From positions 64,001 through 128,000 of IMG/VR virus record IMGVR_UViG_3300037067_018912: DNA of 64,000 nt; one strand, given 5' to 3'. A program made the position numbers and the translations under genes. The stretch comes from a virus. Lineage: Duplodnaviria; Caudoviricetes. The notes under the pieces are model-generated. The model ran no database searches. It saw nothing but the letters and a program-made list of their open reading frames with translations, and had not been told where the DNA came from. This document shows positions 1 through 64,000 of the stretch, piece after piece (positions within the stretch are counted from its first letter, which is position 1; every line of letters starts with the position of its first letter).

Positions 1-141
1 ACTTAATAGAGTGTCGGTTTCGTTGACCTTCATTCCCGGATTAAACTTCGTCACGGTTTTCTTGAAATTTTTCTCGAAACCTTTCGATTGGTTGTTTACC
101 GGGTCTTTGAGCGTCGGTTTGAAATTTACTTCCTCGTTCAT
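1..141 (-). CDS. hypothetical protein, runs off the window (MNEEVNFKPTLKDP...)
   Basis: ATG at 141 overlaps the stop of the upstream ORF (TAATG); the frame stays open to position 1. Confidence 0.7.
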   Translation of the reverse strand, partial: MNEEVNFKPTLKDPVNNQSKGFEKNFKKTVTKFNPGMKVNETDTLLS

Positions 142-347
142 TATTTTATGTCGGTTTTCCAAAAATCTCTCTTCTGCCATAATACTTTGGTAACGCTTTC
201 CATAGCCGCTTTCATGGCATCTGCCACTTCACGCCTCGATTGGCTGTTTATATTCTTGAGAATCTTCTTCATCTCAACATCCAACGAATCTTTGACGAAT
301 CTTTCAATCTCGTCCCTGACTATTTTCTTGACATCGTCGCCGTTCAT
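141..347 (-). CDS. small hypothetical protein, possible head/internal protein
   Basis: 68 aa ORF preceded by the GTATTTAT motif; amphipathic VKKIVRDEIERF helix. Confidence 0.7.
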   Translation of the reverse strand: MNGDDVKKIVRDEIERFVKDSLDVEMKKILKNINSQSRREVADAMKAAMESVTKVLWQKRDFWKTDIK

Positions 348-364
348 ATCATGCTTGGTTGATT

Positions 365-372
365 ATAAATAC
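365..372 (-). promoter_or_regulatory. putative late promoter GTATTTAT
   Basis: conserved motif 17 nt upstream of the ATG at 347. Confidence 0.6.
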
Positions 373-401
373 TTAACGAAAACAAAAAAACGGTTTCAAA
401 T

Positions 402-435
402 AAAAGAACGCATATTTTAAATTATGCGCTCTTTT
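402..435 (-). terminator. intrinsic terminator, possibly bidirectional
   Basis: AAAAGAACGCATA/TATGCGCTCTTTT inverted repeat downstream of ORF 463-1257. Confidence 0.55.
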
Positions 436-462
436 TGATATAAACGGAACTTTCATTTAACG

Positions 463-1257
463 TTACTTCGTCAACAGCCAAAACGCTGTCGCCCCACCGA
501 TCGCCCCAACCGCCACAGATGCAACCGTCTTGCCGTTGCGTATAAAAAAATTACCAATCTTCTGCCACCCATTCGGATCAAGTTTCTCCTTGGTGATCGG
601 TTTGATCGCATAACTGTCAATATTGACAGTCTTGAAATAACCGTTCGTATTGGTGACACTGAATGACACGGGATATCCTTTCTTCTTGTCATTCTTCCAA
701 TGGAATTCTATGAATTGCTCGTTTGGCAGTATGAATTGTTTGAATGCCAATGTCGGCAAACTGTCTAAGTATGCAGGCATAACTCTTCCAACATTAATAT
801 GATACTTGAGGTCTTTTGTGGAATCAACAAAGGCGATGTTCCTTCTTGCCGTATCGATATAAACCTTGTATGGCTTCAATGAATTGATTATGACATTCGT
901 TTCAATGAGTGCTGCAGCAATTATAGAATTCTCCTTCTCAACCTCATCGATTTTTGCCAAAAGTTCCTTTTGTGAAGATGTTAATTGGCCATTCATCTTC
1001 TTCAAGTCCTTGATATCAGCCTGTAGGGTGAGTTTTTCAGCCACCCATTCGCCATGCTCGTTTTGATAATTATGAACGCTATCAACCAAGGAGTCTTTCA
1101 ATTTAACCTCAGATTGATATTTATCTTTCAGATTTGCAATTCTTTTCTGTTGGAAATAAATAACCGCAGCCAAAATCAACACGATTAAGACTACAATCCA
1201 AATCACGATCTGTTTTTTCTCCTTGAAAAAATTCAGAATTTTTTGAATGAAGTTCAT
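463..1257 (-). CDS. membrane-anchored coiled-coil protein (spanin-like candidate)
   Basis: N-terminal TM (IVIWIVVLIVLILAAVIYF), coiled coil, hydrophobic C-terminal segment. Confidence 0.55.
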   Translation of the reverse strand: MNFIQKILNFFKEKKQIVIWIVVLIVLILAAVIYFQQKRIANLKDKYQSEVKLKDSLVDSVHNYQNEHGEWVAEKLTLQADIKDLKKMNGQLTSSQKELLAKIDEVEKENSIIAAALIETNVIINSLKPYKVYIDTARRNIAFVDSTKDLKYHINVGRVMPAYLDSLPTLAFKQFILPNEQFIEFHWKNDKKKGYPVSFSVTNTNGYFKTVNIDSYAIKPITKEKLDPNGWQKIGNFFIRNGKTVASVAVGAIGGATAFWLLTK

Positions 1258-1274
1258 TTTTATAAAATTTTATA

Positions 1275-1282
1275 ATAAATAC
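1275..1282 (-). promoter_or_regulatory. putative late promoter GTATTTAT
   Basis: 17 nt upstream of the ATG at 1257. Confidence 0.6.
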
Positions 1283-1292
1283 TTTGAAAAAT

Positions 1293-1320
1293 AAAAAAAC
1301 CCGGCTAAATGTCGGGTTTT
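1293..1320 (-). terminator. intrinsic terminator
   Basis: AAAACCCGGC..GTCGGGTTTT hairpin with a U-tract on the minus strand after ORF 1332-1826. Confidence 0.7.
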
Positions 1321-1331
1321 CAATGTGGTTA

Positions 1332-1826
1332 TTATTGTTGAATCAGGTTTTCTCTCCAATATTTTGAGAACACTGTGTCATAATAAGTCTGTATTCTGTC
1401 GATGATTGGTTGGTTCTCAGGGTTGTCGGGTGAGAAATCCGGATAATAATCGAATGTGACTTTACTTGTGTTCTCTTCCGGGGTCACAGCGAATGTAAAT
1501 TCGAACACTCCATTGACAATGCCACCCCAAACGATATAATCGTCGAAGACTTCAAGTTCGTCGAATTTTACGCTCACATCCATATCGAGGTAACTCAGAA
1601 ATTTCTTTTCTTCAATATCTTGGTCGTAAGCGGTTTTCTTGTTCACAGCAGGTGCTTCTGTTTCAACATTATCAACCTGTTCATTCAATTTGCGTGTGAT
1701 TTTAAGCATATCACGCATGGTCATATCTTTTTTCGGTTCGTCTTTAGATTCTGCGACTTGATACTTTTCCCCACGCATCCTGCGCAACAAAACCCTCATT
1801 TGATTCGGTGATGTTTTATCGTTCAT
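1332..1826 (-). CDS. hypothetical protein, possible internal head protein
   Basis: 164 aa ORF; late motif upstream; VAE and LNE motifs in the N-terminal part. Confidence 0.7.
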   Translation of the reverse strand: MNDKTSPNQMRVLLRRMRGEKYQVAESKDEPKKDMTMRDMLKITRKLNEQVDNVETEAPAVNKKTAYDQDIEEKKFLSYLDMDVSVKFDELEVFDDYIVWGGIVNGVFEFTFAVTPEENTSKVTFDYYPDFSPDNPENQPIIDRIQTYYDTVFSKYWRENLIQQ

Positions 1827-1840
1827 TTTTTCGATTTATT

Positions 1841-1848
1841 ATAAATAC
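1841..1848 (-). promoter_or_regulatory. putative late promoter GTATTTAT
   Basis: 14 nt upstream of the ATG at 1826. Confidence 0.6.
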
Positions 1849-1849
1849 T

Positions 1850-2464
1850 TCAACCTCCGCCATTTTTCAACATCTTATTGAACTTCTCAATATCGAATAG
1901 AGGATTAGTATCGCTGCTATCCTCAATATAATTACTCCGAAAAACAATTCCTTCGAATTTTACGGTGTCTTTGTGATATGGGTGGAACTCGATACATTCC
2001 TTTTTAATGCCAAACTCTTTACAGAGTTTTTTGCACAGCAGCACCACGTTTTTGATCTGCTCTATTGTGAAACGTTCCCAATAATTATATCCAAGATAAT
2101 CATAGGCAATTACGTTTTCCTCTTCACACTCCTCGTTCAACCAATTGATATACTTTCCATCAGACGTTTGAAACAAATACCCCATATTCTCAAGAACGAT
2201 CGAAATAGACAGCCTATCTGCATCCTTGATGCCGAGAAAGTCACTGTAAAATTTTGGGTTATAATGTTGATACACAACACCGTCCCTTGTTATAGTGAAA
2301 GTGTTCCATTTCTTCGTGTTTCCAAATTCCTTGTGCGTCAACCTGGTAATATGATGGCCGTTTTTTCGCAGGCTCATCCCGATGACGATCTGTTTCTTAG
2401 CCGTTTGAACCTTATAACGGTTGTTCTCCTTGACCTCATATGTCGTGTCATCTATTCGCATCAT
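1850..2464 (-). CDS. N-acetylmuramoyl-L-alanine amidase (Amidase_2)-like protein with degenerate Zn ligands
   Basis: FTITRDGVVYQ, SISIVLEN, FTIEQIKNVVLLCKKLC and SDTNP match the Amidase_2 layout. Confidence 0.65.
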   Translation of the reverse strand: MMRIDDTTYEVKENNRYKVQTAKKQIVIGMSLRKNGHHITRLTHKEFGNTKKWNTFTITRDGVVYQHYNPKFYSDFLGIKDADRLSISIVLENMGYLFQTSDGKYINWLNEECEEENVIAYDYLGYNYWERFTIEQIKNVVLLCKKLCKEFGIKKECIEFHPYHKDTVKFEGIVFRSNYIEDSSDTNPLFDIEKFNKMLKNGGG

Positions 2465-2918
2465 AATTCATGAATATTACCTCAATTCCACCTTCCTTAA
2501 AGATCACCAATGCTCTTTTAAATCCTTCACCAAACTTCGGATCGTTAAAATCGGGTTCTTTGTCTACAAACACTCTTTTTATCCCTGCTTGAACTATGAA
2601 TCCGGCACAAGTATCACAAGGAAATAAATTGACATAAATGTCGGAATTCATGCTGCATTTACCCTGCCGTGCACAATTAATGATCGCATTTGCCTCGGCA
2701 TGAATGAACCAATGGTATTTCTCCGGCCTTTGATGTCTTTCCTCAACTTCATCATCGACACCCCTCGGCATGCCGTTATATCCAGTCGTCACAATCTCCC
2801 TGTCCCTGACGATTACTGCGCCGATTCTCCTTGAACGGTCTTTGCTCCACGTAGCGATCTCCGAATCGACCATATGCATAAACCGCATATGCCATTTCAT
2901 TTCGTTATTTTCCACCAT
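2448..2918 (-). CDS. dCMP deaminase (ComEB family)
   Basis: IGAVIV, TGYNG, HAEANA, PCDTCA motifs. Confidence 0.92.
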   Translation of the reverse strand: MVENNEMKWHMRFMHMVDSEIATWSKDRSRRIGAVIVRDREIVTTGYNGMPRGVDDEVEERHQRPEKYHWFIHAEANAIINCARQGKCSMNSDIYVNLFPCDTCAGFIVQAGIKRVFVDKEPDFNDPKFGEGFKRALVIFKEGGIEVIFMNYDANR

Positions 2919-3282
2919 ACTTCACACTAAAACCATTGTCAATTTTTTTATCATAATAATTTCTTTCCAATTCCAAAAGTCTTTCCCAATCAATAACAAC
3001 ACCTTCTTCCTTGACTGTTTTACTGAAATTGAAATACTCTCTTATCTGATGGATCGATTCTCTTTCCATACCCTGCGTTGCGAGATAGAATATGGCGTCT
3101 TCAATCTTGTCAAACATCGCCACATACGACATATCCCAACATTCGGCAGGATATAATTGCCCTTCGGAATAAAGGATATAACCCGTAGTTTTGCTTTTGT
3201 TTAATTCAATTACTCTACCGAGGTTTTGAGGTATCTTTCTACCCCAAAAACTGTATGTACACCAAATGCCAACTTTTTCCAT
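2905..3282 (-). CDS. hypothetical protein
   Basis: 125 aa ORF packed within the operon. Confidence 0.65.
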   Translation of the reverse strand: MEKVGIWCTYSFWGRKIPQNLGRVIELNKSKTTGYILYSEGQLYPAECWDMSYVAMFDKIEDAIFYLATQGMERESIHQIREYFNFSKTVKEEGVVIDWERLLELERNYYDKKIDNGFSVKYGGK

Positions 3283-3288
3283 AGCATA

Positions 3289-3498
3289 TTAGGTCAATTT
3301 CCACCATCTATCCTTTTTCAACCCCCTTGCCTTAACAATCAAATCTTGCAATTTGGGGGCGTCAAAATCATTACTGGTGATAACGTCACCATCAATATCC
3401 GCAAGGTCGGATTCGGCAAGTTCATCCACGATTTTGAGGGCGTTTTTGATCAACCTACCCTTTTCAAGTGCTTCCAATCTTTCCATGTCTGTTGCCAT
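3289..3498 (-). CDS. hypothetical protein
   Basis: 69 aa ORF packed within the operon. Confidence 0.65.
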   Translation of the reverse strand: MATDMERLEALEKGRLIKNALKIVDELAESDLADIDGDVITSNDFDAPKLQDLIVKARGLKKDRWWKLT

Positions 3499-3505
3499 AT
3501 TCGTG

Positions 3506-4657
3506 TTATTTCATATTCTCAATCACCCGGAAAGAATCGTCGAATGTTTCAATAATATTAACGGCTTCGTTGTATGGTGCTGAAATATGCCTTCTCTTCC
3601 CGTTAGTAACAAAGATATTCAATCTATCCATATCTTGCAAGAACTCTTCAACTAATTTATTGGAATTCGGTATGGTACTTTTCTCAGCCACGATGGTCTT
3701 CAGTTCCAAGCCACTGAGCACCCTATCACCAGGGGAAAGTTTTCCTCCGCCATAGACAAAGGCGAGCAACGCCCTATATCTATCTTTTTTTTGATAAACC
3801 TTTTCAAATTTCTGTTGGTTTATCTCGAAGAGTCTATGTTCATAGTACTCCCGAAAGTAAATGCCCCCGATTATGAGAACCTCGTTGACTATAACGATTA
3901 TAATGAATAAGAATATGTTCTTCGTATCCTCTGATTCGTGCCCAGATTTTGCACTCAACAGAGTCTCTTTCAATATATTCTGCTTTGTAAGAAATTCCTT
4001 ATCGATCCTTTCGATCTGTTGTTCATTATCTTTGATAATAGCCAAGTTCTTGTCGATATTGGTCTGATAATCTCTTCGCACCGAAACATAGTTCACCGGA
4101 GTTTCCGCCAATCTCTGACGTAGATCGTTATTTACTTTCCGAAGTGCCTCGTTGTCATCAATGTAAGTTTGTTTCCTACTTTCATAAACGGTTGCAAGAC
4201 TGTCACCCTCAGACGTCAATCGGGTCTCAACTGCGGCATTTTTGAACACACTTGTGGTGGCAAGATTCTTCGATCCGGCGATTGACAAGTAGAAACTGGT
4301 TGCCACAATCACAAATGCAAGGGTGAACCAACCCCCCACTTGGAAATTGATCTTCTTACCATTGGTGAAGTAGTCGTCCGAAAAGTTTTGTATGAAGTAC
4401 CGTTTGATTATCTCGAAAGTGCCGAGGAAGATCACTGAAAGCGTTAATGCTATCGTATTGCCGACTGCACCCTGTATGAAATTGATGGTAATTGTTTTCG
4501 ACAATGCCGGGTAAACCAAGAAATATGCGAAGAATATTGCACTTATATTACCCAAGAAAGAGAACCGCCACAACCACGTGTCCAACCCTCTATTCCTCGA
4601 CTCAAAATCCTTCTTATTTATCTTACCTCTTAACCTGTCATAACTCGTTAAATCCAT
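3506..4657 (-). CDS. multi-pass membrane protein with a coiled coil
   Basis: three N-terminal TMs, ~110 aa coiled coil, fourth TM (IFLFIIIVIVNEVLIIGGIYF). Confidence 0.7.
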   Translation of the reverse strand: MDLTSYDRLRGKINKKDFESRNRGLDTWLWRFSFLGNISAIFFAYFLVYPALSKTITINFIQGAVGNTIALTLSVIFLGTFEIIKRYFIQNFSDDYFTNGKKINFQVGGWFTLAFVIVATSFYLSIAGSKNLATTSVFKNAAVETRLTSEGDSLATVYESRKQTYIDDNEALRKVNNDLRQRLAETPVNYVSVRRDYQTNIDKNLAIIKDNEQQIERIDKEFLTKQNILKETLLSAKSGHESEDTKNIFLFIIIVIVNEVLIIGGIYFREYYEHRLFEINQQKFEKVYQKKDRYRALLAFVYGGGKLSPGDRVLSGLELKTIVAEKSTIPNSNKLVEEFLQDMDRLNIFVTNGKRRHISAPYNEAVNIIETFDDSFRVIENMK

Positions 4658-4674
4658 GCTTGTGTTTATTTACC

Positions 4675-4682
4675 ATAAATAG
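4675..4682 (-). promoter_or_regulatory. putative late promoter CTATTTAT
   Basis: 17 nt upstream of the ATG at 4657. Confidence 0.5.
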
Positions 4683-4696
4683 TAAAGAAACAATTA

Positions 4697-7600
4697 TTAT
4701 TCAATTACAAGCGACGATATCCCATCTTCATCTAACTGTACATTAATCAGATAATCAGGATTTATTTCGTGAACTTGTTCTATCACAAGCGTTTTTTTCA
4801 TGCTATTTTTTATCATGTGGAGTATCTCAATGAATTCTTCCACACTACCTTCTAAATCGAGTTTACCCATCACCTCATCGAGCAGAAAAATAGTTGGTTT
4901 TGCTTTGACATTAATTTGATTGAGAGCAAATTTCAACACCACACTTGCAAATGTCCTTTCTTTGCCGCTTGCACCAATACAATCTATAACGGCAGATGGC
5001 CTATTATTGTAAGCCAATTTTGGCCTCAAATCATCTTGGTCGAGCCATACTTTGAACGGTGCTACCGATAATATGGTCTCCAAAGTCAGATTAATTTTAG
5101 GAATAATGTAATTCGACAACATCTGCCTGGGAATGCCATCCCTATGAACGCATTTTTTGTATAGATTCATCACCAAATCACGGTATTCCTGCGCTTTGAA
5201 ATCGGTGACAAGGGTCTCATTATCTTTTATCCTCTTTTGTCTGTCACCTACCTTGCCTTTTAATATAAAAATGTTCTCCCTTTCATCAGTTTCCCGTGCT
5301 TCGAGTTCTGAAAGCCTCTTCTTTGCCGCTTCAATACCCTTCTCGATCCTGTGGTTCTCCTCGATTTGTTTTAGACTGTTCTCATGGTTGTCGATTTTTT
5401 GTTGAAGAATTTTAATCTTGAGTTCTTCGTTTTGAATAAGGGTTGGTAATTGGTTCAACTCTGTCTGCATTTCCTTACGCTTCTCAACATCGTTCTTGTC
5501 GTTGGTCAGATTGCCTATCTCAGCCAAAACATCCTCTAATTGGAGGGCAGCCTCTTCAATAGTTTTCTTTATGAGAAGGATTTCATCATTTTTGAGTCTG
5601 ATGTTTTCCTGATGAACCGTTTTGTCGTTACTCTCCTTTTCATTAATCTTGGCGGCAACGGCAAACATTTCGGTCTCTTTTTCTTTGATCTTGGCGTCGA
5701 TATGACTTTGATGCTCCGCAGTCAATGGCTGTCCGCACGTCGGACAAATCTTACTATTCTTTAATTCCGAAATGTCTTTTTTATATTTTGCACCGTCCTG
5801 CTTCAATCTAAATATATCGCCATTAATGATCTCAATAGCATGTTCCTCATCCCTGACGGCTTGTTCAACGGCTTTTATCTTCAACCTATCATTGTATTCA
5901 GCCAGTTTATGTAATTCCTTTTCCTTTATGAGGGTTTCAAGTTTTTGTTCGTCATAACTTTCTTTAAGAGGAACGATGTTTTCATTCAATACCCTCTCAC
6001 GTGCATTATGTTCATCGATCTTGCGTTTGTACACATCTATCCACCCCTTAGTGTCCAAGACGTTTAAACCATAAATTTCAGGGTCTATGGTGTAAAGTTT
6101 TTTGGTCAATGTCTCAACATATGTCCGCCCAGTTAAAATGCGATATTGAATATCGGGCATCACAACCGTTTCTATATTGGTTATCTTACCGTCGAAATCC
6201 CGAATTTCCTCAACATACCCGGCATTTTCTACTTCTTTCATTTCAATGCTGCAGGTCACTCTTGGTTTATCATTCACGCTCTTCTGATATATTTTCAAAC
6301 CTTCGAGTTTCTTGTCGAAGATATCCAATCCACTATCATACAGCAAAGAATCGATGAAAATCGCCATATCATTTGACAATATCCTGTTAAGGGTATCGGA
6401 AGTCGTCATTACTATCCGCATAAAGTTGTCATACGATCCAATAATAGATTCAAGTTTTTTTTGTGTTGCGACACGCTTGTCCTCATCCAACTTGTCAAGC
6501 AGGTTTCCGTCGTTCATTTCATCATCCGGACCTGGCAGTATATAATAATTGAACGTGGTAGGAGAGCCATTGATTGAACCATCCTTTGCCCGGCTAATGT
6601 CCGTTCTTTTCTTGATTCCGAAATACTCACCATTAGCCTCAATTACAAGGTATGCTTCGCAATACGAAGCACCATTTCGGTTATTGACAAAGCGGGAATC
6701 CCCATATTTCATACGACTCTCGGTTTCCAAAGACTTGGTGAAAAGGGCGTATGTTATCAATTTCATGATCGTTGTCTTTCCTGCAGTGTTGATTCCTGTG
6801 ATTTGGAACAAACCGTCCTTGTCACGCCAATCGACGTCGAGAGTTGCATATGATGCGAAATTAACCCCACCGAATTTGATAATGTCCCATTCAATACCTG
6901 CGTCTTCCTTAATATCAATCAGGTTGAGGATTTCCTCATCCAATGCAAGAATATCATTAATAACATCCGGATCAGTCCCAATTTTTTCAAGGTATTCTTT
7001 GAATATCTCATGTTGGACGACTTTGTTGGAGATGTTTTGAAGGGTTATGTTCTCATTTACCTCGATCTTCTCGGTTTCAATGAACACATTTTTGTGTAAG
7101 ATAATCGTGTTAGGGTGTTTGGACTTTATATAATGAAACAATTTTCTTTCATTGTCTTTCGTCCTTGTTTGGGGGAGGGTTTTCCACACAAATCTGACGT
7201 GCATTTCCTCTGTGGGATTCTCGATCTCGAAATCAAGGTCGTTGAAATCCATGTACGGGGATATGTCGACATTCTTGAACGAATGATAATTCCTGACAGG
7301 TACAAGTTCCGCTGTCTTGTTTTCCGTATTCCAAAGCATATAGCCGTGGAATTCACCGTCTCCTTCTGATATATCCTGCGCTATCAAAGAACCACAATAA
7401 GCCTTCGTCTGCTTGTCGTCAAGGAATTGTGCCTTGTGGATGTCGCCGAAAAACGATAAATCGCCTTTGAAATCGCTCAATTTGTAAAGCGACTTACTTT
7501 TCATCTCAAACCCGGTCGGGGTCTTACAACCATTGACGGGGTCGTGGAAAAGATCGATTGCAACATAATCATTATTTATTCTTAATTTTTCATAAATCTT

Positions 7601-8026
7601 CCCCTCCTTGGTCTTCCAAGGATTGTTCTTTGGATCACCGTGATGCCAAACCATCCACGCAACGTTTTCATCATAGAAAACATCTGTGTTGTTGTAATAG
7701 ATTACATTGGGGTTGTTTAAAGTTTCAACAATAGCCTTAACGCTGTCAACACGTTTTAGATTCTTCTTCCGGCAATCGTGATTCCCACGAGTGATCCTTA
7801 CGGGTGCTATCGTTGCCAGGCTGTTGAGAAAGCCGTTTGCAAGAATTAATTGCTCTCCCTGCAGGTCAAGATAATCGTGGACGAGGTCTCCGGCTATAAC
7901 GATCCTGTCGGGTTTTTTTTCTGCGAGGGATTTGAGAAGGTTTTTAAATACAAATCTATATTCTTCGTTTCTTGTCGGGGTCTTGCGAATGTGAATGTCG
8001 GCAAGATGGGCAACGGTTTTAATCAT
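4697..8026 (-). CDS. sbcDC: Mre11-Rad50 (SbcD-SbcC, T4 gp47-gp46-like) fusion nuclease/ATPase
   Basis: DIH, GDLVHD, GNHD, GDIH phosphoesterase motifs; Walker A GINTAGKT, Zn hook CPTC, signature SGKE, Walker B FLLDE; start moved to ATG 8026, downstream of a host-type promoter. Confidence 0.9.
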   Translation of the reverse strand: MIKTVAHLADIHIRKTPTRNEEYRFVFKNLLKSLAEKKPDRIVIAGDLVHDYLDLQGEQLILANGFLNSLATIAPVRITRGNHDCRKKNLKRVDSVKAIVETLNNPNVIYYNNTDVFYDENVAWMVWHHGDPKNNPWKTKEGKIYEKLRINNDYVAIDLFHDPVNGCKTPTGFEMKSKSLYKLSDFKGDLSFFGDIHKAQFLDDKQTKAYCGSLIAQDISEGDGEFHGYMLWNTENKTAELVPVRNYHSFKNVDISPYMDFNDLDFEIENPTEEMHVRFVWKTLPQTRTKDNERKLFHYIKSKHPNTIILHKNVFIETEKIEVNENITLQNISNKVVQHEIFKEYLEKIGTDPDVINDILALDEEILNLIDIKEDAGIEWDIIKFGGVNFASYATLDVDWRDKDGLFQITGINTAGKTTIMKLITYALFTKSLETESRMKYGDSRFVNNRNGASYCEAYLVIEANGEYFGIKKRTDISRAKDGSINGSPTTFNYYILPGPDDEMNDGNLLDKLDEDKRVATQKKLESIIGSYDNFMRIVMTTSDTLNRILSNDMAIFIDSLLYDSGLDIFDKKLEGLKIYQKSVNDKPRVTCSIEMKEVENAGYVEEIRDFDGKITNIETVVMPDIQYRILTGRTYVETLTKKLYTIDPEIYGLNVLDTKGWIDVYKRKIDEHNARERVLNENIVPLKESYDEQKLETLIKEKELHKLAEYNDRLKIKAVEQAVRDEEHAIEIINGDIFRLKQDGAKYKKDISELKNSKICPTCGQPLTAEHQSHIDAKIKEKETEMFAVAAKINEKESNDKTVHQENIRLKNDEILLIKKTIEEAALQLEDVLAEIGNLTNDKNDVEKRKEMQTELNQLPTLIQNEELKIKILQQKIDNHENSLKQIEENHRIEKGIEAAKKRLSELEARETDERENIFILKGKVGDRQKRIKDNETLVTDFKAQEYRDLVMNLYKKCVHRDGIPRQMLSNYIIPKINLTLETILSVAPFKVWLDQDDLRPKLAYNNRPSAVIDCIGASGKERTFASVVLKFALNQINVKAKPTIFLLDEVMGKLDLEGSVEEFIEILHMIKNSMKKTLVIEQVHEINPDYLINVQLDEDGISSLVIE

Positions 8027-8043
8027 AACGACATACTTTTTAA

Positions 8044-8075
8044 CAAATATACCCAAAACATGAGCAGAGTGCAAG
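8044..8075 (-). promoter_or_regulatory. Bacteroidota primary-sigma promoter (CTTG-N20-TATATTTG)
   Basis: matches the TTTG-N19/21-TAnnTTTG consensus upstream of the fusion gene. Confidence 0.6.
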
Positions 8076-8145
8076 GGTTTTTAAAAATTGTCAAAACGGC
8101 AAAACAGACCTTTCTTTTCATGACAAATTTTCATGTTCATCCCTA

Positions 8146-8160
8146 TGGCATGGTATTAGT
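8146..8160 (+). promoter_or_regulatory. possible sigma54-type promoter TGGCATGGTATTAGT for hsp20
   Basis: resembles TGGCACG-N4-TTGC; upstream TGTCA-N3-CGGCA (8089-8101) and TGACA-N3-TTTCA (8121-8133) boxes. Confidence 0.35.
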
Positions 8161-8207
8161 AATACATACTGAAAGAAAAATAATTTTAACCTTAAATTTA
8201 TAAAACC

Positions 8208-8627
8208 ATGTTAGCAATAAGACACAAAAATTCACCGACATTGATCGACATTCTCGATCATTTCTTCAGCAATCCTACTTGCTGCGATACCGATACCGAT
8301 CTTCCAGTAAAAACGCCCGTTCACGACATTATTGAAAATGATAAGGAATATGTTGTTGAAATGCTTCTTGCCGGGGTGAAGAAAGATGACATCACCATTG
8401 ATGTTGAAAAAGATGCAATAATCATCAAAGCAGAACGCAAGGAAGTTAAGGATTTGAAATACAACCGCAAACAGAGTTATTTTGGCAAGTATGAGAGGGT
8501 GATCTACCTGTCGGACGATGCTGATGTTGAGAACATCTTGGCTTCTATGGAGGACGGTATTCTGAAAATCACTGTGCCGAAAACGAAAGACGTGAAAACC
8601 GTAAAGAAATCCATTGAGATTAAGTAA
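8208..8627 (+). CDS. hsp20: small heat shock protein Hsp20/alpha-crystallin
   Basis: DIIENDKEYVVEMLLAGVKKDDI, FGKYER, ASMEDGILKITVPK, C-terminal IEI. Confidence 0.93.
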   Translation: MLAIRHKNSPTLIDILDHFFSNPTCCDTDTDLPVKTPVHDIIENDKEYVVEMLLAGVKKDDITIDVEKDAIIIKAERKEVKDLKYNRKQSYFGKYERVIYLSDDADVENILASMEDGILKITVPKTKDVKTVKKSIEIK

Positions 8628-8647
8628 TTATTAAAAGTCCCGGATTG

Positions 8648-8673
8648 AAAGGCGTTGGAAACGACGCCTTTTT
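8648..8673 (+). terminator. bidirectional intrinsic terminator between convergent hsp20 and radical SAM genes
   Basis: AAA-GGCGTTG-GAAA-CGACGCC-TTTTT. Confidence 0.75.
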
Positions 8674-9401
8674 CATTCTTGAACAGCGTATTCACATTTC
8701 CGACAAATTATGTCCGAACCTTCCGTGCTCTGCAACATTTGCAATCTTCGTCTTTCAATATTAAATTCTTCCGACTCATAATCGTGTTCATACAGATTAC
8801 CGATCTTGTGTTTTAATCCAAAATCTTCACAGCACATATAAAGGTCTCCATTGGGGAGCATTGTGTTTTCATAAAACACCAAATCTTTATCGAAATGGTC
8901 GCAACGTAATCTTCCGGTCTTGAATACCGGATCGGGAGTTTCAAGATTGCCCGCCCTTGATTTTATATCAGGAGTATCCCCGTTCCTATATATTATTTCG
9001 ATCTCGTTTGTAAATCTCGCTTCACCGTAGTTAAACAATCTTCTGTTGAAATTTTCCCCCGTGTATCTGTGAAAGAAAACTGTTTCGAATTTAATTTTCG
9101 AATTAACGAGCCTGTCAGCCTTCTCTTTGTCAATCCCCTGCATTGTCGAATACAAACCGATCTTGCGACCATCGTTGTATGTATATATCATCATATCAAC
9201 AAATTCGGGATTGAAAAAATTCTCACCGACTCCAGCAAAATTGACGATGATGTCCTTATCAATGTTCTTCAACAAAATTTTGAGGTTTTCAAGTGTCAAA
9301 AGCCTCACATTTCTTCTATATGCGGTCAACAAAACTTTTTGGGGGCAATACCAACATCCAACGGGACATCCAACAATTGTTGATAGATTAATTTCCTTCA
9401 T
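8673..9401 (-). CDS. radical SAM protein with SPASM/twitch domain
   Basis: CPVGCWYC (CxxxCxxC), GVGENF, NGDLYMCC..D, IGNL, terminal CRKC. Confidence 0.85.
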   Translation of the reverse strand: MKEINLSTIVGCPVGCWYCPQKVLLTAYRRNVRLLTLENLKILLKNIDKDIIVNFAGVGENFFNPEFVDMMIYTYNDGRKIGLYSTMQGIDKEKADRLVNSKIKFETVFFHRYTGENFNRRLFNYGEARFTNEIEIIYRNGDTPDIKSRAGNLETPDPVFKTGRLRCDHFDKDLVFYENTMLPNGDLYMCCEDFGLKHKIGNLYEHDYESEEFNIERRRLQMLQSTEGSDIICRKCEYAVQE

Positions 9402-9966
9402 GAATCTCTTTGGAATTATTTTTTTTCAATTTCGTCTTGATGTAATTGACTCTGTTGCTGACCGTGGTGCTCGTGAGATTGAATTCACTACCAATCTCAT
9501 TATAATCATATCCTTGCACGTATTTCATACTCAACAAAGTATAATCCTCCGGTGATAATTGGGTTGACAAATATGCAACAGAACTACTACTTTCGAAATC
9601 CGTACTGTAGGAAATGTTCAAATCCACTCCGGAAGAGCAGGTCACACAATAACAATTGTCAGGCATTATAATGTTGCAGCAATGTGAAGTGATATTACTT
9701 CTATACTGATCAATCATATAATTCTTGGCAACGGTTGTTAACCAAGTTTTAAAACCTGATTTCTCCCGATCGTATTTATCAAGATTGTAAAAGACTTTGA
9801 TTAATATCTCCGATGTGTAGTCATCAAAATCACCGGAAGGCACTTTAAATTTATTTTGTTTCAAATAGTTCTCAACAACCTTTTTGTATTTGTTGAAAAA
9901 CTCATCCTGCGCCTTAGTATTTCCGCTCAGAACGCATTGGATTAAAAGGTTTGTATCTTCGATCAT
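9388..9966 (-). CDS. ECF-type RNA polymerase sigma factor
   Basis: region 2 (FKTWLTTVAKNYMIDQYR) and region 4 (GYDYNEIG..TVSNRVNYIKTKLK). Confidence 0.85.
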   Translation of the reverse strand: MIEDTNLLIQCVLSGNTKAQDEFFNKYKKVVENYLKQNKFKVPSGDFDDYTSEILIKVFYNLDKYDREKSGFKTWLTTVAKNYMIDQYRSNITSHCCNIIMPDNCYCVTCSSGVDLNISYSTDFESSSSVAYLSTQLSPEDYTLLSMKYVQGYDYNEIGSEFNLTSTTVSNRVNYIKTKLKKNNSKEIHEGN

Positions 9967-10960
9967 AAGGTTTCTTCAATCTATATGTAAAATAATCATC
10001 AACGGTCAACCCCCTCGCCCCACGCAGACTTTTAATAACAGCATTTATACCCTGCTTCTTTCTTAATTCATCCAAATCATCATTCGTAGGAAGTTTAACC
10101 AATTTGACTCTTTCCTCGCAGCCTACATAGATATTTTTCAACTGATAAAACAGGTTGATAGCCTCTTTGTATGCGTCCGGGTCTAACAATACCACAACAT
10201 CAGGTCTCAATTCTTTCAATTTTCTAAACAATGTGAGCGATAATGTTTTCCCAAGCATGGGTATACAATTAACAGGAAAACTGAACATTTCAAACACACC
10301 CTCAACAAGATATACAGTAGAATCCCAATTTACAAAACCTTCATTAAATATAATAGCGTCCTTATTCGATTTCGGATTATCGTATTTACCTTTTTTTACT
10401 TTTCTATCATAAGTCCTCGCAACAAAATAATTCACTTCGCCATTTGCATCGTAAGACGGTATTATTATCCTCTTTGCATATTTCCCGGTTGTGCAAAAAC
10501 CAAGCCGATATTTCAAAATGATACTCTTGTCAATCATTCTGTCAAGTACCATATAACTATACGCCTCAAAATGTTCCGAATTTCCCCCTTCCATTTGAGA
10601 AAAATAAATCATTTCCTCCGGAAGTTGAACTGGGACGTATTCTTTTTCATCTTCCTCCCACGAATAATCATCACCGTAAATGCTTGCATACGATTTATAA
10701 ATCTCGTAATCAGCATCCGATCCGAACATCCTAATCAACCTACCCAAAGAACCGGAGAATTTCGGTTCGTCGCACTTCCAACACCTGAAAACCCGTTTTG
10801 CGGTGTTGATTTCAAGGTTGAATTTTTCGTCAGGTTGGTGTAATCCTTCCCTTTCTTGGCAGCGGGGACAGTTGACCTGCACTTGCTCCGATTCCAAGTA
10901 TCCATTGACATCTTCGAAGATGTTCTGGATTATCGAATGAAACTCTTCCCCCCTGATCAT
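9914..10960 (-). CDS. dnaG: DNA primase (Zn finger + TOPRIM)
   Basis: CPRC..CWKC, RIIIPSYD, YFVAR, KYDNP, LVEG, LDPD; start set to ATG 10960. Confidence 0.88.
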   Translation of the reverse strand: MIRGEEFHSIIQNIFEDVNGYLESEQVQVNCPRCQEREGLHQPDEKFNLEINTAKRVFRCWKCDEPKFSGSLGRLIRMFGSDADYEIYKSYASIYGDDYSWEEDEKEYVPVQLPEEMIYFSQMEGGNSEHFEAYSYMVLDRMIDKSIILKYRLGFCTTGKYAKRIIIPSYDANGEVNYFVARTYDRKVKKGKYDNPKSNKDAIIFNEGFVNWDSTVYLVEGVFEMFSFPVNCIPMLGKTLSLTLFRKLKELRPDVVVLLDPDAYKEAINLFYQLKNIYVGCEERVKLVKLPTNDDLDELRKKQGINAVIKSLRGARGLTVDDYFTYRLKKPYDRRYKPFNPMRSERKY

Positions 10961-10963
10961 ACA

Positions 10964-10994
10964 CAAATATAAACAAAATTTGCCCCAAAACAAA
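10964..10994 (-). promoter_or_regulatory. Bacteroidota primary-sigma promoter (TTTG-N19-TATATTTG)
   Basis: exact consensus, ending 3 nt before the primase ATG. Confidence 0.7.
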
Positions 10995-11036
10995 GGAATT
11001 GGAGCAAATCGGGTAAGATTTCAGACGGTGTTGATG

Positions 11037-11567
11037 CTACACCCTGTATTTCCTTTTGTTTGCGAGAAAAGGAAAGAACGATACAATTTTTTCAAGGAAT
11101 GCAGGAAATTTAACTATTAAATTTCCATTACCGGAGTTTAAATTATAACCCTTTGAAATAAAGTAGTTCTGCAATTCATCGAAATACTCGACAACTTTGA
11201 TTTTCAATGCATTTTCATCTACTATTCCGGCATTGGTCTTCATTTGTTGGTATTCTCTGAATATCTTTGCGTAATCCTCTTTCGCCACTTCTGCTTCCTT
11301 CCGGAGTCTTTCATTCTCCTCGGTCAGAAGTGTCATTTGTTCGGTGAGCCAATCGGTACTCATCGTATTCGGACGGTCATCGACTTCAAGCAGATCATCA
11401 TTCGCTTGTTCGCCGATTTTTGGAAGTCTGACTTCTTGCAAGAGTGTATTGGCCATCTGTTTGGCTTTCAAATCCCTTTCTTCTTCAGGTGTAAGGGTCT
11501 TTTCCTCTTCCTGTTTCTCAGACTTTTTATCACTTTTCGTGAATTTAAGTAAACCTTCTTTTCCCAT
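11037..11567 (-). CDS. hypothetical coiled-coil protein
   Basis: 176 aa ORF with a heptad region (LTEENERLRKEAEVAK). Confidence 0.7.
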   Translation of the reverse strand: MGKEGLLKFTKSDKKSEKQEEEKTLTPEEERDLKAKQMANTLLQEVRLPKIGEQANDDLLEVDDRPNTMSTDWLTEQMTLLTEENERLRKEAEVAKEDYAKIFREYQQMKTNAGIVDENALKIKVVEYFDELQNYFISKGYNLNSGNGNLIVKFPAFLEKIVSFFPFLANKRKYRV

Positions 11568-11570
11568 GAT

Positions 11571-13064
11571 TTATTCAATTATTAGATTGGTATTGAGGTG
11601 GGCGACCAATCCGAAAACATCGTTCCAAATAAATGCGTCAGCCGCTTTTATTGCACCGACGAAACCTTTCTTATGATGCCATTCCTCCGTACCTGTGAGG
11701 CTTGAGAGATACCTGACGGTTACACCCAAATCCTCGTTTAATGTTTTTAACTTATTGTCACCCACCGAATAACTAACATTCCTTTTCCTGTGGATGTGAC
11801 CGACATGCCATTCGTGGAACTTCGTTTCGCTCCACATCGGTTTTGATTCTATATCACTCGCCATTATTAATGGCAACGAACCTTCTTTCTCCTCGCTACC
11901 ATGCGTGAAACCAAGCAGTACATTACCAAAACGGTAATACTTCCTCGGTGATGCGCCGTCGTTGACACTCACCATTTCATCATCCTTAAACCATGCGAAT
12001 AAATATTCTCCCATATAGAAACTACGTTCAAAATCATGGTTTCCTGGAATAACAATAACATCTACCGGGACTCCGGTTTGTTTCAATAGATTTATTGCGT
12101 CAACAAGCAATCTCACACCAATCTTGAACGTCTTTTGCCAACGTAAGTCCTCGTCTTGTTGAGTACCCTTGGTTGTGGTGTTGAATATCGTATCCGAATT
12201 GAAGAAATCGTTCCCAACCGGAAAGAGTATTCTTGAATAAGGGAATCCGCTCGCCCGGTAAACAAGTTTTTCAATTGCTGTCAAGAATCTCTCCCGTGCA
12301 ATTTTCACATCGTAATTTTCCCCGGTTTCTCCACCCCAACCAAGTTTACCCAAATGCAGGTCGAAAATGGAAATTTCAAGTAGGTTATTTTCATCACCTT
12401 GTGAAGGAATGTGTGATTGAACATTAAGTATCGGTGGTCTATATTCTTCGACCATATCTTTGAATATTTGCACCATATCCAAAGTTTCCTCAATTTGGAA
12501 ATTCTTTTCAAGACGTGCCTTGACTTGGAAGTTCTGTATTGTTTCGGCGAAATCACCTTTCCAACTTGTGACATCCCATTTATTAACGATATAATCCTTG
12601 ACTTTCCACAAGTTCAGATCAACTTGGCAGATTTCAAGCAATTCGTCAAGGGTTTTGATGTGATCAGCAGGATAGTTCATGCCGCTCTTCCATTCGATTT
12701 CCGCTTGGCCTCCATTGGCATTGAACTTAGTCTGTTCACCTTTTGTCAAGGGAGGTAGGTCTTTAGGTTTGGTTTCAGGACCTGGAAATTCTCCATGTGT
12801 TTGTTGATCGTAATATTCTTTCGGTGGTAGTTCTACAAATGGTATGGCTGAAAGGTTTTCGTAACGTTTATACGCCGTATCGAACATATTGAACAGTTCT
12901 TCGTTGAGGATACCCTTTTCGTATAATTCGTAGACTTTCGCCTTGGTGTTCTTTACATAAGTATCGGATTGGTCACACAATACTGACGCCTCTTTTACTG
13001 ATACTTTGTTTTTAATCGCATAATTAATGATTCTTATCGCTTTTTCAATCCGTTCTCTTTTCAT
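11571..13064 (-). CDS. calcineurin-like metallophosphoesterase with an N-terminal HTH-like extension
   Basis: DLHLG, GNDFFN, GNHD, THG, GHIH motifs. Confidence 0.85.
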   Translation of the reverse strand: MKRERIEKAIRIINYAIKNKVSVKEASVLCDQSDTYVKNTKAKVYELYEKGILNEELFNMFDTAYKRYENLSAIPFVELPPKEYYDQQTHGEFPGPETKPKDLPPLTKGEQTKFNANGGQAEIEWKSGMNYPADHIKTLDELLEICQVDLNLWKVKDYIVNKWDVTSWKGDFAETIQNFQVKARLEKNFQIEETLDMVQIFKDMVEEYRPPILNVQSHIPSQGDENNLLEISIFDLHLGKLGWGGETGENYDVKIARERFLTAIEKLVYRASGFPYSRILFPVGNDFFNSDTIFNTTTKGTQQDEDLRWQKTFKIGVRLLVDAINLLKQTGVPVDVIVIPGNHDFERSFYMGEYLFAWFKDDEMVSVNDGASPRKYYRFGNVLLGFTHGSEEKEGSLPLIMASDIESKPMWSETKFHEWHVGHIHRKRNVSYSVGDNKLKTLNEDLGVTVRYLSSLTGTEEWHHKKGFVGAIKAADAFIWNDVFGLVAHLNTNLIIE

Positions 13065-13101
13065 ATAACAAGAAATTTTAATAAAAAGTCTTATTTTATA
13101 T

Positions 13102-13133
13102 CAAACTTACCTGATAAATACCAAAAACGCAAG
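13102..13133 (-). promoter_or_regulatory. host-type promoter (CTTG-N20-TAAGTTTG) with a nested late motif GTATTTAT (13114-13121)
   Basis: both motifs lie upstream of the ATG at 13064. Confidence 0.55.
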
Positions 13134-13136
13134 GTT

Positions 13137-13475
13137 TTATAAAAATACATTGCCGTTTTTTTTCAGAAAAATCAAATTTTCTTCGATCTTCTTACATTCA
13201 TTGATAAAAGCGATCTCATTTTCTATCGACATCTCGAACCATTCACCCTCTCTCCGAAGATGGGAGTGCCTTGCCTGTAATGCTCTTTCGATTTGAAAGG
13301 CATAATCGGATGGATACGTTTCAACCAATTTTAAAGGAGATTGATTCCCGGTTTGAAGTTCCCCAACCCGTTGCCGGGGATGTTTTGAAACGCCGATTTT
13401 GTAATAACTGTTTTCCAGTGATTGGATCAGATATACGTATTTAATTTTGTCTTGCGGATTTGTTGGTTTCAACAT
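13137..13475 (-). CDS. GIY-YIG superfamily (MUG113/T5orf172-like) protein
   Basis: YVYLI..YKIGVS..RVGELQTGN..IE..GEWF. Confidence 0.85.
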   Translation of the reverse strand: MLKPTNPQDKIKYVYLIQSLENSYYKIGVSKHPRQRVGELQTGNQSPLKLVETYPSDYAFQIERALQARHSHLRREGEWFEMSIENEIAFINECKKIEENLIFLKKNGNVFL

Positions 13476-13478
13476 GAT

Positions 13479-14090
13479 TTATTTAATAATCCCCAATTGT
13501 TTTAACCCGGCATACCCCACGGCATAACTATCAGACATATCGAAGCACATCTCCCTCGGCTCATTGCTCTTCTCCTTGTAAACCCATTCGATTTGAGGTT
13601 CTAATTTACATACCTTCTCCCAAATGTATAACTTCTTTTGATCCCTGTATTTTTCGGGGAAGGAAAGAGTTTCGATCTTCTGTCCCTTCTTGTATGAAAC
13701 CCTGACAAGTTCGGAGCAAAATGCCTTTCTTGAATCATAAACACTGATTTTCACCGGGTATATATCGAAGATTAGAAACATGATATACCTGCAAATGCCA
13801 TTGAAACCGAACAGTAACGCTGCTGTTGATGGGTTGTTACTCCCACCCAATGGTTCTTCAACAATGATATTGGCAATTTCGCCGTTGAGGTTATTGAAAA
13901 TGTGGTTCTTATATTCAAGAACCCACTTCTTAAAAATCTCAGCCTTATGAATTTCCCTGTCGACGACCGGGACTTTCTTACCTATTTTTAATTCAAGGTG
14001 TTTGAGTTCAATCAGTTTCCCGTTACTGTCCCATAACGCACTACCGATATTAGTGGTGCTAATGTCCAATGACCAATTATATTTTTCCAT
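13479..14090 (-). CDS. ruvC: RuvC-like Holliday junction resolvase
   Basis: LDISTTNIG, IVEEP, DMSDS acidic catalytic motifs. Confidence 0.75.
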   Translation of the reverse strand: MEKYNWSLDISTTNIGSALWDSNGKLIELKHLELKIGKKVPVVDREIHKAEIFKKWVLEYKNHIFNNLNGEIANIIVEEPLGGSNNPSTAALLFGFNGICRYIMFLIFDIYPVKISVYDSRKAFCSELVRVSYKKGQKIETLSFPEKYRDQKKLYIWEKVCKLEPQIEWVYKEKSNEPREMCFDMSDSYAVGYAGLKQLGIIK

Positions 14091-14093
14091 AAC

Positions 14094-14324
14094 TTATTGA
14101 ACTTTAACGTCCTTTGTTTCCTCAATCAGGGATTGGATTTTCTTTGGGTTGTCAAGATAAAGCCTGATCAAATCTTCGATCACCCCCCCGATTTTTAGAC
14201 TCTTCCCTTTGCAAAGCGATTTGAATCTATTATGCAACCCTCCGTCGATAATAATAGATTTTGGCTTCGCACCGTTGAGTGCAAGTAAATCTTTCATATT
14301 TATTATAAATTTTTTGTTCTCCAT
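14094..14324 (-). CDS. ribbon-helix-helix-like DNA-binding protein
   Basis: KSIIIDGGLHNRFKSLC..KIGGVIEDLIRLYL. Confidence 0.6.
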   Translation of the reverse strand: MENKKFIINMKDLLALNGAKPKSIIIDGGLHNRFKSLCKGKSLKIGGVIEDLIRLYLDNPKKIQSLIEETKDVKVQ

Positions 14325-14329
14325 TCATA

Positions 14330-14337
14330 ATAAATAC
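14330..14337 (-). promoter_or_regulatory. putative late promoter GTATTTAT
   Basis: immediately upstream of ORF 14094-14324. Confidence 0.55.
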
Positions 14338-14370
14338 TGAAGGATTATAAAAAATTATAAAATTTTATGA

Positions 14371-14931
14371 TTATTTTGAATAAATAATGTGGTTCAATTC
14401 TTTCAGGATACCGTTTTCTCTCGCAAACGCATCCTGTTCATACGGCCTTTTATCGTATGGAACTTCCATCATGTCGATCGTTTCACCCTTATAAATCACT
14501 TTCGGAACTCCAATTATTTGAATGAGTTCGCCTTTTTCCATCTGATCCAAATGAATCAATTCGTGTGAAAGGAATTTTTTTACTGAAATCGGCAAAACGC
14601 CTTTTTTTATAAGAATTATGTATTCGTGGGGATGGTCGTCGAATTGATTCTTTTGAATAAATCCAGAAATTTCATAATTATCATTACCCCATTCTCTTGG
14701 AAAGTAATATATCGTAACAATTGCCGTGTCGTATTTAAGAATCCTGTTCAATATCACCATCGCCAAAGTGTCTGCACGCTTGTGTTCAGTGTAATTGTTC
14801 ACAATCATCGTTTCCGGAAAATCGAAATGTCTAAATCTCTTCTCCCGTTGAATGTTTATAATAATGGTGATTATTATCCCGATTGCAAGTAATGCAAGAA
14901 ATATCACGAATATCAGCCAAGATTTTTTCAT
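14371..14931 (-). CDS. membrane-anchored zincin metallopeptidase
   Basis: N-terminal TM; HELIH plus downstream PYEQDA. Confidence 0.75.
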   Translation of the reverse strand: MKKSWLIFVIFLALLAIGIIITIIINIQREKRFRHFDFPETMIVNNYTEHKRADTLAMVILNRILKYDTAIVTIYYFPREWGNDNYEISGFIQKNQFDDHPHEYIILIKKGVLPISVKKFLSHELIHLDQMEKGELIQIIGVPKVIYKGETIDMMEVPYDKRPYEQDAFARENGILKELNHIIYSK

Positions 14932-14933
14932 AA

Positions 14934-15680
14934 TTAAAAATCAACTGCGAAAACAATCGTTCTTGAAATGCTTGAATTCTTTGGGACGGGGTTGTTCAAC
15001 TTACCAATAGCCACAAGGTTCTTTTCGCTATCATACAATCCTATTTCTGTAATATACACCGGAGACGCACTGTCCCACGTCGGATTCGTTGTCGAATTAA
15101 ATTGATTGAGTGGTAGATTTATTGCCAAATCCATTGTATAAGCGATCGCTTTGGCATCGGCAGACACATTTCCAATGAAATATTGTTCTTCTCCAAATGA
15201 AAGCGCATCAGGTGCTGTTTTTTCGGGATAATCAAGATATTCAAGATTGTAAATCGGCATCTCAACAATATTATTGTACTTGTAGATCGGGACTTTAAAG
15301 ATGCTTCCACACAAGTATTCTGAGGTCAACAATTGTCCAACGGTAAATCCTGTATAATAATCCTCAATTTGGTTAGTCACGTCGTATTTTCTCCAATTGG
15401 AAGCAATCGGTTTCACGTCATTAAGGCTGCTGTATGCGTTGTTGTTTATCAGTTGAACGAGCACATAAATTTTGTTTACAGTATATCCAGTACCACCGTT
15501 AAAACCTGCCGCCAAAAACTTGAAATCGTCAACATCATTGAAATAAATGTTGACTTCCTTGTTAACGACAGTCTCCAAAGGGAGGCTATTGATATAGTTG
15601 CAATGAATTGCTGTGCTATATCCATTGCCGGGGGTCGTCTCCAACAGGTAACTGAAAAATACTGTGTATCCGTTCGCCAT
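14934..15680 (-). CDS. tail/baseplate structural protein with the C-terminal half of a tail-collar (DUF3751-like) domain
   Basis: YITEIGLYDSEKNLVAIGKLNNPVPK. Confidence 0.65.
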   Translation of the reverse strand: MANGYTVFFSYLLETTPGNGYSTAIHCNYINSLPLETVVNKEVNIYFNDVDDFKFLAAGFNGGTGYTVNKIYVLVQLINNNAYSSLNDVKPIASNWRKYDVTNQIEDYYTGFTVGQLLTSEYLCGSIFKVPIYKYNNIVEMPIYNLEYLDYPEKTAPDALSFGEEQYFIGNVSADAKAIAYTMDLAINLPLNQFNSTTNPTWDSASPVYITEIGLYDSEKNLVAIGKLNNPVPKNSSISRTIVFAVDF

Positions 15681-15687
15681 AGTATGT

Positions 15688-15695
15688 ATAAATAG
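15688..15695 (-). promoter_or_regulatory. putative late promoter CTATTTAT
   Basis: 7 nt upstream of the ATG at 15680. Confidence 0.5.
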
Positions 15696-16427
15696 TTAGA
15701 ATTTCAATATCATATTATCCCTGTCAACATAAACCACACCGTATGTGTTCGTCCCGCCTGTTAACGAGATGTTCGGGTCGAGCCAATCCGTATAAGCATT
15801 CAAATCAATTTGGTAATCAGGTATGATTAAATCTTTTGAATACCTGTATTTAAAATATGTCTCAATAAAACCTGCCTGAAATGAGATCGTTCCGGCTATA
15901 GTCTTAGATGGTCCACTCATAGATTCAATAACTTCGGCATGTATTTGGTCACTAACATCGAGATAGGTGAACTGACTACTGCCCGTGACACCTGTAATTG
16001 GATTTATGGCAGTTATTGAATATGATACAGTTCTGTTTGACGCTAATGGCTCACCATTCAATGTTTTGAACCATAAATAAAGCATTATGTTCGTATCCAC
16101 CGGGGTATCACCAAAATAATGCTCTGAACGATTCGTGGCATCTTCATTGAATATCAACAAGGTGTCTTGTGATTGGCCGACAACCATGCGATCCCCCGGA
16201 ACAACCGTTGTGGTTGTTGTTGTAACGAAAGGATCGACGATTATTTCCTTTTCATAAACACATCCATTCGAATCAGTGAAAACAAGAGTATATTCTCCAT
16301 CTTCCACATCAATAAACGAATATGTCCCCGTCTCAGTATGAACGTTCGCCGGAATGAAACTCGGTGTCAGTTCAACTGTAACAGGCATCGCCCCGTTTGT
16401 TATAGTATAAAAAATCGTCGCCGCCAT
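15696..16427 (-). CDS. virion structural protein with SprB/Ig-like domain and poly-Thr linker
   Basis: GEYTLVFTDSNGC; TTTTTT linker. Confidence 0.65.
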   Translation of the reverse strand: MAATIFYTITNGAMPVTVELTPSFIPANVHTETGTYSFIDVEDGEYTLVFTDSNGCVYEKEIIVDPFVTTTTTTVVPGDRMVVGQSQDTLLIFNEDATNRSEHYFGDTPVDTNIMLYLWFKTLNGEPLASNRTVSYSITAINPITGVTGSSQFTYLDVSDQIHAEVIESMSGPSKTIAGTISFQAGFIETYFKYRYSKDLIIPDYQIDLNAYTDWLDPNISLTGGTNTYGVVYVDRDNMILKF

Positions 16428-16440
16428 TTATTCAATTCTA

Positions 16441-17688
16441 TTATTCTATTGAAGGAACTGTCCCTCCACCTGTTGTTGGAGCAGCACCGCTTACATATGA
16501 AGTTTCATTCGTCCTTTTCGTTGTTGATGTGGTGCGTGTCACATCTTCACTTCCACTCACTGCATGGATACAAACACATCCTTTTGTTGCAAAATAATGA
16601 GTCAAATCAGAACCAACTGTGACATATGATTTACTCCAAAATACATAATTGGAAAGAGCGGATTTTGTTATGTTGTTCAACACCAACGAACCATTCTGTG
16701 AAACGATATGTGTCCCACTGGAAGAAAGTGCAGTTGCTTTAGTGGTTTTTGTTGCCCCTTGATAATAATATGCACAAGAATAAACCGCCCTGAGTGTATT
16801 TTGGGTGTCCGTATTCGCAATAAAATTAATCGTCACATCAAAAGTTTCCGCATCCGATAAATAACCATCAAGAGCCAAACATGAACTGCGAGTCCATTCT
16901 ATTCCACCACTATCTCCGTCCAACGGGTCCATCGTATTCGTCAAGGTTTTAAAACAAAGTATTGCAGGTCCAAGAGTTGGAGGTGCTGCCGTTGTTGTTG
17001 GTGCAACATAATTAAGATTCGATTCCTTGCAATATGTGCTCTGAACAGGTGCACAAGATAATGTAAACGTCCCCGTATTAGCCGTAAGTCCTGCGACTTT
17101 TATTCTCGCATATCCGCTTCCTTCGAGTGCGCTTGTCTGCAATGATGTGCTCAGACTCCATGTTATTGCATCTCCATAATTAACTGTTTTTGTAATGTAT
17201 GTAATGGGATTGCAAGAATTGTTAGCATTGAGATACTGCCCAAAACTTACGTTTGTGCCACCACATGTCGCACAATTAAATGAGACACTATTGTTTGTGT
17301 TATTCGTATTGCACGTGACAAGGCATAATTTAACATCATAACTTTCACCAGGTTGCAGATTTGGACTTGTGCAAAGGCACGTGTTTCTGTATGCACAAGA
17401 TTTTACACTTGGCATATATCCCTCACCAACCAACATAATAGTCTTTGGAGTGGCCAAATCCGGTATGTAATGTGCCGGAGTTGAACGTGTACAACCGCTA
17501 ACATTTCCAATTTGGTCTGTCACTTTCACACAATATGAAGTGTTCGGTAACAACGAACTGATCGTCACACAAGTACCAGAATAGTCGATTCCTTTTTGGT
17601 AATCGTATGAACAAGCACCAACCGCTTTGCAGACCTGAATGAGAAACGGTGGTTTATCTCCACATATCTTGAATTTAATTTCCGCCAT
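16441..17688 (-). CDS. Cys-rich virion protein (FN3-like plus beta-sandwich repeats)
   Basis: LLPNTSYCVKV FN3-like motif; 21 Cys in 415 aa (manual count). Confidence 0.65.
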   Translation of the reverse strand: MAEIKFKICGDKPPFLIQVCKAVGACSYDYQKGIDYSGTCVTISSLLPNTSYCVKVTDQIGNVSGCTRSTPAHYIPDLATPKTIMLVGEGYMPSVKSCAYRNTCLCTSPNLQPGESYDVKLCLVTCNTNNTNNSVSFNCATCGGTNVSFGQYLNANNSCNPITYITKTVNYGDAITWSLSTSLQTSALEGSGYARIKVAGLTANTGTFTLSCAPVQSTYCKESNLNYVAPTTTAAPPTLGPAILCFKTLTNTMDPLDGDSGGIEWTRSSCLALDGYLSDAETFDVTINFIANTDTQNTLRAVYSCAYYYQGATKTTKATALSSSGTHIVSQNGSLVLNNITKSALSNYVFWSKSYVTVGSDLTHYFATKGCVCIHAVSGSEDVTRTTSTTKRTNETSYVSGAAPTTGGGTVPSIE

Positions 17689-17690
17689 AA

Positions 17691-19916
17691 TTAACTGATT
17701 GTTACCGTATTACTATAATTTCTTTGTTCTATTATTATATTGTCTTTCCTCACCCTCATCGAAATTTTATACACTCCATCCTCGGTGACAGGTATGTATG
17801 TCGTGGACATTCCATTAGCACTCACCCAATTCAATGGAACTGAATTGGATTTGTATACACTGATTTCAACGGCAGCGTAACCAGTTAAGAGTGCATACAT
17901 TGGCATGGTCATGTAGTTGCTTACCGAGATATATGTGCCCATGTAACCCGATGTGTATGATGTGGTGATTGTCGTATTCAACAATGGCGTCGGTATTGCT
18001 ATATAATCCTTCTGTACATAGAGATATGGTGTGGATGTACCTTTATCACGAATATAAATCGTATACTTAGCCTTCGGCGTCGATGGCAGAGTGATAATAT
18101 TCGATGTCTGCCATGCAGGATCACTTAACAGCGGATATGTTCCGACCGGATACGTCCCATAAGGTTTGGCAATGAAATATGGTGTTAATCCATATGGATC
18201 ACCATAACCGCTTATTGTTATTCTATATTGATTACCACTTGTCGGAGCAATCGTGAAATTAGAATTCATTATGTTACTTGTACCTGTCACGTCGTATAAA
18301 CTTAATATGCTTGTCGGATCGGAAAGTGTCACAATTGTTGTCGGACAACCGAGTGCCCCTAAGTCATAAACTGTCACATAATACGTGCCTTCAGTCAAGC
18401 CAGTGATTTTAATACTAATATTTGGGTTGGCTATTGGTTCGAAATAAATCATACCTGTTGCACCAGTAACACTGAGTATGAGTTGACTTCCCGGAATATT
18501 ACCGTCGATGTCATAAATCATCAACCAACCGTTCGAACCACCAATCACTGTTGGACTGACTGTCTGTACATTAAATGTAATTGTACATGGAGCACAACCG
18601 ACAATGACACTATCATTAACGCCAACAGTATAATCCGGGAGAGTCCACGACCTATTGGACTTGTATGACATGGCAAACAATAACTCTTGGTCTTCAATAA
18701 CGAAAATCTTCAAATTATTGAACACTTTTCCCACTATATTACCATCCTCATCGGCCAAATCATAATAAGAGGTGGTTAGACCGGACAAGGATTTGACTGA
18801 TCCTGTAGCACTCAATTTCAACCCCAATGTGGCTTCCGATTTTTTATGCCACATTATTGTCGGAAGATAGATTTGTGGTAATTTAGCGGGGTCGTTCATT
18901 CCGAATTCCTCTGCATATGTATTTGAAGGAGAGGAATTGGTGTAATGAATCACCCCCAATTTTTTATAAACAGGTGATTGTCCTTGAATATATGAAACAA
19001 AACCACCGTATATCCGTGAATCGAAATTCACATATTTTGTGTCACCTGATTGAACTCCGGCAATTTCATCCGTAAAAATTATTGATAGATTCCAAAACGG
19101 AAATGTCACCGTAGGGCATTGACAATTCTCCAAGAACGCCAAGACGCTTTCGTTGACGAAATCGGTCGAATATTGATTGAACGCTGTGTTTCCAGAGAAA
19201 TTAACATAATTGTAGAATACGAGAGCACCTGCTGTAATACCTGTTGCACCACTCGTCATTCCACTGAAATTCGGTAATTCCCGATCAACAATAGCGGTTA
19301 AATTATTTGTTGAAAGTTTTCCGGAAACATCAACAATTTTATACATCAAGAATGGCTTTGGATCGTATTGTGAAGTCCATATTCCGCTTGTATCACCACC
19401 ATAAGTGGTAGTCCATTTAATCAACAAATAATCCCCCGGTTCGGGTTCATTGACATTTGCAAGGTATTGTGGGGATTTACGTAATGCGAGAGTTGTTCCA
19501 CCAGTAACATTTGAAATCAACACCATTACATCCGGTTGTTTGATATGGTCAGTATCTGTTATGAAAGAAAAACTATTGCCACTTATGTTGAAAAAACCAA
19601 GAGTTTGAACTGTGTTTACAACGGGTGTTACCGTTACAGGAATGCTTGAGATTTCATTATACTCGCTATCTGTCGTACTTTTCTTGATGAAGGATAAAAG
19701 ACTCGGATTCTTGTCCGCAGGTCTCAGTATTTGTGAATAAAACGGCGTGTATTCATCATCCACGGCTTCCACTTCGGAATTGAATTGATAATCCATTTCG
19801 CTATCACCAATGGCGAAGTATTTGAAATCCAACAATCCTCTGGACAGTTGCTCCCTGCCTTTCGAAGTCAGTTTGATATTTAAAACTACTGGGTCTTTTT
19901 TATCGATGAAAGCCAT
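17691..19916 (-). CDS. tail/baseplate structural protein with the N-terminal half of a tail-collar-like domain and Ig/SprB-like C-terminus
   Basis: LTSKGREQL..YFAIGD; GLTEGTYYVTVYD. Confidence 0.7.
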   Translation of the reverse strand: MAFIDKKDPVVLNIKLTSKGREQLSRGLLDFKYFAIGDSEMDYQFNSEVEAVDDEYTPFYSQILRPADKNPSLLSFIKKSTTDSEYNEISSIPVTVTPVVNTVQTLGFFNISGNSFSFITDTDHIKQPDVMVLISNVTGGTTLALRKSPQYLANVNEPEPGDYLLIKWTTTYGGDTSGIWTSQYDPKPFLMYKIVDVSGKLSTNNLTAIVDRELPNFSGMTSGATGITAGALVFYNYVNFSGNTAFNQYSTDFVNESVLAFLENCQCPTVTFPFWNLSIIFTDEIAGVQSGDTKYVNFDSRIYGGFVSYIQGQSPVYKKLGVIHYTNSSPSNTYAEEFGMNDPAKLPQIYLPTIMWHKKSEATLGLKLSATGSVKSLSGLTTSYYDLADEDGNIVGKVFNNLKIFVIEDQELLFAMSYKSNRSWTLPDYTVGVNDSVIVGCAPCTITFNVQTVSPTVIGGSNGWLMIYDIDGNIPGSQLILSVTGATGMIYFEPIANPNISIKITGLTEGTYYVTVYDLGALGCPTTIVTLSDPTSILSLYDVTGTSNIMNSNFTIAPTSGNQYRITISGYGDPYGLTPYFIAKPYGTYPVGTYPLLSDPAWQTSNIITLPSTPKAKYTIYIRDKGTSTPYLYVQKDYIAIPTPLLNTTITTSYTSGYMGTYISVSNYMTMPMYALLTGYAAVEISVYKSNSVPLNWVSANGMSTTYIPVTEDGVYKISMRVRKDNIIIEQRNYSNTVTIS

Positions 19917-19933
19917 TTTATTTACATTTTAAC

Positions 19934-19941
19934 ATAAATAC
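19934..19941 (-). promoter_or_regulatory. putative late promoter GTATTTAT
   Basis: 17 nt upstream of the ATG at 19916. Confidence 0.6.
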
Positions 19942-19954
19942 AATTAATTTTACT

Positions 19955-22261
19955 TTATGGTCTGCATACATATTTTTTATAACACGTTCCAGGTATCACC
20001 GGGGTAATATCAGGACTTGCTGACAAACTTTGAATACAAAGATCAGCGCACGTACCATTGCTCATGGTATTTAAAACACCAATATAATAGCACAAACAAT
20101 CGTTGGTACACATTCTAATTGTACCGCTATAACTACTTGGATGTGGTCCACCGCTTGCACTTGTTAATGTATGTGTGCATTTCAATGTGAACGTACCGCA
20201 CACACCACCCTTACAATAGATTTTAACGAATGCAGTTCCGGCATTGATAAGAAGTAACGATCCTCCATAAGAAACATCAATACTCTGATATGTCGTCGTC
20301 ATTGCCGGAAGAACGCAGAAGCAACCTGTGTCATATTTGTAACCATCAAGATCAACACCTCCATAGATTCCATGCAGACATACCGTCCTTGAAACAGGTG
20401 TGGTACTTAAACAACGACAATTCGAGCATTTTGTGATGGTAGGATTTATCGACGGATCGACACCAATACTACCAATGATGGTGGTCAAACATACGTGACT
20501 GCACGAACCATTATTACCATAAGCACTGTTAGCAAACTGTATTGTATCACCGTAATTAATAATCATTGACCCGGTAAATGCATCATTATTTGTTTCCCCG
20601 ATAGCCGATGAAGTGGTGTGGGTTGCTTTATTGACAAATGACGACCCACCATTCGGCTTACAGGTAAACTGCAACGTACTTGTTCCACCCCAAACCGAGG
20701 CTTGTGTTAGATTATAATTTATTGTGACGTATTGTCCTGTTGCCAACGCAGGAGTGATTGTGAGCGTACCACTTCCGCCGTTTGTACCACCCGCAGTTTC
20801 ACAAAGTGCTGCAACCGTAGCCACTTTCGGCACGGTGACCGCTCTGCAAACACAATTTTCAGCCGCCACCGGACTGACTGATGGAACAAGACCAATAGAA
20901 CCTCCCACAGTTCCTAATGAGAGTTCAGCACAAGAACAATAACCCGCACCGGGTGCACTTAATGCAATACAATATTTCACCGAATCACCATACCTCATGG
21001 TGATAGTTTTTGTTGTGGGTGAAGAAGAATTGAAAACATCAACCACAACATGATCAGCAACACAGCAAGCACCACTTCTACAAAGTATCGTAGTTGTCGA
21101 TGTACCACCACCGGACGCCGGATTTACTCCAAACAAATTAATATCCAAACATTCTCCTGAAGGTAATGGTTGACTCAACATGATTGAACCACACGTTACA
21201 CACTGCGTTGGTGACGATACAACAGATGTTGGAGTTCCAAGACAAATTGTGACATCTTGCGTTGGATTATATGCATTAAGCGTTACAAAACAATTCGTGA
21301 TATCTATTGTCGGTTGGAACGTCCTATGACCGTCAGCATCCGTTAAACAGAAACTGGAAATTGCTTCAGAACCCAAGTTTCCATATATCGTCCGAAGTTC
21401 ATAACACATGACATCCCCCTGTCCAAATGAAAGATTAACCAATTTTTCTTCATTTGGGTTGACGATTGAACAATATGTTTGAGTAGTTGAATTGCATCTG
21501 AAAATAACGCACGATACTGCTGCTGTTCCAACTGTTGTAGCATTTGCAAGAAGATTGACTGTCACACACTCCCCAACAATAAGGTTCGGAGTTACACACA
21601 CTTTACCAGTCTTATACGACACACCTCCACAAGTCACCACGCCCGCATACTGTCCGGTCAACACCAATTTAACACTTTTTGGTGCTAAAGTCGGTGTAGT
21701 ACTTGCAAGTAACAGGTACATATCGATTATTTTCGATTTTTTGAACAATTCAGCACCATTATAAAAATCACGAATTTGAAAACTATATGTCTTACTGTAA
21801 TCCAAACCCAAGAATGTGGCATTACTTTGCCATCCAGAATCATATGTTGTTCCAGACACCCTGTATTGTAATTCACCATTGGCTTGGCCTGCATTTACAA
21901 TCCTTGCACCATTGTCAAGGAATTTATATGCGAAGAAATCATCATTCAACATATCGTGTTCGAACGGATATCCAGGATTATAATAACTTGCTTCGTTAAA
22001 TAGGTTCTCTTTAGTTATTTCACTCTCAATCTGTTGAGTATCAAGGAAATCAATTACCCTCCTGTCAAAATCGATCTTCGATATTGCTTTCAAATCAGAG
22101 CATGTCAAAGCCACATAACTTTGAGATGTCACCGGATTGGTGTCACATGTAATCGTGAACGGGTTCATCAGGTTGCGGCATACGATTGCACTATAATTGG
22201 TGCTGATCCCGCTGCTGATCACCTCACTTAATTTAAGTATGTATTTCCTTGCATTATCCAT
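19955..22261 (-). CDS. Cys-rich virion protein with four ~140-aa beta-sandwich repeats
   Basis: 44 Cys in 768 aa (manual count); repeating PxLxxGExxxVN and xYGDxxxY motifs. Confidence 0.7.
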   Translation of the reverse strand: MDNARKYILKLSEVISSGISTNYSAIVCRNLMNPFTITCDTNPVTSQSYVALTCSDLKAISKIDFDRRVIDFLDTQQIESEITKENLFNEASYYNPGYPFEHDMLNDDFFAYKFLDNGARIVNAGQANGELQYRVSGTTYDSGWQSNATFLGLDYSKTYSFQIRDFYNGAELFKKSKIIDMYLLLASTTPTLAPKSVKLVLTGQYAGVVTCGGVSYKTGKVCVTPNLIVGECVTVNLLANATTVGTAAVSCVIFRCNSTTQTYCSIVNPNEEKLVNLSFGQGDVMCYELRTIYGNLGSEAISSFCLTDADGHRTFQPTIDITNCFVTLNAYNPTQDVTICLGTPTSVVSSPTQCVTCGSIMLSQPLPSGECLDINLFGVNPASGGGTSTTTILCRSGACCVADHVVVDVFNSSSPTTKTITMRYGDSVKYCIALSAPGAGYCSCAELSLGTVGGSIGLVPSVSPVAAENCVCRAVTVPKVATVAALCETAGGTNGGSGTLTITPALATGQYVTINYNLTQASVWGGTSTLQFTCKPNGGSSFVNKATHTTSSAIGETNNDAFTGSMIINYGDTIQFANSAYGNNGSCSHVCLTTIIGSIGVDPSINPTITKCSNCRCLSTTPVSRTVCLHGIYGGVDLDGYKYDTGCFCVLPAMTTTYQSIDVSYGGSLLLINAGTAFVKIYCKGGVCGTFTLKCTHTLTSASGGPHPSSYSGTIRMCTNDCLCYYIGVLNTMSNGTCADLCIQSLSASPDITPVIPGTCYKKYVCRP

Positions 22262-22263
22262 GA

Positions 22264-23178
22264 TTAAAACAATATATTGGCAAATGTCTTCTCAGTTTCT
22301 TTAATTTCTTTCACATAATTGAACCCACAATACTTGTTACTGCATTCAATCTCTTTATTGAACGGCGATTTTTGATAATTGGTCTTCAAAAAATAAATAC
22401 CGTTATTCAACACCGCACCCGCATTATGAAAAAGATGCGTTTCTTCCCATCTTTTCATAGGATCAGTCGCCCAAGAAAAATTCAATCTTTTAGTTATTTT
22501 TGTTTTATGCCCGGCACGCCATGCATTCCATAACAACGCCCACATGTCCGCAGTCCAAGCCTGTATCGGGTTCTCCGAGTTGTATTTATACGATGTGGCA
22601 ATCATATGACTGAACAAGTTTTCGCTATCGTTTTCAACCTTTTTCCAAAAATCTGCATCAACGTTTTTCATCAAATATTGCGCACCCCCGGCATTTTCAT
22701 CATTCATCTCGACCACTTTCGGGTCTATACCGACAATCTCACACATTTCCATGAACAATCCCTCACCCTTGCTCTTAATATATTTGCTGTCAATATATGA
22801 ACGAGTATCGCTCAAATACCAAACATCGTCTTTTTCAAGATCGCTCGTTTTTAGTTTCTTTGTGAATATCACGTCAGGGTCAATGTAAAATATTGGTTCA
22901 TTCTCCAATTCGGGATGCTTCTCGAAGAACTTGGAAATAATATGCGGCCTCATCGATGATGAATATTGCGGACTTGTCCTTGTATCATTCAACACATGAA
23001 ATTGAGCATTCACATTGCCACTTAAAATTCTCATAAGAGTTGCACTCGGCTCGCAAGTTCGCTTGCCAATGAGATAAATAACATCCTTTTCCAAACCAAA
23101 TTTTTTGAAATTATTGATTTGGACAAGCATCTGCCACAAAAAATAACTGTTATCCGGTAACGCAACCAATATTTTCAT
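22264..23178 (-). CDS. glycosyltransferase resembling plant peptide O-glycosyltransferases HPAT/SGT1 (GT95/GT96-like)
   Basis: YFLWQ, YSSSMRP, YIDPDVIF (DxD), AGGAQYLM, WTADMWA motifs in family order. Confidence 0.65.
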   Translation of the reverse strand: MKILVALPDNSYFLWQMLVQINNFKKFGLEKDVIYLIGKRTCEPSATLMRILSGNVNAQFHVLNDTRTSPQYSSSMRPHIISKFFEKHPELENEPIFYIDPDVIFTKKLKTSDLEKDDVWYLSDTRSYIDSKYIKSKGEGLFMEMCEIVGIDPKVVEMNDENAGGAQYLMKNVDADFWKKVENDSENLFSHMIATSYKYNSENPIQAWTADMWALLWNAWRAGHKTKITKRLNFSWATDPMKRWEETHLFHNAGAVLNNGIYFLKTNYQKSPFNKEIECSNKYCGFNYVKEIKETEKTFANILF

Positions 23179-23180
23179 AA

Positions 23181-26100
23181 CTATAACGTTTTATATGCTT
23201 CCATAATAATCGAACTGCCTGGCACGAACGAAAAATCACCCATGCTTGGCGTAACATCCACCACTTCTACCGTAAATACTGTCTTTGACAAAGCGTCTGA
23301 AGTTATTGCTGTGGCTTGATTCTCAAATACGATATATAACGAATCTGAGTTCACCAATGAGACAGTTTGAGTGATGCCTGTATATGCACCCGGCGTATCA
23401 CGACTGATCGTCGGACCGACTTGGCCATCATTTAATGTAACTTCCGCCATCGCCCTATAAGTGTTAGAAGAAGAACCTGTTAGGAACATGTCAAACCTCA
23501 ATCTCAACGTAACCTCATATCCCGGCGGTATCAACGGCTCAAAAAGTATGTCTCTGGTTTCATACTTGGCAATCCCCGTACCTCCACCAATCGATATTTG
23601 AGTAAAACTCGACTGATAAAGAGTTATCAATGAATTATATGGTGCTTGTGTCGTCGTCGTGGTTGTAATGGGGTATGAAACAATAATATTATCGATGATA
23701 AGATTAACACACAAATCATCAATCCTGACATTATCATCAGTCCATTCAACATCCACCGATTTGGGTCTTTTCAGAAATGTGCTCCCATCGTCACCGAAGT
23801 AAAACAATGCGGAGTCCTGATTAACACCACGTTTGTATGTGAATTTCTGCTTAGTGAATATACTATTCCTTATCAAAAGTCCCGACTTTCTCAGGATTAT
23901 GGTTGCCGACAACATTTGATCAACAAACCTGTTGAAAAAAGTGTTGTATTTACTCAAAAATGAATATAAATTGGCAAATGTGTAACCATTTGATTGCAAA
24001 GGATTACTATCTGCAAGTCTTGCCCTATTGAGATAATCAATATAAACCCTTAAAAGCGTTGGATACCACCCACCTTTGGAATCTGTAACAGTCTTCCTGT
24101 TTGTGGCGTTTATCATCCTTTGCTCCATCAATATCAAGAATTCAAGGAACGACATTTGACTTATGTCACCAAGACCGAAATTCTCACCGATCACCGGAGC
24201 AAAAAATTCATTACCCCCAACAAGATAGTAAACACTTATGACACTGCCATATTTCAAACCTTTCGGTAGGTATATCTCATACGGATTATTGGTATTCAAT
24301 GAATAATCTGTACCCGGTTCGAGTGCAATACCGTCGATCAGGACCTTAGCCTCGCTTGCGGCATTTAACTTGTAATTGAGTTTATAAACGTATTTATTGG
24401 CGGCATTGTTGAAATACAATTTCCCTGTACTGAAACTGTCGATCCTGAAAACTTCATTTCTTGCACTGACACCCGCATTCCCCGTAACATTTATATAAAC
24501 AACTTGAACCATCGGATTGACAGCCAAATATCCAATAACATCAGTATTTTGAATAACGATTTTGGTTGGATCATACGGGTCGATGATGTAATCTGCATTG
24601 AACTGCCCATTTCCTTTTGTTAATGCAATCCCGTTGATCGTTAATTGAATATCCCCGCTTGCTGGTGACGGAAGTTCCACAACCGTACCTGAAAGTTTCG
24701 CACTGACCCTTGTGACCATATATTGGACACTAATTCCTGTTATGGGTGTTGATGTTGTGCCTGAGTATATGTATGTTGCTTGAATGACATCTCTACGATT
24801 ACTCAAATTGATCGCCGGATTTGTTATCGTGAACGTATTCCCGGAAACAATATAATCGCTTTGTCCAACCATATCGGTTGGTATGCCCGTGGTAGTCCCA
24901 GATTTTGGTGCATTCAAAAGAATTCCATTATACCTAACTTCAAAATCTCCTTGCAGGTCATCGACCGACACTGGAAGAGTGAAAGTACTTTGTGATCCAC
25001 TGACACCCAATGAAAGATTAACATAATTGTATGAAAGAGTATATCCGCTTGAATTTGCCGGGAAATCAGTGTATTTTATATATCTGTACACATCATATTC
25101 AATTCCACGTGCCGTATCGAGAGAAATATCAACCTCTTTGGTGTTGATCACCAATTTACTGTCCTCTTGATAATATGTTGGTGTGGTGTCGTGCTCCCTT
25201 GTCGTTGCTCCGGTTTGAATCCAAGATTTTTTGTTGTCAACTGTTTGTTGCAAATCAAATCCTGCCATCCTGAACACATCAAGATATCTTTGACCGCTGT
25301 CTGTATTACCCGAAATTTGAAAGAAAAAATCGTTGGTTTCCAATGGTGCTGCAGGATAACCGTCAGTATCATATGGTAGTGAATTCGTCGGAAAATCCTC
25401 TTGGCTCAATGTCACCATGTTCGGATTTATCTTGCCGTCGACAGTGTAGACATATTCTGTGATATTAATAAACGGTTCAGGGATGCCGATTATCATGAAC
25501 ATCGATTTTATCGCTTCACGTGTACCCTTGGCTTTCCAATAATAATTGGTATTCATTATGATTCTACGCCAAAGTTCGATATCAATTTCCGCCGGAAGTA
25601 AATCTGTGTTTAAATTTCTCTCTTGATCGTCAATAGATAAAAGACTATCCACCAATTCACTTTCATTAAGAAGTGAAAAGTAATCCCAACCAAATGTTCT
25701 CGCCAAATTCCTTATTACTTGGTCGGGGGCATTATTTACCTTATCGTATGTTACTTTATTGATATGAACAAGGGAATCAATGAACTGTCTCATTTGATCG
25801 AATTCCCTGCCGTAAAGTCGTAAGAGTTTGGTCATCTTACCCTGATCGGTGAGATCATAGGTTTTAAGTGATTCCGGAGAGAGAAATCTTGCAATTAAAT
25901 CGGTTTTCACTGCATCATACTTCGCCCCAACCGTCAACATACCCTCAAGGAATGCCCTGTAAGTTGAATTATCAATATCGAGATTATATTTGTCACCTGT
26001 TGACCACGTAAATGACACATCAGTGTATATAACATCCCCATTTTCAAGCAGCAAAGGTTCTTTTATTATAAATTTGAATCCATTTACTCCATCTCTTTGA

Positions 26101-26876
26101 GATATCAGATATTTTTCATAATCATCAAGTTGTGTCCTAAATTCCTCAAAAACATAACTGTTGGGTTTGATGTGGAAATCAAAATATCCAACGGTCGTCC
26201 CGGTGAGTGTTGAAAATGGATTTCCAACGGTTTTCACAGTCAAATATGGTCGTCCTGAAGTGTTTCCCGTATAACCAATAATCTCATGGGTATTATCGTT
26301 TGAGTTTACTGACGTCCAAACGATATAATTACTATATGATGCATTAAGATTTTTAAATTCTTCAATCCCTGTCGCCCCTGTTTGTAGATAGTTGTATATC
26401 AGATTAAACTTGTTGATGATACAACCCACCGGGATTTTGAATGTCGAAATGTTCGACGGCACATCAAAAGAAAAATCAAAAACGGTTGAATTACCATAAA
26501 CCCCCGTGTTTGTGCTTAAAAACAGACTACCGGGATAGTTTAATATTATGTCTTGTATGGACGTTCTTAAAAATTCGTAGGCAGAACCGTATCTGACAAA
26601 AGTTTTCAAATCCGATCTATCGAGATTCAAGACAGCGTTCACCGTATAATCATACAATATCTCAGATTCAACGGTTGAATAACCCAACGTCTCCAACGTA
26701 ACAGGACGAACAAAAGTGCTCAACTCTGTAGAGTAATCAATCGGCACTCTTTGATCAAAATTCGTTGTGACTGAGAAACTTCCAAACGAAAATACCGTTT
26801 GAGAAGCCGTATTGTTAAAATTAACGCCGTTCAGATTCGAATCGAGGTTGTTATTTACGACTTTTACTTTTGCCAC
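23181..26876 (-). CDS. large baseplate/tail protein with a P2 tail protein I-like motif
   Basis: GTG start; LARTFGWD..ELWRRI..YYWKAKGTREAIK; repeated VxINGIxL beta modules; poly-Thr linker before the C-terminal domain. Confidence 0.75.
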   Translation of the reverse strand: MAKVKVVNNNLDSNLNGVNFNNTASQTVFSFGSFSVTTNFDQRVPIDYSTELSTFVRPVTLETLGYSTVESEILYDYTVNAVLNLDRSDLKTFVRYGSAYEFLRTSIQDIILNYPGSLFLSTNTGVYGNSTVFDFSFDVPSNISTFKIPVGCIINKFNLIYNYLQTGATGIEEFKNLNASYSNYIVWTSVNSNDNTHEIIGYTGNTSGRPYLTVKTVGNPFSTLTGTTVGYFDFHIKPNSYVFEEFRTQLDDYEKYLISQRDGVNGFKFIIKEPLLLENGDVIYTDVSFTWSTGDKYNLDIDNSTYRAFLEGMLTVGAKYDAVKTDLIARFLSPESLKTYDLTDQGKMTKLLRLYGREFDQMRQFIDSLVHINKVTYDKVNNAPDQVIRNLARTFGWDYFSLLNESELVDSLLSIDDQERNLNTDLLPAEIDIELWRRIIMNTNYYWKAKGTREAIKSMFMIIGIPEPFINITEYVYTVDGKINPNMVTLSQEDFPTNSLPYDTDGYPAAPLETNDFFFQISGNTDSGQRYLDVFRMAGFDLQQTVDNKKSWIQTGATTREHDTTPTYYQEDSKLVINTKEVDISLDTARGIEYDVYRYIKYTDFPANSSGYTLSYNYVNLSLGVSGSQSTFTLPVSVDDLQGDFEVRYNGILLNAPKSGTTTGIPTDMVGQSDYIVSGNTFTITNPAINLSNRRDVIQATYIYSGTTSTPITGISVQYMVTRVSAKLSGTVVELPSPASGDIQLTINGIALTKGNGQFNADYIIDPYDPTKIVIQNTDVIGYLAVNPMVQVVYINVTGNAGVSARNEVFRIDSFSTGKLYFNNAANKYVYKLNYKLNAASEAKVLIDGIALEPGTDYSLNTNNPYEIYLPKGLKYGSVISVYYLVGGNEFFAPVIGENFGLGDISQMSFLEFLILMEQRMINATNRKTVTDSKGGWYPTLLRVYIDYLNRARLADSNPLQSNGYTFANLYSFLSKYNTFFNRFVDQMLSATIILRKSGLLIRNSIFTKQKFTYKRGVNQDSALFYFGDDGSTFLKRPKSVDVEWTDDNVRIDDLCVNLIIDNIIVSYPITTTTTTQAPYNSLITLYQSSFTQISIGGGTGIAKYETRDILFEPLIPPGYEVTLRLRFDMFLTGSSSNTYRAMAEVTLNDGQVGPTISRDTPGAYTGITQTVSLVNSDSLYIVFENQATAITSDALSKTVFTVEVVDVTPSMGDFSFVPGSSIIMEAYKTL

Positions 26877-26892
26877 AATTTTAATGTTTTAT

Positions 26893-26900
26893 ATAAATAC
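26893..26900 (-). promoter_or_regulatory. putative late promoter GTATTTAT
   Basis: 16 nt upstream of the GTG at 26876. Confidence 0.6.
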
Positions 26901-26933
26901 GGTAAAACGAAAAAGATTGTGGCCGCACCGTAA

Positions 26934-27659
26934 TTAAAACCTGTAGTCCATCCCCATATAATTCAGCAACGGTGAGATCATTCCAAACGATTCCATATTA
27001 AATGGAGTATTTGTGCAATGATAGATTTTGAGATAGTGATCGTAATCGTAAGAATTTCCCCCGTGATAAACATAGACGTATAAATGCGGCATCCCTTTAA
27101 TAAGAAGTTCTTTTAAATGAAAGCATTTGGCAATTTCAACATCTTCACCATATTGAATATCATCGGGATATTTGTAATCAATACTTGTTTTGAACATGAT
27201 TGATGAAGGTATTCCACCAATATAATTATGTATTGACCATCTGTTTGTCGATAGAATATGTGTGTTCTTGAAATACATCATGAACTCCGTCAAAAGACAA
27301 TAATCGTAATCATCTCCAATTATGGCTTCGTATTGTTTCTCAATTCTTTCTGCATGACAGAGATCATCATCGTCCCATTGAACACAATAATCTCCGGAAG
27401 CATGATTTATCGACACATTTCTCAATGCCCCCATTGGAAGTTTGTGCTCATGATAAACCAATTTGATATTATGATCCTTATATTTATTCAAAAGGTCTAT
27501 TAATCCATTCCTGGTCTCAGTATCACAATCAGTTACCACCACCAATTCCTTATTTTTCCAAGTTTGATTGGCATAACAATATAATGCCCCATCAATAATT
27601 TCCGGGTTCACCCCCCTGGTGACCATAAGACAACTAATCAGCGGTTTTTCCTTGTTCAT
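26934..27659 (-). CDS. glycosyltransferase family 2 (paralog B)
   Basis: PLISCLMVT, GALRN, QWDDDD, GED; start set to ATG 27659. Confidence 0.88.
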   Translation of the reverse strand: MNKEKPLISCLMVTRGVNPEIIDGALYCYANQTWKNKELVVVTDCDTETRNGLIDLLNKYKDHNIKLVYHEHKLPMGALRNVSINHASGDYCVQWDDDDLCHAERIEKQYEAIIGDDYDYCLLTEFMMYFKNTHILSTNRWSIHNYIGGIPSSIMFKTSIDYKYPDDIQYGEDVEIAKCFHLKELLIKGMPHLYVYVYHGGNSYDYDHYLKIYHCTNTPFNMESFGMISPLLNYMGMDYRF

Positions 27660-27663
27660 ATTC

Positions 27664-28389
27664 CTAATATCTGTATTCAAAACCCGCCTTATCGAGCATT
27701 GGCGTCACCTTATCGAGAACATCCATGTCAAAAGGGATTTTTGTTTCATTATATAAACTGAGATAATGATAATAATCATAACAGTTATGCCCATGATAGT
27801 TGTAAATATACAAAAACGGCATATTATCTACAAGACAACATTTTAATTTTGTATTCTCAGCGATTACAGTATCCTCACCCAAATGCGTTCCATCAGGATA
27901 TCTGTATTTAATATTCTTCCTAAACATTATGCTTGCGGGCTTACCAACAATCGAATAATGATCCGGCCATCTGTTCATCGACAATAATTTGGTGTTTCTG
28001 AAATACATCATGTAGTTCTTGAGAAGGCAATAATCATATCCTTTGCCATCAATCAAATGAAAAAATTGCTTTTCAATCCTTTCCGCATGATAAAGATCGT
28101 CATCATCCCATTGGATACAATAATCTCCGGAAGCGTTCCTGATTGAAACATTTCTTAAAGCACCTAATGGCATTTTTTTGTCCGGAATGGCAAGTTTAAT
28201 CTTTTCATCCTTGTATTTTTCCAAAAAGGCTTCAAGGCATTCCAAACTTATTGGATCACAATCAGGAACTATAACAAGTTCCTTGTTCTCATATGTTTGC
28301 GATATATAGCAATATATTGCATTATCGATGAAATTCAAGTTGGCTGCCCTCGTAACCATGAGGCAACTAACCAACGGTAATCCTGGCAT
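27664..28389 (-). CDS. glycosyltransferase family 2 (paralog A)
   Basis: PLVSCLMVT, GALRN, QWDDDD, GED. Confidence 0.88.
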   Translation of the reverse strand: MPGLPLVSCLMVTRAANLNFIDNAIYCYISQTYENKELVIVPDCDPISLECLEAFLEKYKDEKIKLAIPDKKMPLGALRNVSIRNASGDYCIQWDDDDLYHAERIEKQFFHLIDGKGYDYCLLKNYMMYFRNTKLLSMNRWPDHYSIVGKPASIMFRKNIKYRYPDGTHLGEDTVIAENTKLKCCLVDNMPFLYIYNYHGHNCYDYYHYLSLYNETKIPFDMDVLDKVTPMLDKAGFEYRY

Positions 28390-28410
28390 TGCAAATAAAC
28401 GTTTTAAAAA

Positions 28411-29319
28411 CTACTGCACTTCGCTCGTTATGTCGTCGAAATTCTGCGTTTCGTCGATATTTTCTCTTTTTTCCTTAACTTCAAACAGTGGGACGTTTGT
28501 GGTATCATCCTTGATTTCATACAGGTTAATTTGTTTGGTTATCGCCCTGTCTTTATTGTAATATGTTAAAATGCCTTTTTGAACATCTTTAATCTGTTCA
28601 CCCGCCACAACATCCATTATCGTGTCAAGCGTGTTCTCCACGAGTTCAACTTCGATTGTCAATGGGGTAAAAAATGTATTTGATAACAACATTTCTTGTC
28701 CCGGCGTGCCGATGAATGGATATGAATTCGGCTTAACGTCCGATGAACTGCTTGGCGTTAATTGAATGAAAACAAGTGAACCAGAATCATCGAAACGGTA
28801 TCTTTGTGTTTTCTGACTCGTGTTTCCAACATTCTCGCTAACCGCCACAACCTTATTCGAAGTCACCACATACCTGAAAACATTGCGTAATTTCGTATTG
28901 TCAGAATTAATGTACTCAATACGGTATCCTTGCAAAGCATTGTTTGCCCTCAATCCATCAGGAAGATCATTAAGGTTGACCACCAATCCTTTAATCGTAG
29001 GAAGTGCCGACAAAACACCGCAATCCTTAATCTCGATAGGTTCGAGCACTTTGGGTTTTATGTAAATCGTATAAATCCCCAATTGATTAAAAATTGATGC
29101 GGGAAGTCTCAGGTTATAAAGACCTTCCAAAAGATTTTCATAGCCAACCCGCTGTTCACTTTGCGGCAGGTAGCAATACGACAACATATCACTTGGCGAT
29201 TCGATCTTGAATATGTCGTCGTTCAACGTCTGCCTGTCAGGGATATAGTTGTAATAAATGTCGATGTCTTCGATGCTGACATCTGCAGGTCTTGTTATAC
29301 CGTATGTTCCTATCGCCAT
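28411..29319 (-). CDS. putative virion structural protein
   Basis: 302 aa ORF in the baseplate operon. Confidence 0.65.
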   Translation of the reverse strand: MAIGTYGITRPADVSIEDIDIYYNYIPDRQTLNDDIFKIESPSDMLSYCYLPQSEQRVGYENLLEGLYNLRLPASIFNQLGIYTIYIKPKVLEPIEIKDCGVLSALPTIKGLVVNLNDLPDGLRANNALQGYRIEYINSDNTKLRNVFRYVVTSNKVVAVSENVGNTSQKTQRYRFDDSGSLVFIQLTPSSSSDVKPNSYPFIGTPGQEMLLSNTFFTPLTIEVELVENTLDTIMDVVAGEQIKDVQKGILTYYNKDRAITKQINLYEIKDDTTNVPLFEVKEKRENIDETQNFDDITSEVQ

Positions 29320-29320
29320 T

Positions 29321-29767
29321 TTAACTGTTTTGTATTATGTTGAAATATTTTCCGCCAGCATATGTCTCCAAATCCAAAAGGTTTCTAACGAATTCTAACT
29401 TATAATTCTTGTCGAATGCCGACACCTCCTGTCTGACTATAAATACATCATCGTCTATTTTTGGATTACTAACGATCTTTTCTTTATCCGGATTTTTGAA
29501 TATCGGTGCTGAAATAAAATCAGGACTGTTTGTACCTTGCGCAGTGAATGAAAACGTCGTGCAAAGTGTGACCCCATCCGAAATCACATCAACATAACCC
29601 ATACTGTTTATATAATAGACATAGCAACTGCCCTGCACCGAAGCGTTGTAATCCACTCCATCACTAACCGATGAACCATTGGAAACATACTTTTCCTCAT
29701 ATGTGGGATTTACAGCATATTTTTCCAATTCGCTCAACCTGCTATATGTAGTACCCGTTACTGTCAT
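29321..29767 (-). CDS. putative virion structural protein
   Basis: 148 aa ORF in the baseplate operon. Confidence 0.65.
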   Translation of the reverse strand: MTVTGTTYSRLSELEKYAVNPTYEEKYVSNGSSVSDGVDYNASVQGSCYVYYINSMGYVDVISDGVTLCTTFSFTAQGTNSPDFISAPIFKNPDKEKIVSNPKIDDDVFIVRQEVSAFDKNYKLEFVRNLLDLETYAGGKYFNIIQNS

Positions 29768-29769
29768 TT

Positions 29770-30360
29770 TTATTCTATTTCATATCCAACCACCGCTTGT
29801 TGATTTTTCAAGAAATATATTGTCATACCATATCCAATCTTCCCTTCCGCATTTCTTGCAAATGCCCTGAAATATATTTTATTACCAACAAATTGCAATA
29901 AAGCAATTTTTATTGAGTATAAAACATTTATGTTGATCGAATTCTCGATTGATGTTTTTTTAACCTTAACATCCGAATTGTTGTATAATAATGTTGCATT
30001 TGTAGTATAAAATTCTGAGGCAATCACCCCGTATTCAACAATGGGTGAGCCACCCGTGTTTGTCACTTTATTGCCACTGACCCCCATAAATACACCAACA
30101 GTGCTCGCAACTCCTGTAACCACTGTTGGAGCGATTGTTGTACCGCCCAATGTACCAGAAAGGGTAGTAGTCCCACCTTCAACAGCAGTATTCCCGGTAG
30201 TGTATGCATCGAAAAATCCCATATCCTGCGCTTCTTGCGTCAGACAGACTTTGAATGTATAATAGATATTTATGTCCGGTATAATGATGCAACATTCCGT
30301 ACAACCCGTGGTTGCTCCGGTGGTCATCACACGCTGTATGGTCTTTTTCAAAACTTCCAT
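29770..30360 (-). CDS. virion protein with a Bacteroidota-type FN3-like domain
   Basis: PTVVT..VTNTGGSPIVEYGV..YFRAFARNAEGKIGYG. Confidence 0.65.
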   Translation of the reverse strand: MEVLKKTIQRVMTTGATTGCTECCIIIPDINIYYTFKVCLTQEAQDMGFFDAYTTGNTAVEGGTTTLSGTLGGTTIAPTVVTGVASTVGVFMGVSGNKVTNTGGSPIVEYGVIASEFYTTNATLLYNNSDVKVKKTSIENSININVLYSIKIALLQFVGNKIYFRAFARNAEGKIGYGMTIYFLKNQQAVVGYEIE

Positions 30361-32210
30361 TATACAATCTTCTTTCTCAAATATACCTTAATATCCTTTT
30401 CGGGATACCTGATTTCGAACATCGAATCCTCTGTTGAATGTATTGTATTGTTTACGAGGTCTATCTCACCTGTTGTTGTATTCACAATATTTTGTGGAAT
30501 GACGTTGTTTGAATACTGACCGCCGACTTTATTATAAACTTTGATGCTAATAACGTTTACTACCCCATTTGCCTGCAATATCTGCCTTTGTAATTGGCCG
30601 AGGAACACGTCTTGGTTCATCTCGTAATCGTTGATGTCAAAATATTCCTTAACAAGAGATATTATGCTATTGGCCACTTGATTATCAGCGATGTTTTCGA
30701 CATATACGTCAATATCAAACGCTAAATTAAATATCTTACCGTCTTTAACCTCAACATAGTCGTTGATCATGCGATATTGGGACAAATATTCCGCAATATT
30801 GTCCTTCAACAGCGAATTACTCGTGTTTGACAACTTCCCATCAGACCCCAATCCGAGAATTGAGATCACGACTTTATTATTTTGTTTAAAAACATTGGTA
30901 CGGAATGGTGATCCGAACTTCCCCGGCATCTTGTAAATCTGCATCAAATAATCTGTAAGGGTGACATTCCGGTACTGTCCCGAAAAATTATATTTTACCA
31001 ACTGCCTGATCTGTTCCACACTCAACCCATCATTTCCACCTATCGCCGGGATCGGATTGTTCGCCATTAAACTTCTTTGGACAGCCTGGTTGAGATCAGA
31101 ACGTGAACCAAGAACCCTCAAATTGTAACTGCCGAGTTGCGTCAATACGCCGCTTCCAAGATTCGATGCACTACCGCCCCCTGTCCTGTATTTCACGAAC
31201 AGCGTATATCCGGCTTTAAGTTTCTCACCCAAAGCAGTGTTATTCAAAAAATTTTCAAGGAAACCACGGTTGCTGACCCCTTCTTTCAAGAACCCCTCGG
31301 TAAATGCGTTGACATCAGCATCACCAGACCCAAAGGTTAATTTACAAAAACCGTTTGCAGTGAATTCTTTGATGAATTTTTTCGTTACATCAATCCACCT
31401 ACCTGCTTTCAAACCATTTGTATTGGTATTGGCTTGTGAACTATTAGTGTTCTCAACGAAAACTTTTTGTTGAGCCAAGTAGTCCACTTCGTAATACCTG
31501 TAATCGTCATTATAAAAATCACTCATGGAAGGGTTCGACGAATAATTCGTACCTTCCAAAAGGATAATACTTTCAATCTCAATAATACTTGGATCGGGCA
31601 ATGTCACAGAGAAGAATGGTATAACATCCCCCGCAGTTATGGTTCTCTTAAAAATATTTGTTGAACCGTTTATTACAACCTCCCGTTTGGTTACACTGTA
31701 ATTCTGAATGATTCCATTAGAGTCCAAGTTTGGAATTATCGAACGATTTGGGTCTCCGAGCGTGCTTATTGCAGAACTCCAATCAATGTTTTCCTGTGTC
31801 TCAAATGTTTTTCCGCCGCCAACCACCTGCGCACCTTTTTCAAGCACAGGATAATATGACACATCCGGTCTATCTCCAAGGACGGGAACGTTTACGGTGA
31901 AATCAATGACCGTCACTGACGCTCTGCGTGCGGGAATGTTGAAACCCATATTTTTTGCAATATTCAATATGGATGCTTTTTGTTGCGCATATTCAAGTTG
32001 GGTTTCTTGGAATGCCCTGTCCGTATTAATCGCCAAGTTGTTGGTGACACCTGCATTTATATCGATGAGCATTGCTCCGACACTTGAATCGGTGAAATCA
32101 TTCAACACTTCAGGATAGGTCTGCCGGATAAGGGTGATCAAATCCGTCCTGATTTCGCCGAATGTTCTGCTTCCGTATTGTATCACATTTGTCGTCATGT
32201 TTGTTGCCAT
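30360..32210 (-). CDS. baseplate wedge subunit (T4 gp6 / baseplate J-like)
   Basis: RTFGEIRTDL, NDFTDSS, LTFGSG, YRTGGG..SN, AIGGNDG, RNVTLTDY. Confidence 0.85.
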   Translation of the reverse strand: MATNMTTNVIQYGSRTFGEIRTDLITLIRQTYPEVLNDFTDSSVGAMLIDINAGVTNNLAINTDRAFQETQLEYAQQKASILNIAKNMGFNIPARRASVTVIDFTVNVPVLGDRPDVSYYPVLEKGAQVVGGGKTFETQENIDWSSAISTLGDPNRSIIPNLDSNGIIQNYSVTKREVVINGSTNIFKRTITAGDVIPFFSVTLPDPSIIEIESIILLEGTNYSSNPSMSDFYNDDYRYYEVDYLAQQKVFVENTNSSQANTNTNGLKAGRWIDVTKKFIKEFTANGFCKLTFGSGDADVNAFTEGFLKEGVSNRGFLENFLNNTALGEKLKAGYTLFVKYRTGGGSASNLGSGVLTQLGSYNLRVLGSRSDLNQAVQRSLMANNPIPAIGGNDGLSVEQIRQLVKYNFSGQYRNVTLTDYLMQIYKMPGKFGSPFRTNVFKQNNKVVISILGLGSDGKLSNTSNSLLKDNIAEYLSQYRMINDYVEVKDGKIFNLAFDIDVYVENIADNQVANSIISLVKEYFDINDYEMNQDVFLGQLQRQILQANGVVNVISIKVYNKVGGQYSNNVIPQNIVNTTTGEIDLVNNTIHSTEDSMFEIRYPEKDIKVYLRKKIV

Positions 32211-32220
32211 GTTCTATGTC

Positions 32221-32619
32221 TTAAAAATTTAATTCTAATTCACCTGTTTCAGAAAACGTATCTTCGGTGTATGTAAATTTAATGTAAACGTTCAATTGAC
32301 TTTCAGACATTGGGAGACCTTGGTCATCGACGTTCTTGTTGAATGTGATCCGGTCTATTTTCAACGCCGGAATGTAGGATGATACCGTCCTTTTTATCTC
32401 CTGTTCAATATCTGATTGTACGAGATTATCATTCGGTTCGAAGATGAATCTCAATAAGTCCGTTCCATAATCGGGTTCGTAATATCTTTCGCCTTTCTGT
32501 GTTAATAATAACAAGAGCAAATCCGAAGTCAACGCATCTTTGGTCGTCTTGGTAAGTGCGAAATACGTGTTCGTTGTGACATCGTCGTTCAACGGGAATT
32601 TGATATTATACGATACCAT
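32221..32619 (-). CDS. baseplate wedge protein gp25/GPW-like
   Basis: IKFPL, LLLTQKGERYYEPDYGT, FIFEP. Confidence 0.88.
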   Translation of the reverse strand: MVSYNIKFPLNDDVTTNTYFALTKTTKDALTSDLLLLLLTQKGERYYEPDYGTDLLRFIFEPNDNLVQSDIEQEIKRTVSSYIPALKIDRITFNKNVDDQGLPMSESQLNVYIKFTYTEDTFSETGELELNF

Positions 32620-32635
32620 TATGAAAGAATTTATT

Positions 32636-32643
32636 ATAAATAC
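32636..32643 (-). promoter_or_regulatory. putative late promoter GTATTTAT heading the baseplate operon
   Basis: 16 nt upstream of the ATG at 32619, just after a terminator. Confidence 0.6.
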
Positions 32644-32651
32644 TCATGAAC

Positions 32652-32683
32652 AAAAAAATCCCGACGGATAACCGCCGGGATTT
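32652..32683 (-). terminator. intrinsic terminator
   Basis: AAATCCCGACGG-ATAA-CCGCCGGGATTT hairpin plus A7 (U-tract on the minus strand). Confidence 0.75.
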
Positions 32684-32705
32684 ATAAATGCAACGAATGT
32701 GATGT

Positions 32706-33185
32706 TTATTTATTAAACTTCTTACCACGTTTACCTTTACGTGCAGCCTTTTCCTCATCTTCTTTCTGTTTTTGCTTGTCGAAAAGACTTTTTATCGACT
32801 CATGCAGCACAATAATCGGATCGTGACCGTATTTCTCTAAAACACCCCTGTAGGTGCTGAAATTGGGTTTTTCCAATGTGACAGCGTCGGTTTCAGAAAC
32901 AGAAACGCCTGCCAAACATTCAATGATCGCCATTTCTTTCTGATCATCAGGCATTTGGTCAAGAATTTCCTCGTTGAAAACAACCGCAAAATTAACCCCC
33001 GGTGAATCCGAAATAATGCTTGTCAATGTCTCGACAAGATCGTTCAATTTTACGATTTTATAAAGCATTTTCTGCTTGTTACTGCAGAGAATTTCAAATT
33101 CCAACCAATGTGGAATTGCAGTCTTTGCCTTAATGCCGTTAAACAGAGTAACAACATCTTCGGACGCTCTTTCAAACTTTGCCAT
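32706..33185 (-). CDS. phage metallopeptidase-like protein lacking HExxH
   Basis: DQMPDDQKEMAIIECLAG..KPNFSTYRGVLEKYG layout. Confidence 0.5.
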   Translation of the reverse strand: MAKFERASEDVVTLFNGIKAKTAIPHWLEFEILCSNKQKMLYKIVKLNDLVETLTSIISDSPGVNFAVVFNEEILDQMPDDQKEMAIIECLAGVSVSETDAVTLEKPNFSTYRGVLEKYGHDPIIVLHESIKSLFDKQKQKEDEEKAARKGKRGKKFNK

Positions 33186-33196
33186 AAATAATTGAT

Positions 33197-33634
33197 TTAG
33201 TTAATGATAAAATTACTGTATTTCAGTTTAATATCTTCAATTTTCTGATACAAATCGCCGAACACAGGGTCTTCACCCTCGAATTCTGTCGCAAATTTGT
33301 CTTCAAGTTCCTTGACGTGAGAGAACATGTCGTCAATGCTCATCTTCACCATGTCTTCAATTTCGATAAGGGTGACCAACAATTTATTGATTTCATCCTT
33401 TTTTGTCACAACTGTCATTTCGTTCACGTAATTATTGTTCGCTGCCAACACCTCTTCTTCTGTAACAACGGGAGGTGTTTTTAATTTTTCCAACATTTCT
33501 TTCTCTTCATCGGAGAGGAACAATCCTTTGGCATTATCCGCATTCTTTTCGATCTCATTGATCTTCTTAGCCGCTTCCGAATTAAATTCGCCGTTATCGA
33601 CCGCTTTTTTCAATTCATCTAAAAAATTTCCCAT
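33197..33634 (-). CDS. hypothetical acidic helical protein
   Basis: 145 aa ORF in operon. Confidence 0.7.
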   Translation of the reverse strand: MGNFLDELKKAVDNGEFNSEAAKKINEIEKNADNAKGLFLSDEEKEMLEKLKTPPVVTEEEVLAANNNYVNEMTVVTKKDEINKLLVTLIEIEDMVKMSIDDMFSHVKELEDKFATEFEGEDPVFGDLYQKIEDIKLKYSNFIIN

Positions 33635-33646
33635 ATAAAATAAGTT

Positions 33647-34561
33647 TTATCTTCCAAAATTTACCGTTTCCATTTCAATTCCCTTGAACTTCCAAACTTC
33701 GTGGGTGTCATTGTATTTAATCCTTTTCATGAAACCGATTATGTTGAAACCGATCATCTCACCATAATCGTTATTAATAAAAACATCCTTCATATTGCAA
33801 ACCTCTTTGAAAACGTTCGAATCGTCTGCAATATCTATAGTTCCGAATTTCAACGGAATAAAGAATTCCAACAACCTGTATTCCATTCCAATCTTCTTTA
33901 TGTGTAGGAATTCAGTGAGTTGTTCAATCTTGTTCACAACGTCTTCTTCACGGAACACTTTTAACGGGAACACAAATTGCTTCGACTTCTTAAACACGTC
34001 CAACACTTCATATTCAAAATCAACACCTTCTTTTTCTGTCTTTTCAACCACGTCCATTATGTTCGACAAACCCGTTTCAATTGGTTTATTATTGAAAATG
34101 TAAAGAAGTTCGTAATTATCGTCTTTGGTGCGTCTTTCTTCGTATTCCAATTCCAGTACTTCGCCCAACGTCTTACCTTTGTGCCTGTGTTTCCCATCAA
34201 AAAAGCCGTAATGCTCGTACCGTCTTCCATATTGATCCTTTTGACCATAATTCATGTGATATTTGTCGGCAGCCACCGCCACTTTATGGGGTGTCGCCTT
34301 GCGGACGAATTTATCGGCCTTCTTGAGAAGTTCGTAATAATCCTGCACGTATTTCTCATCACGCTGCCCTGCGTAGAATTTTTCAAGCAGGGGGTTGTGA
34401 TGTAATTTACGTTGGACGTACTTATCCTTCTCATCAAGATCATCGGGGTTAGCCTTGAGAATCTCCTCCTCAGTATTGTAGAGGGCGATGCTTATATTAA
34501 TCATGACACTGTGGAACTTAATATACAACCACAGTACTACTCTTTCAAAAAATCTCCTCAT
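33647..34561 (-). CDS. hypothetical protein
   Basis: 304 aa ORF, translationally coupled (TAATG). Confidence 0.7.
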   Translation of the reverse strand: MRRFFERVVLWLYIKFHSVMINISIALYNTEEEILKANPDDLDEKDKYVQRKLHHNPLLEKFYAGQRDEKYVQDYYELLKKADKFVRKATPHKVAVAADKYHMNYGQKDQYGRRYEHYGFFDGKHRHKGKTLGEVLELEYEERRTKDDNYELLYIFNNKPIETGLSNIMDVVEKTEKEGVDFEYEVLDVFKKSKQFVFPLKVFREEDVVNKIEQLTEFLHIKKIGMEYRLLEFFIPLKFGTIDIADDSNVFKEVCNMKDVFINNDYGEMIGFNIIGFMKRIKYNDTHEVWKFKGIEMETVNFGR

Positions 34562-35214
34562 TACCCGGCGACAGTTTTTTCCAATTCGGTCTTACGCTTT
34601 TCAAGGGTTTTCACCTCGGTGGTCAATAGATTTAACTCACGCTGTCTTTGTTCAATTTTTAATTGCAAGTCATCGGCCTTGAAAGCATATGTTTTATTGT
34701 ATTTCTCGATCAATTGTTTGAATTCCGTGAAAAGTTCGTTGATATATCTTTCCTCCCAATCTTTTCGAGTTTTCTCTTCACTGAGAATGAACGTCTTATT
34801 GAGACGAACACTGTTGGCGAGGGAATCGATTAAACCATTCATCCCCTTTTCTTCTAAATCGGGAAATGATTTTTCCACGATCTTCCGGATTTTATTGAAC
34901 TTTTTTTGTGTTTTCTTCTTCTTTTTTTCTAAATCCTTGACGAAGGTAGATTTTTTCACCGGGGTCGACTTGACGGGGTTCTTCACTGTTGAACCATTCG
35001 CAAGCCTGATAAGATTCTTATCCTTTTCAGGAATTTTCGATTTGTTCTCCGATTGTGATTCGTTCAACTTCCTTTGAAGTTTGATGTACTTCATTTCAGA
35101 TTTTGAATATAATTTATCCAACTTCCTTTGAAGTTTATCTAATTTCTTTTTAGGTTTAGCCTGTTTTTTCAGAAGTTTCTTCTCCTGTTTCTTCACTTTC
35201 TTACTTTTTTTCAT
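34561..35214 (-). CDS. highly basic Lys-rich coiled-coil protein
   Basis: MKKSKKVKKQEKKLLKKQAKPKKK... Confidence 0.65.
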   Translation of the reverse strand: MKKSKKVKKQEKKLLKKQAKPKKKLDKLQRKLDKLYSKSEMKYIKLQRKLNESQSENKSKIPEKDKNLIRLANGSTVKNPVKSTPVKKSTFVKDLEKKKKKTQKKFNKIRKIVEKSFPDLEEKGMNGLIDSLANSVRLNKTFILSEEKTRKDWEERYINELFTEFKQLIEKYNKTYAFKADDLQLKIEQRQRELNLLTTEVKTLEKRKTELEKTVAG

Positions 35215-35225
35215 GGTATTTGGTT

Positions 35226-36608
35226 TTAAACTACTGCCAATGTCTTTGCAACTGCCGCCCTATAAAAATCAGCACGTTTTTTTGTCACATCAGCAAGATT
35301 ATATTGATCTTTGAAGTCCTCGTACAATTGCTCGCCGAGTTGTTTTCTCAAATCGGGATTGAGGATCAACCTTTTGAGATATTTCGTCCAATATTTATGT
35401 GCATTTTTCACTGCAGGAATTAACACACAGTTCTCCATGTGCCGCCCATGTACGTTATAAGGCGGAATATCTGAACATACGATCGGAAGTTTTCTCGACC
35501 AACATTCAACCTGTTTCAAATTTGATTTCATCCTGTTGAAAGAATTATCGGCCAACGGGGCAATCACGATATCGGTTTCATCGAGAACTTTCGCATAAGT
35601 ATTCGCTTTCTGCGTCCACCTGCGGGCAAAATTACCCTCCTCCGGGTATTCGACATTTCTTTCGAAATTATGAAGCCATTGAATGTAATCAGGATTGCTT
35701 ATCATCCTATGATTATCGGTTAATATCTTCTCGTATATGTAATATACGCTTTCCGTCGATTTGATGTCCCTCTGTTGGCTGTTGAATATCTTACCACGGT
35801 ACTTTTCCTTCAAATCAAGCGGCAGATCAGGTATCTTGTCCACATCGCCCCTCGATTTATTAATATCCTTAACCATTTTGTGCACCCATAACCCTCTTTT
35901 TTGCAATTCAGTACCGAATTCTTGGTTAAAGGTGATGTCGGTGGTATTGCCCTCAGTATCCCATCCGGCGATTACAACCTTAAATTTATTCTTTAAATTA
36001 GTGTCGTTTGAAAGAACGTTCATTACACCTTGAAGTTGTTCAACGTCCGCCATATGGGACGACCCGGCCATATATGTTATCCTGACACGACCGTCGGGAT
36101 CGGGTCTCCAATTATTTTGAAACTGTTTCATCCAAACAGGGTCAACGGAATTATAGAATACCCCAACATTGTCCCTTCCAGTTACCTTGCGGATTTCCTC
36201 GGCGAATAAATCGGTGGTTGTAGTAACATAATCCGCTATTTTAAGGTTCTCAAGGATTGGGATGTATAACTTCTTTTCGAGACTCATCGTGTAAAACGGA
36301 TGTTTTTGATGCAAATTCCAATAGTCGTCTATATCAACTATCAGTATTGTCCCCGATTTTTTCAATTCGTTTGCAAGATTCAACATCTGCTTTGAATCTC
36401 CAAGAAACTGACGGTGGTAGTGTATAATATGAAACGTTTTTAAATAATCCACAAAAGCGGGGTCGTTGAAATTGATTTGGGGGTTGATTTCAACGTAAAA
36501 TTCATCCGAATGATTCCTTTCAATCTCTATTGCCGGAGTCAGAGTCCTGAAATAGTTAACTCCCGCACCGTCAAGGTTATAGAACAAAATTCTTATCTTT
36601 CCATCCAT
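35226..36608 (-). CDS. GT-B fold glycosyltransferase (GT4-like)
   Basis: DIDDYW, ADYVTTTT, DIVIAPL..FNRMKSNLKQVE..PIVCSDIPPY. Confidence 0.85.
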   Translation of the reverse strand: MDGKIRILFYNLDGAGVNYFRTLTPAIEIERNHSDEFYVEINPQINFNDPAFVDYLKTFHIIHYHRQFLGDSKQMLNLANELKKSGTILIVDIDDYWNLHQKHPFYTMSLEKKLYIPILENLKIADYVTTTTDLFAEEIRKVTGRDNVGVFYNSVDPVWMKQFQNNWRPDPDGRVRITYMAGSSHMADVEQLQGVMNVLSNDTNLKNKFKVVIAGWDTEGNTTDITFNQEFGTELQKRGLWVHKMVKDINKSRGDVDKIPDLPLDLKEKYRGKIFNSQQRDIKSTESVYYIYEKILTDNHRMISNPDYIQWLHNFERNVEYPEEGNFARRWTQKANTYAKVLDETDIVIAPLADNSFNRMKSNLKQVECWSRKLPIVCSDIPPYNVHGRHMENCVLIPAVKNAHKYWTKYLKRLILNPDLRKQLGEQLYEDFKDQYNLADVTKKRADFYRAAVAKTLAVV

Positions 36609-36650
36609 ATCCGATAACTTATAAAATATTATAATTTTTAGTAATTAATT

Positions 36651-36658
36651 ATAAATAC
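36651..36658 (-). promoter_or_regulatory. putative late promoter GTATTTAT
   Basis: upstream of the GT4 gene, after a terminator. Confidence 0.55.
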
Positions 36659-36697
36659 TAAAAATAAGTGAAAAGGATCAAAGATGAAAGGGTTTTT

Positions 36698-36724
36698 AAA
36701 AAAAATGCCGACTTTTGGTCGGCA
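36698..36724 (-). terminator. intrinsic terminator
   Basis: A8-TGCCGAC-TTTTG-GTCGGCA. Confidence 0.75.
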
Positions 36725-36747
36725 CAATGTTTTGATGTGAAAATGTG

Positions 36748-37098
36748 TTACTCGTCCCTGTGGACTTGAACCTTCTTTTTGGCGATCTTTTTAGTTTCCA
36801 TCTCGTCTTTTGTTTCCTCAACGGATTTGACTGGTATGGAGACAGGTTTTGCCACCTTTTTTATCTCGGCGTTCAACTCTGCAGATGTCACCTCAATAAC
36901 AGTAACAAGTCCCTTGACTCTCAACCTGTGTATCGAAAGTGGTAAGGTTTGAACGGTAAGATAGATCGAACCACCGGGTTTTACCTTGACGGTCTTCTTC
37001 ATCATTCCGTCAACATAACTGACGTCTAAAGGAGAATTGTATTTGAAGTCACGTTTCCCGACTGAGTTTGTTATATTTGTTATTCTGTATGTAACCAT
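36748..37098 (-). CDS. hypothetical protein
   Basis: 116 aa ORF with a charged C-terminal tail. Confidence 0.7.
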   Translation of the reverse strand: MVTYRITNITNSVGKRDFKYNSPLDVSYVDGMMKKTVKVKPGGSIYLTVQTLPLSIHRLRVKGLVTVIEVTSAELNAEIKKVAKPVSIPVKSVEETKDEMETKKIAKKKVQVHRDE

Positions 37099-37106
37099 GA
37101 TTTTAA

Positions 37107-37937
37107 TTATTTAAGTCCTTGTATTAATTTATCGCCATATTTGACTCCATCATAACCCAATTGTTTCGCTTTTTCGGCGATTGCCTTGCTTTTAAGGTTC
37201 TTCGGATCAGCATCGTATTGGCCGCTTATTTTTTCAAAATTTATATGTGGAAACCACATCTTTGCCACAATATCGACAGGGTCTTGACTGTCCTTGTAAG
37301 CCACCCCTAATTCATTCGTGTCAAGTAAGTTGTCAAAATCAATTTGATATTTACTGAAACCATCAATCGGATTCAAAACAAAGAAATTGCCAACCACAGA
37401 ATTCTCTTTTATTGGGTCTTTCCTGTAAGCAATTATGGTTTTCTGATTCGTTTCAGGTTTTTCTTGCCGGATCGCCTCATTATCCTCTTCCAATGAAGCA
37501 AGGAACTCACTTTGACTTACGCCCGCATCCATTTGGTTCTCATCGTTGATTACCTCATTGTTGGTGGTTTCCTCCATAGCATGCGCCATCTCATATTCAT
37601 AAATGTCTTGAATTTTGTTCAAGACCCTGGCAGCATCCTTTTCGTTTAGATTGATACTGATGGCTTTTAGAGGCTTTTCATCAAGCATCGCACGGACCAT
37701 TCTATGGTGACCATCGAGAATTTTGTTTTGCTCCGCCATCCAAATCGGATTTGAATCATCAAGATTCACCTTTTCTACTTCGTCGGAAAAAGTGACACCC
37801 TGAGACGGTTGCAATTCATTGGGATCAACCTCGACAAAATCATAACCCACACCCTCCTCATCAAGTTTCTCAAGCACATAGTCATATGGTGCATTCATTT
37901 GAGGAAGAAACCGTGGTTTGTATCGCATGTCAATCAT
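37107..37937 (-). CDS. ParB/Srx-like domain plus degenerate ART-like C-terminal domain
   Basis: ELQPSQ..PIW..ILDGHHR; C-terminal AYR..NFFV..AKQLGYDGVKY; start set to ATG 37937. Confidence 0.7.
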   Translation of the reverse strand: MIDMRYKPRFLPQMNAPYDYVLEKLDEEGVGYDFVEVDPNELQPSQGVTFSDEVEKVNLDDSNPIWMAEQNKILDGHHRMVRAMLDEKPLKAISINLNEKDAARVLNKIQDIYEYEMAHAMEETTNNEVINDENQMDAGVSQSEFLASLEEDNEAIRQEKPETNQKTIIAYRKDPIKENSVVGNFFVLNPIDGFSKYQIDFDNLLDTNELGVAYKDSQDPVDIVAKMWFPHINFEKISGQYDADPKNLKSKAIAEKAKQLGYDGVKYGDKLIQGLK

Positions 37938-37951
37938 TTTGATATTTTCAT

Positions 37952-37959
37952 ATAAATAC
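37952..37959 (-). promoter_or_regulatory. putative late promoter GTATTTAT
   Basis: 14 nt upstream of the ATG at 37937. Confidence 0.6.
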
Positions 37960-37961
37960 AA

Positions 37962-40900
37962 TCAAATTAATTTTTGAATTTCCTCCTTAATGGTATTCAA
38001 AAGTTTGGATTCCGTCAACGCCAAATTACCCTTATCAGCAAAATAAATATTGAATCTCACATTTTCGGGAATCTGATTTTTGATAGCATTATACGCCTCT
38101 AATTCAACATCCCGGTCTTCATAGACATTGATTTCTTGGATATCTGGAAATTCTTTCAAATAATTCAAGACTTTCTGCCCCTTGTCGAGATCGTCGTCCC
38201 CATTTTTCATATCAAGCCTATCAACATGAACACCACCCCTTTTCAATATCTCTTCAACTTGAGGGCGCAACTTCTCGATCCTCGACGTTAGAATGAGGAC
38301 ATATGTACCCGGTGTCGACTTCTCCTTTTGATATTGGTTGTAGATACCGGGAAATGGTTTGATATCAAAAATATCCAAATCCAAACTTTCAGGTTTACTC
38401 CACCATCCGATATGAGGGTATTTCTCACCCGTTTTTTCAGTCCATTCTTGCTTCCCGACCTCTGGATGTGGTGAATTCATCAACGTACCATCGAAATCAA
38501 ATATTGCAAGCCTTTTCACCCCCCTTGGTGTGTTCTGTGGGGTTTCAATCAGTTGGTTCTCAACTTCCTCAATCTTCCCCGTTACTTTAAATCGAAATCC
38601 AAGTGGTTTCCAATCCGTCAATTCTTTGGACATGGCTGGTTTTCCACCCGCTTCTTTATTGATCGCCAATGTTATATGAGGTTTTGTACTTTCGCTCGGA
38701 TACCCGGTAACACCAACAGCCATCACCAAATCATTCAATGCATAATCGACAATATTGAGTGTGATTGTTTTACTCCCTTTCATATCCAAATATTCTTTCG
38801 AATTGGGATCAAGTTCATCGAGCCTTATTGTCATGTGATGTGCAACAACCTCCCATCCTTCGGGGATCATGGCCTTGAAAACTTTCAATAACTGTTTTCT
38901 CGATTCCTTGTCAAGTATCACCCCGGTGTATGAAACCCTTTTCATTGGAGGTCTCTCTTCAACACCTTCATTCAGGACCTCCCTATCAGTCAACATCCAA
39001 CGTAATTCGTTCTTTAATCTTTCATCATTTACCAAATCGGGGAACTCGTCTTCCAAAAATCTCAACACAGATTCTTTTGACGGATCGTGAAACCTACCCC
39101 CGGCGTTCCATTGGTCGTATTTGTCGATGAATTGATCAAGATTCAACGATTTCACCCCTTCTTGAATATCGGCGATGTCTCTCTTAACATCAACACCTTT
39201 GTTCTGCTGTGCGAATTTCATCAATTCCTGCTTGTCGTTTCTTAATTTATCGGCATATATTTTCAAAAGTATGCTTTTAAGCATATCGCCAATCTCGCTG
39301 CCTTTAAATCCCAATGTCATTAAATCATTTCCGTTCACAGTCAATTCGCCAAGAGTCTTCGGGTATTTTCCCTGCACCAACTCTCGTGCTGCATTCTCGA
39401 TATTTTCGGGCAATATCGTACTTTGAAAAGTCTGTGGGGACAAGACGTACACATTATGAGCAATCGCTCTCGCCTTGACAGGATTGGATTCCTGCGAACC
39501 ATTGTAGGCGGTGTCAAGTGCCTTAATCTCCTTGTATGTGTTGATGTCGCCTCTCAGATTATTTTTGTAATATCCTGCAGGGTTCGGATTGAGGTGGATT
39601 AATAGAAATATAAACTCACCCATCGTCTTCACATCCTCGAAAGGACTCCTATCAATTGTTGATTGTTTAATGTCAAACCCAAAAATATTTTGGAAGAGTC
39701 CTGTATTTTTCAATAATTGCGCACCCATACGCTTATTGCCTTTTTTGACAATCTTATCGAATTCAATAAGAACCCTTTCAGCCGGAATTTCTTTTATTCT
39801 ACCTGCATTGGTTTGGATCATTTTCATCGTTTCTGGCTCAATTGTGAACCCAAAACGTGCTGCAAATTGAACCGCACGAAGCATTCTCAACGGATCATCA
39901 CTGAACGCCTTGGGATTGACGATGCGGATTATCTTGTTTTTTAAATCCTCCCGTCCGCCATAAGGATCGACTATATTACCCTCACTGTCTTTTGCAATAG
40001 AGTTGATAGTGAAATCCCTTCGTTCCAAATCCTTTTCGATTGGCAAGGCATGATCCGAAGTCACGCTGAATCCATGATAGCCGCCTTCTCCCGTCGGTGT
40101 TTCAGTTCTTGGTATAGCGACATCGACCTCCTCGCCACCTCTCGGTTTGAATTTCAATATACCGAAAGATTTTCCAACGGCGTTAACCACACCGTACTTT
40201 GAAAGGATTTTTTCAAGTTCATCGAAGGGAATTCCCGTAACAAGAATATCCAAATCCTTACTTTCTTTGCCAAGGAATTCATCCCGGACAGCACCACCGA
40301 CAGAATATATCTTTCCACCCACCGCTTCAACGTCATTTTTGAACGGCAGGTCAGTCAATGACGTCGACACCGCCTCGTTCAACGATTTTGGCAATCTGTA
40401 CATTGATTCAGATGTTTGATAATCAGCGTGAGTTCCCTTGTTGGGAACAAATCCATACGATTTATACCATTTCTTCAATCTCTCTTTGCTTGCACCCCAA
40501 ACATTATCCGGTGTTAATGTTAATATTTTATTGTTTTTGTCGGCGAAATCAATCAAGAGTCTCATCGCTTTATCGGCGAATCCACGTCCCCTAAATTCCC
40601 TGTGGATGATGATTTTATTTAAAGTAAGGTATTGGTTCTTCCTATCGGTGAGTTCCATCTCACCCACAATTTCACCGTCGTTAATAATATTATGTACGTT
40701 CCATCCACCCCCGGTGCTACTTGCAGGCAAATTTACGGTTAGTTCCTCTTGTACCCCACCATTTTCATTCACGGCATACGCTAATTGAGGTAATTCAATC
40801 ACTCCATACCGTCTGTTGAGATATTTTAGAATAGATTCGTCCGTATAATCCAATAATTTCCCGATCTCATACCCTTCTTCCGGTGTCATGTCTGCCGTAT

Positions 40901-42485
40901 AACCCCCGTGAGTTTTCATAATGTCGTGCAGCCTGTTCGCCTGATTCTCATAGCCTTTCCTGTAAACAAGGACGGGTTCAAAACTTGCAGGATGATTCGT
41001 TTGCTGTATCGGTATAATACCAAATCCTGCTTCTTTAACTCTGTCACGGAGCATGCGCCCACCAGTCAATCCGAAATTAATGAAACCAACATTTTTGTCA
41101 CCCGCAATCATCGAGTCAACGGTTTTTTCGTCCGAAAAACCCTCACTTGCATCAACCTCTTCTTTCAACGATCCATTTTCTTCCGCACCAATTTTTTCCG
41201 CCTTTATTATTTCAATAATATTGGGGTTATATATTATATAATGTTTTCTGTTATTGGGTTTTTCTATTATTTGACCGTCATAACCCAATCCTACCATTGC
41301 CCGTACAAATTCCTTGGGGTAATACCTAAAAAAATCATACCATACTTGTTGAAACAAATCTTTTTCATTCTTGGAATATTTAAAAAACGAATCGATGGCC
41401 GCATATAATCCCTTTTCAGGATTTTCTGACCAATTAGTCGCACTGTCCTCCCAAGTCGGAGACATTTTGATCAAATTCACCAATTCTTTTGGAGAAACTT
41501 TTCTGTGGGACGATTCGTCAAGTAACTTTCTTGGTGACAATCTTACTGTATGCATATAACCGCCATGACCGCCATACATCCATGCATCATCATAGTCGTT
41601 TGTAAAATAAATGCCAGGTCCTTCTTGATCCGTGGCTTTTTCAGCACCCACAAACTCATCGGTGAAACTATCAATTTTATTTGGAGAACCATGAAAGGCC
41701 AAAATACCACCTTCTTCAAAAGTTGTAATCGATTCGCCAATTGGTTTGATATCAAGATTGCTTATGTCGCCCTGGTTGCAAGCGGCACTTGTATTCCCCA
41801 TACCTCCGAGTCTGCATTTCTTCTTGACGCTGACGGCACTGCTGCCGGGCATATAGGATTGTAATCTCTCGTTTAAATTCTCACGGGTTAATTCTTCAAG
41901 CACCTGCCGGATTGTCTTAATATGAAAATCACGGTCTTCTTCTTTCAAGAACCCAATAACAGTAAACATTTGTTGCAACGCATCCACTGGGTTTATAAGA
42001 ACAAATTCCTTATATTTGAAACCTTCCTTACGAATGTAATTGATTATGTCTTTCAACGCCTTAATGAAACCCGCTTTGTCGCCGTTATTAAATGCGTTTT
42101 CCATTGCAGGGAAATAATCGTTCAACACTTCGCCTGCAATCCTTTTTGCGAGATCGATTTGTTCGTTAACATCACCCTCCCTCGGAACAGCATGTTTTAT
42201 TATCCTGGTAAGATAATAATCAATCCCTTCCGCCTCGGTCATAATGAACCTGTCTTTGGTAGCATCACCAACATGGTTATATTCCAAATCCTCGCTCAAA
42301 TTCTCTTGCGGTGGAAATTCATCTTGTCCAACAGCAGAATCGGTTGAGAATTTCGAAGACCCGTCTTCATCAACTGTATTGGGGGTCACGGCGGTCATTC
42401 CGTTTCTTATATCAGCACCACCGCCGATATCCGAAAGAATATCGTCATTGCCGTCGGCGTTGAATAATTCATGTAATTCATCCAT
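37962..42485 (-). CDS. cca: polyvalent multidomain protein: ADP-ribosyltransferase, GNAT, CCA-adding nucleotidyltransferase, 2H phosphodiesterase, HAD phosphatase
   Basis: AFHGS..GPGIYFT..GYDG (ART); FRGRGFA..WYKSYGF (GNAT); VGGAVRD..DLD..RRDFTIN..DDPLRMLR (class II CCA NTase); HMTI/HITL (2H); FDFDGTL..YEDR (HAD). Confidence 0.88.
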   Translation of the reverse strand: MDELHELFNADGNDDILSDIGGGADIRNGMTAVTPNTVDEDGSSKFSTDSAVGQDEFPPQENLSEDLEYNHVGDATKDRFIMTEAEGIDYYLTRIIKHAVPREGDVNEQIDLAKRIAGEVLNDYFPAMENAFNNGDKAGFIKALKDIINYIRKEGFKYKEFVLINPVDALQQMFTVIGFLKEEDRDFHIKTIRQVLEELTRENLNERLQSYMPGSSAVSVKKKCRLGGMGNTSAACNQGDISNLDIKPIGESITTFEEGGILAFHGSPNKIDSFTDEFVGAEKATDQEGPGIYFTNDYDDAWMYGGHGGYMHTVRLSPRKLLDESSHRKVSPKELVNLIKMSPTWEDSATNWSENPEKGLYAAIDSFFKYSKNEKDLFQQVWYDFFRYYPKEFVRAMVGLGYDGQIIEKPNNRKHYIIYNPNIIEIIKAEKIGAEENGSLKEEVDASEGFSDEKTVDSMIAGDKNVGFINFGLTGGRMLRDRVKEAGFGIIPIQQTNHPASFEPVLVYRKGYENQANRLHDIMKTHGGYTADMTPEEGYEIGKLLDYTDESILKYLNRRYGVIELPQLAYAVNENGGVQEELTVNLPASSTGGGWNVHNIINDGEIVGEMELTDRKNQYLTLNKIIIHREFRGRGFADKAMRLLIDFADKNNKILTLTPDNVWGASKERLKKWYKSYGFVPNKGTHADYQTSESMYRLPKSLNEAVSTSLTDLPFKNDVEAVGGKIYSVGGAVRDEFLGKESKDLDILVTGIPFDELEKILSKYGVVNAVGKSFGILKFKPRGGEEVDVAIPRTETPTGEGGYHGFSVTSDHALPIEKDLERRDFTINSIAKDSEGNIVDPYGGREDLKNKIIRIVNPKAFSDDPLRMLRAVQFAARFGFTIEPETMKMIQTNAGRIKEIPAERVLIEFDKIVKKGNKRMGAQLLKNTGLFQNIFGFDIKQSTIDRSPFEDVKTMGEFIFLLIHLNPNPAGYYKNNLRGDINTYKEIKALDTAYNGSQESNPVKARAIAHNVYVLSPQTFQSTILPENIENAARELVQGKYPKTLGELTVNGNDLMTLGFKGSEIGDMLKSILLKIYADKLRNDKQELMKFAQQNKGVDVKRDIADIQEGVKSLNLDQFIDKYDQWNAGGRFHDPSKESVLRFLEDEFPDLVNDERLKNELRWMLTDREVLNEGVEERPPMKRVSYTGVILDKESRKQLLKVFKAMIPEGWEVVAHHMTIRLDELDPNSKEYLDMKGSKTITLNIVDYALNDLVMAVGVTGYPSESTKPHITLAINKEAGGKPAMSKELTDWKPLGFRFKVTGKIEEVENQLIETPQNTPRGVKRLAIFDFDGTLMNSPHPEVGKQEWTEKTGEKYPHIGWWSKPESLDLDIFDIKPFPGIYNQYQKEKSTPGTYVLILTSRIEKLRPQVEEILKRGGVHVDRLDMKNGDDDLDKGQKVLNYLKEFPDIQEINVYEDRDVELEAYNAIKNQIPENVRFNIYFADKGNLALTESKLLNTIKEEIQKLI

Positions 42486-42487
42486 TG

Positions 42488-43102
42488 TTACTTCTTATTG
42501 TAATGTTTATCATATATGTCATTGGTCAACCCATAATCAACCAAAACAGCCGTAGGCTTACCATTCCGGAGAATCTCACCATAAGTATTTATACAACTCA
42601 AATCCCCAAAATGAATATCATATTTAAAAACAAATTCTTCAAATTTTATGATGAAATTATCCCCATTCATATTATTTTCGATATTGACGGGCAATAAATG
42701 TCTCTTCTCGTTTCCCCTTCGTACTTCACCACAATTCACCAAATAAAAATAAACATCTTTCAACTTAAACCCTGTCAACTCCTTGAATTTTTTCAAGGTA
42801 ACCCTTCCGGCTTTTTCTGCAACCACCCAATCCTTGCAATCATTACTGTCAAGAACGTTGGCAAGAAATTCAAACCTCCTGTCCGTCCACCGGGGCAGGA
42901 AAGACGCCTCCACCGCATTTTGCATGAGACCTTCTTGGTTCACTGCCAATTTAAAAATTTTGGCGTCGTCGAATTCATACACGAATCTACCTGATCCACG
43001 GGCGATCTTCTTTAAACGTTTGTTACAATATTCAATCCTTTTTACAAAAGTATCGATTCCATTCAAACCTTCCAAAAAATTTGAAAATTCAATTTGTGTC
43101 AT
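42488..43102 (-). CDS. protein kinase-like protein
   Basis: IARGSGRFVY, IFKLA, N..E, GDL..NTYG, LVDYG. Confidence 0.7.
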   Translation of the reverse strand: MTQIEFSNFLEGLNGIDTFVKRIEYCNKRLKKIARGSGRFVYEFDDAKIFKLAVNQEGLMQNAVEASFLPRWTDRRFEFLANVLDSNDCKDWVVAEKAGRVTLKKFKELTGFKLKDVYFYLVNCGEVRRGNEKRHLLPVNIENNMNGDNFIIKFEEFVFKYDIHFGDLSCINTYGEILRNGKPTAVLVDYGLTNDIYDKHYNKK

Positions 43103-43127
43103 CCCGAAATATTTTTACGGTATACAC

Positions 43128-43135
43128 ATAAATAC
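43128..43135 (-). promoter_or_regulatory. putative late promoter GTATTTAT for the kinase + polyprotein operon
   Basis: 25 nt upstream of the ATG at 43102. Confidence 0.55.
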
Positions 43136-43163
43136 ATGAAAAAGGGGATAAAAAAAGCGCAAC

Positions 43164-43838
43164 TTACTGTTGCGCTTTCGCCTTGGTTTTGGCTTGTATT
43201 TCTCTGATCACTTCGACGACCACGCCTTTTATCAGTTCCCTGTTCTCTCGCAGGACTTCCTTTATTCTCTCGACAGCGTACATTTCGATTATTGTACTGT
43301 TGATGGCTTCTTCAAGCACCGGACCGAGGTTTTCAACCAAATGATTGTTGACTATTTTTTTGACGCTCTCTGCCAAGTACGCTTCATTCAGCATGGGTTG
43401 CTGATATACGTTCTCGTTCAAAGGTACGGTTGCTGGTTTGTGTCCTTGAGAAGGGTTTATATAATTCTGCATTGATTCCGCAAGCGTGCTCTTCTTTCTT
43501 TTTTCAAGGTCACGGTATAAATCCTCATCCCTTTCAGGAGACATTTCAACAGGACCGGGTTTTTCAATAGGTTTGCGTGCAACCTGCGTTTCAGATATAA
43601 CATGTCTTGGAGTTTCACCTGCTTTCAACGAAGCCTTATTGTCAACAGTTTTTATCAAATTCGTTGACACGGTATCTTTGCCAGTCTTTATTGCTTCCAC
43701 CAACCCGTGCAAAAATGCATCTTTCGGTGCTAAATTTGGACCAACACTTTCTCCAAAAGCCGATTGAGTCATATTTTTCTCTCTCTTGCTTTTCTCAATC
43801 TCGTTTTTTATTTTGCTTATATCGAAATTCTTTGCCAT
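43164..43838 (-). CDS. hypothetical protein, possible prohead core/scaffold-like
   Basis: several LAES/LNE/ISE motifs; helical C-terminus. Confidence 0.6.
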   Translation of the reverse strand: MAKNFDISKIKNEIEKSKREKNMTQSAFGESVGPNLAPKDAFLHGLVEAIKTGKDTVSTNLIKTVDNKASLKAGETPRHVISETQVARKPIEKPGPVEMSPERDEDLYRDLEKRKKSTLAESMQNYINPSQGHKPATVPLNENVYQQPMLNEAYLAESVKKIVNNHLVENLGPVLEEAINSTIIEMYAVERIKEVLRENRELIKGVVVEVIREIQAKTKAKAQQ

Positions 43839-43861
43839 TTTATAAAAATTTATACTTTTTT

Positions 43862-43869
43862 ATAAATAC
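43862..43869 (-). promoter_or_regulatory. putative late promoter GTATTTAT
   Basis: 23 nt upstream of the ATG at 43838. Confidence 0.6.
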
Positions 43870-43870
43870 T

Positions 43871-44782
43871 TTAGGTTTTGAAAAAAGGCTTCCTTTCAAA
43901 TGGAATTGTTGGAAGTTCGCTCTCCTTCACCATTTCCTGTTTCTTCCTTTCCTCACTCTGCCTTTTCAAATCGTCCTTAATTTTTCTTGTCTGACGACCT
44001 GCCGCTACTTTTTCCTGCTTTACTGTTCTATCATATAAAGTGGTCAAGTCGCCGATTATCGCATTCTTCGGAAACACAATCTTGTTCTTGACGTGTATCA
44101 ACCTGAAATTCCCTGCATCATCTACCGCAACGAAATATGAATTCGGGGATTTGTGATAGACATCCTTTGTTTTATAATACAATCCATTTATGATATTCGG
44201 AGGCATGGCTTTCTTGTACCTGCCCGCATCTGCTTTCATAAAACCAACCCATTTGCCCTTCCGGGGTTCTATTGGGACTTCCCTTGGTACAAATTCTGGT
44301 TCTGTCTTCGATGATACATATGCGATGACACTCATCATATCATCGTCTCCACCTTCATGATAATCAGGAGGTATTATCACCTTCCCTTGTTCGTCGTTAA
44401 ACTTTTCTCCGGTCGGATATGCTTTACTTATTTTATCAACACGAAAGAACCTCCAACCAGGCTTAATGCCGCCGAAATGATCATCAACCCAATAATCGTG
44501 GCGATGATCGTCGGGGCGTGTCGGCCTGTTTTGAAACGTAACACTATTAGGATTATCTTGCCATGCCCTGAGAACCCTGCCATTCTTGTTCGTACCCAAC
44601 ACATAGGGGCGTATCGTTCTATACCCACTTTTGTTACTCCCGTCGCCCGCATAATAAATATACAGATATTGATGGTTGTTAATGGCGTCAACAATCATGT
44701 CGTCGTTCACGCCTTCGGTCAAAAGGGTTTCACCACGGAATTTCCTGATGTTATCGAACAATATGCCGGACTCGTTGGTCAT
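43871..44782 (-). CDS. WYL-domain protein without an HTH
   Basis: AINNH..IYY..RTIRPYVLG..LRAW..WRFFRVDKI. Confidence 0.75.
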   Translation of the reverse strand: MTNESGILFDNIRKFRGETLLTEGVNDDMIVDAINNHQYLYIYYAGDGSNKSGYRTIRPYVLGTNKNGRVLRAWQDNPNSVTFQNRPTRPDDHRHDYWVDDHFGGIKPGWRFFRVDKISKAYPTGEKFNDEQGKVIIPPDYHEGGDDDMMSVIAYVSSKTEPEFVPREVPIEPRKGKWVGFMKADAGRYKKAMPPNIINGLYYKTKDVYHKSPNSYFVAVDDAGNFRLIHVKNKIVFPKNAIIGDLTTLYDRTVKQEKVAAGRQTRKIKDDLKRQSEERKKQEMVKESELPTIPFERKPFFKT

Positions 44783-45021
44783 TAGGCGGTTGCGTCGTTG
44801 TATTCTCTGTTCCTGTTGAATTTATTTCTGACCATTGAAGTTTCCCTCGTCTTTATGTCAGTAATACCTCCAACTTGATTGTTTACTTCACCCTTACCTT
44901 TTTCATCACCGTTTGACAATGCGTTCGAGTGTGCAACATTGTACGGGGCGTTATTGTCATATGAATTCCTGGCGACATTCGTCTTCCGGAAAGTAACGCT
45001 GATGTCCTCTAATCTGCTCAT
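44782..45021 (-). CDS. small hypothetical virion-associated protein
   Basis: 79 aa ORF after a late motif, coupled to the WYL gene. Confidence 0.65.
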   Translation of the reverse strand: MSRLEDISVTFRKTNVARNSYDNNAPYNVAHSNALSNGDEKGKGEVNNQVGGITDIKTRETSMVRNKFNRNREYNDATA

Positions 45022-45053
45022 TTTTTAATGTATTAAGTTCGTTGTTATTTATC

Positions 45054-45061
45054 ATAAATAC
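45054..45061 (-). promoter_or_regulatory. putative late promoter GTATTTAT
   Basis: 32 nt upstream of the ATG at 45021. Confidence 0.55.
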
Positions 45062-45064
45062 GGG

Positions 45065-45850
45065 TTAATCGTATTTTTTAAACGTCAATGTAATGTATTC
45101 AATCAAATGCGGTACTGTGTCGAGATATTCCATCTCCTCAACGCTGAACCACCCATATTTCGTATTTTCTTTCTGATCAAGTGCAATATCGGCAGTGTCA
45201 CCATTGAACCTGCAAGCAAAAATATGCTCGATACTATCTGAATGCCTTTGAATGCTGAATGTCTTGATGAATTTTTTTATGTCGAGATCGGTTTCTTCTT
45301 TAATCTCCCTTTTAACGGCCTCTTCTGGGGATTCTCCTTTTTCAATACCGCCGCCGACCAACGCCCATTTATTGGGCATCCAATATTCCTTATGATCCGC
45401 ACGTTTTAAAAGAAGAATTTTATTGTCATCGTTCACAATTATTGCAACCGCATTTTTCTTCAATTCCTTCTTGTCTTTCTTTTTTTCCTCATTCAACACA
45501 GGTGTTTGCGAAGGCTGCAATTCCAAATTTGGATTGACATTTGCATCTTGTGTGACTTTTTTCGCTTGTGCAACAGCATTCCTATCTGTTGCAAGGGAAG
45601 TCTCAATGAATGATTTCATCAAATCACCCCCGGCAAGTGCATACTGCATCTTGTTGTTAACCTGTTGATCAAAATGATCGAAAAAGTTCTTCAACCTCTT
45701 CATGTCCTGATAGGTTATACTGCCGTTTTTTAAGAGGAATTTGGCTCTTTTAACGCCTTCACCCCCCGGAGTGGATACCAAGGTCGCCTGGATGTATTTC
45801 AGCACGTCAGGTGGAATCCTGTACGTTTTATCGTATAATTCCGAGTTCAT
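45065..45850 (-). CDS. NUDIX hydrolase with an N-terminal extension
   Basis: Nudix box GGGIEKGESPEEAVKREIKEETDL. Confidence 0.9.
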   Translation of the reverse strand: MNSELYDKTYRIPPDVLKYIQATLVSTPGGEGVKRAKFLLKNGSITYQDMKRLKNFFDHFDQQVNNKMQYALAGGDLMKSFIETSLATDRNAVAQAKKVTQDANVNPNLELQPSQTPVLNEEKKKDKKELKKNAVAIIVNDDNKILLLKRADHKEYWMPNKWALVGGGIEKGESPEEAVKREIKEETDLDIKKFIKTFSIQRHSDSIEHIFACRFNGDTADIALDQKENTKYGWFSVEEMEYLDTVPHLIEYITLTFKKYD

Positions 45851-45853
45851 CAA

Positions 45854-46672
45854 TTACTGTTTTTTTAATCCTGCACGTGCAAGACTGTAGATATATTCTT
45901 CAACCTCATGCTTGTCCAAACCGATTTCACCTGAAAACTTGTGAATATCCTCATCGTTAAAATCCCCTTTGTAATCAGCCACAAAATCTTTGATCTTCTG
46001 CTTTTGTTCGGTAGAAAATTCGGATTCCTCTTTTTTACTTTCCAATAGATTGATCAACTTGTCGATATCGCCTTTCTCGAATTTCTTGTTGATGAGTCCG
46101 GCAATCTTTTCAACCTGCTTTTCACGAACTTCTTTGTCTTCACCCTTCTTGGACATTTCATCTTCGGATTTTTTGTCAATCACTTTGTCCTCAACGACTT
46201 TTTCTTCGGAGACTGCAGATTCGTCAAGATTTTCAGGCTGTTTGAATGAACCCTCAAAATATTTTTCAAATATTTTAACAACCTTTTGAGAATTCGTGCT
46301 GAAATTGAATATTTGGTTGTCGTCGTGTTGCCCGTCTTGGACTATTCGCCTGTAATCACTTTTGATTTTATTGGGGTTGCGGAAATAATATTCAAGGAAT
46401 TCCTTATATAATTCAAGAAATTCATTGGAAACTTCCTTTACCAGTTCAGTTTGTTCTTGATTTTCCTCACCTTCGAAGAACGGCAGGAGTGTGAATCCGA
46501 AACGGCCAAGCATGTCATATCTGAAAGGTTGATTACCTTTCTGCACATTCTGATCGGTAGTGCTATTGGCTTGAGTGTCCAAATCACTACCACTTCTTGG
46601 AATATCGTCGCTTCCGATCAGGTCGCCGTTTGAATCAATTATTTCATTCAGTTCCTTCTTCGTTATTTTCAT
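45854..46672 (-). CDS. hypothetical acidic protein, possible internal head protein
   Basis: MKITKKELNEII start; LDE/VSE/LLE motifs. Confidence 0.7.
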   Translation of the reverse strand: MKITKKELNEIIDSNGDLIGSDDIPRSGSDLDTQANSTTDQNVQKGNQPFRYDMLGRFGFTLLPFFEGEENQEQTELVKEVSNEFLELYKEFLEYYFRNPNKIKSDYRRIVQDGQHDDNQIFNFSTNSQKVVKIFEKYFEGSFKQPENLDESAVSEEKVVEDKVIDKKSEDEMSKKGEDKEVREKQVEKIAGLINKKFEKGDIDKLINLLESKKEESEFSTEQKQKIKDFVADYKGDFNDEDIHKFSGEIGLDKHEVEEYIYSLARAGLKKQ

Positions 46673-46688
46673 GATGATGCATTTTCAT

Positions 46689-46696
46689 ATAAATAC
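46689..46696 (-). promoter_or_regulatory. putative late promoter GTATTTAT
   Basis: 16 nt upstream of the ATG at 46672. Confidence 0.6.
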
Positions 46697-46705
46697 TACT
46701 AATTA

Positions 46706-49700
46706 TCAATATGCACCATCACCCCCGTCGTCAATATCTCCATCACCCTCGTCATCCTCATCAGGATCGCCAGCGAGTTCACGTTTTTTCTTTTTATAAT
46801 AATCGTTGAACAATTCTTCTGCATCGGGTTCGGCTTTCACAAGTTCTTCCAATGTATACTTTTCCGGAATACCGACTTCATGTTTAAAATCCTCGAAAAT
46901 CGCTTGTTTAAGTTTGAATTCCAATTCCTTGGCTTCGGATTCTTTATCCTCTTCATCTACTTTTTTAGCCGCCAATTCAGACATCTTGAGTTCTTGAAGT
47001 TTTCTTTCCTGTTCTTCCCGTCTCCGATCGAGTTCTAATTCGAGTTCACCTTTGGGTACTGTAACATTTGCCCTCACTATTTGAATATAAGTGCCGTTGA
47101 ATGCGCCAACATGATATTCACTACCATCCTTGATCAAAACAAAATCGCCTTCCTTATATTCGCTATTGATTGATTTGATCCTTGGTTTGTTGTTTTTGGT
47201 CATCAAATCATTCAAATAATTCAGCGCATTCTCGTAAATCTCATAATAAACCATGTGTTCGTCATCATTATGCATTTTAAAGCCGTCCCAAATTAACCTT
47301 GGATCATACCCGGTTTTGTTCCAAAATTCAACTTCCATCTTCTCCAAATGCATTGATTCGTCGAAATCATCAAGATCGAAATTCTTTAAAACCAAATCAT
47401 CGCTGGTGAACTCACCTCTTTCTTTATCCAAGTCACCCTGTTTGTTCGTCTTGACAAGTATTTTCTTGCGGATTTCAGGATCGAAACCCACCAACAGTGT
47501 CGTCACCCTTTTATTAAATGCATCAAGGTATTTTTCATAATTATATTCGCCTTTCAATTCCGAATTATTGAGAAGATCGTCATTATCGATCAATCTCGCA
47601 GCAAACCTCTCTTCCCCTGTTTTCTTATCTTTCAGTTTCCTCGAATCCCCATGAGACTTTTTATAACCACAATTGACATAATATACCATACTGTCCAATT
47701 CCGGTTCAGGAGGCATGTAATTGGCAACGAGTTTCATTATAGTATTGATGTCATTGACATCTTTAATTTTTTCCAACGCAAATTCTTCTTTGTGTTTTTC
47801 GTAAAGTTCCCTTGCGATCCGCTCCCTCTTTTCGATAAGAAGTTCCATATGCGCCTGCATCCCTTTCTGCCTACCGTTCTTATCCTTGCCTCTCTTCTTG
47901 TATGCGGCCAACGTGGTTTTTACCTTGCTTTTGCTTGCAATCTTCTTCAACGGAATTTCCATATAACGAATGTCGCTTACATAATCATAATAATAATCGA
48001 CAAATTCCTTACTCTTACCCAAAAGAATCATTTTCAAAGCCTTGTCGATGAATTCTTCAATATATTCCGACATGACCTTAGATTTTATCGTGTTTCCTGT
48101 GAGTTTGATCTTCTCTTTCAACTCCCCAGTTTTCTTGTCCTTGGCCATTGAAAGAGTGGCATAATTGATACGAGACAGGTTGAGACATGCAATCGATTCT
48201 CCATCTTCATCGACCGACATATACGGCGGCTTCATCTCCTCTTTGTTGTATTTCTCAATCAATGCATGAATTCCCGTTTTCCCACCGTATTGCCACATTT
48301 CTTCAATTGGTTGTTCAATTTCTTCATGAACCACACCTTTATCAGTGATCCTGATTTTTGATTTTTCAGGAAAATGAAAGTTTATACCATCTGTAACCGC
48401 AAGAAGAGCAATGCAACCATAACCATTAAACCATTTTATAGCATGACGCAAGTGAAGTCTTCCTGTGCAAGTGATTCTTGCCGCACAAACATTATCTGAC
48501 CAATTGAACGAGATTCCCGATCCTAACGCTCCGAACATGGAGTTATTCAAAATTTTGATAGGGAGTTGCTTAATTTTGCACATCGCTTTATCTGCAGGAG
48601 TGAGTTCCTTGTTAACGTATTTCACATGAAGTTGGGGATCGATCTGTCTTAAAAGCGTCATCTCCTCATTGTTGAGTTCACTGCCGAGTGCAAGTTTCTT
48701 GTAGATGTTTCTCGTTGTGGTGAGGTATAACAGCATCTTCTTCATCACACCCGTGATGTCGAATATTGGGAATACATCCTCCGACAACTGTATTGAGGGA
48801 TACAAACCTGCGTAGTCGATTTTTAATAACCTTGTGGTATACCCGGATTTATAGCACCTTGCCAACCCCCCAGAGAATTTCAAATTCTTATCACAAATCG
48901 GAATCGCCAAATCGTTTTCATATGACCATGCTGTCATTAGAAGATTCCAAATACTCGCAGTTCCCATCGTACAAATCCTTTGATATGTCGTTGGAACGAT
49001 TTTAGCAACCATAAAAGACGATTGGTTGTATAATTCATCAACCTGCTCAGTCTCCCACAAGTCGTCGAGCAAATATTGTTTAACAAGGTTCTTTCCGCTT
49101 ATAAATTTCAAAAGTTTCTTCGGCAACGCTTCCTCCCTAAACCAAGCCACAAAACCGGGATTGGCGTCAAGGCATTGTTTCCGCAGTGTATTATATTGTC
49201 CTTCTGGAATTTTACTCTTGTTATATTGTAAAACGAGTAGTTTTTTTGCTGTTTCTTGGTGATTTTCAGGAACTTGCACGTAGTTATTGAACTCGTCAAT
49301 AAGAAAGACCTTGTTTTCATAATAAAAACGCCCTATTGAATTATCCTCACCGTCGATATACGTTCTGTTAGGTCTTGCAACTTTCTCGAACTTTGCAATA
49401 TATTTCAACCCGGTCTCCTTGATATCGCTGTTGACCGCAGCCGTCCTCCTTACAGCGTGATGTATATCAATCACAGAAATACCCCACATTTCGGTCGCAG
49501 TGAATTTCTCTACAGTGCCACCATATTTAAGGGAGACGTCCGCTCTTCTTTTCAATGGAATATCTTTATTCAAGGATGTTGGAACTTCTGATAAGTCCAT
49601 ACCGAGAAGTTTTGCCCTACCCAAAATAAAATCAAAGTCAAATGTTTCCGAGAAATAACCGGAAATAACAGCGGGGTTCAAATAATGCAATAAATTGAAA

Positions 49701-50404
49701 AATCCCTGTATGATCTTTACTTCGGATTCGTCGTCGTTCACCTTATCAACTTCGAGGATGATTTCAAAGCCACGGTTGTCTCTGACCCCAATAGCAAAAA
49801 CCCTTGCAATTTGGTAGCGCAACCCTGTGGTTTCAATATCGAATGTTACCTTATGAACGTCCTTATACTCTTCATATCCTTTGTATAACCGGGTTCTTGT
49901 GGAAATGAAAAATTGTTCGACAGGTCTTGGAGAATAAAACAAATCACGATGTTTGTAAATGAATTTTCCTTTCTTGTCCCTTTTCCATTTGCCTTTTTCA
50001 TCCTCTTCTTTTTTATAAGGATCAAGACCACCTTCTTTAAAATAATTAACAATTGAATTATACGATTTGCTGCTGGTGACTTTATAACAATAACCATCAA
50101 GCAGCCTTTTTTGATTCCCGGTCTTTAATTTTTTTATCTTAATTCCGTATTTCACCGCCATGCTCTCACAATAGAGACTGGAATGACCCTCGTACAATTT
50201 GATTCCTAATTTATCAAAATCTTTTATGTACATGAAAGGTTCGTATTCGACATTAATGATCTTCGGATTTTCTTTTGGTGCATGAATAACACACTTCGCA
50301 ACATTGGTTGAAGAATCAGTTTCAACATTGACCAAGTATTTCAGATCATTATTGTAACCGTCGAGAAAACTTTTGATTTCGGTAAGTATGCTGATTTTAT
50401 CCAT
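46706..50404 (-). CDS. polB: family B DNA polymerase with 3'-5' exonuclease
   Basis: FDIETTG, FDFDFI, YLLDD; DYAGLYPS, KILNNSMFG, ITCTGR, VTDG. Confidence 0.92.
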   Translation of the reverse strand: MDKISILTEIKSFLDGYNNDLKYLVNVETDSSTNVAKCVIHAPKENPKIINVEYEPFMYIKDFDKLGIKLYEGHSSLYCESMAVKYGIKIKKLKTGNQKRLLDGYCYKVTSSKSYNSIVNYFKEGGLDPYKKEEDEKGKWKRDKKGKFIYKHRDLFYSPRPVEQFFISTRTRLYKGYEEYKDVHKVTFDIETTGLRYQIARVFAIGVRDNRGFEIILEVDKVNDDESEVKIIQGFFNLLHYLNPAVISGYFSETFDFDFILGRAKLLGMDLSEVPTSLNKDIPLKRRADVSLKYGGTVEKFTATEMWGISVIDIHHAVRRTAAVNSDIKETGLKYIAKFEKVARPNRTYIDGEDNSIGRFYYENKVFLIDEFNNYVQVPENHQETAKKLLVLQYNKSKIPEGQYNTLRKQCLDANPGFVAWFREEALPKKLLKFISGKNLVKQYLLDDLWETEQVDELYNQSSFMVAKIVPTTYQRICTMGTASIWNLLMTAWSYENDLAIPICDKNLKFSGGLARCYKSGYTTRLLKIDYAGLYPSIQLSEDVFPIFDITGVMKKMLLYLTTTRNIYKKLALGSELNNEEMTLLRQIDPQLHVKYVNKELTPADKAMCKIKQLPIKILNNSMFGALGSGISFNWSDNVCAARITCTGRLHLRHAIKWFNGYGCIALLAVTDGINFHFPEKSKIRITDKGVVHEEIEQPIEEMWQYGGKTGIHALIEKYNKEEMKPPYMSVDEDGESIACLNLSRINYATLSMAKDKKTGELKEKIKLTGNTIKSKVMSEYIEEFIDKALKMILLGKSKEFVDYYYDYVSDIRYMEIPLKKIASKSKVKTTLAAYKKRGKDKNGRQKGMQAHMELLIEKRERIARELYEKHKEEFALEKIKDVNDINTIMKLVANYMPPEPELDSMVYYVNCGYKKSHGDSRKLKDKKTGEERFAARLIDNDDLLNNSELKGEYNYEKYLDAFNKRVTTLLVGFDPEIRKKILVKTNKQGDLDKERGEFTSDDLVLKNFDLDDFDESMHLEKMEVEFWNKTGYDPRLIWDGFKMHNDDEHMVYYEIYENALNYLNDLMTKNNKPRIKSINSEYKEGDFVLIKDGSEYHVGAFNGTYIQIVRANVTVPKGELELELDRRREEQERKLQELKMSELAAKKVDEEDKESEAKELEFKLKQAIFEDFKHEVGIPEKYTLEELVKAEPDAEELFNDYYKKKKRELAGDPDEDDEGDGDIDDGGDGAY

Positions 50405-50770
50405 TTAATTCTTTATTATCGAATACGTTAATTTTTTCGTTTTTTTATTGTACGCATACCTTCTGTCATCGACAATCATAATGTTATGCCTTAATACTTC
50501 GATCGTATTCTCCGGGATTATTCCAGAAAGCCACAAGGCAGTTACCGAATTGTTTCCGATAATCCTGACATACTCCTTTTCGCCAATTATGTCGAAATCC
50601 AAATATACAATATCCCCTTCGTTTTCCAAAAAACTTCTCAAAATGTACGTAAAACCATCCACAATACCTTTTCTCGATTTTTCGTCAGCAATATCCGCAC
50701 CCAACAGCATTGCTTTGAGAAGGAAATCCTGGAACGGGTTGTAATAACCCCACTTATACTCACTTGCCAT
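50405..50770 (-). CDS. hypothetical protein
   Basis: 121 aa ORF between helicase and polymerase. Confidence 0.7.
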   Translation of the reverse strand: MASEYKWGYYNPFQDFLLKAMLLGADIADEKSRKGIVDGFTYILRSFLENEGDIVYLDFDIIGEKEYVRIIGNNSVTALWLSGIIPENTIEVLRHNIMIVDDRRYAYNKKTKKLTYSIIKN

Positions 50771-52574
50771 GCTTTTTCTTTATAATTTCTATTACCTCAC
50801 CTAAAACAGAATTACCAACATTCGATTTATAATCCTCATTATCCAATACTTTAACGATTTCAGTCCTTTTACTTTCGATCAAATTATACACGTATTCATC
50901 AATCGTTTCGGGGAATATCATTGGATATGCATTCACAACATCTTTTTGAGTTATGCGATGCAAACGGTCAACCACCTGATCGTATTCTCCGGGAGCGAAT
51001 GGAAGTGTAAGTAGGAAAACTTTGCTTGCTGCAGTCAATGTCAACCCATAATTACAAGTTTGAATCGATCCAAGGAAGATTTTCATTTTATCCTGTGGGT
51101 CTTGAAACCTTTTCACAATATCGGCACGCTCCTCCACGGGTTGATCACCCGTATGCAACCCCGCAATATCGCCGAATCTTTCTTTGAGGGCAATTAATTG
51201 TTCCTTGAAATAATCTACGATAACAACTTTTTCTCCGGTTTCAAGGATATTCTCAATCAGTTCAACGATACTTTCAATCTTTAATTTGGCAACGTATTGC
51301 CTCAACCGGAGCATCGTGGTCAACGGATTACCGTTCGGATGTGTCACAAATTCATTCGCAACGCCTTCCTCTATTTTATTGTATAACTCTAACTCCTTAT
51401 CATCCATTTCAAGGATTATCCTTTGATAAACTTTATCAGGTAAATCCTTGAGAACTTCACTTTTCCTCTTCCTGTGTGTGTATGGTGCGATTTTATGATA
51501 CAACTCTTCAAATTTCTGTTCGGCGGTGTCTGTGACATATCCCCAACCATTGTAATCGTAGACCATCCCGCAATAATACTCATAGAAATACTTTTTCGTC
51601 GGGAAGTCGGTCGGAGAAACTTGGTTCAAAACCGTGTATAATTCATGTGCCCTATTGGGTGCAGGTGTACCGGAGAGGAATATCTTACTTATCTTACCCC
51701 CACGGAATAAACCGCTCTTAAATGTGGTTTTGAAATTTTTGTAAGTATTCGCTTTGGTATTCTTGAGTTTTTGTGACTCATCACAAATAACACAATCAAT
51801 AATATCGATTCCCAATTTCTTCCATTTCGTCAGGAATTTTTCCTTGCTGCCCGGATTGAAGAAGTCATAGTTGACTATAATATATTTGGCGTCCTCGATG
51901 CTACACTTGTTCTTCTTCCATTTTACGATATATGCCAGGCTGTCTGTGAACTTTTCAACTTCGTTGAGGAAGTTGAATTTCAATGAGTTTGGAGTAATGA
52001 CGAACACTTTTTTAAAACCGTTCATCTCAGCATAAAGAATGGAACTCAAGGTTTTTCCGAGACCCATTTCGTGTGAGATCAGCGTGTTGCGGGTTGCGTT
52101 CATGAACATCGCAGCCACGATTTGGTGAGGGTAGAGTTTCACACCCTCTTTCAAAAGGGCATGGCATTGATCGGAATATAAGATATAATCACGTTCAAGG
52201 TCTTGTTTATATTTGACCCATTCCTCTTTTTTGATATTGAGTTCGGCAATGAATTTCCGCTTCTCGACTTCGGTAATCTCGATCTTCTTGATTTGTTGAA
52301 TGAAAATCTTTCTACTATCCTCGTTACCAAAATCGAAATGAATTTTATTGGAATTCCTATACTTTCTTATTAAGGAAAAAAGAGACGGTGTCGTTACTTC
52401 CCACGCCATGACTCCAGCGTTCCACTTACGGCTATCATCCGGCAAATCTTTAATGCGCCCAATCAATTGATTATTGACAGGAAAGCGCAAAAAATATGCA
52501 AGCCTCCTTGGAATTCTTTCACAGTGAACCACAAAGACTGGTTCTTGAAACCGGGGGGTTTGATTCTCATCCAT
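50760..52574 (-). CDS. SNF2-family helicase (SMARCAL1/HARP-like)
   Basis: LYPHQ, EMGLGKT, DESQ, LSGTP, GLTLT, QVVDRLHRITQ; N-terminal RKWN..WEV; start set to ATG 52574. Confidence 0.9.
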   Translation of the reverse strand: MDENQTPRFQEPVFVVHCERIPRRLAYFLRFPVNNQLIGRIKDLPDDSRKWNAGVMAWEVTTPSLFSLIRKYRNSNKIHFDFGNEDSRKIFIQQIKKIEITEVEKRKFIAELNIKKEEWVKYKQDLERDYILYSDQCHALLKEGVKLYPHQIVAAMFMNATRNTLISHEMGLGKTLSSILYAEMNGFKKVFVITPNSLKFNFLNEVEKFTDSLAYIVKWKKNKCSIEDAKYIIVNYDFFNPGSKEKFLTKWKKLGIDIIDCVICDESQKLKNTKANTYKNFKTTFKSGLFRGGKISKIFLSGTPAPNRAHELYTVLNQVSPTDFPTKKYFYEYYCGMVYDYNGWGYVTDTAEQKFEELYHKIAPYTHRKRKSEVLKDLPDKVYQRIILEMDDKELELYNKIEEGVANEFVTHPNGNPLTTMLRLRQYVAKLKIESIVELIENILETGEKVVIVDYFKEQLIALKERFGDIAGLHTGDQPVEERADIVKRFQDPQDKMKIFLGSIQTCNYGLTLTAASKVFLLTLPFAPGEYDQVVDRLHRITQKDVVNAYPMIFPETIDEYVYNLIESKRTEIVKVLDNEDYKSNVGNSVLGEVIEIIKKKHGK

Positions 52575-52881
52575 ATCCGCCAAGCGTCACCTCTTGATCC
52601 AACTCTTCGCCACAGATCGCACAAACTGTTTTGCGTATGTACCTTGTTCTGTTGTAATAATCCCCCCCTTCTGTAACACAGACAGTTTTCTTTTCACTGT
52701 GTGTGCAGATTTTGGGGAGTTCCTCCAAGCATCTTTCAATTTCGATTGCAACTTTATCCCTTTTTCTATATGGAGGAGTCAGTTGTATTTCAATTTCAAG
52801 TTCGCACTTCCTGCGCCTCAACTTTTCGATTTTTCGAAATAAAACCAATGCCGGACCGTTTTCACGTTCGATCAGTTTCAT
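52567..52881 (-). CDS. hypothetical protein with a Zn-ribbon-like motif
   Basis: CTH..CAICG; ATG 52881 lies downstream of a host-type promoter. Confidence 0.6.
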   Translation of the reverse strand: MKLIERENGPALVLFRKIEKLRRRKCELEIEIQLTPPYRKRDKVAIEIERCLEELPKICTHSEKKTVCVTEGGDYYNRTRYIRKTVCAICGEELDQEVTLGGYG

Positions 52882-52901
52882 AGCCTTGTTTAATGTATTA
52901 A

Positions 52902-52933
52902 CAAAGATATAGGAAAAAAAGAAGAATGTCAAT
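52902..52933 (-). promoter_or_regulatory. Bacteroidota primary-sigma promoter (ATTG-N20-TATCTTTG) heading the helicase/polymerase operon
   Basis: TAnnTTTG box with an upstream TTGACA. Confidence 0.65.
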
Positions 52934-52953
52934 TGATTTTAAAAAAACGACTA

Positions 52954-53256
52954 TCATCCCGTCGGGGCGATAAAGACAGATTGATAATCAGTGACATCTT
53001 GGGTGTTGGTATCACCCGTGTCGGGATAATAAGTTAGATTATCGGGAACAATATAAATTGATTGATAATCAGTGATATCCTGCGTATTGGTGTCCCCGGT
53101 GTCAAAATAATACGACGTCCCTGTCGCAGGAGTGATAAAAACCAATTGATAATCGGTCACATCCTGTGTGTTGGTATCACCCGTATCGAAATAATACGCC
53201 GTATTGGTCGGAGTGACTCCCGAAATGTAAACGTCCGTTATATCTTGCGTGTTCAT
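52954..53256 (-). CDS. Asp/Thr-rich tandem-repeat small protein
   Basis: three full copies of YY[FP]DTGDTNTQD[VI]TDYQ plus a partial N-terminal copy. Confidence 0.75.
   Translation of the reverse strand: MNTQDITDVYISGVTPTNTAYYFDTGDTNTQDVTDYQLVFITPATGTSYYFDTGDTNTQDITDYQSIYIVPDNLTYYPDTGDTNTQDVTDYQSVFIAPTG
52981..53256. repeat. coding tandem repeat, 81-84 nt period
   Basis: 42-nt cores at 52981-53022, 53062-53103 and 53146-53187 differing mainly at synonymous sites. Confidence 0.8.
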
Positions 53257-53672
53257 TACACCACCGTGGTTTTAGTCATGCTATCGGAAATAATGATATT
53301 TATGTAACCCTCTGTTGGAAGCGTAATTTTTCCACATTCATTCTCACCAAGAAAGTCGAGTTTGAATTCACCCAAATACCTTCCCGCCTTTCTCGTGTCT
53401 TTGAGGGTAAATTTGTACACGAGAGTGTACCTCACTTCATCAGGATATTCCGGTCTGTCATTATTAATAACGAGACTCGCCGGGACGTTTGCAATCCGAT
53501 ACAACCCTGTGTCGGCATCCGTCATGGAAAAAGTGATTGCCACATTTTCAAGCATATTATCGGTGAGGTCATATTTCTCCCTTACATGCTGAATAAGAGG
53601 GTATTTCAACTCCGGAAGGGTGCTGTCCTTCTTAATAAAAAAGTCATTAAGCCTAAATGTTGAATAATCCAT
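53256..53672 (-). CDS. BppU-like baseplate upper protein domain
   Basis: FFIKKDSTLPEL..DTRKAGRYLGEF..ITLPT. Confidence 0.65.
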   Translation of the reverse strand: MDYSTFRLNDFFIKKDSTLPELKYPLIQHVREKYDLTDNMLENVAITFSMTDADTGLYRIANVPASLVINNDRPEYPDEVRYTLVYKFTLKDTRKAGRYLGEFKLDFLGENECGKITLPTEGYINIIISDSMTKTTVV

Positions 53673-53674
53673 AT

Positions 53675-54073
53675 TTATCCCCTTTCCTCATTATTTTCTT
53701 TTTCGGTCTGATTCAAATATTTTTCCCTATCTGCACCAACAACACTTTTAATTTTTTTCTTTAACATAGCAGCAATCCCATCTCCAACAAGACCCAAAGT
53801 CACGGCATCAACATCACCAAAAGAATGTCCGCTGAATTCAGAATAAAACCTAAAAAGGACATAGGTGCATAAAACAGTTGCTATATACCTTTTCCAATTA
53901 TCATAAAACCAAAATTTCCAACTCCATTTCTTTGGTGTGTTGGGACTTTGTATATTACGGCTATTGGTCTCCGTCATACCATAAATAACATAACCAATAA
54001 TAAAAAACCATAAAAATCCAAGTAATTGAACTCCCGTATAATCTCCAAATACTGTTTTACAAAATTCGTTCAT
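53675..54073 (-). CDS. small membrane protein (holin candidate)
   Basis: 2-3 hydrophobic segments and a charged C-terminus; sits after the fibre genes. Confidence 0.5.
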   Translation of the reverse strand: MNEFCKTVFGDYTGVQLLGFLWFFIIGYVIYGMTETNSRNIQSPNTPKKWSWKFWFYDNWKRYIATVLCTYVLFRFYSEFSGHSFGDVDAVTLGLVGDGIAAMLKKKIKSVVGADREKYLNQTEKENNEERG

Positions 54074-54074
54074 A

Positions 54075-55136
54075 TTATAATACTTTAAGTAACGTCATAT
54101 ACCTGTTAGTGTTTGCGGTTGCAGTACCACTTGCTGTTCTCCATCTTATTTCAACATTTTGTGCTGTTGCCAATGTGATCCTGAAATTTGAATAACCATG
54201 ATTTGCCGTAACTGCTTGCGTTCCTCTCATGAATGTTAATTCACTGTTGGAAACTAAATTACCTCCAACATATATCGATGTTGTTGTAGCCACACTACTT
54301 GTACCATGCGATAATGATGTTCCAAAACTAACCAAATATGTTCCTGCGGGTACGTTTGTAAATTGCATGCCCGTCATTAATACAGCAGTTGTTGATGTTG
54401 TGGTTATGTTGCCAGTAACACCTGTATGATATGTTGTTATTATAGCACCACCCACTGCAATTGGCTGTGTATTATCTCCCCAACCCGCAACCAAAACTCC
54501 GTCTTTATTAACACCCACTATATAGTAAGGAACTGTAGTACCAGTTGTTGCACCAGTTGGATTAAGTATAACCAAACCAGCGATGTTACCACCACCAAGT
54601 CCACTGTCTTGATTTACACGTATCTGCATTTGATTTGCTTCCTGTTTAACCCTTCGAATTGTTTCAATCCAAAGTTTACCTTCAATGCGTAAATCTCCCC
54701 AAAATGTTCCACTACTTCCCGATATATTCTCAACAGTCAAATCGGTGGTAGTACCACCAGTGGTTGCCATTTTACTATCCGTGACACCAGTAAGAGCATT
54801 TGGTGTCGATATACTGCTTAAAATCAGATTACCATCAATATTAGTCATACTGTTTAAACCAACAGTCGCATAACCCTCCAATATTTTAAACTGCTCTGGC
54901 GTCGGAATATTCGGTATTAATTTAAGAATTTCAGTTTTTATTGCTTCTACACTCAACACAGAACCAGCAAAAGAATCCCAATTATTCACAGAAGATATGT
55001 CCGTATAATCTGCAGGGATGCCATCACCATCCCCGATTGCAATAAATGCAGTATTCCCGCTCAACATAATGTTGTTCCATGCCTTGATATCCACACCTAA
55101 TTTTTGTCCGTTGATTGTATATGCTAATAGTTTCAT
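54075..55136 (-). CDS. tail fibre-associated protein with a C-terminal beta-sandwich (BclA/C1q-like)
   Basis: T/G-rich; PAGTYLVSFG..VEIRWRT. Confidence 0.6.
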   Translation of the reverse strand: MKLLAYTINGQKLGVDIKAWNNIMLSGNTAFIAIGDGDGIPADYTDISSVNNWDSFAGSVLSVEAIKTEILKLIPNIPTPEQFKILEGYATVGLNSMTNIDGNLILSSISTPNALTGVTDSKMATTGGTTTDLTVENISGSSGTFWGDLRIEGKLWIETIRRVKQEANQMQIRVNQDSGLGGGNIAGLVILNPTGATTGTTVPYYIVGVNKDGVLVAGWGDNTQPIAVGGAIITTYHTGVTGNITTTSTTAVLMTGMQFTNVPAGTYLVSFGTSLSHGTSSVATTTSIYVGGNLVSNSELTFMRGTQAVTANHGYSNFRITLATAQNVEIRWRTASGTATANTNRYMTLLKVL

Positions 55137-55152
55137 TATTTATGATTTATTT

Positions 55153-58100
55153 TTAACAAATCTTTTTCACCCTAATTGTTGCACAACATATCGTACCATT
55201 GGTGCTTTGTGTGCAGAAATAGAAATTAAAGCAATGGCTTCCCGCAGAAAGTGTCAAATCTTTCGTGAATTGATCTGCACGGTAATAACCGATCATATTA
55301 CACCCACCAAGTGTTGCTACCGGAGTTCCATCAACATTATATGTCACATAAATATATCTATTACCCGTAGAATTTGCAAATATTGACATCATATCCATCT
55401 GATACCTTCCCGCAGTAAAAGTTGAAGCAGTATACCCATAATAATATGTTGGTGTTGTTGTTGCAATTGTACATACCGTATTGGTTTCAGCATAATGGTA
55501 ATTATCACTGCCGCCAGTCAATAAGATTGCTTTGACTTGCTTATCAGTAGGATTCCAAAATAATGTACGATCAGTTGAAATACTACCTATTGAAGGTGTT
55601 GAAACAAGACAAAGCGTATTTCCAACTGTGGTAACACCACTCGCATTAAATGTTGAAGCAGCAGTTGTTGCACCAACCAATCTTGTTGTACCTACCGAAC
55701 ACAAACATGTGCTGCCATAAACCGTCGAACCCGATACCAAACCTGCGGCAAGGAAGTCTCCGCTTGTTCTTAACGTACCTGTCATTGTGTCGCCACTCAC
55801 ATTCACCTTCGTTAAATCACGAGGATGGACGTGATCTTGACGGCTGTACCTCAATGATGTACCCACTACCGTCAATCCATTCATCAATGGTGTCGCCGTA
55901 CCCGCTTGGCCAACGACAAACGCCGTTGTTGCAAACTGAGTCGTATTGGTATCGGCTACCGCCGTCAAACCATACACAGCACCTGTGAACGTATCCCCCG
56001 TCAAATCGGCCTTACCATCAAGGATTGTCTTCGTGACACCCGTGTAAGTATTGAATTGTGTTCTTCCAATATAATTAGCCGGAAGTGTTGTGCCTGTGAA
56101 CGTGGCAAATGCCGTCTTATCGAGTTTTGTCCCTATTAAAGTGTTTGTAACACCCGTATAGGCATTGATTTCAGTCTTATTATAATAGTTCGCCGGAACT
56201 GTCGTTCCAGAATAGGTATTAAAATCACTTACCGCAAGTCTGCTTGTATCGCTCGGATGAACATGATCTTGACGACTGTATTTTAACGACGTGCCGACTG
56301 CTGCCAATCCGTTCATCAACGGTATTGCTGTTCCAACCTGGCAAGAAGTAATAAATGCTGTTGTTGCAATACAAGTGTTGTTTGAATCCGCAACAGGTGT
56401 TGGAGCACATGCACTCGTCAAAAACGTTGGACTTGTAATCGGTGCTTTCGTATCAATCAAAGACTTTGTCGCCGCACTATAAACATTGATTTCAGTCTTG
56501 TTATAATAGTTTGCCGGAACTGTTGTACCGCTGTAAGTATTGAACGCACTTATGTCGAGTTTCGTCCCTATAAGAGTGTTTGTAGCACCCGTATAGGCAT
56601 TGATTTCAGTCTTGTTATAATAATTCGCCGGAACTGTTGTACCGCTATAAGTGTTGAATGCACTTACCGCAAGTCTGCTTGTATCACTCGGATGAACATG
56701 ATCCTGACGTGCATATCTCAACGATGTCCCAATAGCCACCGCACCGTTCATCAAAGGATTGGTGTTGGCAGCCTGGCCGAGAACGAACGCCGTTGTTGCA
56801 ACCCTTGTAGTGTTGGTATCGGCGGGAGCGGTGGTTGTGTAGATCGCCCCCGTGAAAGTATCCCCCGTCAAATCGGCCTTGCCATCAAGTGCCGTCTTTG
56901 TAACACCAGTATAAACATTGAAATTGCCAATGTTCACATATGTTGCAGGTGCTGTCGTCCCAGTGTATGTTACAAACACCGTGGTTGGCAGTTTGGCATC
57001 TATCGAGGTCTTCGTCGTACCACTGTAAGAATTAAAATTGACGATCTTTAAATAGGTCGCAGGGATTGTCGTGCCCGAATAGGTGTTGAATGCGGTTATC
57101 GACAATTTGGTATTCGTAACCCCCGAAATATAATCAATATCACCATCAATACCATTCAGTCTCGTATTTGTCGCACCACTGTAAGAATTAAAATTAGTGA
57201 TAGCCAGATAAGTCGCCGGGACTGTCGTACCTGAATAAGTATTAAATGCAGTTATACTGAGTTTCAATGCATCCGCATCGTCGACATATTTCTTATCAAC
57301 AAGATCGGTGGTTGTTGTGAATGTTGGATGGGATTGGTAATGTTGTATGCCCGTCAAATTCCTCGTACCATCAGTCCTCAGATATTGCGGATGATCGTCA
57401 TTCAAAAGGCCGCTTAAATCACCGTGGTTCGAAATACCACCACCACCACCAACCTGACCACCTATCTGATAAGAGAATGGCAATGGCCTGATATCATATA
57501 TCTCACCACCGAATGTTGTTGATCCTGCCGAATACACCACATATGCCATGTTTATCGCAGTAGTGTCAAACGGCGGCACTTTGCCTGGCAGACCTCCTGC
57601 TATTGCTTCCTCCTTAGTGCTGTAGTACGTCTGTGGCAAATAGAATGCCAATTGACCGCTCGTTGTTCTAAGCACGATCGCCTTCACCCATTTCCCGGAA
57701 GGTATGTTCTTCGTTGCTAAACTGACAACCGCCGTGTGACCCGTGCCCCCTGCACCAAAATACGGTATTGCCAAGGTCAATGTAGTCCCCGTGCCATCCC
57801 ATGTATGACCAGTGACAAGTGTCTCATATTGATATGGTGCAACACCATCGAAAGCATCGTATATGCGGAAGGTATCGCCTGTCGGCAGCACGCTTCTCAC
57901 ATCATCAGGACTTGTAACGATATTGCTGCCATATGTAAAATTGAAAGTATATGCGGTCAATATCAATCCCGATGGTTGGGTAGGATCGTTGTAATATGTG
58001 GTAGGGATGCTCGCATCCCCCGTATAGAATGACTTGTTAATATAATAAAAATCAGCATTAACTCCTTGATCAGGACTATTGTATGCAACAAGCGTCGTCA

Positions 58101-61100
58101 ATCCACTGATGTCAGCAAGAGTAGTACCAACTTGTGGCAAATCGACCGACATCAACCCCATCTGTATCTTGCATGGGGTACTGGTAATCATTGTTGTATT
58201 AGCACTTAATTGTTGAATGCTACCGCCATTATCGTATATGAAAATCCCAAGCCTTTTCAAATATTCGGAAGTCCTGGAAACCGCATTCTCAATAACACCA
58301 CCATCTTGTTTAATGTTACCGATTTGCACCGCCCAATAGAACGTACCTAATCTAATATTTTGAATGTTATTCGGCTCGGATATTGCCACCTGTATATCAC
58401 CATTAGAATTTACGTAGACATAGTAAGTCCCAACATCGTCCGGTGTGGTATATCCACTGGTATTGATTGTTTGACCGCTCCAAGTTATTAATTTGTGAAA
58501 TCCATCGTATGTAATATATCCATTACCAGGATAAATATACAGCAAATTCAAGTCAATTTGTGCAAGTGCCGTTTCAGGTGAAAGCCTGCCGGAGATTTGC
58601 GTTCTTTCAATATAATTAGCGACTTTTTGGTTAAAATCATCAACAGTCGTGCTTTCCCAATCGGGAATACTGATATTAACATCAATTGCATTACGTGTTG
58701 CAAGATCAGCCAATGAACTACCGACCTTACTTACTTTCGTCCAAGGTATTGTGCCCCCGGTGTATGCTGCAAACACCGCCGTTGGAAGTTTGGTGTCGGT
58801 GACACCGGAAATGTAATCAATATCGTCTTCAACACCATCAAGTCTTGTCTCTGTTGAAGCGGTGTAATTTACAAATGTTGCGATTTCTACATGTTCTATG
58901 TTCGTACCACCAGAATCCAAAATAAATTGGTATAGATTGTAACCATTTATTGAAGTACCTGTTGGTATTACAGGAGTTCCCGTGAACATGGGACTTTCAA
59001 GGAAGGCGAATGTTTTCCTCGTGCTTCCTGTCGTAGTGCCGTACCAATTATTACCGAGAAATTCCATTGCTCCCGGTTGTGGTGAACCCAACAACGATCC
59101 GCTTGTGAATTTCAACGGGGAAACAGTTGTTGTACCTGCTTTTAGGTGAACCACCGCCGTCGGTGAAGAAATTCCAAATCCTGTTCCAAGGTCTGAAATC
59201 CTGACCTTTTCCGTTGGAGCAGAACCACTTGATGTCTTGAACAACATATCTGCATAACAAGTCGTGCTGTTGCCTTTGTATATTACGTCAAGCGATGCCA
59301 ACGACGTGCCGACCGTCCCACCGCCACAGCACACCCTTGTTCTGAAGCATAAATGACCAAGAGAATCACCCGAACAGGAAGCCAATGGCGCATCCAATGT
59401 TCCTCTTGTTTTTGCAGCCACATACCCGCCACCAATAGCATCGTTGGACGACGCTCTCACTCTTATTTGGGCGGTAGCACTACAATTAGAATCGACTTCG
59501 AATAAACTGAAACTCTGACCTGCTGTCAAATCGACATAATTCGATTCATTCACCTGCAATTGATTGCATCCAGACATGTTACCGCCGCCGATGTTAGTCC
59601 TGCCGAGACTGTCGATGTAGAAATTCGGTCTTGCATCGAATTGTGAAGAATATACTCCAAACCTCTTATCACCGCCACGGACAACCGTATTTAAAGTTGG
59701 TATCACCGACGGCAGGCTTGACGTCCTCATCCTCACCCAATATAATTCCTTTTGTTGAAGTTCATCAGGCAGCACTGATAATATCCAATCATTTATTTGG
59801 GTATTATCCCAATAGATCGCACCCGATCTTGTCAAATCTACCGTTGAATCGTAATAATAATCACTTCCTTCCGTGATCTCGACCCAAGACGAACCATCGA
59901 AATATTCGATGATTAATATAGTATCCTGACTTGGAATTATTATATTGATTTGAACTGAATTGAATTTAGTGTATCCACCTATATACAATGCCCCCAACGT
60001 ATCCCCAGTGTTAAATATTTGAATAGGGTAGTTGGAATCCGACAGACTCGCCCTAACGGTGAGGTCTTCATACCCAATCACACCCGCCGTATAATCGGAA
60101 GTTTTTAAAATAGCATCAAACTGAGCGGGTGCTACAATCAACGTACCTGATGGAAGTTGAGGGAATGCATTGAAACTCCAAGTATCACCGGAAGTGTGCC
60201 CTGTTGTGTAATCAAATTTGACCTGCACACCATTCTCAATAAGAGTTAAACCTGTCGAACACCCGGTTGGTTGAGACCAACTGTTGAAAGTGACTCCCAA
60301 ATCCTTAGAAACCCTCCAAACGAATGTATCGGTCGTTCCCGTTACACCCGATATTCGGATTTCATAATTGGAGATAAATGTCTTATCATATATACCGTCG
60401 ACATACAGGTCGTTAAGTCCTGTGCCGATTATTTTGTTGGCATAGAATGAAAAATAATTCGACGGCGAGTTTACCCCGACCCTTCCACTCTCGGAAGCCA
60501 CGATTGGCGTCGTATTGCCCGCCATGTTGTATAAGTACCAAAATTCAGCATTCTCACCCCTAAATGTTTCTGCAAACCATTTTGGTTCACCATTTTCAAG
60601 CCACACCACATCCTTGTCAGCACCCGTAGGACCATCAACATTCAAACCATTGGCCTGTGTGTTGTAACCACCATCATCAAGTAAATCAGTTCCATAAAGA
60701 TGAATTTGTTTTACCGGATTAGTAATACCAATTCCAGTAAAACCACTTATGGTATTGATCGTTATGATTGGTGTGATACCATCCGCCTTATTAATCGTTA
60801 TTGCGGACGCTGTCCCCCCAAACGGCCTGATCTCATTGACCACAATACCACCATTGAAACTGCTTTCAACAGTCGTTGAAGCACCCACTTCCGTGACCTC
60901 TTGCAAATCCGGAACGGTGATATCGCAAGTATATGCGAATTCCCGCCTCGTGCCGCCAGTCGTCGTACCATAAAACTTGTCCCCTTGAAACTCTACAGCA
61001 CCTGATTCGGGTGTCGCCAGCAACAACCCGCTCGTGAATTTCAACGGAGCGGTGTTGGCTGCAGTTGTACCTGATTGCAAATGAACAAGTGCTGTTGGAA

Positions 61101-64000
61101 CAATTCCTCCAAAGCCAACACCTGCACCGCTCACCCTTATCTTTTCGACTTGGACAAGGTTTTGACCATTTGCCACTGCGAAGCGCAAATCACCATAATA
61201 CGTGCTGCCGTCACCGATATATTTTGAAATTATTTTTGCTGTGACAAAACCACAACCGTTTATAGGAGAACCCCATGTTATACAACCCATGTTGTCATCA
61301 TATTGGGGATTGACTGCACCGCTCAAAGTACCTCTTGATTTCGTCAGCAAAAGTGCCGGACCACAAGCATCATCACTTGCCTGTCTCAATTTGAGTAAAA
61401 GTGCAATACTACTATCCTCGTTGTCGAATTCCACAAGGCTTGAAGCACCTGAATATACTTGATAATTCTTGTTAGTATTTACTTGCAGTACATTACGACC
61501 CGTAAGATTACCACCACCTATGCTCGTCCTTCCCAAGGCATCAACATAGAATGATGGTCTGTAATCCATTGCTGACGCATACACTGCAAACCTCATGTTG
61601 CTGCCACGGGATACCCCGCCGATCAAAGGCGTTACCGTAGATGGACTTGCCGTCCTGATTCTTACCCAATAATACTCCCCTTCTCCCGGCATTTCCAAAG
61701 GCTCTGCATACGTCCAATTCGTCAAAGCATTCGTGTTCCAAGTCAAATATCCGGTTTGAGTTAAATTATTGGTAGTATCATTAAAATAACCGCTACTTGT
61801 GCCGATGTTTTCCCACGAATTTCCATCCCAATACTCTCCGACAAGGGTTATTCCTTCGCCCCCCTGAATGACATTAATAAACAATGAATTGAGTTTCGTG
61901 TTTGTGCCAATATACGCAGCATTTGTCGTTACACCCGTCTCAAACATCGGAGTTGGGACATCCACAACTGAAGTATTCACTTCAGCAGTGAAATCGGAAA
62001 ACGTCACCGCACTTGCAGTATAATCCAAAGTAGCCAATACCTTATTAACCCGGTTTCCGGTCACAGTAAACGTGGAAGGTGCTAATTGAGGAAACGTTGC
62101 GAACCTCCAAGCATCACCAACAACAAATCCGGTGATTTGGACGAATGACACCTCAACTCCACTATCAATTATTGTTGCACCTGTCGTACAACCTGTCGGT
62201 GTCGACCAAGCGGTATATGTGTTATTCAAATCACTGGACACCCTCCATTGATAAGTATCTGTTACACCAGTAGTGCTGTCGATCCTCACCTCGTAAATAG
62301 CGATGTAACTCTTGTCATACAACCCGCCGATCACAAGTCCATTATTATATGGCGTGCTGCCGACAGATTGAGCAGGATAATCGATTATATTCGACGGACT
62401 GTTAACACCAATTCTGCCACTTTCTGAAATAGTGAGTGGTGACAAATCACCCTCACTATTATACAAATACCAAAATTTTCCTTCTTCACCCCTGTAAATC
62501 TCGGCAAACCATTTCTCAGCACCATCGTCCCGCCATACAACATCCTTGTCGCCATCAGCAACACCATCAATGATAATACCGTTTTTATGTGTTGAAATAT
62601 AACTACCATTGGAATTATCAACCCCGTATATGTGAATGATATTGTCGGGTTCAACCGTTCCAAACCCGGTCAAACCACTTGTTGTGTTGATTGTTATAAT
62701 CGGCGTGACACCATCGGCTTTGTTAATTGTTATAGCCGATGCAGTTCCTCCAGACGGCCTGATCTCATTAACAACAAGACCCCCATTAAAACATGTTTCA
62801 ACGGTTGTCACCGCCCCTATCTCAGTAACTGTTTGCAAATTAATTGCATTGGTATCACACATGAAAGCGAATCTCTGCCTTGTACCGCCAGTCGTAGTCC
62901 CATAAAATTTCTCACCTTGGAACTCTACAGCACCCGCTTGGGGTGTTGTTAATAATGTCCCACTCGTGAACTTCAAAGGGGCGTTGGTTGTAGTGCCGGA
63001 CTTCAAATGAACAAGTGCCGTTGGTGTTGAAACCCCAAACCCAGTATCACCTTTATAGTCAATTCTAACCCTTTCCAACGGATCAGAGCCGTTTGCTGTT
63101 TTAAAGAAAATATCACCACATCTTGCTGTCGGAGCACCTGTGAATTGCGAATTGATCTCCGCCAACAGGCGTCCTGATGTCCCAGACCTGCCCCTGAAAC
63201 TGATGCGTCCGAGAAGGTCGCCCGTTTGCGTGCAGGATGATGCATCAAGCGTGCCACGGGTCTTGACAAACGTCAACCCTGGAGCACATGCGTCGTTCGA
63301 TGCAAGTTTTATTTTCAGATCAACAACGTTGCTGTCCTCGCTGTCGAATTCAACAAGACTGTCAGTGCCTGTGGTAGTCACTTGGACATTATTCCCAGTG
63401 TTGACTTGCAATTTATTGCTTCCTGTGATATTCCCGCCGCCGACGTTTATCCTCCCCAACGCATCCACATAAAATGCAGGTTTGTAATCGAACGCCGAAG
63501 CATATATCGAGAATCTTTGAGAACTACCTCTGGAAACACTACCAATATACGGTGCTATTGTTGGAGGACTTGACGTCCTAAATCTCAACCAATATAACAA
63601 TTCACCGCTGTTCCTCCCATCATAAGGAATCCACCCTGTCATTGTATCGACGTTCCATGTGATCGCACCAGATTGGGACACATTGTTCGTGCCGTCAAGG
63701 AAAAATTCATTCCCAATTGAAATGTCGACCCATGAAGTGCCGTTCCAATATTCAACAACCAATGTCATTCCGACACCGGGGGTTGGAATATTAAGAAACA
63801 ATGAATTAAGTTTCGTCACAGTACCAACGTATGCGGCGTTCAAGGTTGTCCCTGTTTGGAATAATTGAAGTGGAGAATCTATAGTTGATGAGTTCGCAAC
63901 CCCCGTTATATCAACACCCACAATGTATTGTGGTGGATATGTTGTGTAATTAGTGGTGTATATCACCCTGTCCACACGGTTTCCAGTGACGGACAACGTC
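55153..64000 (-). CDS. giant tail fibre/adhesin, >2,947 aa, start lies beyond the window
   Basis: frame is open past 63996; GxGxxxPxxxLH fibre motifs, ~642-aa repeats, FNTYSGTT and RQDHVHP repeats. Confidence 0.85.
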   Translation of the reverse strand, partial: TLSVTGNRVDRVIYTTNYTTYPPQYIVGVDITGVANSSTIDSPLQLFQTGTTLNAAYVGTVTKLNSLFLNIPTPGVGMTLVVEYWNGTSWVDISIGNEFFLDGTNNVSQSGAITWNVDTMTGWIPYDGRNSGELLYWLRFRTSSPPTIAPYIGSVSRGSSQRFSIYASAFDYKPAFYVDALGRINVGGGNITGSNKLQVNTGNNVQVTTTGTDSLVEFDSEDSNVVDLKIKLASNDACAPGLTFVKTRGTLDASSCTQTGDLLGRISFRGRSGTSGRLLAEINSQFTGAPTARCGDIFFKTANGSDPLERVRIDYKGDTGFGVSTPTALVHLKSGTTTNAPLKFTSGTLLTTPQAGAVEFQGEKFYGTTTGGTRQRFAFMCDTNAINLQTVTEIGAVTTVETCFNGGLVVNEIRPSGGTASAITINKADGVTPIITINTTSGLTGFGTVEPDNIIHIYGVDNSNGSYISTHKNGIIIDGVADGDKDVVWRDDGAEKWFAEIYRGEEGKFWYLYNSEGDLSPLTISESGRIGVNSPSNIIDYPAQSVGSTPYNNGLVIGGLYDKSYIAIYEVRIDSTTGVTDTYQWRVSSDLNNTYTAWSTPTGCTTGATIIDSGVEVSFVQITGFVVGDAWRFATFPQLAPSTFTVTGNRVNKVLATLDYTASAVTFSDFTAEVNTSVVDVPTPMFETGVTTNAAYIGTNTKLNSLFINVIQGGEGITLVGEYWDGNSWENIGTSSGYFNDTTNNLTQTGYLTWNTNALTNWTYAEPLEMPGEGEYYWVRIRTASPSTVTPLIGGVSRGSNMRFAVYASAMDYRPSFYVDALGRTSIGGGNLTGRNVLQVNTNKNYQVYSGASSLVEFDNEDSSIALLLKLRQASDDACGPALLLTKSRGTLSGAVNPQYDDNMGCITWGSPINGCGFVTAKIISKYIGDGSTYYGDLRFAVANGQNLVQVEKIRVSGAGVGFGGIVPTALVHLQSGTTAANTAPLKFTSGLLLATPESGAVEFQGDKFYGTTTGGTRREFAYTCDITVPDLQEVTEVGASTTVESSFNGGIVVNEIRPFGGTASAITINKADGITPIITINTISGFTGIGITNPVKQIHLYGTDLLDDGGYNTQANGLNVDGPTGADKDVVWLENGEPKWFAETFRGENAEFWYLYNMAGNTTPIVASESGRVGVNSPSNYFSFYANKIIGTGLNDLYVDGIYDKTFISNYEIRISGVTGTTDTFVWRVSKDLGVTFNSWSQPTGCSTGLTLIENGVQVKFDYTTGHTSGDTWSFNAFPQLPSGTLIVAPAQFDAILKTSDYTAGVIGYEDLTVRASLSDSNYPIQIFNTGDTLGALYIGGYTKFNSVQINIIIPSQDTILIIEYFDGSSWVEITEGSDYYYDSTVDLTRSGAIYWDNTQINDWILSVLPDELQQKELYWVRMRTSSLPSVIPTLNTVVRGGDKRFGVYSSQFDARPNFYIDSLGRTNIGGGNMSGCNQLQVNESNYVDLTAGQSFSLFEVDSNCSATAQIRVRASSNDAIGGGYVAAKTRGTLDAPLASCSGDSLGHLCFRTRVCCGGGTVGTSLASLDVIYKGNSTTCYADMLFKTSSGSAPTEKVRISDLGTGFGISSPTAVVHLKAGTTTVSPLKFTSGSLLGSPQPGAMEFLGNNWYGTTTGSTRKTFAFLESPMFTGTPVIPTGTSINGYNLYQFILDSGGTNIEHVEIATFVNYTASTETRLDGVEDDIDYISGVTDTKLPTAVFAAYTGGTIPWTKVSKVGSSLADLATRNAIDVNISIPDWESTTVDDFNQKVANYIERTQISGRLSPETALAQIDLNLLYIYPGNGYITYDGFHKLITWSGQTINTSGYTTPDDVGTYYVYVNSNGDIQVAISEPNNIQNIRLGTFYWAVQIGNIKQDGGVIENAVSRTSEYLKRLGIFIYDNGGSIQQLSANTTMITSTPCKIQMGLMSVDLPQVGTTLADISGLTTLVAYNSPDQGVNADFYYINKSFYTGDASIPTTYYNDPTQPSGLILTAYTFNFTYGSNIVTSPDDVRSVLPTGDTFRIYDAFDGVAPYQYETLVTGHTWDGTGTTLTLAIPYFGAGGTGHTAVVSLATKNIPSGKWVKAIVLRTTSGQLAFYLPQTYYSTKEEAIAGGLPGKVPPFDTTAINMAYVVYSAGSTTFGGEIYDIRPLPFSYQIGGQVGGGGGISNHGDLSGLLNDDHPQYLRTDGTRNLTGIQHYQSHPTFTTTTDLVDKKYVDDADALKLSITAFNTYSGTTVPATYLAITNFNSYSGATNTRLNGIDGDIDYISGVTNTKLSITAFNTYSGTTIPATYLKIVNFNSYSGTTKTSIDAKLPTTVFVTYTGTTAPATYVNIGNFNVYTGVTKTALDGKADLTGDTFTGAIYTTTAPADTNTTRVATTAFVLGQAANTNPLMNGAVAIGTSLRYARQDHVHPSDTSRLAVSAFNTYSGTTVPANYYNKTEINAYTGATNTLIGTKLDISAFNTYSGTTVPANYYNKTEINVYSAATKSLIDTKAPITSPTFLTSACAPTPVADSNNTCIATTAFITSCQVGTAIPLMNGLAAVGTSLKYSRQDHVHPSDTSRLAVSDFNTYSGTTVPANYYNKTEINAYTGVTNTLIGTKLDKTAFATFTGTTLPANYIGRTQFNTYTGVTKTILDGKADLTGDTFTGAVYGLTAVADTNTTQFATTAFVVGQAGTATPLMNGLTVVGTSLRYSRQDHVHPRDLTKVNVSGDTMTGTLRTSGDFLAAGLVSGSTVYGSTCLCSVGTTRLVGATTAASTFNASGVTTVGNTLCLVSTPSIGSISTDRTLFWNPTDKQVKAILLTGGSDNYHYAETNTVCTIATTTPTYYYGYTASTFTAGRYQMDMMSIFANSTGNRYIYVTYNVDGTPVATLGGCNMIGYYRADQFTKDLTLSAGSHCFNFYFCTQSTNGTICCATIRVKKIC
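55820..57270. repeat. short coding repeats in the fibre stalk
   Basis: 56141-56274 and 56576-56709 are near-identical (435 nt offset); KADLTGDTFTGA x2; RQDHVHP x3. Confidence 0.8.
58990..64000. repeat. ~1,926-1,929 nt (642-643 aa) tandem domain repeats in the fibre, about 2.6 copies visible
   Basis: equivalent positions at 63993, 62067 and 60138. Confidence 0.8.

Follow-up and report, generated by a model that had tools for sequence, protein, structure and literature searches.

Fibre and baseplate proteins of an uncultured jumbo phage carry the tetrapeptide [Ser/Thr]-Gly-x-Thr ([ST]GxT) many times over, which raises the question of whether a phage factor reads it and, if so, which one. The stretch of DNA that was analysed, hereafter the window, comprises 64,000 nucleotides of a 357-kb genome (Table 1). 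A first-pass annotation had proposed that [ST]GxT is the recognition site of a phage-encoded modifying enzyme, with one of the neighbouring glycosyltransferases (GTs) as the simplest choice. Our recount returned the annotated number of motifs for each protein and upheld the estimate that 40-50% of the [ST]G dipeptides in these proteins are completed to [ST]GxT; in the giant fibre ORF (55153-63999) this holds for 48 of 102, and the chain SGMTSGATGIT was located at residues 218-228 of the 741-aa protein. The polymerase ORF (46706-50404) completes just 2 of its 15 dipeptides and the Mre11-Rad50-like ORF (4697-8074) holds a single motif.

Table 1. Features of the window referred to in the text. 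Fractions are [ST]GxT motifs over [ST]G dipeptides.
Feature	Coordinates	Strand	Remarks
Two small motif-bearing virion proteins	14934..16427	-	248 aa, 2/2; 243 aa, 2/5
741-aa motif-rich protein	17691..19916	-	9/19
304-aa GT-A-fold glycosyltransferase (predicted)	22264..23178	-	phrog_4417, annotated 'unknown function'
1231-aa baseplate/fibre protein	23181..26876	-	10/25; 10 vs 1.45 expected
Two paralogous GT2 glycosyltransferases	26934..28389	-	248 and 241 aa, 56% identical
196-aa baseplate-module protein	29770..30360	-	3/7
460-aa protein, weak GT-B-like C-terminal domain	35226..36608	-	PF13524, E = 0.0033, below family cut-off
100-aa protein	52954..53256	-	27-28-aa repeats, each with D-TGDT-NTQD; 4 motifs
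353-aa motif-rich virion protein	54075..55136	-	6/12
Giant fibre protein	55153..64000	-	ORF cut by window edge; full 3332 aa, to window coordinate 65151

In the fibre and baseplate proteins of this phage and its relatives, [ST]GxT stands 4-6x above chance. Against composition shuffles the z-scores were 7.5, 7.6 and 12.5; after BLAST-based repeat masking, 20 motifs were observed in the fibre versus 4.4 expected, and two further comparisons gave 9 versus 1.2 and 10 versus 1.45. The excess, which the annotation had expected to disappear on correction for composition and repeats if its idea were wrong, survived both the composition-preserving shuffles and the exclusion of internal repeats. It also remained after shuffling inside 12-, 20- and 40-residue blocks, which rules out patchy local composition as its cause. 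Internal repeats are ruled out as the cause in the 741-aa protein, the 1231-aa protein and the non-repeated portions of the fibre, whose other parts comprise three internal repeats of ~640 aa and 18-20-aa Y-[ST]-G-x-T repeats; in the 1231-aa protein the sole repeat is one internal stretch of 48 residues. The 353-aa protein keeps 5 motifs after masking versus 1.3 expected (shuffle P = 0.005), the enrichment of the 196-aa protein taken alone is marginal (P about 0.01-0.1), and the count in the 100-aa protein is mostly due to internal repeats. When the masked set was scanned without bias for 5 shapes x 8000 patterns (~40,000 gapped tripeptides), TGxT ranked first (p = 4e-11) and SGxT second (p = 1e-9). 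Because the codons at the motif are diverse, with all Ser, Thr and Gly codons in use, the signal lies at the protein level and a DNA-level signal is ruled out; the motif is also independent of GC content (rho = 0.08), which rules out GC or mutational bias as its source. Genome-wide, 310 motifs were counted versus 83 expected, a single 664-aa ORF holding 34 of them; tblastn with this protein against named phages gave nothing. The range first assigned to the feature, 14934-64000, proved too narrow, since it extends to about window coordinate 91,500 (genome 155,537).

The motif-bearing proteins had been described as non-homologous, and indeed we found no BLAST similarity except for one 48-residue stretch, with hhalign probabilities <1% for the three families tested, which rules out cryptic homology between them. 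Searches of the motif-rich proteins against Pfam, PHROGs and PDB sequences returned nothing, and neither did Foldseek with the model of the 741-aa protein. That families share the motif without profile-level homology speaks for reading it as a recognition element. The 741-aa family (356 representatives) has a conserved N-terminal domain of ~430 aa and a variable C terminus; it retains a motif density of about 5 observed/expected (O/E) down to 30% identity, while no column is occupied in more than 33% of members, 53% of the instances fall in columns occupied in <5%, and motif sites lie in the more variable columns (conservation 0.36 vs 0.49). Across hundreds of homologues the density stays at ~4-6x while positions turn over. 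Among 15 homologues of the 1231-aa protein there are ~10 conserved motif columns and many singletons, and homologues of the two small proteins are often richer in relatives (6/8 in locus L010, 4/4 in L005). Since the number of motifs is kept and their positions are not fixed, a trans-acting reader is suggested, and selection may act on motif number per protein. The motif is independent of fold: among 122 homologues of the conserved domain, 17 have zero motifs, and these do not form a single clade. Their sequence at the best-conserved turn is SGGN, SGEN or TGTN, hence the motif Thr is replaceable and the fold of the domain does not need the motif. No relatives of P0050, a zero-motif protein, were found in IMG/VR.

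The enrichment is restricted by lineage, apparently to a group of uncultured jumbo phages of ~330-370 kb. Whole-genome completion within the group is 0.243, 0.234 and 0.156, and elsewhere 0.117 (P-SSM2), 0.099 (CBB) and 0.093 (MA9V-3); among single proteins, T4 gp34 completes 0/18, T4 gp12 1/6, lambda J 2/13 and P2 H 0/8. T4, lambda, P2, P-SSM2, CBB and MA9V-3, all without excess, rule out a generic property of fibres. A genome-wide on/off trait, suggested by the zero-motif module contexts L031-L033, was dropped because genome G006 has a poor baseplate module yet rich fibres.

The signature consists of a hydrophobic or aromatic residue at -1, Ser or Thr, Gly, an x that is never Pro or Arg, and Thr rather than Ser at position 4. 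O/E is 6.4-7.4 for SGxT, 4.5 for TGxT and ~2 for SGxS, and other residues mostly give 0.3-1.7. With regard to an Asx/ST turn, N and D are the main alternatives at position 1 of conserved motif columns, where Gly is almost invariant, but NGxT and DGxT have an O/E of ~1 (0.7-1.2) in the window's genome and the 741-aa family, versus 4.5-7.4 for SGxT and TGxT; in a second fibre family (O/E 4.9 for S and 5.4 for T, with T only at position 4) NGxT reaches 2.6. Pro is found at x in 0 of 262 cases (P = 1.7e-4), and W (4.3x), Y (2.3x) and I (2.0x) are enriched at -1, where Asp is disfavoured (0.5x). The selectivity at positions 1 and 4 and the lack of Pro at x would suit the specificity of an enzyme and were counted for the recognition-element reading.

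The sites were mapped on a model, as the annotation had suggested, in one AF2-modelled protein, the 741-aa protein, and lie there in loops and turns. DSSP assignment covered residues 1-492, and each of the 8 motifs in that span begins in coil or turn; 6 lie within the confidently modelled N-terminal ~420 residues. Motifs 138-141, 378-381 and 484-487 are placed between strands 127-133 and 142-147, 364-376 and 383-388, and 481-484 and 489-492, respectively; other sites include an 11-residue tandem chain and a disordered loop, and the geometry is mixed, with hairpins and longer coils. As predicted by this model, the sites would be in loops and not in buried strands, as expected of a sequon.

Several known systems resemble this one in part. 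The major capsid protein of chlorovirus PBCV-1 has an atypical N-glycosylation sequon, (A/G)-N-T-x-T, served by virus-encoded cytosolic GTs. Both viruses have many GT genes of their own and a short non-canonical motif ending in x-T on targets at the virion surface; in PBCV-1, however, the glycans are Asn-linked, on the capsid, and were demonstrated by mass spectrometry and structure, whereas the present motif has no Asn and sits in fibres. In AIDA-I/TibA autotransporters, beta-helix serines are heptosylated by the cytoplasmic BAHT/TibC family. The likeness would lie in cytoplasmic O-glycosylation at many Ser in short inter-strand loops of a repetitive fibrous adhesin, with a 'sequon' that is largely structural context; the difference is that the enzyme there is a GT9-like iron-containing dodecamer whose substrate is one repeat family, as against many non-homologous proteins here. 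Thr residues in the collagen-like region of Bacillus BclA carry O-linked glycans, and G-x-T repeats of this type give T-G-x-T strings, as in a 559-aa protein of P-SSM2. Collagen-like repeats require uninterrupted G-x-y triplets, whereas here SGxT is as enriched as TGxT, a motif spacing of 3 occurs 3 times and only 2 of 310 sites stand in a GxxGxxG context; the latter, in contrast to P-SSM2, rules out a collagen-like origin as the main source. The tail-fibre boxes S-G-D-T-[MF]-T-G and T-G-H-T-H (His-x-His) account for 4 and 11 of the 310 sites, respectively, which rules out known boxes as the main source; T4 gp36 and gp37 contain such a box without a general motif excess. The general O-glycosylation sequon of Bacteroidota, D-(S/T)-(A/I/L/V/M/T), belongs to a periplasmic system. 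In the motif-rich ORFs here it is depleted (O/E 0.75), unlike what that system would leave, Asp being also disfavoured at -1, and the chlorovirus pattern [AG]NT.T is rare (6 instances), which rules out known sequons as the main source. Bacteroidota hosts have been predicted for a comparable aquatic jumbo phage group (PMC12619734), which does not imply membership of this phage.

In favour of the neighbouring GTs as readers, the genes of both the GT2 pair (Pfam PF00535, E = 7.5e-15 and 4.4e-11), which the annotation had in view, and the GT-A protein, identified in the present analysis, are located within the baseplate/fibre operon, with motif-rich proteins on either side. The predicted GT-A fold, Rossmann-like with an alpha/beta/alpha nucleotide-sugar-binding arrangement, is a confident one: the AF2 model (pLDDT 93.4, pTM 0.91) gave 310 Foldseek matches in the PDB at E<=1e-3 (probability 1.00, TM 0.43-0.53 to GT6, GT8 and GT24 enzymes), the top matches being GT6 GTA/GTB, GT8 LgtC, the UGGT catalytic domain and XXYLT1. 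A D-x-D metal/nucleotide-binding motif follows a beta-strand in FFYxDPDVxF, both Asp residues (D100 and D102) being invariant across 15 homologues (33-74% identity), and the gene is conserved in all syntenic relatives. The family had no PDB profile match, and comparison with the plant HPAT/SGT1 family (peptide O-glycosyltransferases) gave one of 15 members matching PF23452 at E = 0.35 and no other matches, so that sequence does not support membership in that family. It is nevertheless very improbable that [ST]GxT is the sequon of the GT2 pair or of the GT-A enzyme, and the motif proved independent of both. The GT2 pair is present in only 2 of 19 syntenic relatives (L003 and L018) and in none of 79 loci of the wider family, that is in 2 of 98 related loci, and the excess persists without it. 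Motif completion is 0.28 with and 0.28 without a nearby GT-A gene (p = 0.73), no GT-A was found by BLAST in the flanks of the motif-rich loci L034-L036, and the cultured lineages with GT-A (phiFL1A, MA9V-3, phiCTP1 and iLp84) have no [ST]GxT excess, the head and tail proteins next to GT-A instead carrying poly-Thr tails or linkers in 4/4. Within the family, poly-Thr runs of at least 8 occur in 11 of 16 loci with GT-A versus 1 of 54 without (Fisher p = 2e-8); by these comparisons the GT-A gene tracks poly-Thr linkers, not [ST]GxT. Near residue 1060 the 1231-aa protein carries a conserved linker, YPxTTTTTT..P. The general proposal of a site for a trans-acting phage enzyme has passed the refutation tests run, but its attribution to a neighbouring GT is unsupported, as loci without these GTs do not lack the enrichment.

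In the passage of PMC12619734 that cites Freeman et al. (2023), mycobacteriophages carry O-glycosylated Ser/Thr-rich C-terminal extensions of capsid and tail-tube subunits. As summarised there, the likeness is to a phage GT in or near the structural module that would serve virion proteins, here GT-A beside poly-Thr proteins (phiFL1A, phiCTP1, iLp84, MA9V-3 and the phage family); the acceptor in that summary is a low-complexity S/T-rich tail, which matches the poly-Thr linkers and not the loop tetrapeptide. In phages of Enterococcus, Lactobacillus and Clostridium, members of phrog_4417 adjoin head and tail proteins that bear poly-Thr tails; in one Chryseobacterium phage the neighbouring proteins carry their poly-Thr linkers internally.

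We tentatively favour the reading that [ST]GxT is the recognition element of a trans-acting factor, probably for O-glycosylation by an enzyme encoded elsewhere. A hydrophobic-preceded [ST]-G-x-T without Pro or Arg at x would be a short linear element in the exposed loops and strand-to-strand turns of fibre and baseplate-periphery proteins, and its likeliest reader may be an O-glycosyltransferase, encoded by the phage and active in the cytoplasm, whose target would be the Ser/Thr at position 1 (or the +3 Thr) before or during virion assembly. Such an enzyme could be encoded, for example, in the sugar-nucleotide/GT cluster at 173-186 kb, rather than by the adjacent GT2 pair or GT-A. The genome has a Polysacc_synt_2 dehydratase, an RmlD-like reductase, a UDP-GlcNAc 2-epimerase, two methyltransferases and six GT2-type enzymes; the capacity for complex glycans that these genes suggest was counted for O-glycosylation. 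The 460-aa protein has homologues in L007, L014 and L019 and gave no match in a PDB sequence search. No enzyme co-varying with the motif was found among the GT2 pair, the GT-A and the PF02719 and PF00535 hits, none of which is present or lost together with it; hits to the two Pfam families fail to distinguish the poorer genome G006 from rich ones, and no correlation with a sugar pathway or GT2 count was found. In the literature searched, no O-glycosylation sequon of [ST]GxT form was found, and it counts against O-glycosylation that certain other virion proteins of this phage, though rich in S, T and G, have no motif excess (1/14 in 19955-22261, 1/9 in 16441-17688). A more specific version, in which [ST]-G-{P}-T at strand ends is the acceptor sequon of a cytoplasmic phage system that coats many fibres with glycans of its own cluster, beside a second system in which GT-A glycosylates poly-Thr linkers, is possible but somewhat more doubtful.

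Also against O-glycosylation, a purely structural strand-turn-strand element would likewise show the strong hydrophobic preference at -1, an almost invariant Gly and a Thr that begins the following strand. Close behind the O-glycosylation reading ranks a lineage-specific loop idiom, in which hydrophobic-[ST]-G-x-T closes one strand and opens the next, with no factor to read or modify it. The turn would consist of an ST-turn-like cap, a positive-phi Gly and a beta-branched Thr, and would spread via loops built from existing loops. The strand-loop-strand junctions of the AF2 model, the W, Y or I at -1, the alternation of position 1 with N/D beside a near-invariant Gly and the fixed position of the motif inside the 18-20-aa fibre repeats all speak for it, and a small number of copies belong to known fibre boxes (GDT[MF]TG, TGHTH). 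Thr but not Ser at position 4 reads as a strand-start preference and suits a beta-branched structural role. Turn physics, however, is universal, yet the fibres of T4, lambda, P2, P-SSM2, CBB and MA9V-3 have no excess; homologous domains with zero motifs exist, the classic turn formers NGxT and DGxT are unenriched save for NGxT in the second fibre family, the sites differ in local geometry, and the motif-bearing proteins are not homologous. The lineage restriction and the conserved density with positional turnover would also agree with another surface function, such as host-polysaccharide binding, reading by an assembly chaperone or resistance to host proteases, with the host or the assembly machinery as selective agent. 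The motif is confined to distal, host-facing virion proteins, and homologues of the fibre families are all on phage-sized contigs, none evidently cellular. This alternative is nonetheless unlikely, as no precedent for such a binding or chaperone motif was found in the literature and the motif is not limited to receptor-binding tips, being present as well in the conserved, virion-proximal N-terminal domain of the 741-aa family.

Virion protein glycosylation is known from very few phage systems, and we found none with a defined sequence motif; if [ST]GxT is a sequon, no earlier defined O-glycosylation sequon is known to us in any bacteriophage. Glycosylation sites would then be readable directly from metagenomic sequence, and glycan shielding or host-binding sites of uncultured giant phages would become predictable in the same way. 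With its GT-A fold and poly-Thr neighbours, the widespread phrog_4417 (77 named phage records) is therefore a specific candidate for the O-glycosylation of virions in cultured phages, including several of interest for therapy and dairy fermentation, and this by-product is perhaps of more immediate use. Dozens of non-homologous fibre proteins in one phage group carry the tetrapeptide in their surface loops while other phages lack it, and it would be either a readable modification code or a new lineage-restricted structural grammar.

The motif [ST]-G-x-T (Ser/Thr-Gly-any-Thr) is in excess in the structural proteins of the window. A scripted count reproduced the figures of the first-pass annotation, with 48, 10, 9, 6, 4 and 3 copies in structural proteins, 2 in the polymerase and 1 in Mre11-Rad50, and bore out a completion (share of [ST]G dipeptides with Thr at +3) of 40-50% in the former; composition-preserving shuffles gave z = 7.5 to 12.5. 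The giant fibre consists for the most part of internal repeats, the 741-aa protein has none and the 1231-aa protein has one 48-residue stretch only. When every later repeat copy was masked, 20 motifs were observed vs 4.4 expected, 9 vs 1.2 and 10 vs 1.45. The excess persists under block shuffles down to 12 residues, so residue order matters and not S/T/G-rich patches, and a scan of ~40,000 gapped three-residue patterns on the masked proteins ranks TGxT and SGxT first and second in enrichment. The motif is encoded by varied codons, which indicates selection at the protein level. Genome-wide, 310 motifs vs 83 expected are clustered in ~19 ORFs, the remaining 375 ORFs showing an observed/expected ratio (O/E) of 1.1-1.4, and the motif-bearing fibre block is contiguous to genome coordinate 155,537, far past the window edge. 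The 664-aa fibre protein, part of this block, is a mix of collagen-like G-x-y stretches, SLTGHTHSQY His-x-His repeats and ~30-aa FTGYTFIxSGGTxI beta repeats.

Coordinates of the features discussed, in the window unless another source is named
Feature	Position	Strand
741-aa protein	17691-19916	-
GT-A gene, 304 aa, phrog_4417 'unknown function'; between motif-rich proteins, conserved	22264-23178	-
1231-aa protein	23181-26876	-
GT2 pair	26934-28389	-
gp25-like baseplate wedge protein	32221-32619	
1507-aa polyvalent protein	37962-42485	-
Giant fibre	55153-63999	-
664-aa fibre protein, 34 [ST]GxT motifs	genome 129,159-131,153 (L022 10159-12153)	-
Sugar-nucleotide/glycan-assembly cluster	genome 173,025-185,644, window coordinates ~109,000-121,600 (outside window); L116 3025-15644	
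Other phrog_4417 loci	L027 9001-9909; L028 14980-15885; L029 7001-7909; L030 6801-7679	
Tandem GT-A copies	L017 9040-9975, 9968-10903	+
288-aa Thr-rich protein	L032 3646-4512	+
DUF6734 gene	L008 3906-4790; L009 2926-3783	+
559-aa collagen-like protein, long (G-P-T)n runs	P-SSM2 (NC_006883) 25115-26794	+

The virus record is 357,275 bp long and ends in direct terminal repeats; the window (bases 64,001-128,000) has a GC content of ~0.40, and its minus strand carries nearly all genes, called by a simple longest-ORF rule. These also include a family-B DNA polymerase, a SNF2 helicase, two GT2 glycosyltransferases and a polyvalent protein with ART-PolyVal (ADP-ribosyltransferase), GNAT acetyltransferase, poly(A) polymerase/CCA-adding head and HAD 'Swiss Army Knife' RNA-repair domains. 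No close named phage was found, the polymerase reaching at most 24% identity, to Salinibacter phages; the aquatic jumbo 'moraphages' with core GT families (PMC12619734) serve as a lead only for placing this phage.

At position 1 of the motif, Ser (O/E 6.4-7.4) and Thr (O/E 4.5) are enriched, and Asn and Asp (O/E about 1) fall outside the enrichment. Gly is obligatory at position 2 and position 4 is Thr, Ser there reaching ~2x after Ser-Gly and ~1x after Thr-Gly; position -1 is hydrophobic or aromatic, and Pro and Arg occupy x in 0 of 262 sites. This signature recurs in another, independent fibre family (120 proteins; completion 46% vs 13% expected), and no known sequon type was enriched. Collagen-like triplets, His-x-His units and the GDT[MF]TG fibre box were rejected as the main source, as they cover only ~17 of the 310 sites.

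As first proposed, the motif recurs in non-homologous proteins and is not one repeat family, profile-level similarity being absent among three alignable families. No motif excess was found in T4 gp34 (0/18), gp12, gp7 and gp10, lambda J and Stf, or P2 H, with T4 gp37 only slightly elevated, nor in the whole genomes of three unrelated large phages (completion 0.09-0.12 vs 0.07-0.09 expected): P-SSM2, a marine cyanomyovirus whose fibre-like ORFs reach 5195 aa; CBB, a 'hairy' jumbo phage; and MA9V-3, a phage of Chryseobacterium. The sole P-SSM2 ORF with a significant TGxT excess, encoding the 559-aa protein, owes it to collagen-like (GPT)n, a trivial source. One fold or a generic fibre property was thus rejected as the origin. 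Whole-genome completion is 0.16-0.24 in the window's phage and two relatives, and within each genome of the group large ORFs are bimodal, at near 0% or 40-85%.

The 741-aa protein family (356 representatives) shares a conserved ~430-residue N-terminal domain, which in residues 1-430 of the window protein includes GDSEIDY, IHYTN, PTIMWH and SYKSNRNWTLP. Motif O/E stays at ~5 down to 30% identity, in family samples that are phylogenetically related, so that pooled-count p-values overstate independence. Columns are occupied by at most 33% of members, and more than half of the instances fall in columns <5% occupied, which owes partly to loop alignment noise; sites lie in gappier, more variable columns than the mean. 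The domain holds 0 to 10 motifs, and the 17 of 122 members with zero do not form a single clade. At the family's best-conserved turn these members keep Gly and have N, D or K at position 4 (SGGN, SGEN, TGTN), hence Thr is dispensable for the fold. GC content did not explain motif richness. Since other phages' fibres lack the motif and homologous folds can do without it, no universal physical preference accounts for it; some lineage-specific factor keeps it up.

The 741-aa protein, the sole motif-rich protein folded, was modelled with AlphaFold2 from a 115-sequence input, with high confidence for residues 1-420; Foldseek against the PDB gave no meaningful match or recognisable fold. The loop mapping suggested in the first-pass annotation placed the start of 8/8 motifs within DSSP-mapped residues 1-492 of this one protein in coil or turn; the confident part holds six. 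The modelled sites vary between tight strand connections, longer coils and one disordered loop, and the previously noted chain SGMTSGATGIT forms 11 residues with three motifs, followed by a strand.

The GT-A product has an invariant D-x-D and a GT-A fold in its model (pLDDT 93), which sequence profiles missed; its best structural matches are retaining GT6, GT8 and GT24 enzymes, and an HPAT/SGT1 identity was discarded as lacking sequence support. Phrog_4417 comprises 77 named phage records. In Enterococcus phiFL1A, Clostridium phiCTP1 and Lactobacillus iLp84 the gene adjoins head/capsid and tail-tube proteins with terminal poly-Thr tails; in MA9V-3, as in the jumbo family, its neighbours bear poly-Thr linkers, and the two ORFs directly upstream of it in MA9V-3 contain 23-30 S/T per 30 residues; none of the four named phages has a [ST]GxT excess. 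Of the jumbo-family loci, 11/16 with GT-A have poly-Thr runs of at least 8, vs 1/54 without it (Fisher p = 2e-8). Relatives' homologues of window proteins carry up to 28-Thr runs and a 100-residue mucin-like region, and the window's 1231-aa protein retains a conserved TTTTTT linker. GT-A therefore tracks poly-Thr, not [ST]GxT, and is likely a virion O-glycosyltransferase for mucin-like Thr tracts. Tandem GT-A copies, 33% and 41% identical to that of the window, occur in one 363-kb relative. The 288-aa homologue of the 29770-30360 protein in a motif-poor 312-kb relative is 35% Thr and has no S/T run of at least 4, so its Thr residues follow some alternating arrangement. A DUF6734 gene (E = 1e-20 in L008, 3e-14 in L009) is present in some relatives between homologues of 29770-30360 and 29321-29767, a slot empty in the window.

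The glycan-assembly cluster encodes a PfkB kinase, a Polysacc_synt_2 4,6-dehydratase (E = 7e-98), an RmlD-like reductase, a UDP-GlcNAc 2-epimerase (E = 8e-90), two methyltransferases and six GT2-type enzymes. The dehydratase, reductase and epimerase form a trio resembling 6-deoxy-HexNAc pathways, and the set suggests a methylated glycan with 6-deoxy-HexNAc as the phage product. Neither dehydratase presence nor GT2 gene number tells G006, a motif-poorer relative genome, from rich ones. Its baseplate module is motif-poor but six fibre ORFs are strongly enriched, and motif absence, as in the zero-motif contexts L031-L033, was accordingly dismissed as a genome-wide trait.

The first-pass annotation proposed the motif as a possible sequon, most simply of one of the neighbouring GTs, and suggested testing whether phages lacking them lack the enrichment. 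The paralogous GT2 pair occurs in 2/19 syntenic IMG/VR relatives, the closest ones (L003 and L018), and in 0/79 wider family loci; at least 13 other syntenic relatives without the pair at that position keep the excess, among them L010 with completion of 15/19 and 7/11. GT2 genes lie elsewhere in every complete relative, so none is truly GT-free. In proteins adjoining GT-A, completion is 0.28 with the gene and 0.28 without (p = 0.73), and BLAST found no GT-A in the flanks of the motif-rich loci L034-L036. It is thus highly improbable that adjacent GTs read the motif.

The hydrophobic -1, invariant Gly and Thr-only position 4 would also suit a lineage-specific structural loop idiom, which requires no unseen enzyme and is a real if somewhat doubtful possibility; binding, chaperone or protease-related roles are, taken jointly, unlikely. 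The enzyme-like residue specificity, the exclusion of Pro, the loop location and a density kept while positions shift, together with the GT-rich genomes and the limit to distal virion proteins, argue for a trans-acting reader that would recognise the motif. We tentatively favour such a reader, with O-glycosylation as its most likely chemistry.

Follow-up and report, generated by a model that had tools for sequence, protein, structure and literature searches.

A predicted tRNA 3'-end healing and rebuilding module within a polyvalent protein of a giant phage

The polyvalent gene and its surroundings

The gene described in this study lies in a stretch of 64,000 nucleotides (the window) from a 357-kb giant-phage virus record. 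It is an uninterrupted open reading frame at 37962..42485 on the minus strand, as are all features given below, with its stop codon at 37962-37964, and it encodes a protein of 1507 aa (P0001). With ART-PolyVal, GNAT, NTase, 2H and HAD domains in this one ORF, P0001 is a multi-domain polyvalent protein. The gene is tightly packed between its neighbors: the stop of the upstream gene lies 2 nt 5' of its ATG, and the downstream gene abuts its own stop. The upstream gene (42488..43102, 204 aa, phrog_4301 match) translationally abuts the polyvalent gene, and at a syntenic locus (L009) its product is joined to the polyvalent N-terminus (product w204-Nterm-GNAT), the 628-aa fused product of the syntenic relative having precomputed ART-PolyVal and GNAT matches. 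This fusion suggests that the upstream gene is part of the same effector set. The locus is conserved, with polB/NUDIX genes on one side and gp25/baseplate-wedge genes on the other, and directly upstream in it are NUDIX and WYL-like genes.

A sequence-only reading of the region had described 37965-40370 as a complete tRNA 3'-end repair line in one chain, made up of a 2H phosphodiesterase, a HAD phosphatase and a CCA-adding enzyme. The three domains were found at the positions claimed, with sub-coordinates right to about 30 nt and with intact catalytic motifs, and they do lie in a single ORF. However, the stretch corresponds to residues ~706-1507, the C-terminal half of a 1507-aa protein that also carries ART-PolyVal, GNAT, a conserved domain "X" and N-terminal modules, and the mature product need not be one chain, as the protein has conserved L-x-E junctions and the genome encodes a prohead protease (S77), which allow for processing.

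The N-terminal region (residues 1-245, 41751..42485), delimited by phmmer mapping, contains three short modules (about residues 3-43, 37-90 and 200-245), which are shared with other polyvalent proteins and may have a role in packaging or as junctions. It is followed by an ART-PolyVal ADP-ribosyltransferase domain (residues 246-432, 41190..41750), which matched PF18760 with 31.5 bits against a cut-off of 31.2 and phrog_25279 with 3.9e-32. Residues H265, Y293 and D403 are invariant in the alignment and fit the H-Y-D type of ART described in PMC5512222. Domain X (residues 440-592, 40710..41168) was defined from the alignment and the architectures of relatives, has the motifs E..DASE and GGY..D.TPEEA.EIGKLLDYTDESI, and often adjoins the NTase in relatives (architectures P0012, P0144, P0060 and P0068); it gave no lead in the ESM Atlas and no match in a PDB profile search. 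The GNAT acetyltransferase (residues 597-708, 40362..40697) matched the Pfam models Acetyltransf_7 (30 bits, cut-off 27) and Acetyltransf_1 (26.6 bits, cut-off 20.7) and has the acetyl-CoA motif RGRGFA at 40575-40592. The domain content varies among close relatives, in that a 1449-aa protein (P0002) that is 91% identical to P0001 over the C-terminal 408 residues compared is without the ART domain.

Domains of the C-terminal half and their recurrence

Judged by E-values and conservation, all three of the predicted repair domains are far beyond chance. The first is a class II CCA-type tRNA nucleotidyltransferase (NTase) with head, neck, body and tail (residues 719-1096, 39198..40331), recognized by Pfam, NCBIfam and motifs A-E. 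It matched PolyA_pol with an E-value of 5.7e-22 (78.8 bits, cut-off 23) and PolyA_pol_RNAbd with 8.6e-15. Motif A is present as GGAVRD at residues 730-735 and D744-L-D746 (DLD), and motifs B-E are present as RRDFTIN (822-828), DPYGGREDL (840-848), DDPLRMLRAVQF (863-874) and ERVLIEFDK (903-911). Of the NCBIfam models, PRK13299 (CCA tRNA nucleotidyltransferase) gave 178.7 bits against an equivalog cut-off of 290, in a match that covers model positions 16-394 of 396 and hence includes the body and tail, which bind tRNA. PRK10885, the E. coli-type model, gave 165.9 bits over model positions 2-207 of 409 only, and the PcnB models gave 112.8 bits (TIGR01942) and 88 bits (PRK11623). The CCA models thus beat the PcnB models by 54-91 bits, with P0001 scoring under every NCBIfam equivalog cut-off. 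The tRNA_NucTran2_2 tail model scored 23.3 against a cut-off of 27 in P0001 and is passed by a relative (P0014). Among solved structures, 1miv, a CCA-adding enzyme from Bacillus, is closest. No deletion is seen in the loop that connects motif A to motif B, and a motif D-type (E/DDxxR) segment is present, in agreement with the loop and template motif that had been pointed out from the sequence. The earlier statement that there is no HD domain was also borne out, as Pfam found no HD match in P0001 and the PRK10885 match ends at 207 of 409; the enzyme is not a member of the E. coli-type NTase + HD class.

Between the NTase and the 2H domain lies a helical linker domain of about 65-80 aa (residues 1101-1180, 38946..39185) that is conserved in relatives. 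It precedes 2H in relatives of the order NTase-link-2H and ends in a conserved [LF]-x-E (LNE at 1171-1173). Its helices were predicted only by a single-sequence AF2 model of residues 1100-1507, which at a pLDDT of 38 is unusable.

The second domain is a minimal 2H phosphoesterase, predicted to be a 2',3'-cyclic phosphodiesterase (residues 1181-1312, 38550..38945), and was assigned by motifs and fold. Its two motifs, HMT at 38829-38837 (H1217-M-T1219) and HIT at 38670-38678 (H1270-I-T1272), are both 97-98% conserved across 58 relatives. For the 2H and HAD domains the single-sequence model was replaced by an alignment-based AF2 model with a pLDDT of 94.3. The 2H part of this model matched mouse CNPase 2xmi with a Z of 12.8 and an rmsd of 2.2 over 126 residues, and Foldseek also gave CNPase. 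Two H-x-T/S motifs on a duplicated alpha+beta fold are the features of the 2H superfamily. P0001 had no match to the Pfam 2H models. Among relatives, P0011 (27.4) and P0035 (25.6) pass the cut-off of 23 for tRNA_lig_CPD (PF08302), with P0033, P0119 and P0006 below it, and P0035 has a second 2H domain with a sub-threshold Acb1 match of 23.6 bits.

The third domain is a HAD phosphatase of the Pnkp or "Swiss-army-knife" type (residues 1322-1507, 37965..38522), likewise assigned by motifs and fold. DFDGT at 38484-38498 (D1330-F-D1332-G-T1334) supplies the DxDxT motif, which is conserved together with T1400, R1402, K1435 and D1457 in 83 relatives. Motifs I (DxDxT), II (S/T), III (K) and IV (acidic) are thereby found on a Rossmannoid fold, as in the HAD superfamily. 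Pnkp1 (4xrp, Z 13.8) and the T4 Pnkp phosphatase (5uj0, Z 13.6) were at the top of a structure search independent of Foldseek. These values, along with that for CNPase, uphold the earlier view that the 2H and HAD domains are akin to RNA end-healing enzymes. P0001 scored 22.2 bits with HAD_SAK_1 (PF10307, cut-off 25.6), which relatives P0003 (29.1) and P0022 (47.9) pass, and matched phrog_415 (polynucleotide kinase) at 1.5e-07. The family has an insert of about 55 residues of its own with an invariant GWW...ESLD motif. Against PDB sequences, phmmer with residues 1100-1507 gave no match, the 2H-family profile gave chance-level matches only, and so did the HAD-family profile, the best being Pnkp1 at E 0.09. 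The assignment of substrates to the 2H and HAD domains therefore comes from fold and context. It should be noted that HADs of the T4 Pnkp type act on DNA 3'-phosphates too.

The three domains recur together in other phages. The 2H/HAD search gave 1568 representative matches and the NTase search more than 4500 relatives, nearly all of them from uncultured phages in both cases. Among the best 150 of the 1568 representatives, 58 proteins had a 2H domain of the P0001 type, and 34 of these 58 also had an NTase, 20 a HAD and 9 all three. The domain orders seen were NTase-link-2H, 2H-NTase-HAD, NTase-HAD, 2H-HAD and HAD-2H. When the 120 nearest of the more than 4500 NTases were considered, 17 had precomputed HAD_SAK_1 matches and 4 had tRNA_lig_CPD matches. 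At syntenic loci the domains are found in neighboring genes, as a protein ending in X-NTase, a 218-aa protein and a 2H-HAD protein in L005, and as an NTase-2H-2H' protein and a separate HAD in L009. These permuted fusions and split neighboring genes support a functional link between the domains. Megablast of the P0001 gene against GenBank phages gave no match, and tblastn of residues 711-1507 against the same phages gave 491 records, all for the NTase part only and none with at least 80% query coverage. This suggests that the three-domain form is not present in deposited, named phages at detectable similarity. Many of the fusion relatives are annotated merely as "tRNA nucleotidyltransferase/poly(A) polymerase", an ambiguous name because the head-domain motifs are all common to class II CCA enzymes and the poly(A) polymerases of bacteria.

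Proposed function and competing explanations

The 357-kb genome has 60 tRNA genes and a tmRNA. CCA is encoded in just 4 of the 60 tRNA genes and is lacking in the other 56, as had been predicted, and P0001 is the only gene of the PolyA_pol family in the genome. C74 is kept in 57 of the 60, and in 39 of the 60 C74-A75 is followed by an A-rich trailer. The 56 genes without CCA and the single NTase gene favour a CCA-adding activity for the predicted NTase, which, given those 56 genes, would have to complete the phage's tRNAs.

Taken together, the data make it probable, though well short of certain, that residues ~711-1507 of P0001 form a ligase-independent module for the healing and rebuilding of tRNA 3' ends. 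In the proposed mechanism, the substrate would be a tRNA cut in its acceptor end by a metal-independent RNase, and the 2H domain would open the 2',3'-cyclic phosphate left there. Enzymes of the CNPase and Trl1-CPD type yield a 2'-phosphate and a 3'-OH. The Pnkp-like HAD would strip the phosphomonoester left at the 2' or 3' position, or a different terminal phosphate that blocks the end, and the class II NTase would then add back the C, C and A that had been lost. The NTase would also finish the phage's own tRNAs. We infer the module's substrates, the order of its steps, its packaging and processing, and its benefit in counter-defence as opposed to maturation.

The module had been called ligase-independent from the sequence. 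The genome does encode an RtcB ligase elsewhere, the sole RNA ligase found, but RtcB requires 3'-P or >P ends, which are the ends that 2H and HAD remove, and the module itself therefore still looks ligase-independent. Pfam searches of the 357-kb genome gave no match to Rnl2-type ligases (PF09414), AAA_33 kinases or the TROVE domain; the Rnl1 model PF09511 gave zero genome matches, as it did with the controls, and is uninformative. Since RtcB cannot use the healed ends and neither an Rnl2-type ligase nor an AAA_33 kinase was found, the NTase is the only evident consumer of those ends.

The repair line had also been proposed as a counter-defence, which overstated its purpose, as the tRNA genes without CCA give a housekeeping reason as well. 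The product is probably late and packaged, because it is joined to ART-PolyVal and GNAT and its gene lies between replication and baseplate genes. It would be made late, packaged, and enter the host along with the phage DNA, and the T4-like prohead protease may split it into individual enzymes. The conserved L-x-E junctions may be the sites of such cutting, the candidates being IGE (249-251), LKE (440-442), LNE (702-704) and LNE (1171-1173). P0001 contains 40 [LIVM]-x-E motifs compared to a shuffled expectation of 30.4 ± 4.7, which is only mildly above it, so the count does not in itself argue for processing and it is the conserved junctions that are suggestive. A more tentative proposal, which we regard as possible but doubtful, is that a virion-delivered polyprotein cut at [LIVMF]-x-E by the prohead protease carries out ligase-independent acceptor-end repair from the first minute of infection as a counter-defence. 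Its targets would be host effectors that trim the CCA end or block it with phosphate, for example acceptor-end RNases or CapRel-type 3'-pyrophosphorylation, and it would be distinct from the repair of anticodon loops by Pnkp/Rnl or RtcB. We know of no host defence nuclease that trims acceptor ends and leaves >P, a point that also weighs against the preferred explanation of end healing. More speculatively, phage tRNA precursors might be deliberately cut after C74 to leave a cyclic phosphate, such that only the phage's line activates them.

Plain tRNA maturation is a serious rival, because only 4 of 60 tRNA genes encode CCA and P0001 is the sole CCA-family enzyme, although on balance we think it unlikely. 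Under this explanation the module matures the phage's ~60 tRNAs and tmRNA, with 2H and HAD tidying the RNase-cut ends of the array; a variant is that cutting after the conserved C74 could leave a cyclic phosphate. The retention of C74 and the C74-A75 ends with A-rich trailers fit this explanation, as do the occurrence of NTase relatives on giant-phage-sized contigs of up to 348 kb and of tRNA genes 1.5-2 kb away on the contig of P0011 (2H-NTase-HAD). However, bacterial hosts nearly always have a CCA-adding enzyme of their own, and cleavage at C74 is not known for any RNase. The known bacterial enzymes of 3' maturation, RNase Z and exonucleases, generate a 3'-OH, for which neither 2H nor HAD would be required. 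Additionally, the fusion to ART and GNAT and the virion-gene neighbors suit an early-acting conflict protein better (PMC5512222).

It is improbable that the 2H and HAD domains destroy immune signals or toxic nucleotides in place of healing RNA ends and are merely co-delivered with an independent CCA enzyme. Candidate substrates would be 2',3'-cyclic or 2'-5'-linked oligonucleotides, cyclic nucleotides and ADP-ribose phosphates. Such a role was proposed for polyvalent 2H domains, which were never associated with RNA ligases (Iyer et al. 2017, PMC5512222), and it agrees with the NUDIX and WYL-like genes just upstream in the conserved locus and with the sub-threshold match of the second 2H domain of P0035 to anti-CBASS Acb1, which has a Pfam model of its own. 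However, the fusion of P0001-type 2H domains to a CCA-type NTase in 34 of 58 proteins and to a HAD in 20 of 58 would be difficult to account for if the domains did not share a substrate, relatives come closest to the tRNA ligase CPD among Pfam families, the nearest 2H structure is CNPase, and the nearest HAD structures are polynucleotide 3'-phosphatases.

Finally, it is very improbable that the NTase does something other than CCA addition, such as adding poly(A) or other tails, only A or only CC, and serves to mark host RNAs for decay or to alter RNA ends: the shared head-domain motifs and the scores under every equivalog cut-off would allow it, but the lead of the CCA models over PcnB, the PRK13299 match through body and tail, the tail model passed by P0014, the undeleted A-B loop and the 56 tRNAs that need CCA in a genome with no other candidate enzyme all argue against it.

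If the preferred explanation of end healing and rebuilding is right, giant phages have a second route of tRNA repair, at the acceptor end, beside the repair of anticodon loops, and the 56 tRNA genes without CCA are linked to a phage-encoded enzyme that would complete their products. The module would give a concrete reading for polyvalent 2H domains, whose role was previously left open, and points to host effectors attacking tRNA 3' ends, which could be searched for.

Comparison with known systems

P0001 resembles the polyvalent proteins of Iyer et al. 2017 (PMC5512222) in being a large chain of disparate enzymes, 2H included, with a gene adjoining virion genes and with a domain content that varies among close relatives, as in P0002. 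One family in that study has ART-PolyVal (H-Y-D) and GNAT in the same chain. The polyvalent 2H domains were considered there more likely to be RNases or degraders of nucleotide signals, a CCA-type NTase was unmentioned, and the Pol-beta NTases were minimal NTox45-like domains, whereas the P0001-type 2H shows a systematic association with a CCA-type NTase and with a HAD. In jumbo phages, the available part of a later survey (Iyer et al. 2021, PMC7824862) lists 2H domains, stand-alone "Swiss-army-knife" HADs, CCA-adding enzymes, RtcB and large tRNA sets, and regards all of these as countermeasures against attacks on translation and as separate components feeding RNA ligases. Neither a CCA enzyme fused or adjacent to 2H and HAD nor the placing of these domains in a polyvalent protein, as found here, is described in that part of the survey.

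Like the Trl1 CPD (PF08302) and vertebrate CNPase, P0001 has a 2H fold with two HxT motifs, and CNPase is its best structural match. Its 2H domain is, however, minimal (~130 residues), is without a ligase or kinase, and has a family-specific helical linker in front. The HAD shares the DxDxT acyl-phosphatase motifs, a close structural match and a predicted role in phage RNA end healing with T4 Pnkp and the Pnkp1-Rnl-Hen1 system. In contrast to these, P0001 is without a 5'-kinase, a partner ATP-dependent ligase and the Hen1 methyltransferase, the sequence similarity of its HAD family is not significant (E 0.09), it has the GWW...ESLD insert, and the end that it heals is presumably extended and not ligated.

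The closest parallel in logic is E. coli Cca, named "multifunctional CCA addition/repair protein" in NCBIfam (NF008137), the HD domain of which is reportedly a 2',3'-cyclic phosphodiesterase, a 2'-nucleotidase and a phosphatase (Yakunin et al. 2004, J Biol Chem 279:36819, cited in PMC2190708). As is predicted for P0001, CCA addition, cyclic phosphodiesterase and phosphatase share one polypeptide there, which suggests the same ligase-free logic of end healing and rebuilding. On this comparison the concept is not new in kind, as E. coli Cca already couples its two parts. The head and neck of the two enzymes are homologous (165.9 bits), but P0001 has unrelated 2H and HAD domains instead of HD, is embedded in a phage polyvalent protein, and has an NTase body and tail like those of the Bacillus-type enzyme (PRK13299, 1miv). 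If it acts as proposed, the module would have arisen from cellular Cca by replacement of HD with 2H and HAD.

Architecture of the polyvalent protein

A single 1507-codon ORF (window 37962..42485, minus strand) holds the putative tRNA-repair stretch. Profile searches with the whole protein, P0001, gave an N-terminal region (first ~245 residues; window 41751-42485), an ART-PolyVal ADP-ribosyltransferase (residues 246-432; 31.5 bits against a cut-off of 31.2, phrog_25279 3.9e-32), a conserved domain X without an assigned family (residues 440-592; window 40710-41168), a GNAT acetyltransferase (residues 597-708) and a class II tRNA nucleotidyltransferase (NTase; residues 719-1096). A helical linker (residues 1101-1180) leads from the NTase to a 2H domain (residues 1181-1312) and a HAD domain (residues 1322-1507), both recognized from family conservation and a fold model. 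The sequence-only reading had described a repair line in one chain at window 37965-40370; it located the NTase, 2H and HAD domains to within ~30 nt and the three do share an ORF, but the interval covers only residues ~706-1507 of the 1507. The polyvalent set also reaches past this ORF: a 204-aa upstream gene (window 42488-43102, minus strand) is separate here, whereas in a syntenic relative (L009 5230-7125) it forms part of the polyvalent protein, a 628-aa product with an ART-PolyVal match.

Domain X gave no lead in Pfam, PDB or Atlas. It carries the invariant motifs E..DASE and GGY..D.TPEE..IGKLLDYTDESI, and in relatives it recurrently adjoins a CCA-type NTase (2H-X-NTase-HAD, X-NTase-HAD). 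The N-terminal region comprises three short modules that recur internally in many other polyvalent proteins; the module at residues ~200-245, with a C-x11-C pair and the ending NLDIKP-[IM]-x-E, always lies directly before a new domain and looks like a junction or cleavage cassette.

It is plausible that P0001 is cut into separate enzymes, because the virus has a gene for a prohead protease of the T4 gp21 type (Peptidase_S77, 67.7 bits; G000:C1:227320-227787 in the numbering of the whole record) and junction motifs are conserved. An [LIVM]-x-E directly before domain X is invariant in 11 relatives, an [LF]-x-E at the linker/2H junction is invariant in 13, and the other junctions have similar motifs. 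However, the total of 40 [LIVM]-x-E motifs in P0001, against 30.4 ± 4.7 in shuffled sequence, is only ~2 SD above expectation. The protease would matter if head cargo proteins are processed at L-x-E sites.

The nucleotidyltransferase and the two phosphoesterases

All five class II motifs were found in the NTase, and the best curated model was the Bacillus-type CCA enzyme PRK13299 (positions 16-394 of 396, 178.7 bits), compared to 112.8 and 88 bits for PcnB models. Alignment to the nearest solved relative, the Geobacillus CCA-adding enzyme 1miv, had no deletion in the loop between motifs A and B and included a second, weak match in the NTase tail. Profile searches of P0001 found no HD domain, so the intact loop and missing HD domain noted in the sequence-only reading both hold. 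The NTase scores under every equivalog cut-off and is a divergent class member, whose sequence does not settle whether its product is CCA, A or poly(A).

Neither the 2H nor the HAD domain matched a solved structure by sequence search. An exhaustive search with residues 1100-1507 yielded 1568 representatives, and alignment of 132 of these produced a structure model with a pLDDT of 94.3. Fold searching of this predicted model with a method not dependent on Foldseek paired the 2H domain with the catalytic domain of CNPase at Z 12.8 (126 residues, rmsd 2.2), in agreement with Foldseek. For the predicted HAD fold, the top matches were Pnkp1 (Z 13.8), a component of the Pnkp1/Rnl/Hen1 RNA-repair complex, and the T4 Pnkp 3'-phosphatase (Z 13.6 and 13.1); they lead generic HADs by only one to two Z units. 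Catalytic residues are kept across the family in both 2H (H1217/T1219 and H1270/T1272) and HAD (D1330, D1332, T1334, T1400, R1402, K1435, D1457). The Pfam models for the tRNA-ligase CPD domain and HAD_SAK_1 score above cut-off in some relatives, though not in P0001.

Coupling of the three families

When the P0001 domains were mapped onto the best 150 of the 1568 representatives, 58 proteins had this 2H, with this NTase in 34 of them, the HAD in 20 and all three in 9 (P0001 not counted). Domain orders are permuted (NTase-link-2H, 2H-NTase-HAD, NTase-HAD, 2H-HAD, HAD-2H; link being the helical linker); NTase-link-2H is stand-alone or C-terminal in polyvalent proteins of 1300-2300 residues, and 2H-NTase-HAD proteins are ~700-800 residues long. 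Among the nearest 120 NTases, HAD_SAK_1 occurs in 17 and tRNA_lig_CPD in 4. The parts are also neighbouring genes at the same syntenic locus in relatives (polB, NUDIX, a WYL-like gene, a 224-aa gene, polyvalent gene(s), genes of ~280, ~116 and ~460 aa, gp25, baseplate wedge), laid out as [..X-NTase][218 aa][2H-HAD] in L005, [Nterm-X-GNAT][278 aa][NTase-link-2H] in L006 and [204-aa homologue-Nterm-GNAT][276 aa][NTase-2H-second 2H][HAD] in L009. That the same three families have been joined, split and reordered again and again argues strongly, on comparative grounds, for a substrate shared by NTase, 2H and HAD.

The L009 protein P0035 (8001-10157) carries its second, LigT/Acb1-like 2H at residues 589-701 (2_5_RNA_ligase2 32.1 bits; Acb1 23.6 bits, sub-threshold), with HAD as the next gene. 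The window's 460-aa glycosyltransferase-like gene (35226-36608) has a homologue at L009 13398-15920 that is split by an intein with a LAGLIDADG endonuclease.

Proposed substrates and function

The virus record around the window (357,275 bp) has direct terminal repeats and is rated complete, and ARAGORN found 60 tRNA genes and a tmRNA in it. The question of whether this phage's tRNA genes lack CCA can be answered largely in the affirmative, only 4 of the 60 encoding it. Position 74 is C in 57 of 60 genes and C74-A75 is present in 39, mostly followed by an A-rich trailer. The 3' flanks (G000:C1:159493-282981, outside the window; arrays at ~249-283 kb) read N73-C-A in 39 genes and N73-C-A-A plus an A-rich trailer in 34; this non-random flank could be a processing signal. 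The calls at G000:C1:159671-159745, 282907-282981 and 253714-253788 include the anticodons TCA (reads UGA) and CTA (reads UAG) and one four-base anticodon loop (gcgc); suppressor tRNAs are one possible identity for them, tRNA-like RNAs another. Window genes stay open under the standard code despite the TCA and CTA calls. The tmRNA (G000:C1:257755-258118) lies within the tRNA arrays and has the tag peptide AEDIMSIPTSLTRGRSVFVESAELIAA.

The polyvalent gene holds the sole PolyA_pol-family domain in the genome and the single copy of this 2H-HAD pair. Repair had been proposed to be ligase-independent. The phage is not ligase-free, because an RtcB RNA ligase is encoded at G000:C1:348880-349941 (a 409-aa frame; 153 and 49 bits for two pieces of it), 245 kb from the CCA/2H/HAD module. 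However, by established chemistry the ends that RtcB seals carry 3'-P or >P, and 2H and HAD would destroy such ends. Genome searches turned up neither an Rnl2-type ligase nor an AAA_33 kinase; with RtcB needing 3'-P or >P, this leaves no evident user of 2',3'-OH healed ends there other than the NTase.

The most likely reading, which we favour with moderate confidence, is an end-healing and rebuilding line. The 2H domain would open a terminal 2',3'-cyclic phosphate, HAD would take off the leftover monoester and the NTase would put back C, C and A. Two candidate purposes are compatible with each other. The line may finish the tRNAs that the phage itself encodes without CCA, a step needed in any case, and it may mend ends that host effectors have damaged or blocked, as the sequence-only reading held; the latter suits the polyvalent, conflict-type setting of PMC5512222 and PMC7824862. 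The main non-RNA alternative, degradation of nucleotide signals by 2H and HAD, was suggested earlier for polyvalent 2H domains (PMC5512222) and is weakened because this 2H family is systematically coupled to a CCA-type enzyme.

The component enzymes are already known, as is the concept of a CCA enzyme with an additional end-healing role. In the portion of the literature searched, no description was found of HD replaced by 2H and HAD, of the breadth of this phage family or of the placement inside polyvalent proteins; relatives looked up were all metagenomic, with automatic names only. For the HD domain of E. coli Cca, three activities are reported (Yakunin et al. 2004, as cited by PMC2190708): cyclic phosphodiesterase, 2'-nucleotidase and phosphatase. 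The phage protein would follow the same logic of CCA addition plus end healing, but where Cca uses its HD domain, the phage protein has two non-homologous domains, 2H and HAD, in its place.

Follow-up and report, generated by a model that had tools for sequence, protein, structure and literature searches.

What does a jumbo phage gain from a gene that strings unrelated enzymes into a single chain, and does that chain stay whole? The question is raised by the polyprotein gene P0001, identified by ORF listing and translation as a minus-strand ORF at 37962-42485 (1507 aa). It lies in the window analysed here, a stretch of 64,000 nucleotides from a record that represents a 357-kb genome of an uncultured jumbo phage. 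The earlier note on this DNA had proposed that the domain linkers carry sites of the prohead-protease type and that the product is packaged, cut into separate effectors and injected. Our analysis favours this reading, with a probability of about 0.6: the chain would be a cargo polyprotein packaged in the prohead and cut at its joints by a gp21-type protease, and its modules would be injected with the DNA.

Modules of the chain

The domain calls made earlier (ART-PolyVal, GNAT, CCA-adding nucleotidyltransferase, 2H and HAD) were borne out by domain hits and motifs, and the 1507 residues also hold three domains without known function. The modules and the joints at which they end are as follows.

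42468..42485, minus strand: leader MDELHE, residues 1-6, ending in the joint LHE
42234..42467, minus strand: three short acidic disordered linker modules, residues 7-40, 41-65 and 66-84, ending in VDE, LSE and MTE
41868..42233, minus strand: helical domain, function not assigned, residues 85-206, ending in the joint LNE 204-206
41733..41867, minus strand: basic 45-aa module, residues 207-251 (KKKCRLGG..ACNQGD), ending in the joint IGE 249-251
41160..41732, minus strand: ART-PolyVal ADP-ribosyltransferase (Pfam and PHROG), residues 252-442, ending in the joint LKE 440-442
40746..41159, minus strand: alpha/beta domain, function not assigned, residues 443-580, ending in VQE 578-580
40374..40745, minus strand: GNAT acetyltransferase, residues 581-704, RGRGF at 632, ending in the joint LNE 702-704
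39159..40373, minus strand: nucleotidyltransferase of the CCA-adding / poly(A) polymerase family, residues 705-1109, ending in the joint IQE 1107-1109
38967..39158, minus strand: small helical domain, residues 1110-1173, ending in the joint LNE 1171-1173
38565..38966, minus strand: 2H phosphoesterase, residues 1174-1307, HMTI at 1217 and HITL at 1270, ending in IEE 1305-1307
37965..38564, minus strand: HAD phosphatase of the 'Swiss Army Knife' RNA-repair type, residues 1308-1507, DFDGT at 1330

The evidence for the individual enzymes differs in strength. ART-PolyVal (PF18760) passed its cut-off marginally (31.5 bits against 31.2) and is backed by PHROG 25279 (E = 3.9e-32, residues 246-430). 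The nucleotidyltransferase shows GGAVRD at 730 and DLD at 744, with matches to PF01743 (E = 5.7e-22) and to the RNA-binding domain PF12627 (E = 8.6e-15); it is predicted to be a class II CCA-adding / poly(A) polymerase, for which sequence does not discriminate CCA from poly(A) addition. The 2H region itself had no Pfam match at E <= 0.1; it has a confident beta-rich AlphaFold model over residues 1183-1310, and its homologues carry PF13563. HAD_SAK_1 (PF10307) scored 22.2 bits, under the cut-off of 25.6, and the model of the HAD part is of low confidence; this part also matched PHROG 415, a polynucleotide kinase (E = 1.5e-7). The basic 45-aa module contains two near-invariant cysteines. No peptidase family was found among the Pfam and PHROG domain hits of the chain, nor did the precomputed Pfam annotation of 120 homologues include one. 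All members of the family come from metagenomes, and the N-terminal 260 aa of the chain had no match among GenBank phages.

[LIVM]xE joints in the chain and its homologues

All ten [LIV]xE sites named in the earlier note were found on the ORF:

41868-41876, minus strand: LNE, residues 204-206
41733-41741, minus strand: IGE, residues 249-251
41160-41168, minus strand: LKE, residues 440-442
40764-40772, minus strand: VNE, residues 572-574
40746-40754, minus strand: VQE, residues 578-580
40374-40382, minus strand: LNE, residues 702-704
39159-39167, minus strand: IQE, residues 1107-1109
38967-38975, minus strand: LNE, residues 1171-1173
38544-38552, minus strand: LIE, residues 1312-1314, in the linker preceding the HAD module
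38010-38018, minus strand: LTE, residues 1490-1492, before the terminal helix of the HAD module

Composition alone would give 27.4 [LIV]xE tripeptides in the chain; the 37 present are a weak excess. Their position is more informative. Inter-domain linkers were defined from low-pLDDT AlphaFold segments and the ends of HMM matches, with a tolerance of 3 residues; on this definition 7 of 7 linkers carry at least one [LIV]xE (permutation p = 2.9e-4), a result reached by 0 of 20000 sequence shuffles, and the linkers hold 9 motifs where 3.0 would be expected. The proposed linker enrichment is thus found. The caveat attached to it, that so short a motif also occurs inside domains, holds as well: about 25 of the 37 are intra-domain, near expectation and with no depletion.

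Comparison with the homologues places the motif at the points where the family is shuffled. All-against-all BLASTP was run on 120 family members with shuffled domain orders, and the internal ends and starts of local alignments were taken as breakpoints. Alignments ended exactly at the glutamic acid of [LIVM]xE in 20.4% of cases against a background of 2.5% (8.2x), and started at the first residue of the motif in 16.7% against 2.5% (6.7x). The enrichment is limited to that single position. The control patterns [LIVM]xD/K/Q, [AGS]xE and [FYW]xE were at background level in the same 120 homologues, and 20 non-redundant representatives gave 17% for ends and 15% for starts. The expectation that relatives would show domain shuffling at these sites is therefore borne out.

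The pattern is retained in 80-98% of aligned homologues at seven joints (residues 4, 204, 249, 440, 702, 1171 and 1305), with a flank identity of just 0.28-0.43. The tripeptide itself varies, as at residue 249, where homologues have INE, LKE, VNE, IDE, IKE or LTE; the glutamic acid of the GNAT joint LNE 702-704 is invariant in alignment A1. At residue 1107 the pattern occurred in 7% by BLAST alignment, yet the motif was found at the equivalent place in 21 of 21 homologues that have both anchors. Among the ten sites listed above, conservation of the pattern thus held for 204, 249, 440, 702, 1107 and 1171 and partly for VQE 578-580 (61%), and did not hold for VNE 572; few homologues cover LIE 1312 and LTE 1490. 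Conserved joints beyond that list are LHE 4-6, MTE 82-84 (an exact stop in 48 alignments) and IEE 1305-1307, the C-terminal end point of many homologues, and in part VDE 38-40 and LSE 63-65.

Individual rearrangements follow the same rule. The homologue P0002 lacks the ART exactly at a module boundary (after module 'd') and has an extra domain placed between VNE| and ISE|A, and a relative ordered 2H-CCA-HAD again has joints of this type (VSE|, LNE|A and LNE|S). Judged from such alignments, insertions and reorderings in the family respect the [LIVM]xE joints. That the joints bear a conserved T4-type L/I-x-E motif coinciding with shuffling breakpoints is strongly supported by these comparisons.

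Protease, leaders and transcription unit

A protease from a family of matching specificity is encoded by the phage. An S77 prohead protease (PF03420, 67.7 bits) lies at genome position 227212-227913; it has 29% identity to T4 gp21, and its DHP and SSRG align to NHP and SSRG, so that the His and Ser motifs are kept. Cleavage by T4 gp21 follows L/I-X-E and is blocked when P1 is Asp (PMC9026906, sections 2.5 and 2.6). With such a protease present and a conserved motif at the breakpoints, the idea that the joints are of the protease type, put forward from the single sequence, is strongly supported. The S77 protease was found in 13 of 13 near-complete genomes carrying the polyprotein family, a co-occurrence that shared ancestry alone may explain. 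Capsid proteins of the clade keep M[IL]NE|[SA] at residues 58-60, just ahead of the region aligning with mature T4 gp23, where a maturation cut is expected, and the clade scaffolds keep S[IV][LI]xE|A and further such sites.

The N-termini of the family resemble T4 capsid-targeting leaders. MT[YF]x[ED]F begins 57 of the 120 members, and in 41 of them residue 13 is the Glu of an [LIVM]xE; the consensus MT[YF]x[ED]F...LPE| may be compared with MKTYQEFIAE|A of T4 IPIII/IPII and MKTFKEF...ITE|A of IPI; these are short matches. The chain studied here starts MDELHE|LFNADG, another short match, to the T4 Alt start MELITE|LFDEDT, and its leader is homologous to an internal joint (..MYE|LFN.ADGNDD) of fused homologues. 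The fused part is a kinase-like domain, which is the N-terminal polyprotein module in 80 of 120 homologues and a separate upstream gene in this phage, where a degenerate leader of the capsid-targeting type (MTQIEFSNFLE) stands on the separate protein. The surrounding features are:

43150..43175, minus strand: terminator-like hairpin GCGCAAC/GTTGCGC with T-run, read from the sequence, closing the preceding gene
43128..43135, minus strand: promoter-like core GTATTTAT, 33 nt ahead of the start of the 204-aa gene, heading a two-gene unit
42488..43102, minus strand: kinase-like gene, 204 aa, with a GSGxG...VLKL-type motif, adjoining the polyprotein gene upstream
37951..37958, minus strand: second promoter-like copy, directly past the polyprotein stop; the following ORF begins LYLYENIKMIDM...

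The kinase-like gene stops 2 nt short of the polyprotein start, in a different frame. The second promoter-like copy probably drives the next gene, and the polyprotein unit would therefore end at its stop codon. The GTATTTAT copy is weaker and has no A-run downstream. The motif also occurs ahead of the portal, terminase, scaffold, sheath, tail-fibre and gp25 baseplate genes, and weaker matches lie ahead of genes for an exonuclease and for a ribonucleotide reductase. Its description as a late motif derives from the genes downstream of the motif copies. The polyprotein gene has replication genes on one side and baseplate genes on the other, and the head module is 120 kb away. Its linker modules are absent from every other protein of the same genome and hence are not a general head-targeting tag there.

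Competing readings and known systems

A different account of the same chain is that it stays uncut in the cytoplasm and serves RNA repair of the 'Swiss Army Knife' kind together with host modification, the joint motif being a linker feature or the boundary of a shuffling cassette. The CCA-adding, 2H and HAD enzymes make a coherent repair pathway that is sensible as a single chain, most homologues retain the order CCA, small domain, 2H, and HAD_SAK_1 stems from multidomain RNA-repair proteins without known processing; the lack of depletion of [LIV]xE within domains and of an embedded peptidase points the same way. However, a linker feature would not require Glu over Asp with an aliphatic residue two positions earlier, at one exact position, and a boundary signal in DNA would conserve nucleotides, whereas the tripeptides and codons at the joints differ among relatives (TTG, TTA, CTG, CTT, ATA, ATT, GTA). 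The pattern is, moreover, the known specificity of a protease family encoded by all these phages, and we regard the uncut chain as rather unlikely.

Cutting could also take place in the cytoplasm by another Glu-specific protease of phage or host, with unpackaged products acting in the producing cell. The location of the gene outside the head module, the restriction of the linker modules to this one protein of the genome and its own leader of just 6 residues would suit such an account. It is nevertheless improbable, considering that no other protease of such specificity was identified, that cutting after the Glu of L/I-x-E is a hallmark of the gp21 family (PMC9026906), that the unit has the promoter-like motif of virion genes and that the family N-termini are like T4 capsid-targeting leaders. 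Internal translation starts, with the first motif residue as start codon and the modules made separately, would account for the L, I, V and M of start-like codons, for the peak of alignment starts at the first motif residue and for a second residue that is often N or K, with A-rich codons. This reading is very hard to uphold: ATG, GTG or TTG make up just 11 of 32 codons at homologous joints, one joint uses TTG, TTA and CTG across relatives, no consistent ribosome-binding site was found upstream, and the alignment-end peak at Glu exceeds the start peak.

The preferred reading remains that of a cargo polyprotein. Every joint carries the T4-type Glu-ending motif, so the chain is probably loaded into the capsid, cut and injected. 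T4-type proteases are active only inside proheads; on this ground, and by analogy with T4 Alt and the internal proteins, the loading, cutting, injection and timing may be outlined as follows. The two-gene unit would be transcribed along with virion genes and the polyprotein incorporated into the prohead core, where the serine protease of the T4 gp21 type would cut it at some 12 joints, each time behind the Glu of [LIVM]-x-Glu. In this cargo the ART and the GNAT would modify proteins, and the CCA-adding enzyme, the 2H phosphodiesterase and the HAD phosphatase would together repair tRNA 3' ends; three unassigned domains and four short conserved linker peptides complete the chain, which in most relatives also has a kinase-like domain. 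Cutting would yield some eight folded modules (8-45 kDa) along with several small peptides of acidic character. Leaving the head with the DNA, the modules would be active ahead of any phage gene expression, modifying host proteins and mending tRNA ends hit by host defence nucleases.

T4 head cargo (Alt, IPI-III; PMC9026906) is similar in its S77 protease family and aliphatic-x-Glu pattern, in short N-terminal leaders ending in the cleavage pattern, in having an ART among the cargo and in its late gene class, as inferred here. T4 cargo, however, consists of single-domain precursors trimmed at their ends, whereas this chain has about 12 internal candidate sites and many enzymes. Its ART is of the H-Y-D type, another clade than the R-S-E type of T4 Alt, and the chain has no significant sequence similarity to T4 Alt.

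Proteases of the phiKZ type prefer small residues at P3 (S/A/G-x-E), and act for the most part on structural proteins or on subunits of RNA polymerase, in contrast to the shuffled enzyme strings of this family. In phiKZ, 201phi2-1 and SPN3US, ejection and inner-body proteins are cut by gp175/gp245-type proteases (PMC9026906, section 3.2; PMC5694885); a Glu precedes the cut in many proteins of the head interior, and some of these give several fragments that are kept in the head and then ejected into the host. Polyvalent proteins (Iyer, Burroughs, Anand, de Souza and Aravind 2017, PMC5512222) are predicted to be delivered with DNA and were likened by the authors to RNA-virus polyproteins, with release proposed via embedded peptidases (zincin-like MPTase), which many but not all of them have, and without mention of CCA-adding enzymes. 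The present chain similarly unites unrelated effector domains in mosaic architectures, and it has the ART-PolyVal domain that defines the class, often found there with a neighbouring GNAT, as well as a GNAT. Unlike polyvalent proteins, its family is without a peptidase domain, its joints match the trans-acting prohead protease of the phage and its constant part is a tRNA-repair core. Swiss Army Knife RNA-repair proteins and multifunctional CCA-adding enzymes (HAD_SAK_1, PF10307; for RNA repair in jumbo phages, PMC7824862) likewise join CCA-adding nucleotidyltransferase, 2H and HAD phosphoesterases, a set that fits the healing of tRNA 3' ends with cyclic phosphate or phosphate; they are taken as intact chains, and protease-type joints, ART/GNAT partners and a virion-gene link are not reported for them.

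Should the joints be cleaved inside the head, this would be a polyprotein strategy in a DNA phage with release by the capsid protease in trans, and one late gene would supply a swappable enzyme kit active before phage gene expression. The list of injected phage proteins, which has ARTs and RNA polymerases, would then also take in tRNA-repair enzymes, with a bearing on phage escape from anticodon and CCA-end nucleases. Joints matching the maturation site of a phage's own capsid protein would offer a sequence rule for head cargo in uncultured jumbo phages. The T4 capsid-targeting sequence is already used for loading foreign proteins into capsids, and the conserved leaders and joints may provide a natural design for doing so in large capsids. 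More tentatively, across this uncultured T4-like jumbo clade the prohead protease may be a universal release enzyme for recombination-shuffled cargo: packaging, release and injection would follow automatically for any enzyme cassette placed between two [LIVM]xE joints, with the conserved acidic and basic linker peptides as handles that bind the prohead core, and the constant tRNA 3'-end repair core, which would be the first virion-borne RNA-repair system, would enter with the DNA and pre-empt tRNA-cutting defences.

The polyprotein and its linker motifs

A single minus-strand ORF of 1507 residues (window 37962-42485, from the ORF listing and translation) encodes the polyprotein P0001. The source record is a 357,275-bp IMG/VR virus genome with direct terminal repeats and a completeness rated at 100%. 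Four regions of P0001 were assigned by Pfam and PHROGs, and the features are listed by residue.

85-206, 443-580 and 1110-1173: folded regions without Pfam or PHROG assignment
207-251: basic 45-residue module without Pfam or PHROG assignment (window 41733-41867, minus strand)
~246-430: ART-PolyVal ADP-ribosyltransferase (Pfam, PHROGs)
~597-707: GNAT (Pfam, PHROGs)
725-1092: CCA-adding/poly(A)-polymerase-family nucleotidyltransferase (Pfam, PHROGs)
1183-1310: 2H phosphoesterase region with two H-x-T motifs (HMTI 1217, HITL 1270)
1355-1477: HAD, 'Swiss Army Knife' RNA-repair type (match just under threshold)

PF13563 was found in homologues at the position of the 2H region. A protein-atlas search with domain 443-580 returned unnamed clusters only, all with scores below 0.8. 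The 45-residue module (..VKKKCRLGG.GNTS.ACNQGDI.NL..) is the best-conserved piece of the whole family; it contains two near-invariant cysteines and forms a small beta-hairpin in the structure model.

The two halves of P0001 were modelled separately with AlphaFold on the family alignments A2 and A1, with mean pLDDT values of 57.6 (N-half) and 76.5 (C-half). Residues 1-82 are predicted to be disordered, and the C-half consists of confident domains separated by four short low-confidence linkers (701-707, 1110-1113, 1170-1182 and 1311-1321), each of which contains or touches an [LIV]xE motif. Every linker [LIV]xE site that the earlier note had listed is present in P0001 where it had been placed. 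Over the whole protein the motif shows a weak excess (37 against 27.4 expected from composition), and no depletion of it was seen inside the domains, where a sign of cleavage avoidance was looked for. Its enrichment in linkers relative to domains was borne out: nine motifs lie within linkers against 3.0 expected (permutation p = 2.9e-4). When the three cleaner linkers of the N-half are added to the four of the C-half, 7/7 carry the motif, a score reached by 0 of 20000 sequence shuffles of P0001.

Joints as breakpoints of a shuffled family

A database of 5.8 billion proteins yielded 166 relatives of 900-2500 residues. All are metagenomic, and many of their contigs are 200-366 kb long. The CCA-adding core is common to all of them; the variable partners are ART-PolyVal, GNAT, 2H, tRNA-ligase-type CPD, Nudix, ParB and kinase-like domains. 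Among GenBank phages, megablast and tblastn gave CCA-domain matches only, and none to the first 260 amino acids of P0001. In four sequences that were read, short conserved linker modules separate the variable domains, and each ends in [LIVM]xE exactly at the homology break (a joint; a slash marks the presumed cut after glutamic acid). The homologue P0002, 86% identical to P0001, lacks the ART precisely after ..NLDIKPMNE/ and carries an additional domain between VNE/ and ISE/A, and a relative with the order 2H-CCA-HAD again has the joints VSE/, LNE/A and LNE/S.

All-against-all BLASTP of the 120 available family members gave 51,072 alignments, in which internal alignment ends on the last residue of a pattern and starts on its first residue were scored against background.

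Internal alignment ends and starts falling on each tripeptide pattern
Pattern; ends; starts; background
[LIVM]xE; 20.4%; 16.7%; 2.5%
[LIVM]xD; 2.3%; 1.5%; 2.1%
[AGS]xE; 1.5%; 0.9%; 1.4%
[LIVM]xK; 2.1%; 1.9%; 2.5%

For [LIVM]xE, ends are enriched 8.2-fold and starts 6.7-fold, and this enrichment is limited to one exact position. Domain shuffling at these sites in relatives, which the earlier note had proposed to look for, is evident. Breakpoint frequencies for [LIVM]xQ and [FYW]xE equal background among the 120 members. A BLAST artefact of glutamic acid-rich linkers was ruled out by residue-class controls: xxE was enriched 3.4-fold with any first residue, 8.2-fold with an aliphatic one and about 1-1.6-fold with a charged, small or aromatic one, and aspartic acid at P1 gave only 1.1-fold. 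Among 20 representatives, no pair of which shares more than half of its residues, 17% of ends and 15% of starts fall on the pattern, or 11% and 10% when distinct positions are counted.

The pattern is retained in 80-98% of aligned homologues at P0001 residues 4, 204, 249, 440, 702, 1171 and 1305; at these seven joints the tripeptide changes between homologues and flank identity is just 0.28-0.43. In A1 and A2, glutamic acids 6, 40, 704 and 1173 vary little or not at all, with variable linkers around them. The 7% conservation of IQE 1107 in BLAST alignments is an alignment slip; anchored on the flanking YADK and YD.WN, all 21 homologues with both anchors have a motif there (IQE, LNE, VEE, IEE, MQE, MKE and others), mostly followed by glycine. 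VNE 572 is not conserved among homologues, and for LIE 1312 and LTE 1490 the homologues are too few for a conservation call. The observation of prohead-protease-type joints is confirmed, and the signal is far stronger across the family than in P0001 alone.

Neighbouring genes, leaders and the promoter-like motif

Directly upstream of P0001 lies a 204-aa kinase-like ORF (window 42488-43102, minus strand), which stops 2 nt before the P0001 start in another frame. Its product is the N-terminal polyprotein module in 80 of 120 homologues, and the split between the two genes, here and in the closest relatives, falls exactly at a joint. A frameshift fusing them was rejected, as a slippery sequence is absent, a -1 frame stop lies just upstream and the closest relatives are likewise split. 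Fused homologues link the kinase-like module through ..MYE/LFN.ADGNDD; therefore, LHE of P0001 (residues 4-6) is a former internal joint.

The family leader sequence begins MTYDEFKQNFLPE. The N-terminus MT[YF]x[ED]F occurs in 57 of 120 members, 41 of which carry an [LIVM]xE whose glutamic acid is residue 13; the kinase-like gene of this phage starts with a degenerate leader, MTQIEFSNFLE. Read directly from the T4 genes, IPIII and IPII start MKTYQEFIAE/A and IPI starts MKTFKEF...ITE/A; in T4 leaders residues 4 and 7 determine targeting and residues 8 and 10 processing (PMC9026906, section 2.6). The T4 Alt start, MELITE/LFDEDT, also resembles that of P0001, MDELHE/LFNADG, with no similarity between the two proteins beyond the first 11 residues; these leader resemblances to T4 are short and were spotted post hoc. 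A role of the linker modules as a general tag for the head was rejected, as the remaining ORFs of the 357-kb genome lack them.

A total of 102 copies of GTATTTAT were found in the genome, 54 of them no more than 80 nt upstream of a gene on the same strand. Some 22-30 nt separate the consensus AGTATTTAT..AAA (AGTATTTAT(A/G)..AAA) from the ATG, and no ribosome-binding site is obvious. In gene direction the motif is TATTTATA, unlike the T4 late box TATAAATA. Examples of promoter-like copies in the window are as follows.

43128-43135
43861-43868
46688-46695
36650-36657
32635-32642
26892-26899

Motif-headed genes are mostly virion genes, including tail fibre, tail sheath, portal, large terminase, scaffold and gp25-like baseplate wedge, together with the gene of a lysin-domain protein of 1695 residues. 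The 204-aa gene has a copy 33 nt ahead of it, behind a terminator-like hairpin, and another copy stands after the stop codon of the polyprotein; the unit therefore comprises the 204-aa gene and the polyprotein. The copy heading this unit is without the A-run, and copies of similar weakness are found ahead of the genes for an exonuclease and a ribonucleotide reductase. The 'late motif' that had been ascribed to this operon is a real sequence feature; a late timing is suggested by the genes that share it.

The ~35-nt leader of a 224-aa gene at 43164-43838 (window 43839-43869, minus strand) is nearly identical to the portal leader (genome 236048-236079), with AAAGTATTTATAAAAAAGTATAAA.TTTTATAAAATGGC in common. 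The 1695-aa protein, encoded outside the window (genome 228031-233118, plus strand) and divergently from the prohead protease gene, has a C-terminal endolysin-type domain and may be additional cargo carried in the virion. Upstream of the genes for helicase and DNA polymerase, an ORF (window 55153-63996, minus strand) continues past the window end and encodes at least 2947 aa. In a Nudix protein (window 45065-45853, minus strand), the catalytic domain starts directly after ..PVLNE/E and is the N-terminal module in the homologues P0098 and P0038; on this shared domain, genes adjoining the polyprotein may be drawn from the same module pool.

Candidate protease and interpretation of the joints

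A Peptidase_S77 protein is encoded at genome 227212-227913 (67.7 bits), adjoining the genes for a scaffold of 548 residues and a gp23-type capsid protein. It shares 29% identity with T4 gp21, and its DHP and SSRG align with the catalytic His/Ser motifs. An HK97-type protease is absent from the 357-kb genome, and all 13 near-complete genomes with the polyprotein family encode an S77 protease. In three related genomes, G014 (loci L119/L122), G007 (L120) and G015 (L121), the S77 domain is embedded in ORFs of 571-653 aa, with its match in two pieces, which suggests an inserted or fused segment. T4 gp21 cleaves after L/I-X-E with few further determinants, and its processing is blocked by aspartic acid in place of glutamic acid (PMC9026906, sections 2.5 and 2.6), in agreement with the background-level [LIVM]xD control. 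Clade capsid proteins retain M[IL]NE/[SA] at residues 58-60, even in a 59%-identical member, just upstream of the region aligning with mature T4 gp23; this site is a candidate maturation cut. Clade scaffolds retain S[IV][LI]xE/A near the N-terminus plus further such sites. Cutting of P0001 at its joints would yield, among other products, a 45-kDa CCA enzyme, a 22-kDa ART and a 15-kDa 2H module.

Internal translation initiation at the first residue of the motif fails as an explanation of the joints, since only 11 of 32 codons among homologous joints are able to start translation, one joint reads TTG, TTA and CTG in different relatives, and no consistent ribosome-binding site precedes the joints. 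Shuffling driven by DNA microhomology or another nucleotide-level recombination signal likewise fails because tripeptides and codons vary at homologous joints. An uncut multi-enzyme chain is possible: having the repair enzymes in cis makes sense and the domains show no depletion of the motif, but such a chain leaves the strict demand for glutamic acid and an aliphatic residue at one exact position unexplained. Cleavage in the cytoplasm by a different protease is conceivable, although no candidate is known.

The polyvalent proteins described by Iyer et al. (PMC5512222) include ART-PolyVal with a GNAT neighbour; these authors predicted packaging, likened the proteins to RNA-virus polyproteins and proposed release via embedded peptidases. 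CCA-adding enzymes are absent from that text, unlike the P0001 family, and a jumbo-phage survey (PMC7824862) discusses RNA repair apart from injected polyvalent proteins. No proposal of prohead-protease joints in polyvalent-type proteins was found in the open-access literature. In the earlier reading of P0001 as a head-packaged, diced polyprotein, the joints stand, conserved at family breakpoints, while cleavage, packaging and injection are steps that we infer. At a probability of roughly 0.6, the best-supported mechanism is that P0001 would be a cargo polyprotein, packaged in the head and diced by the prohead protease.
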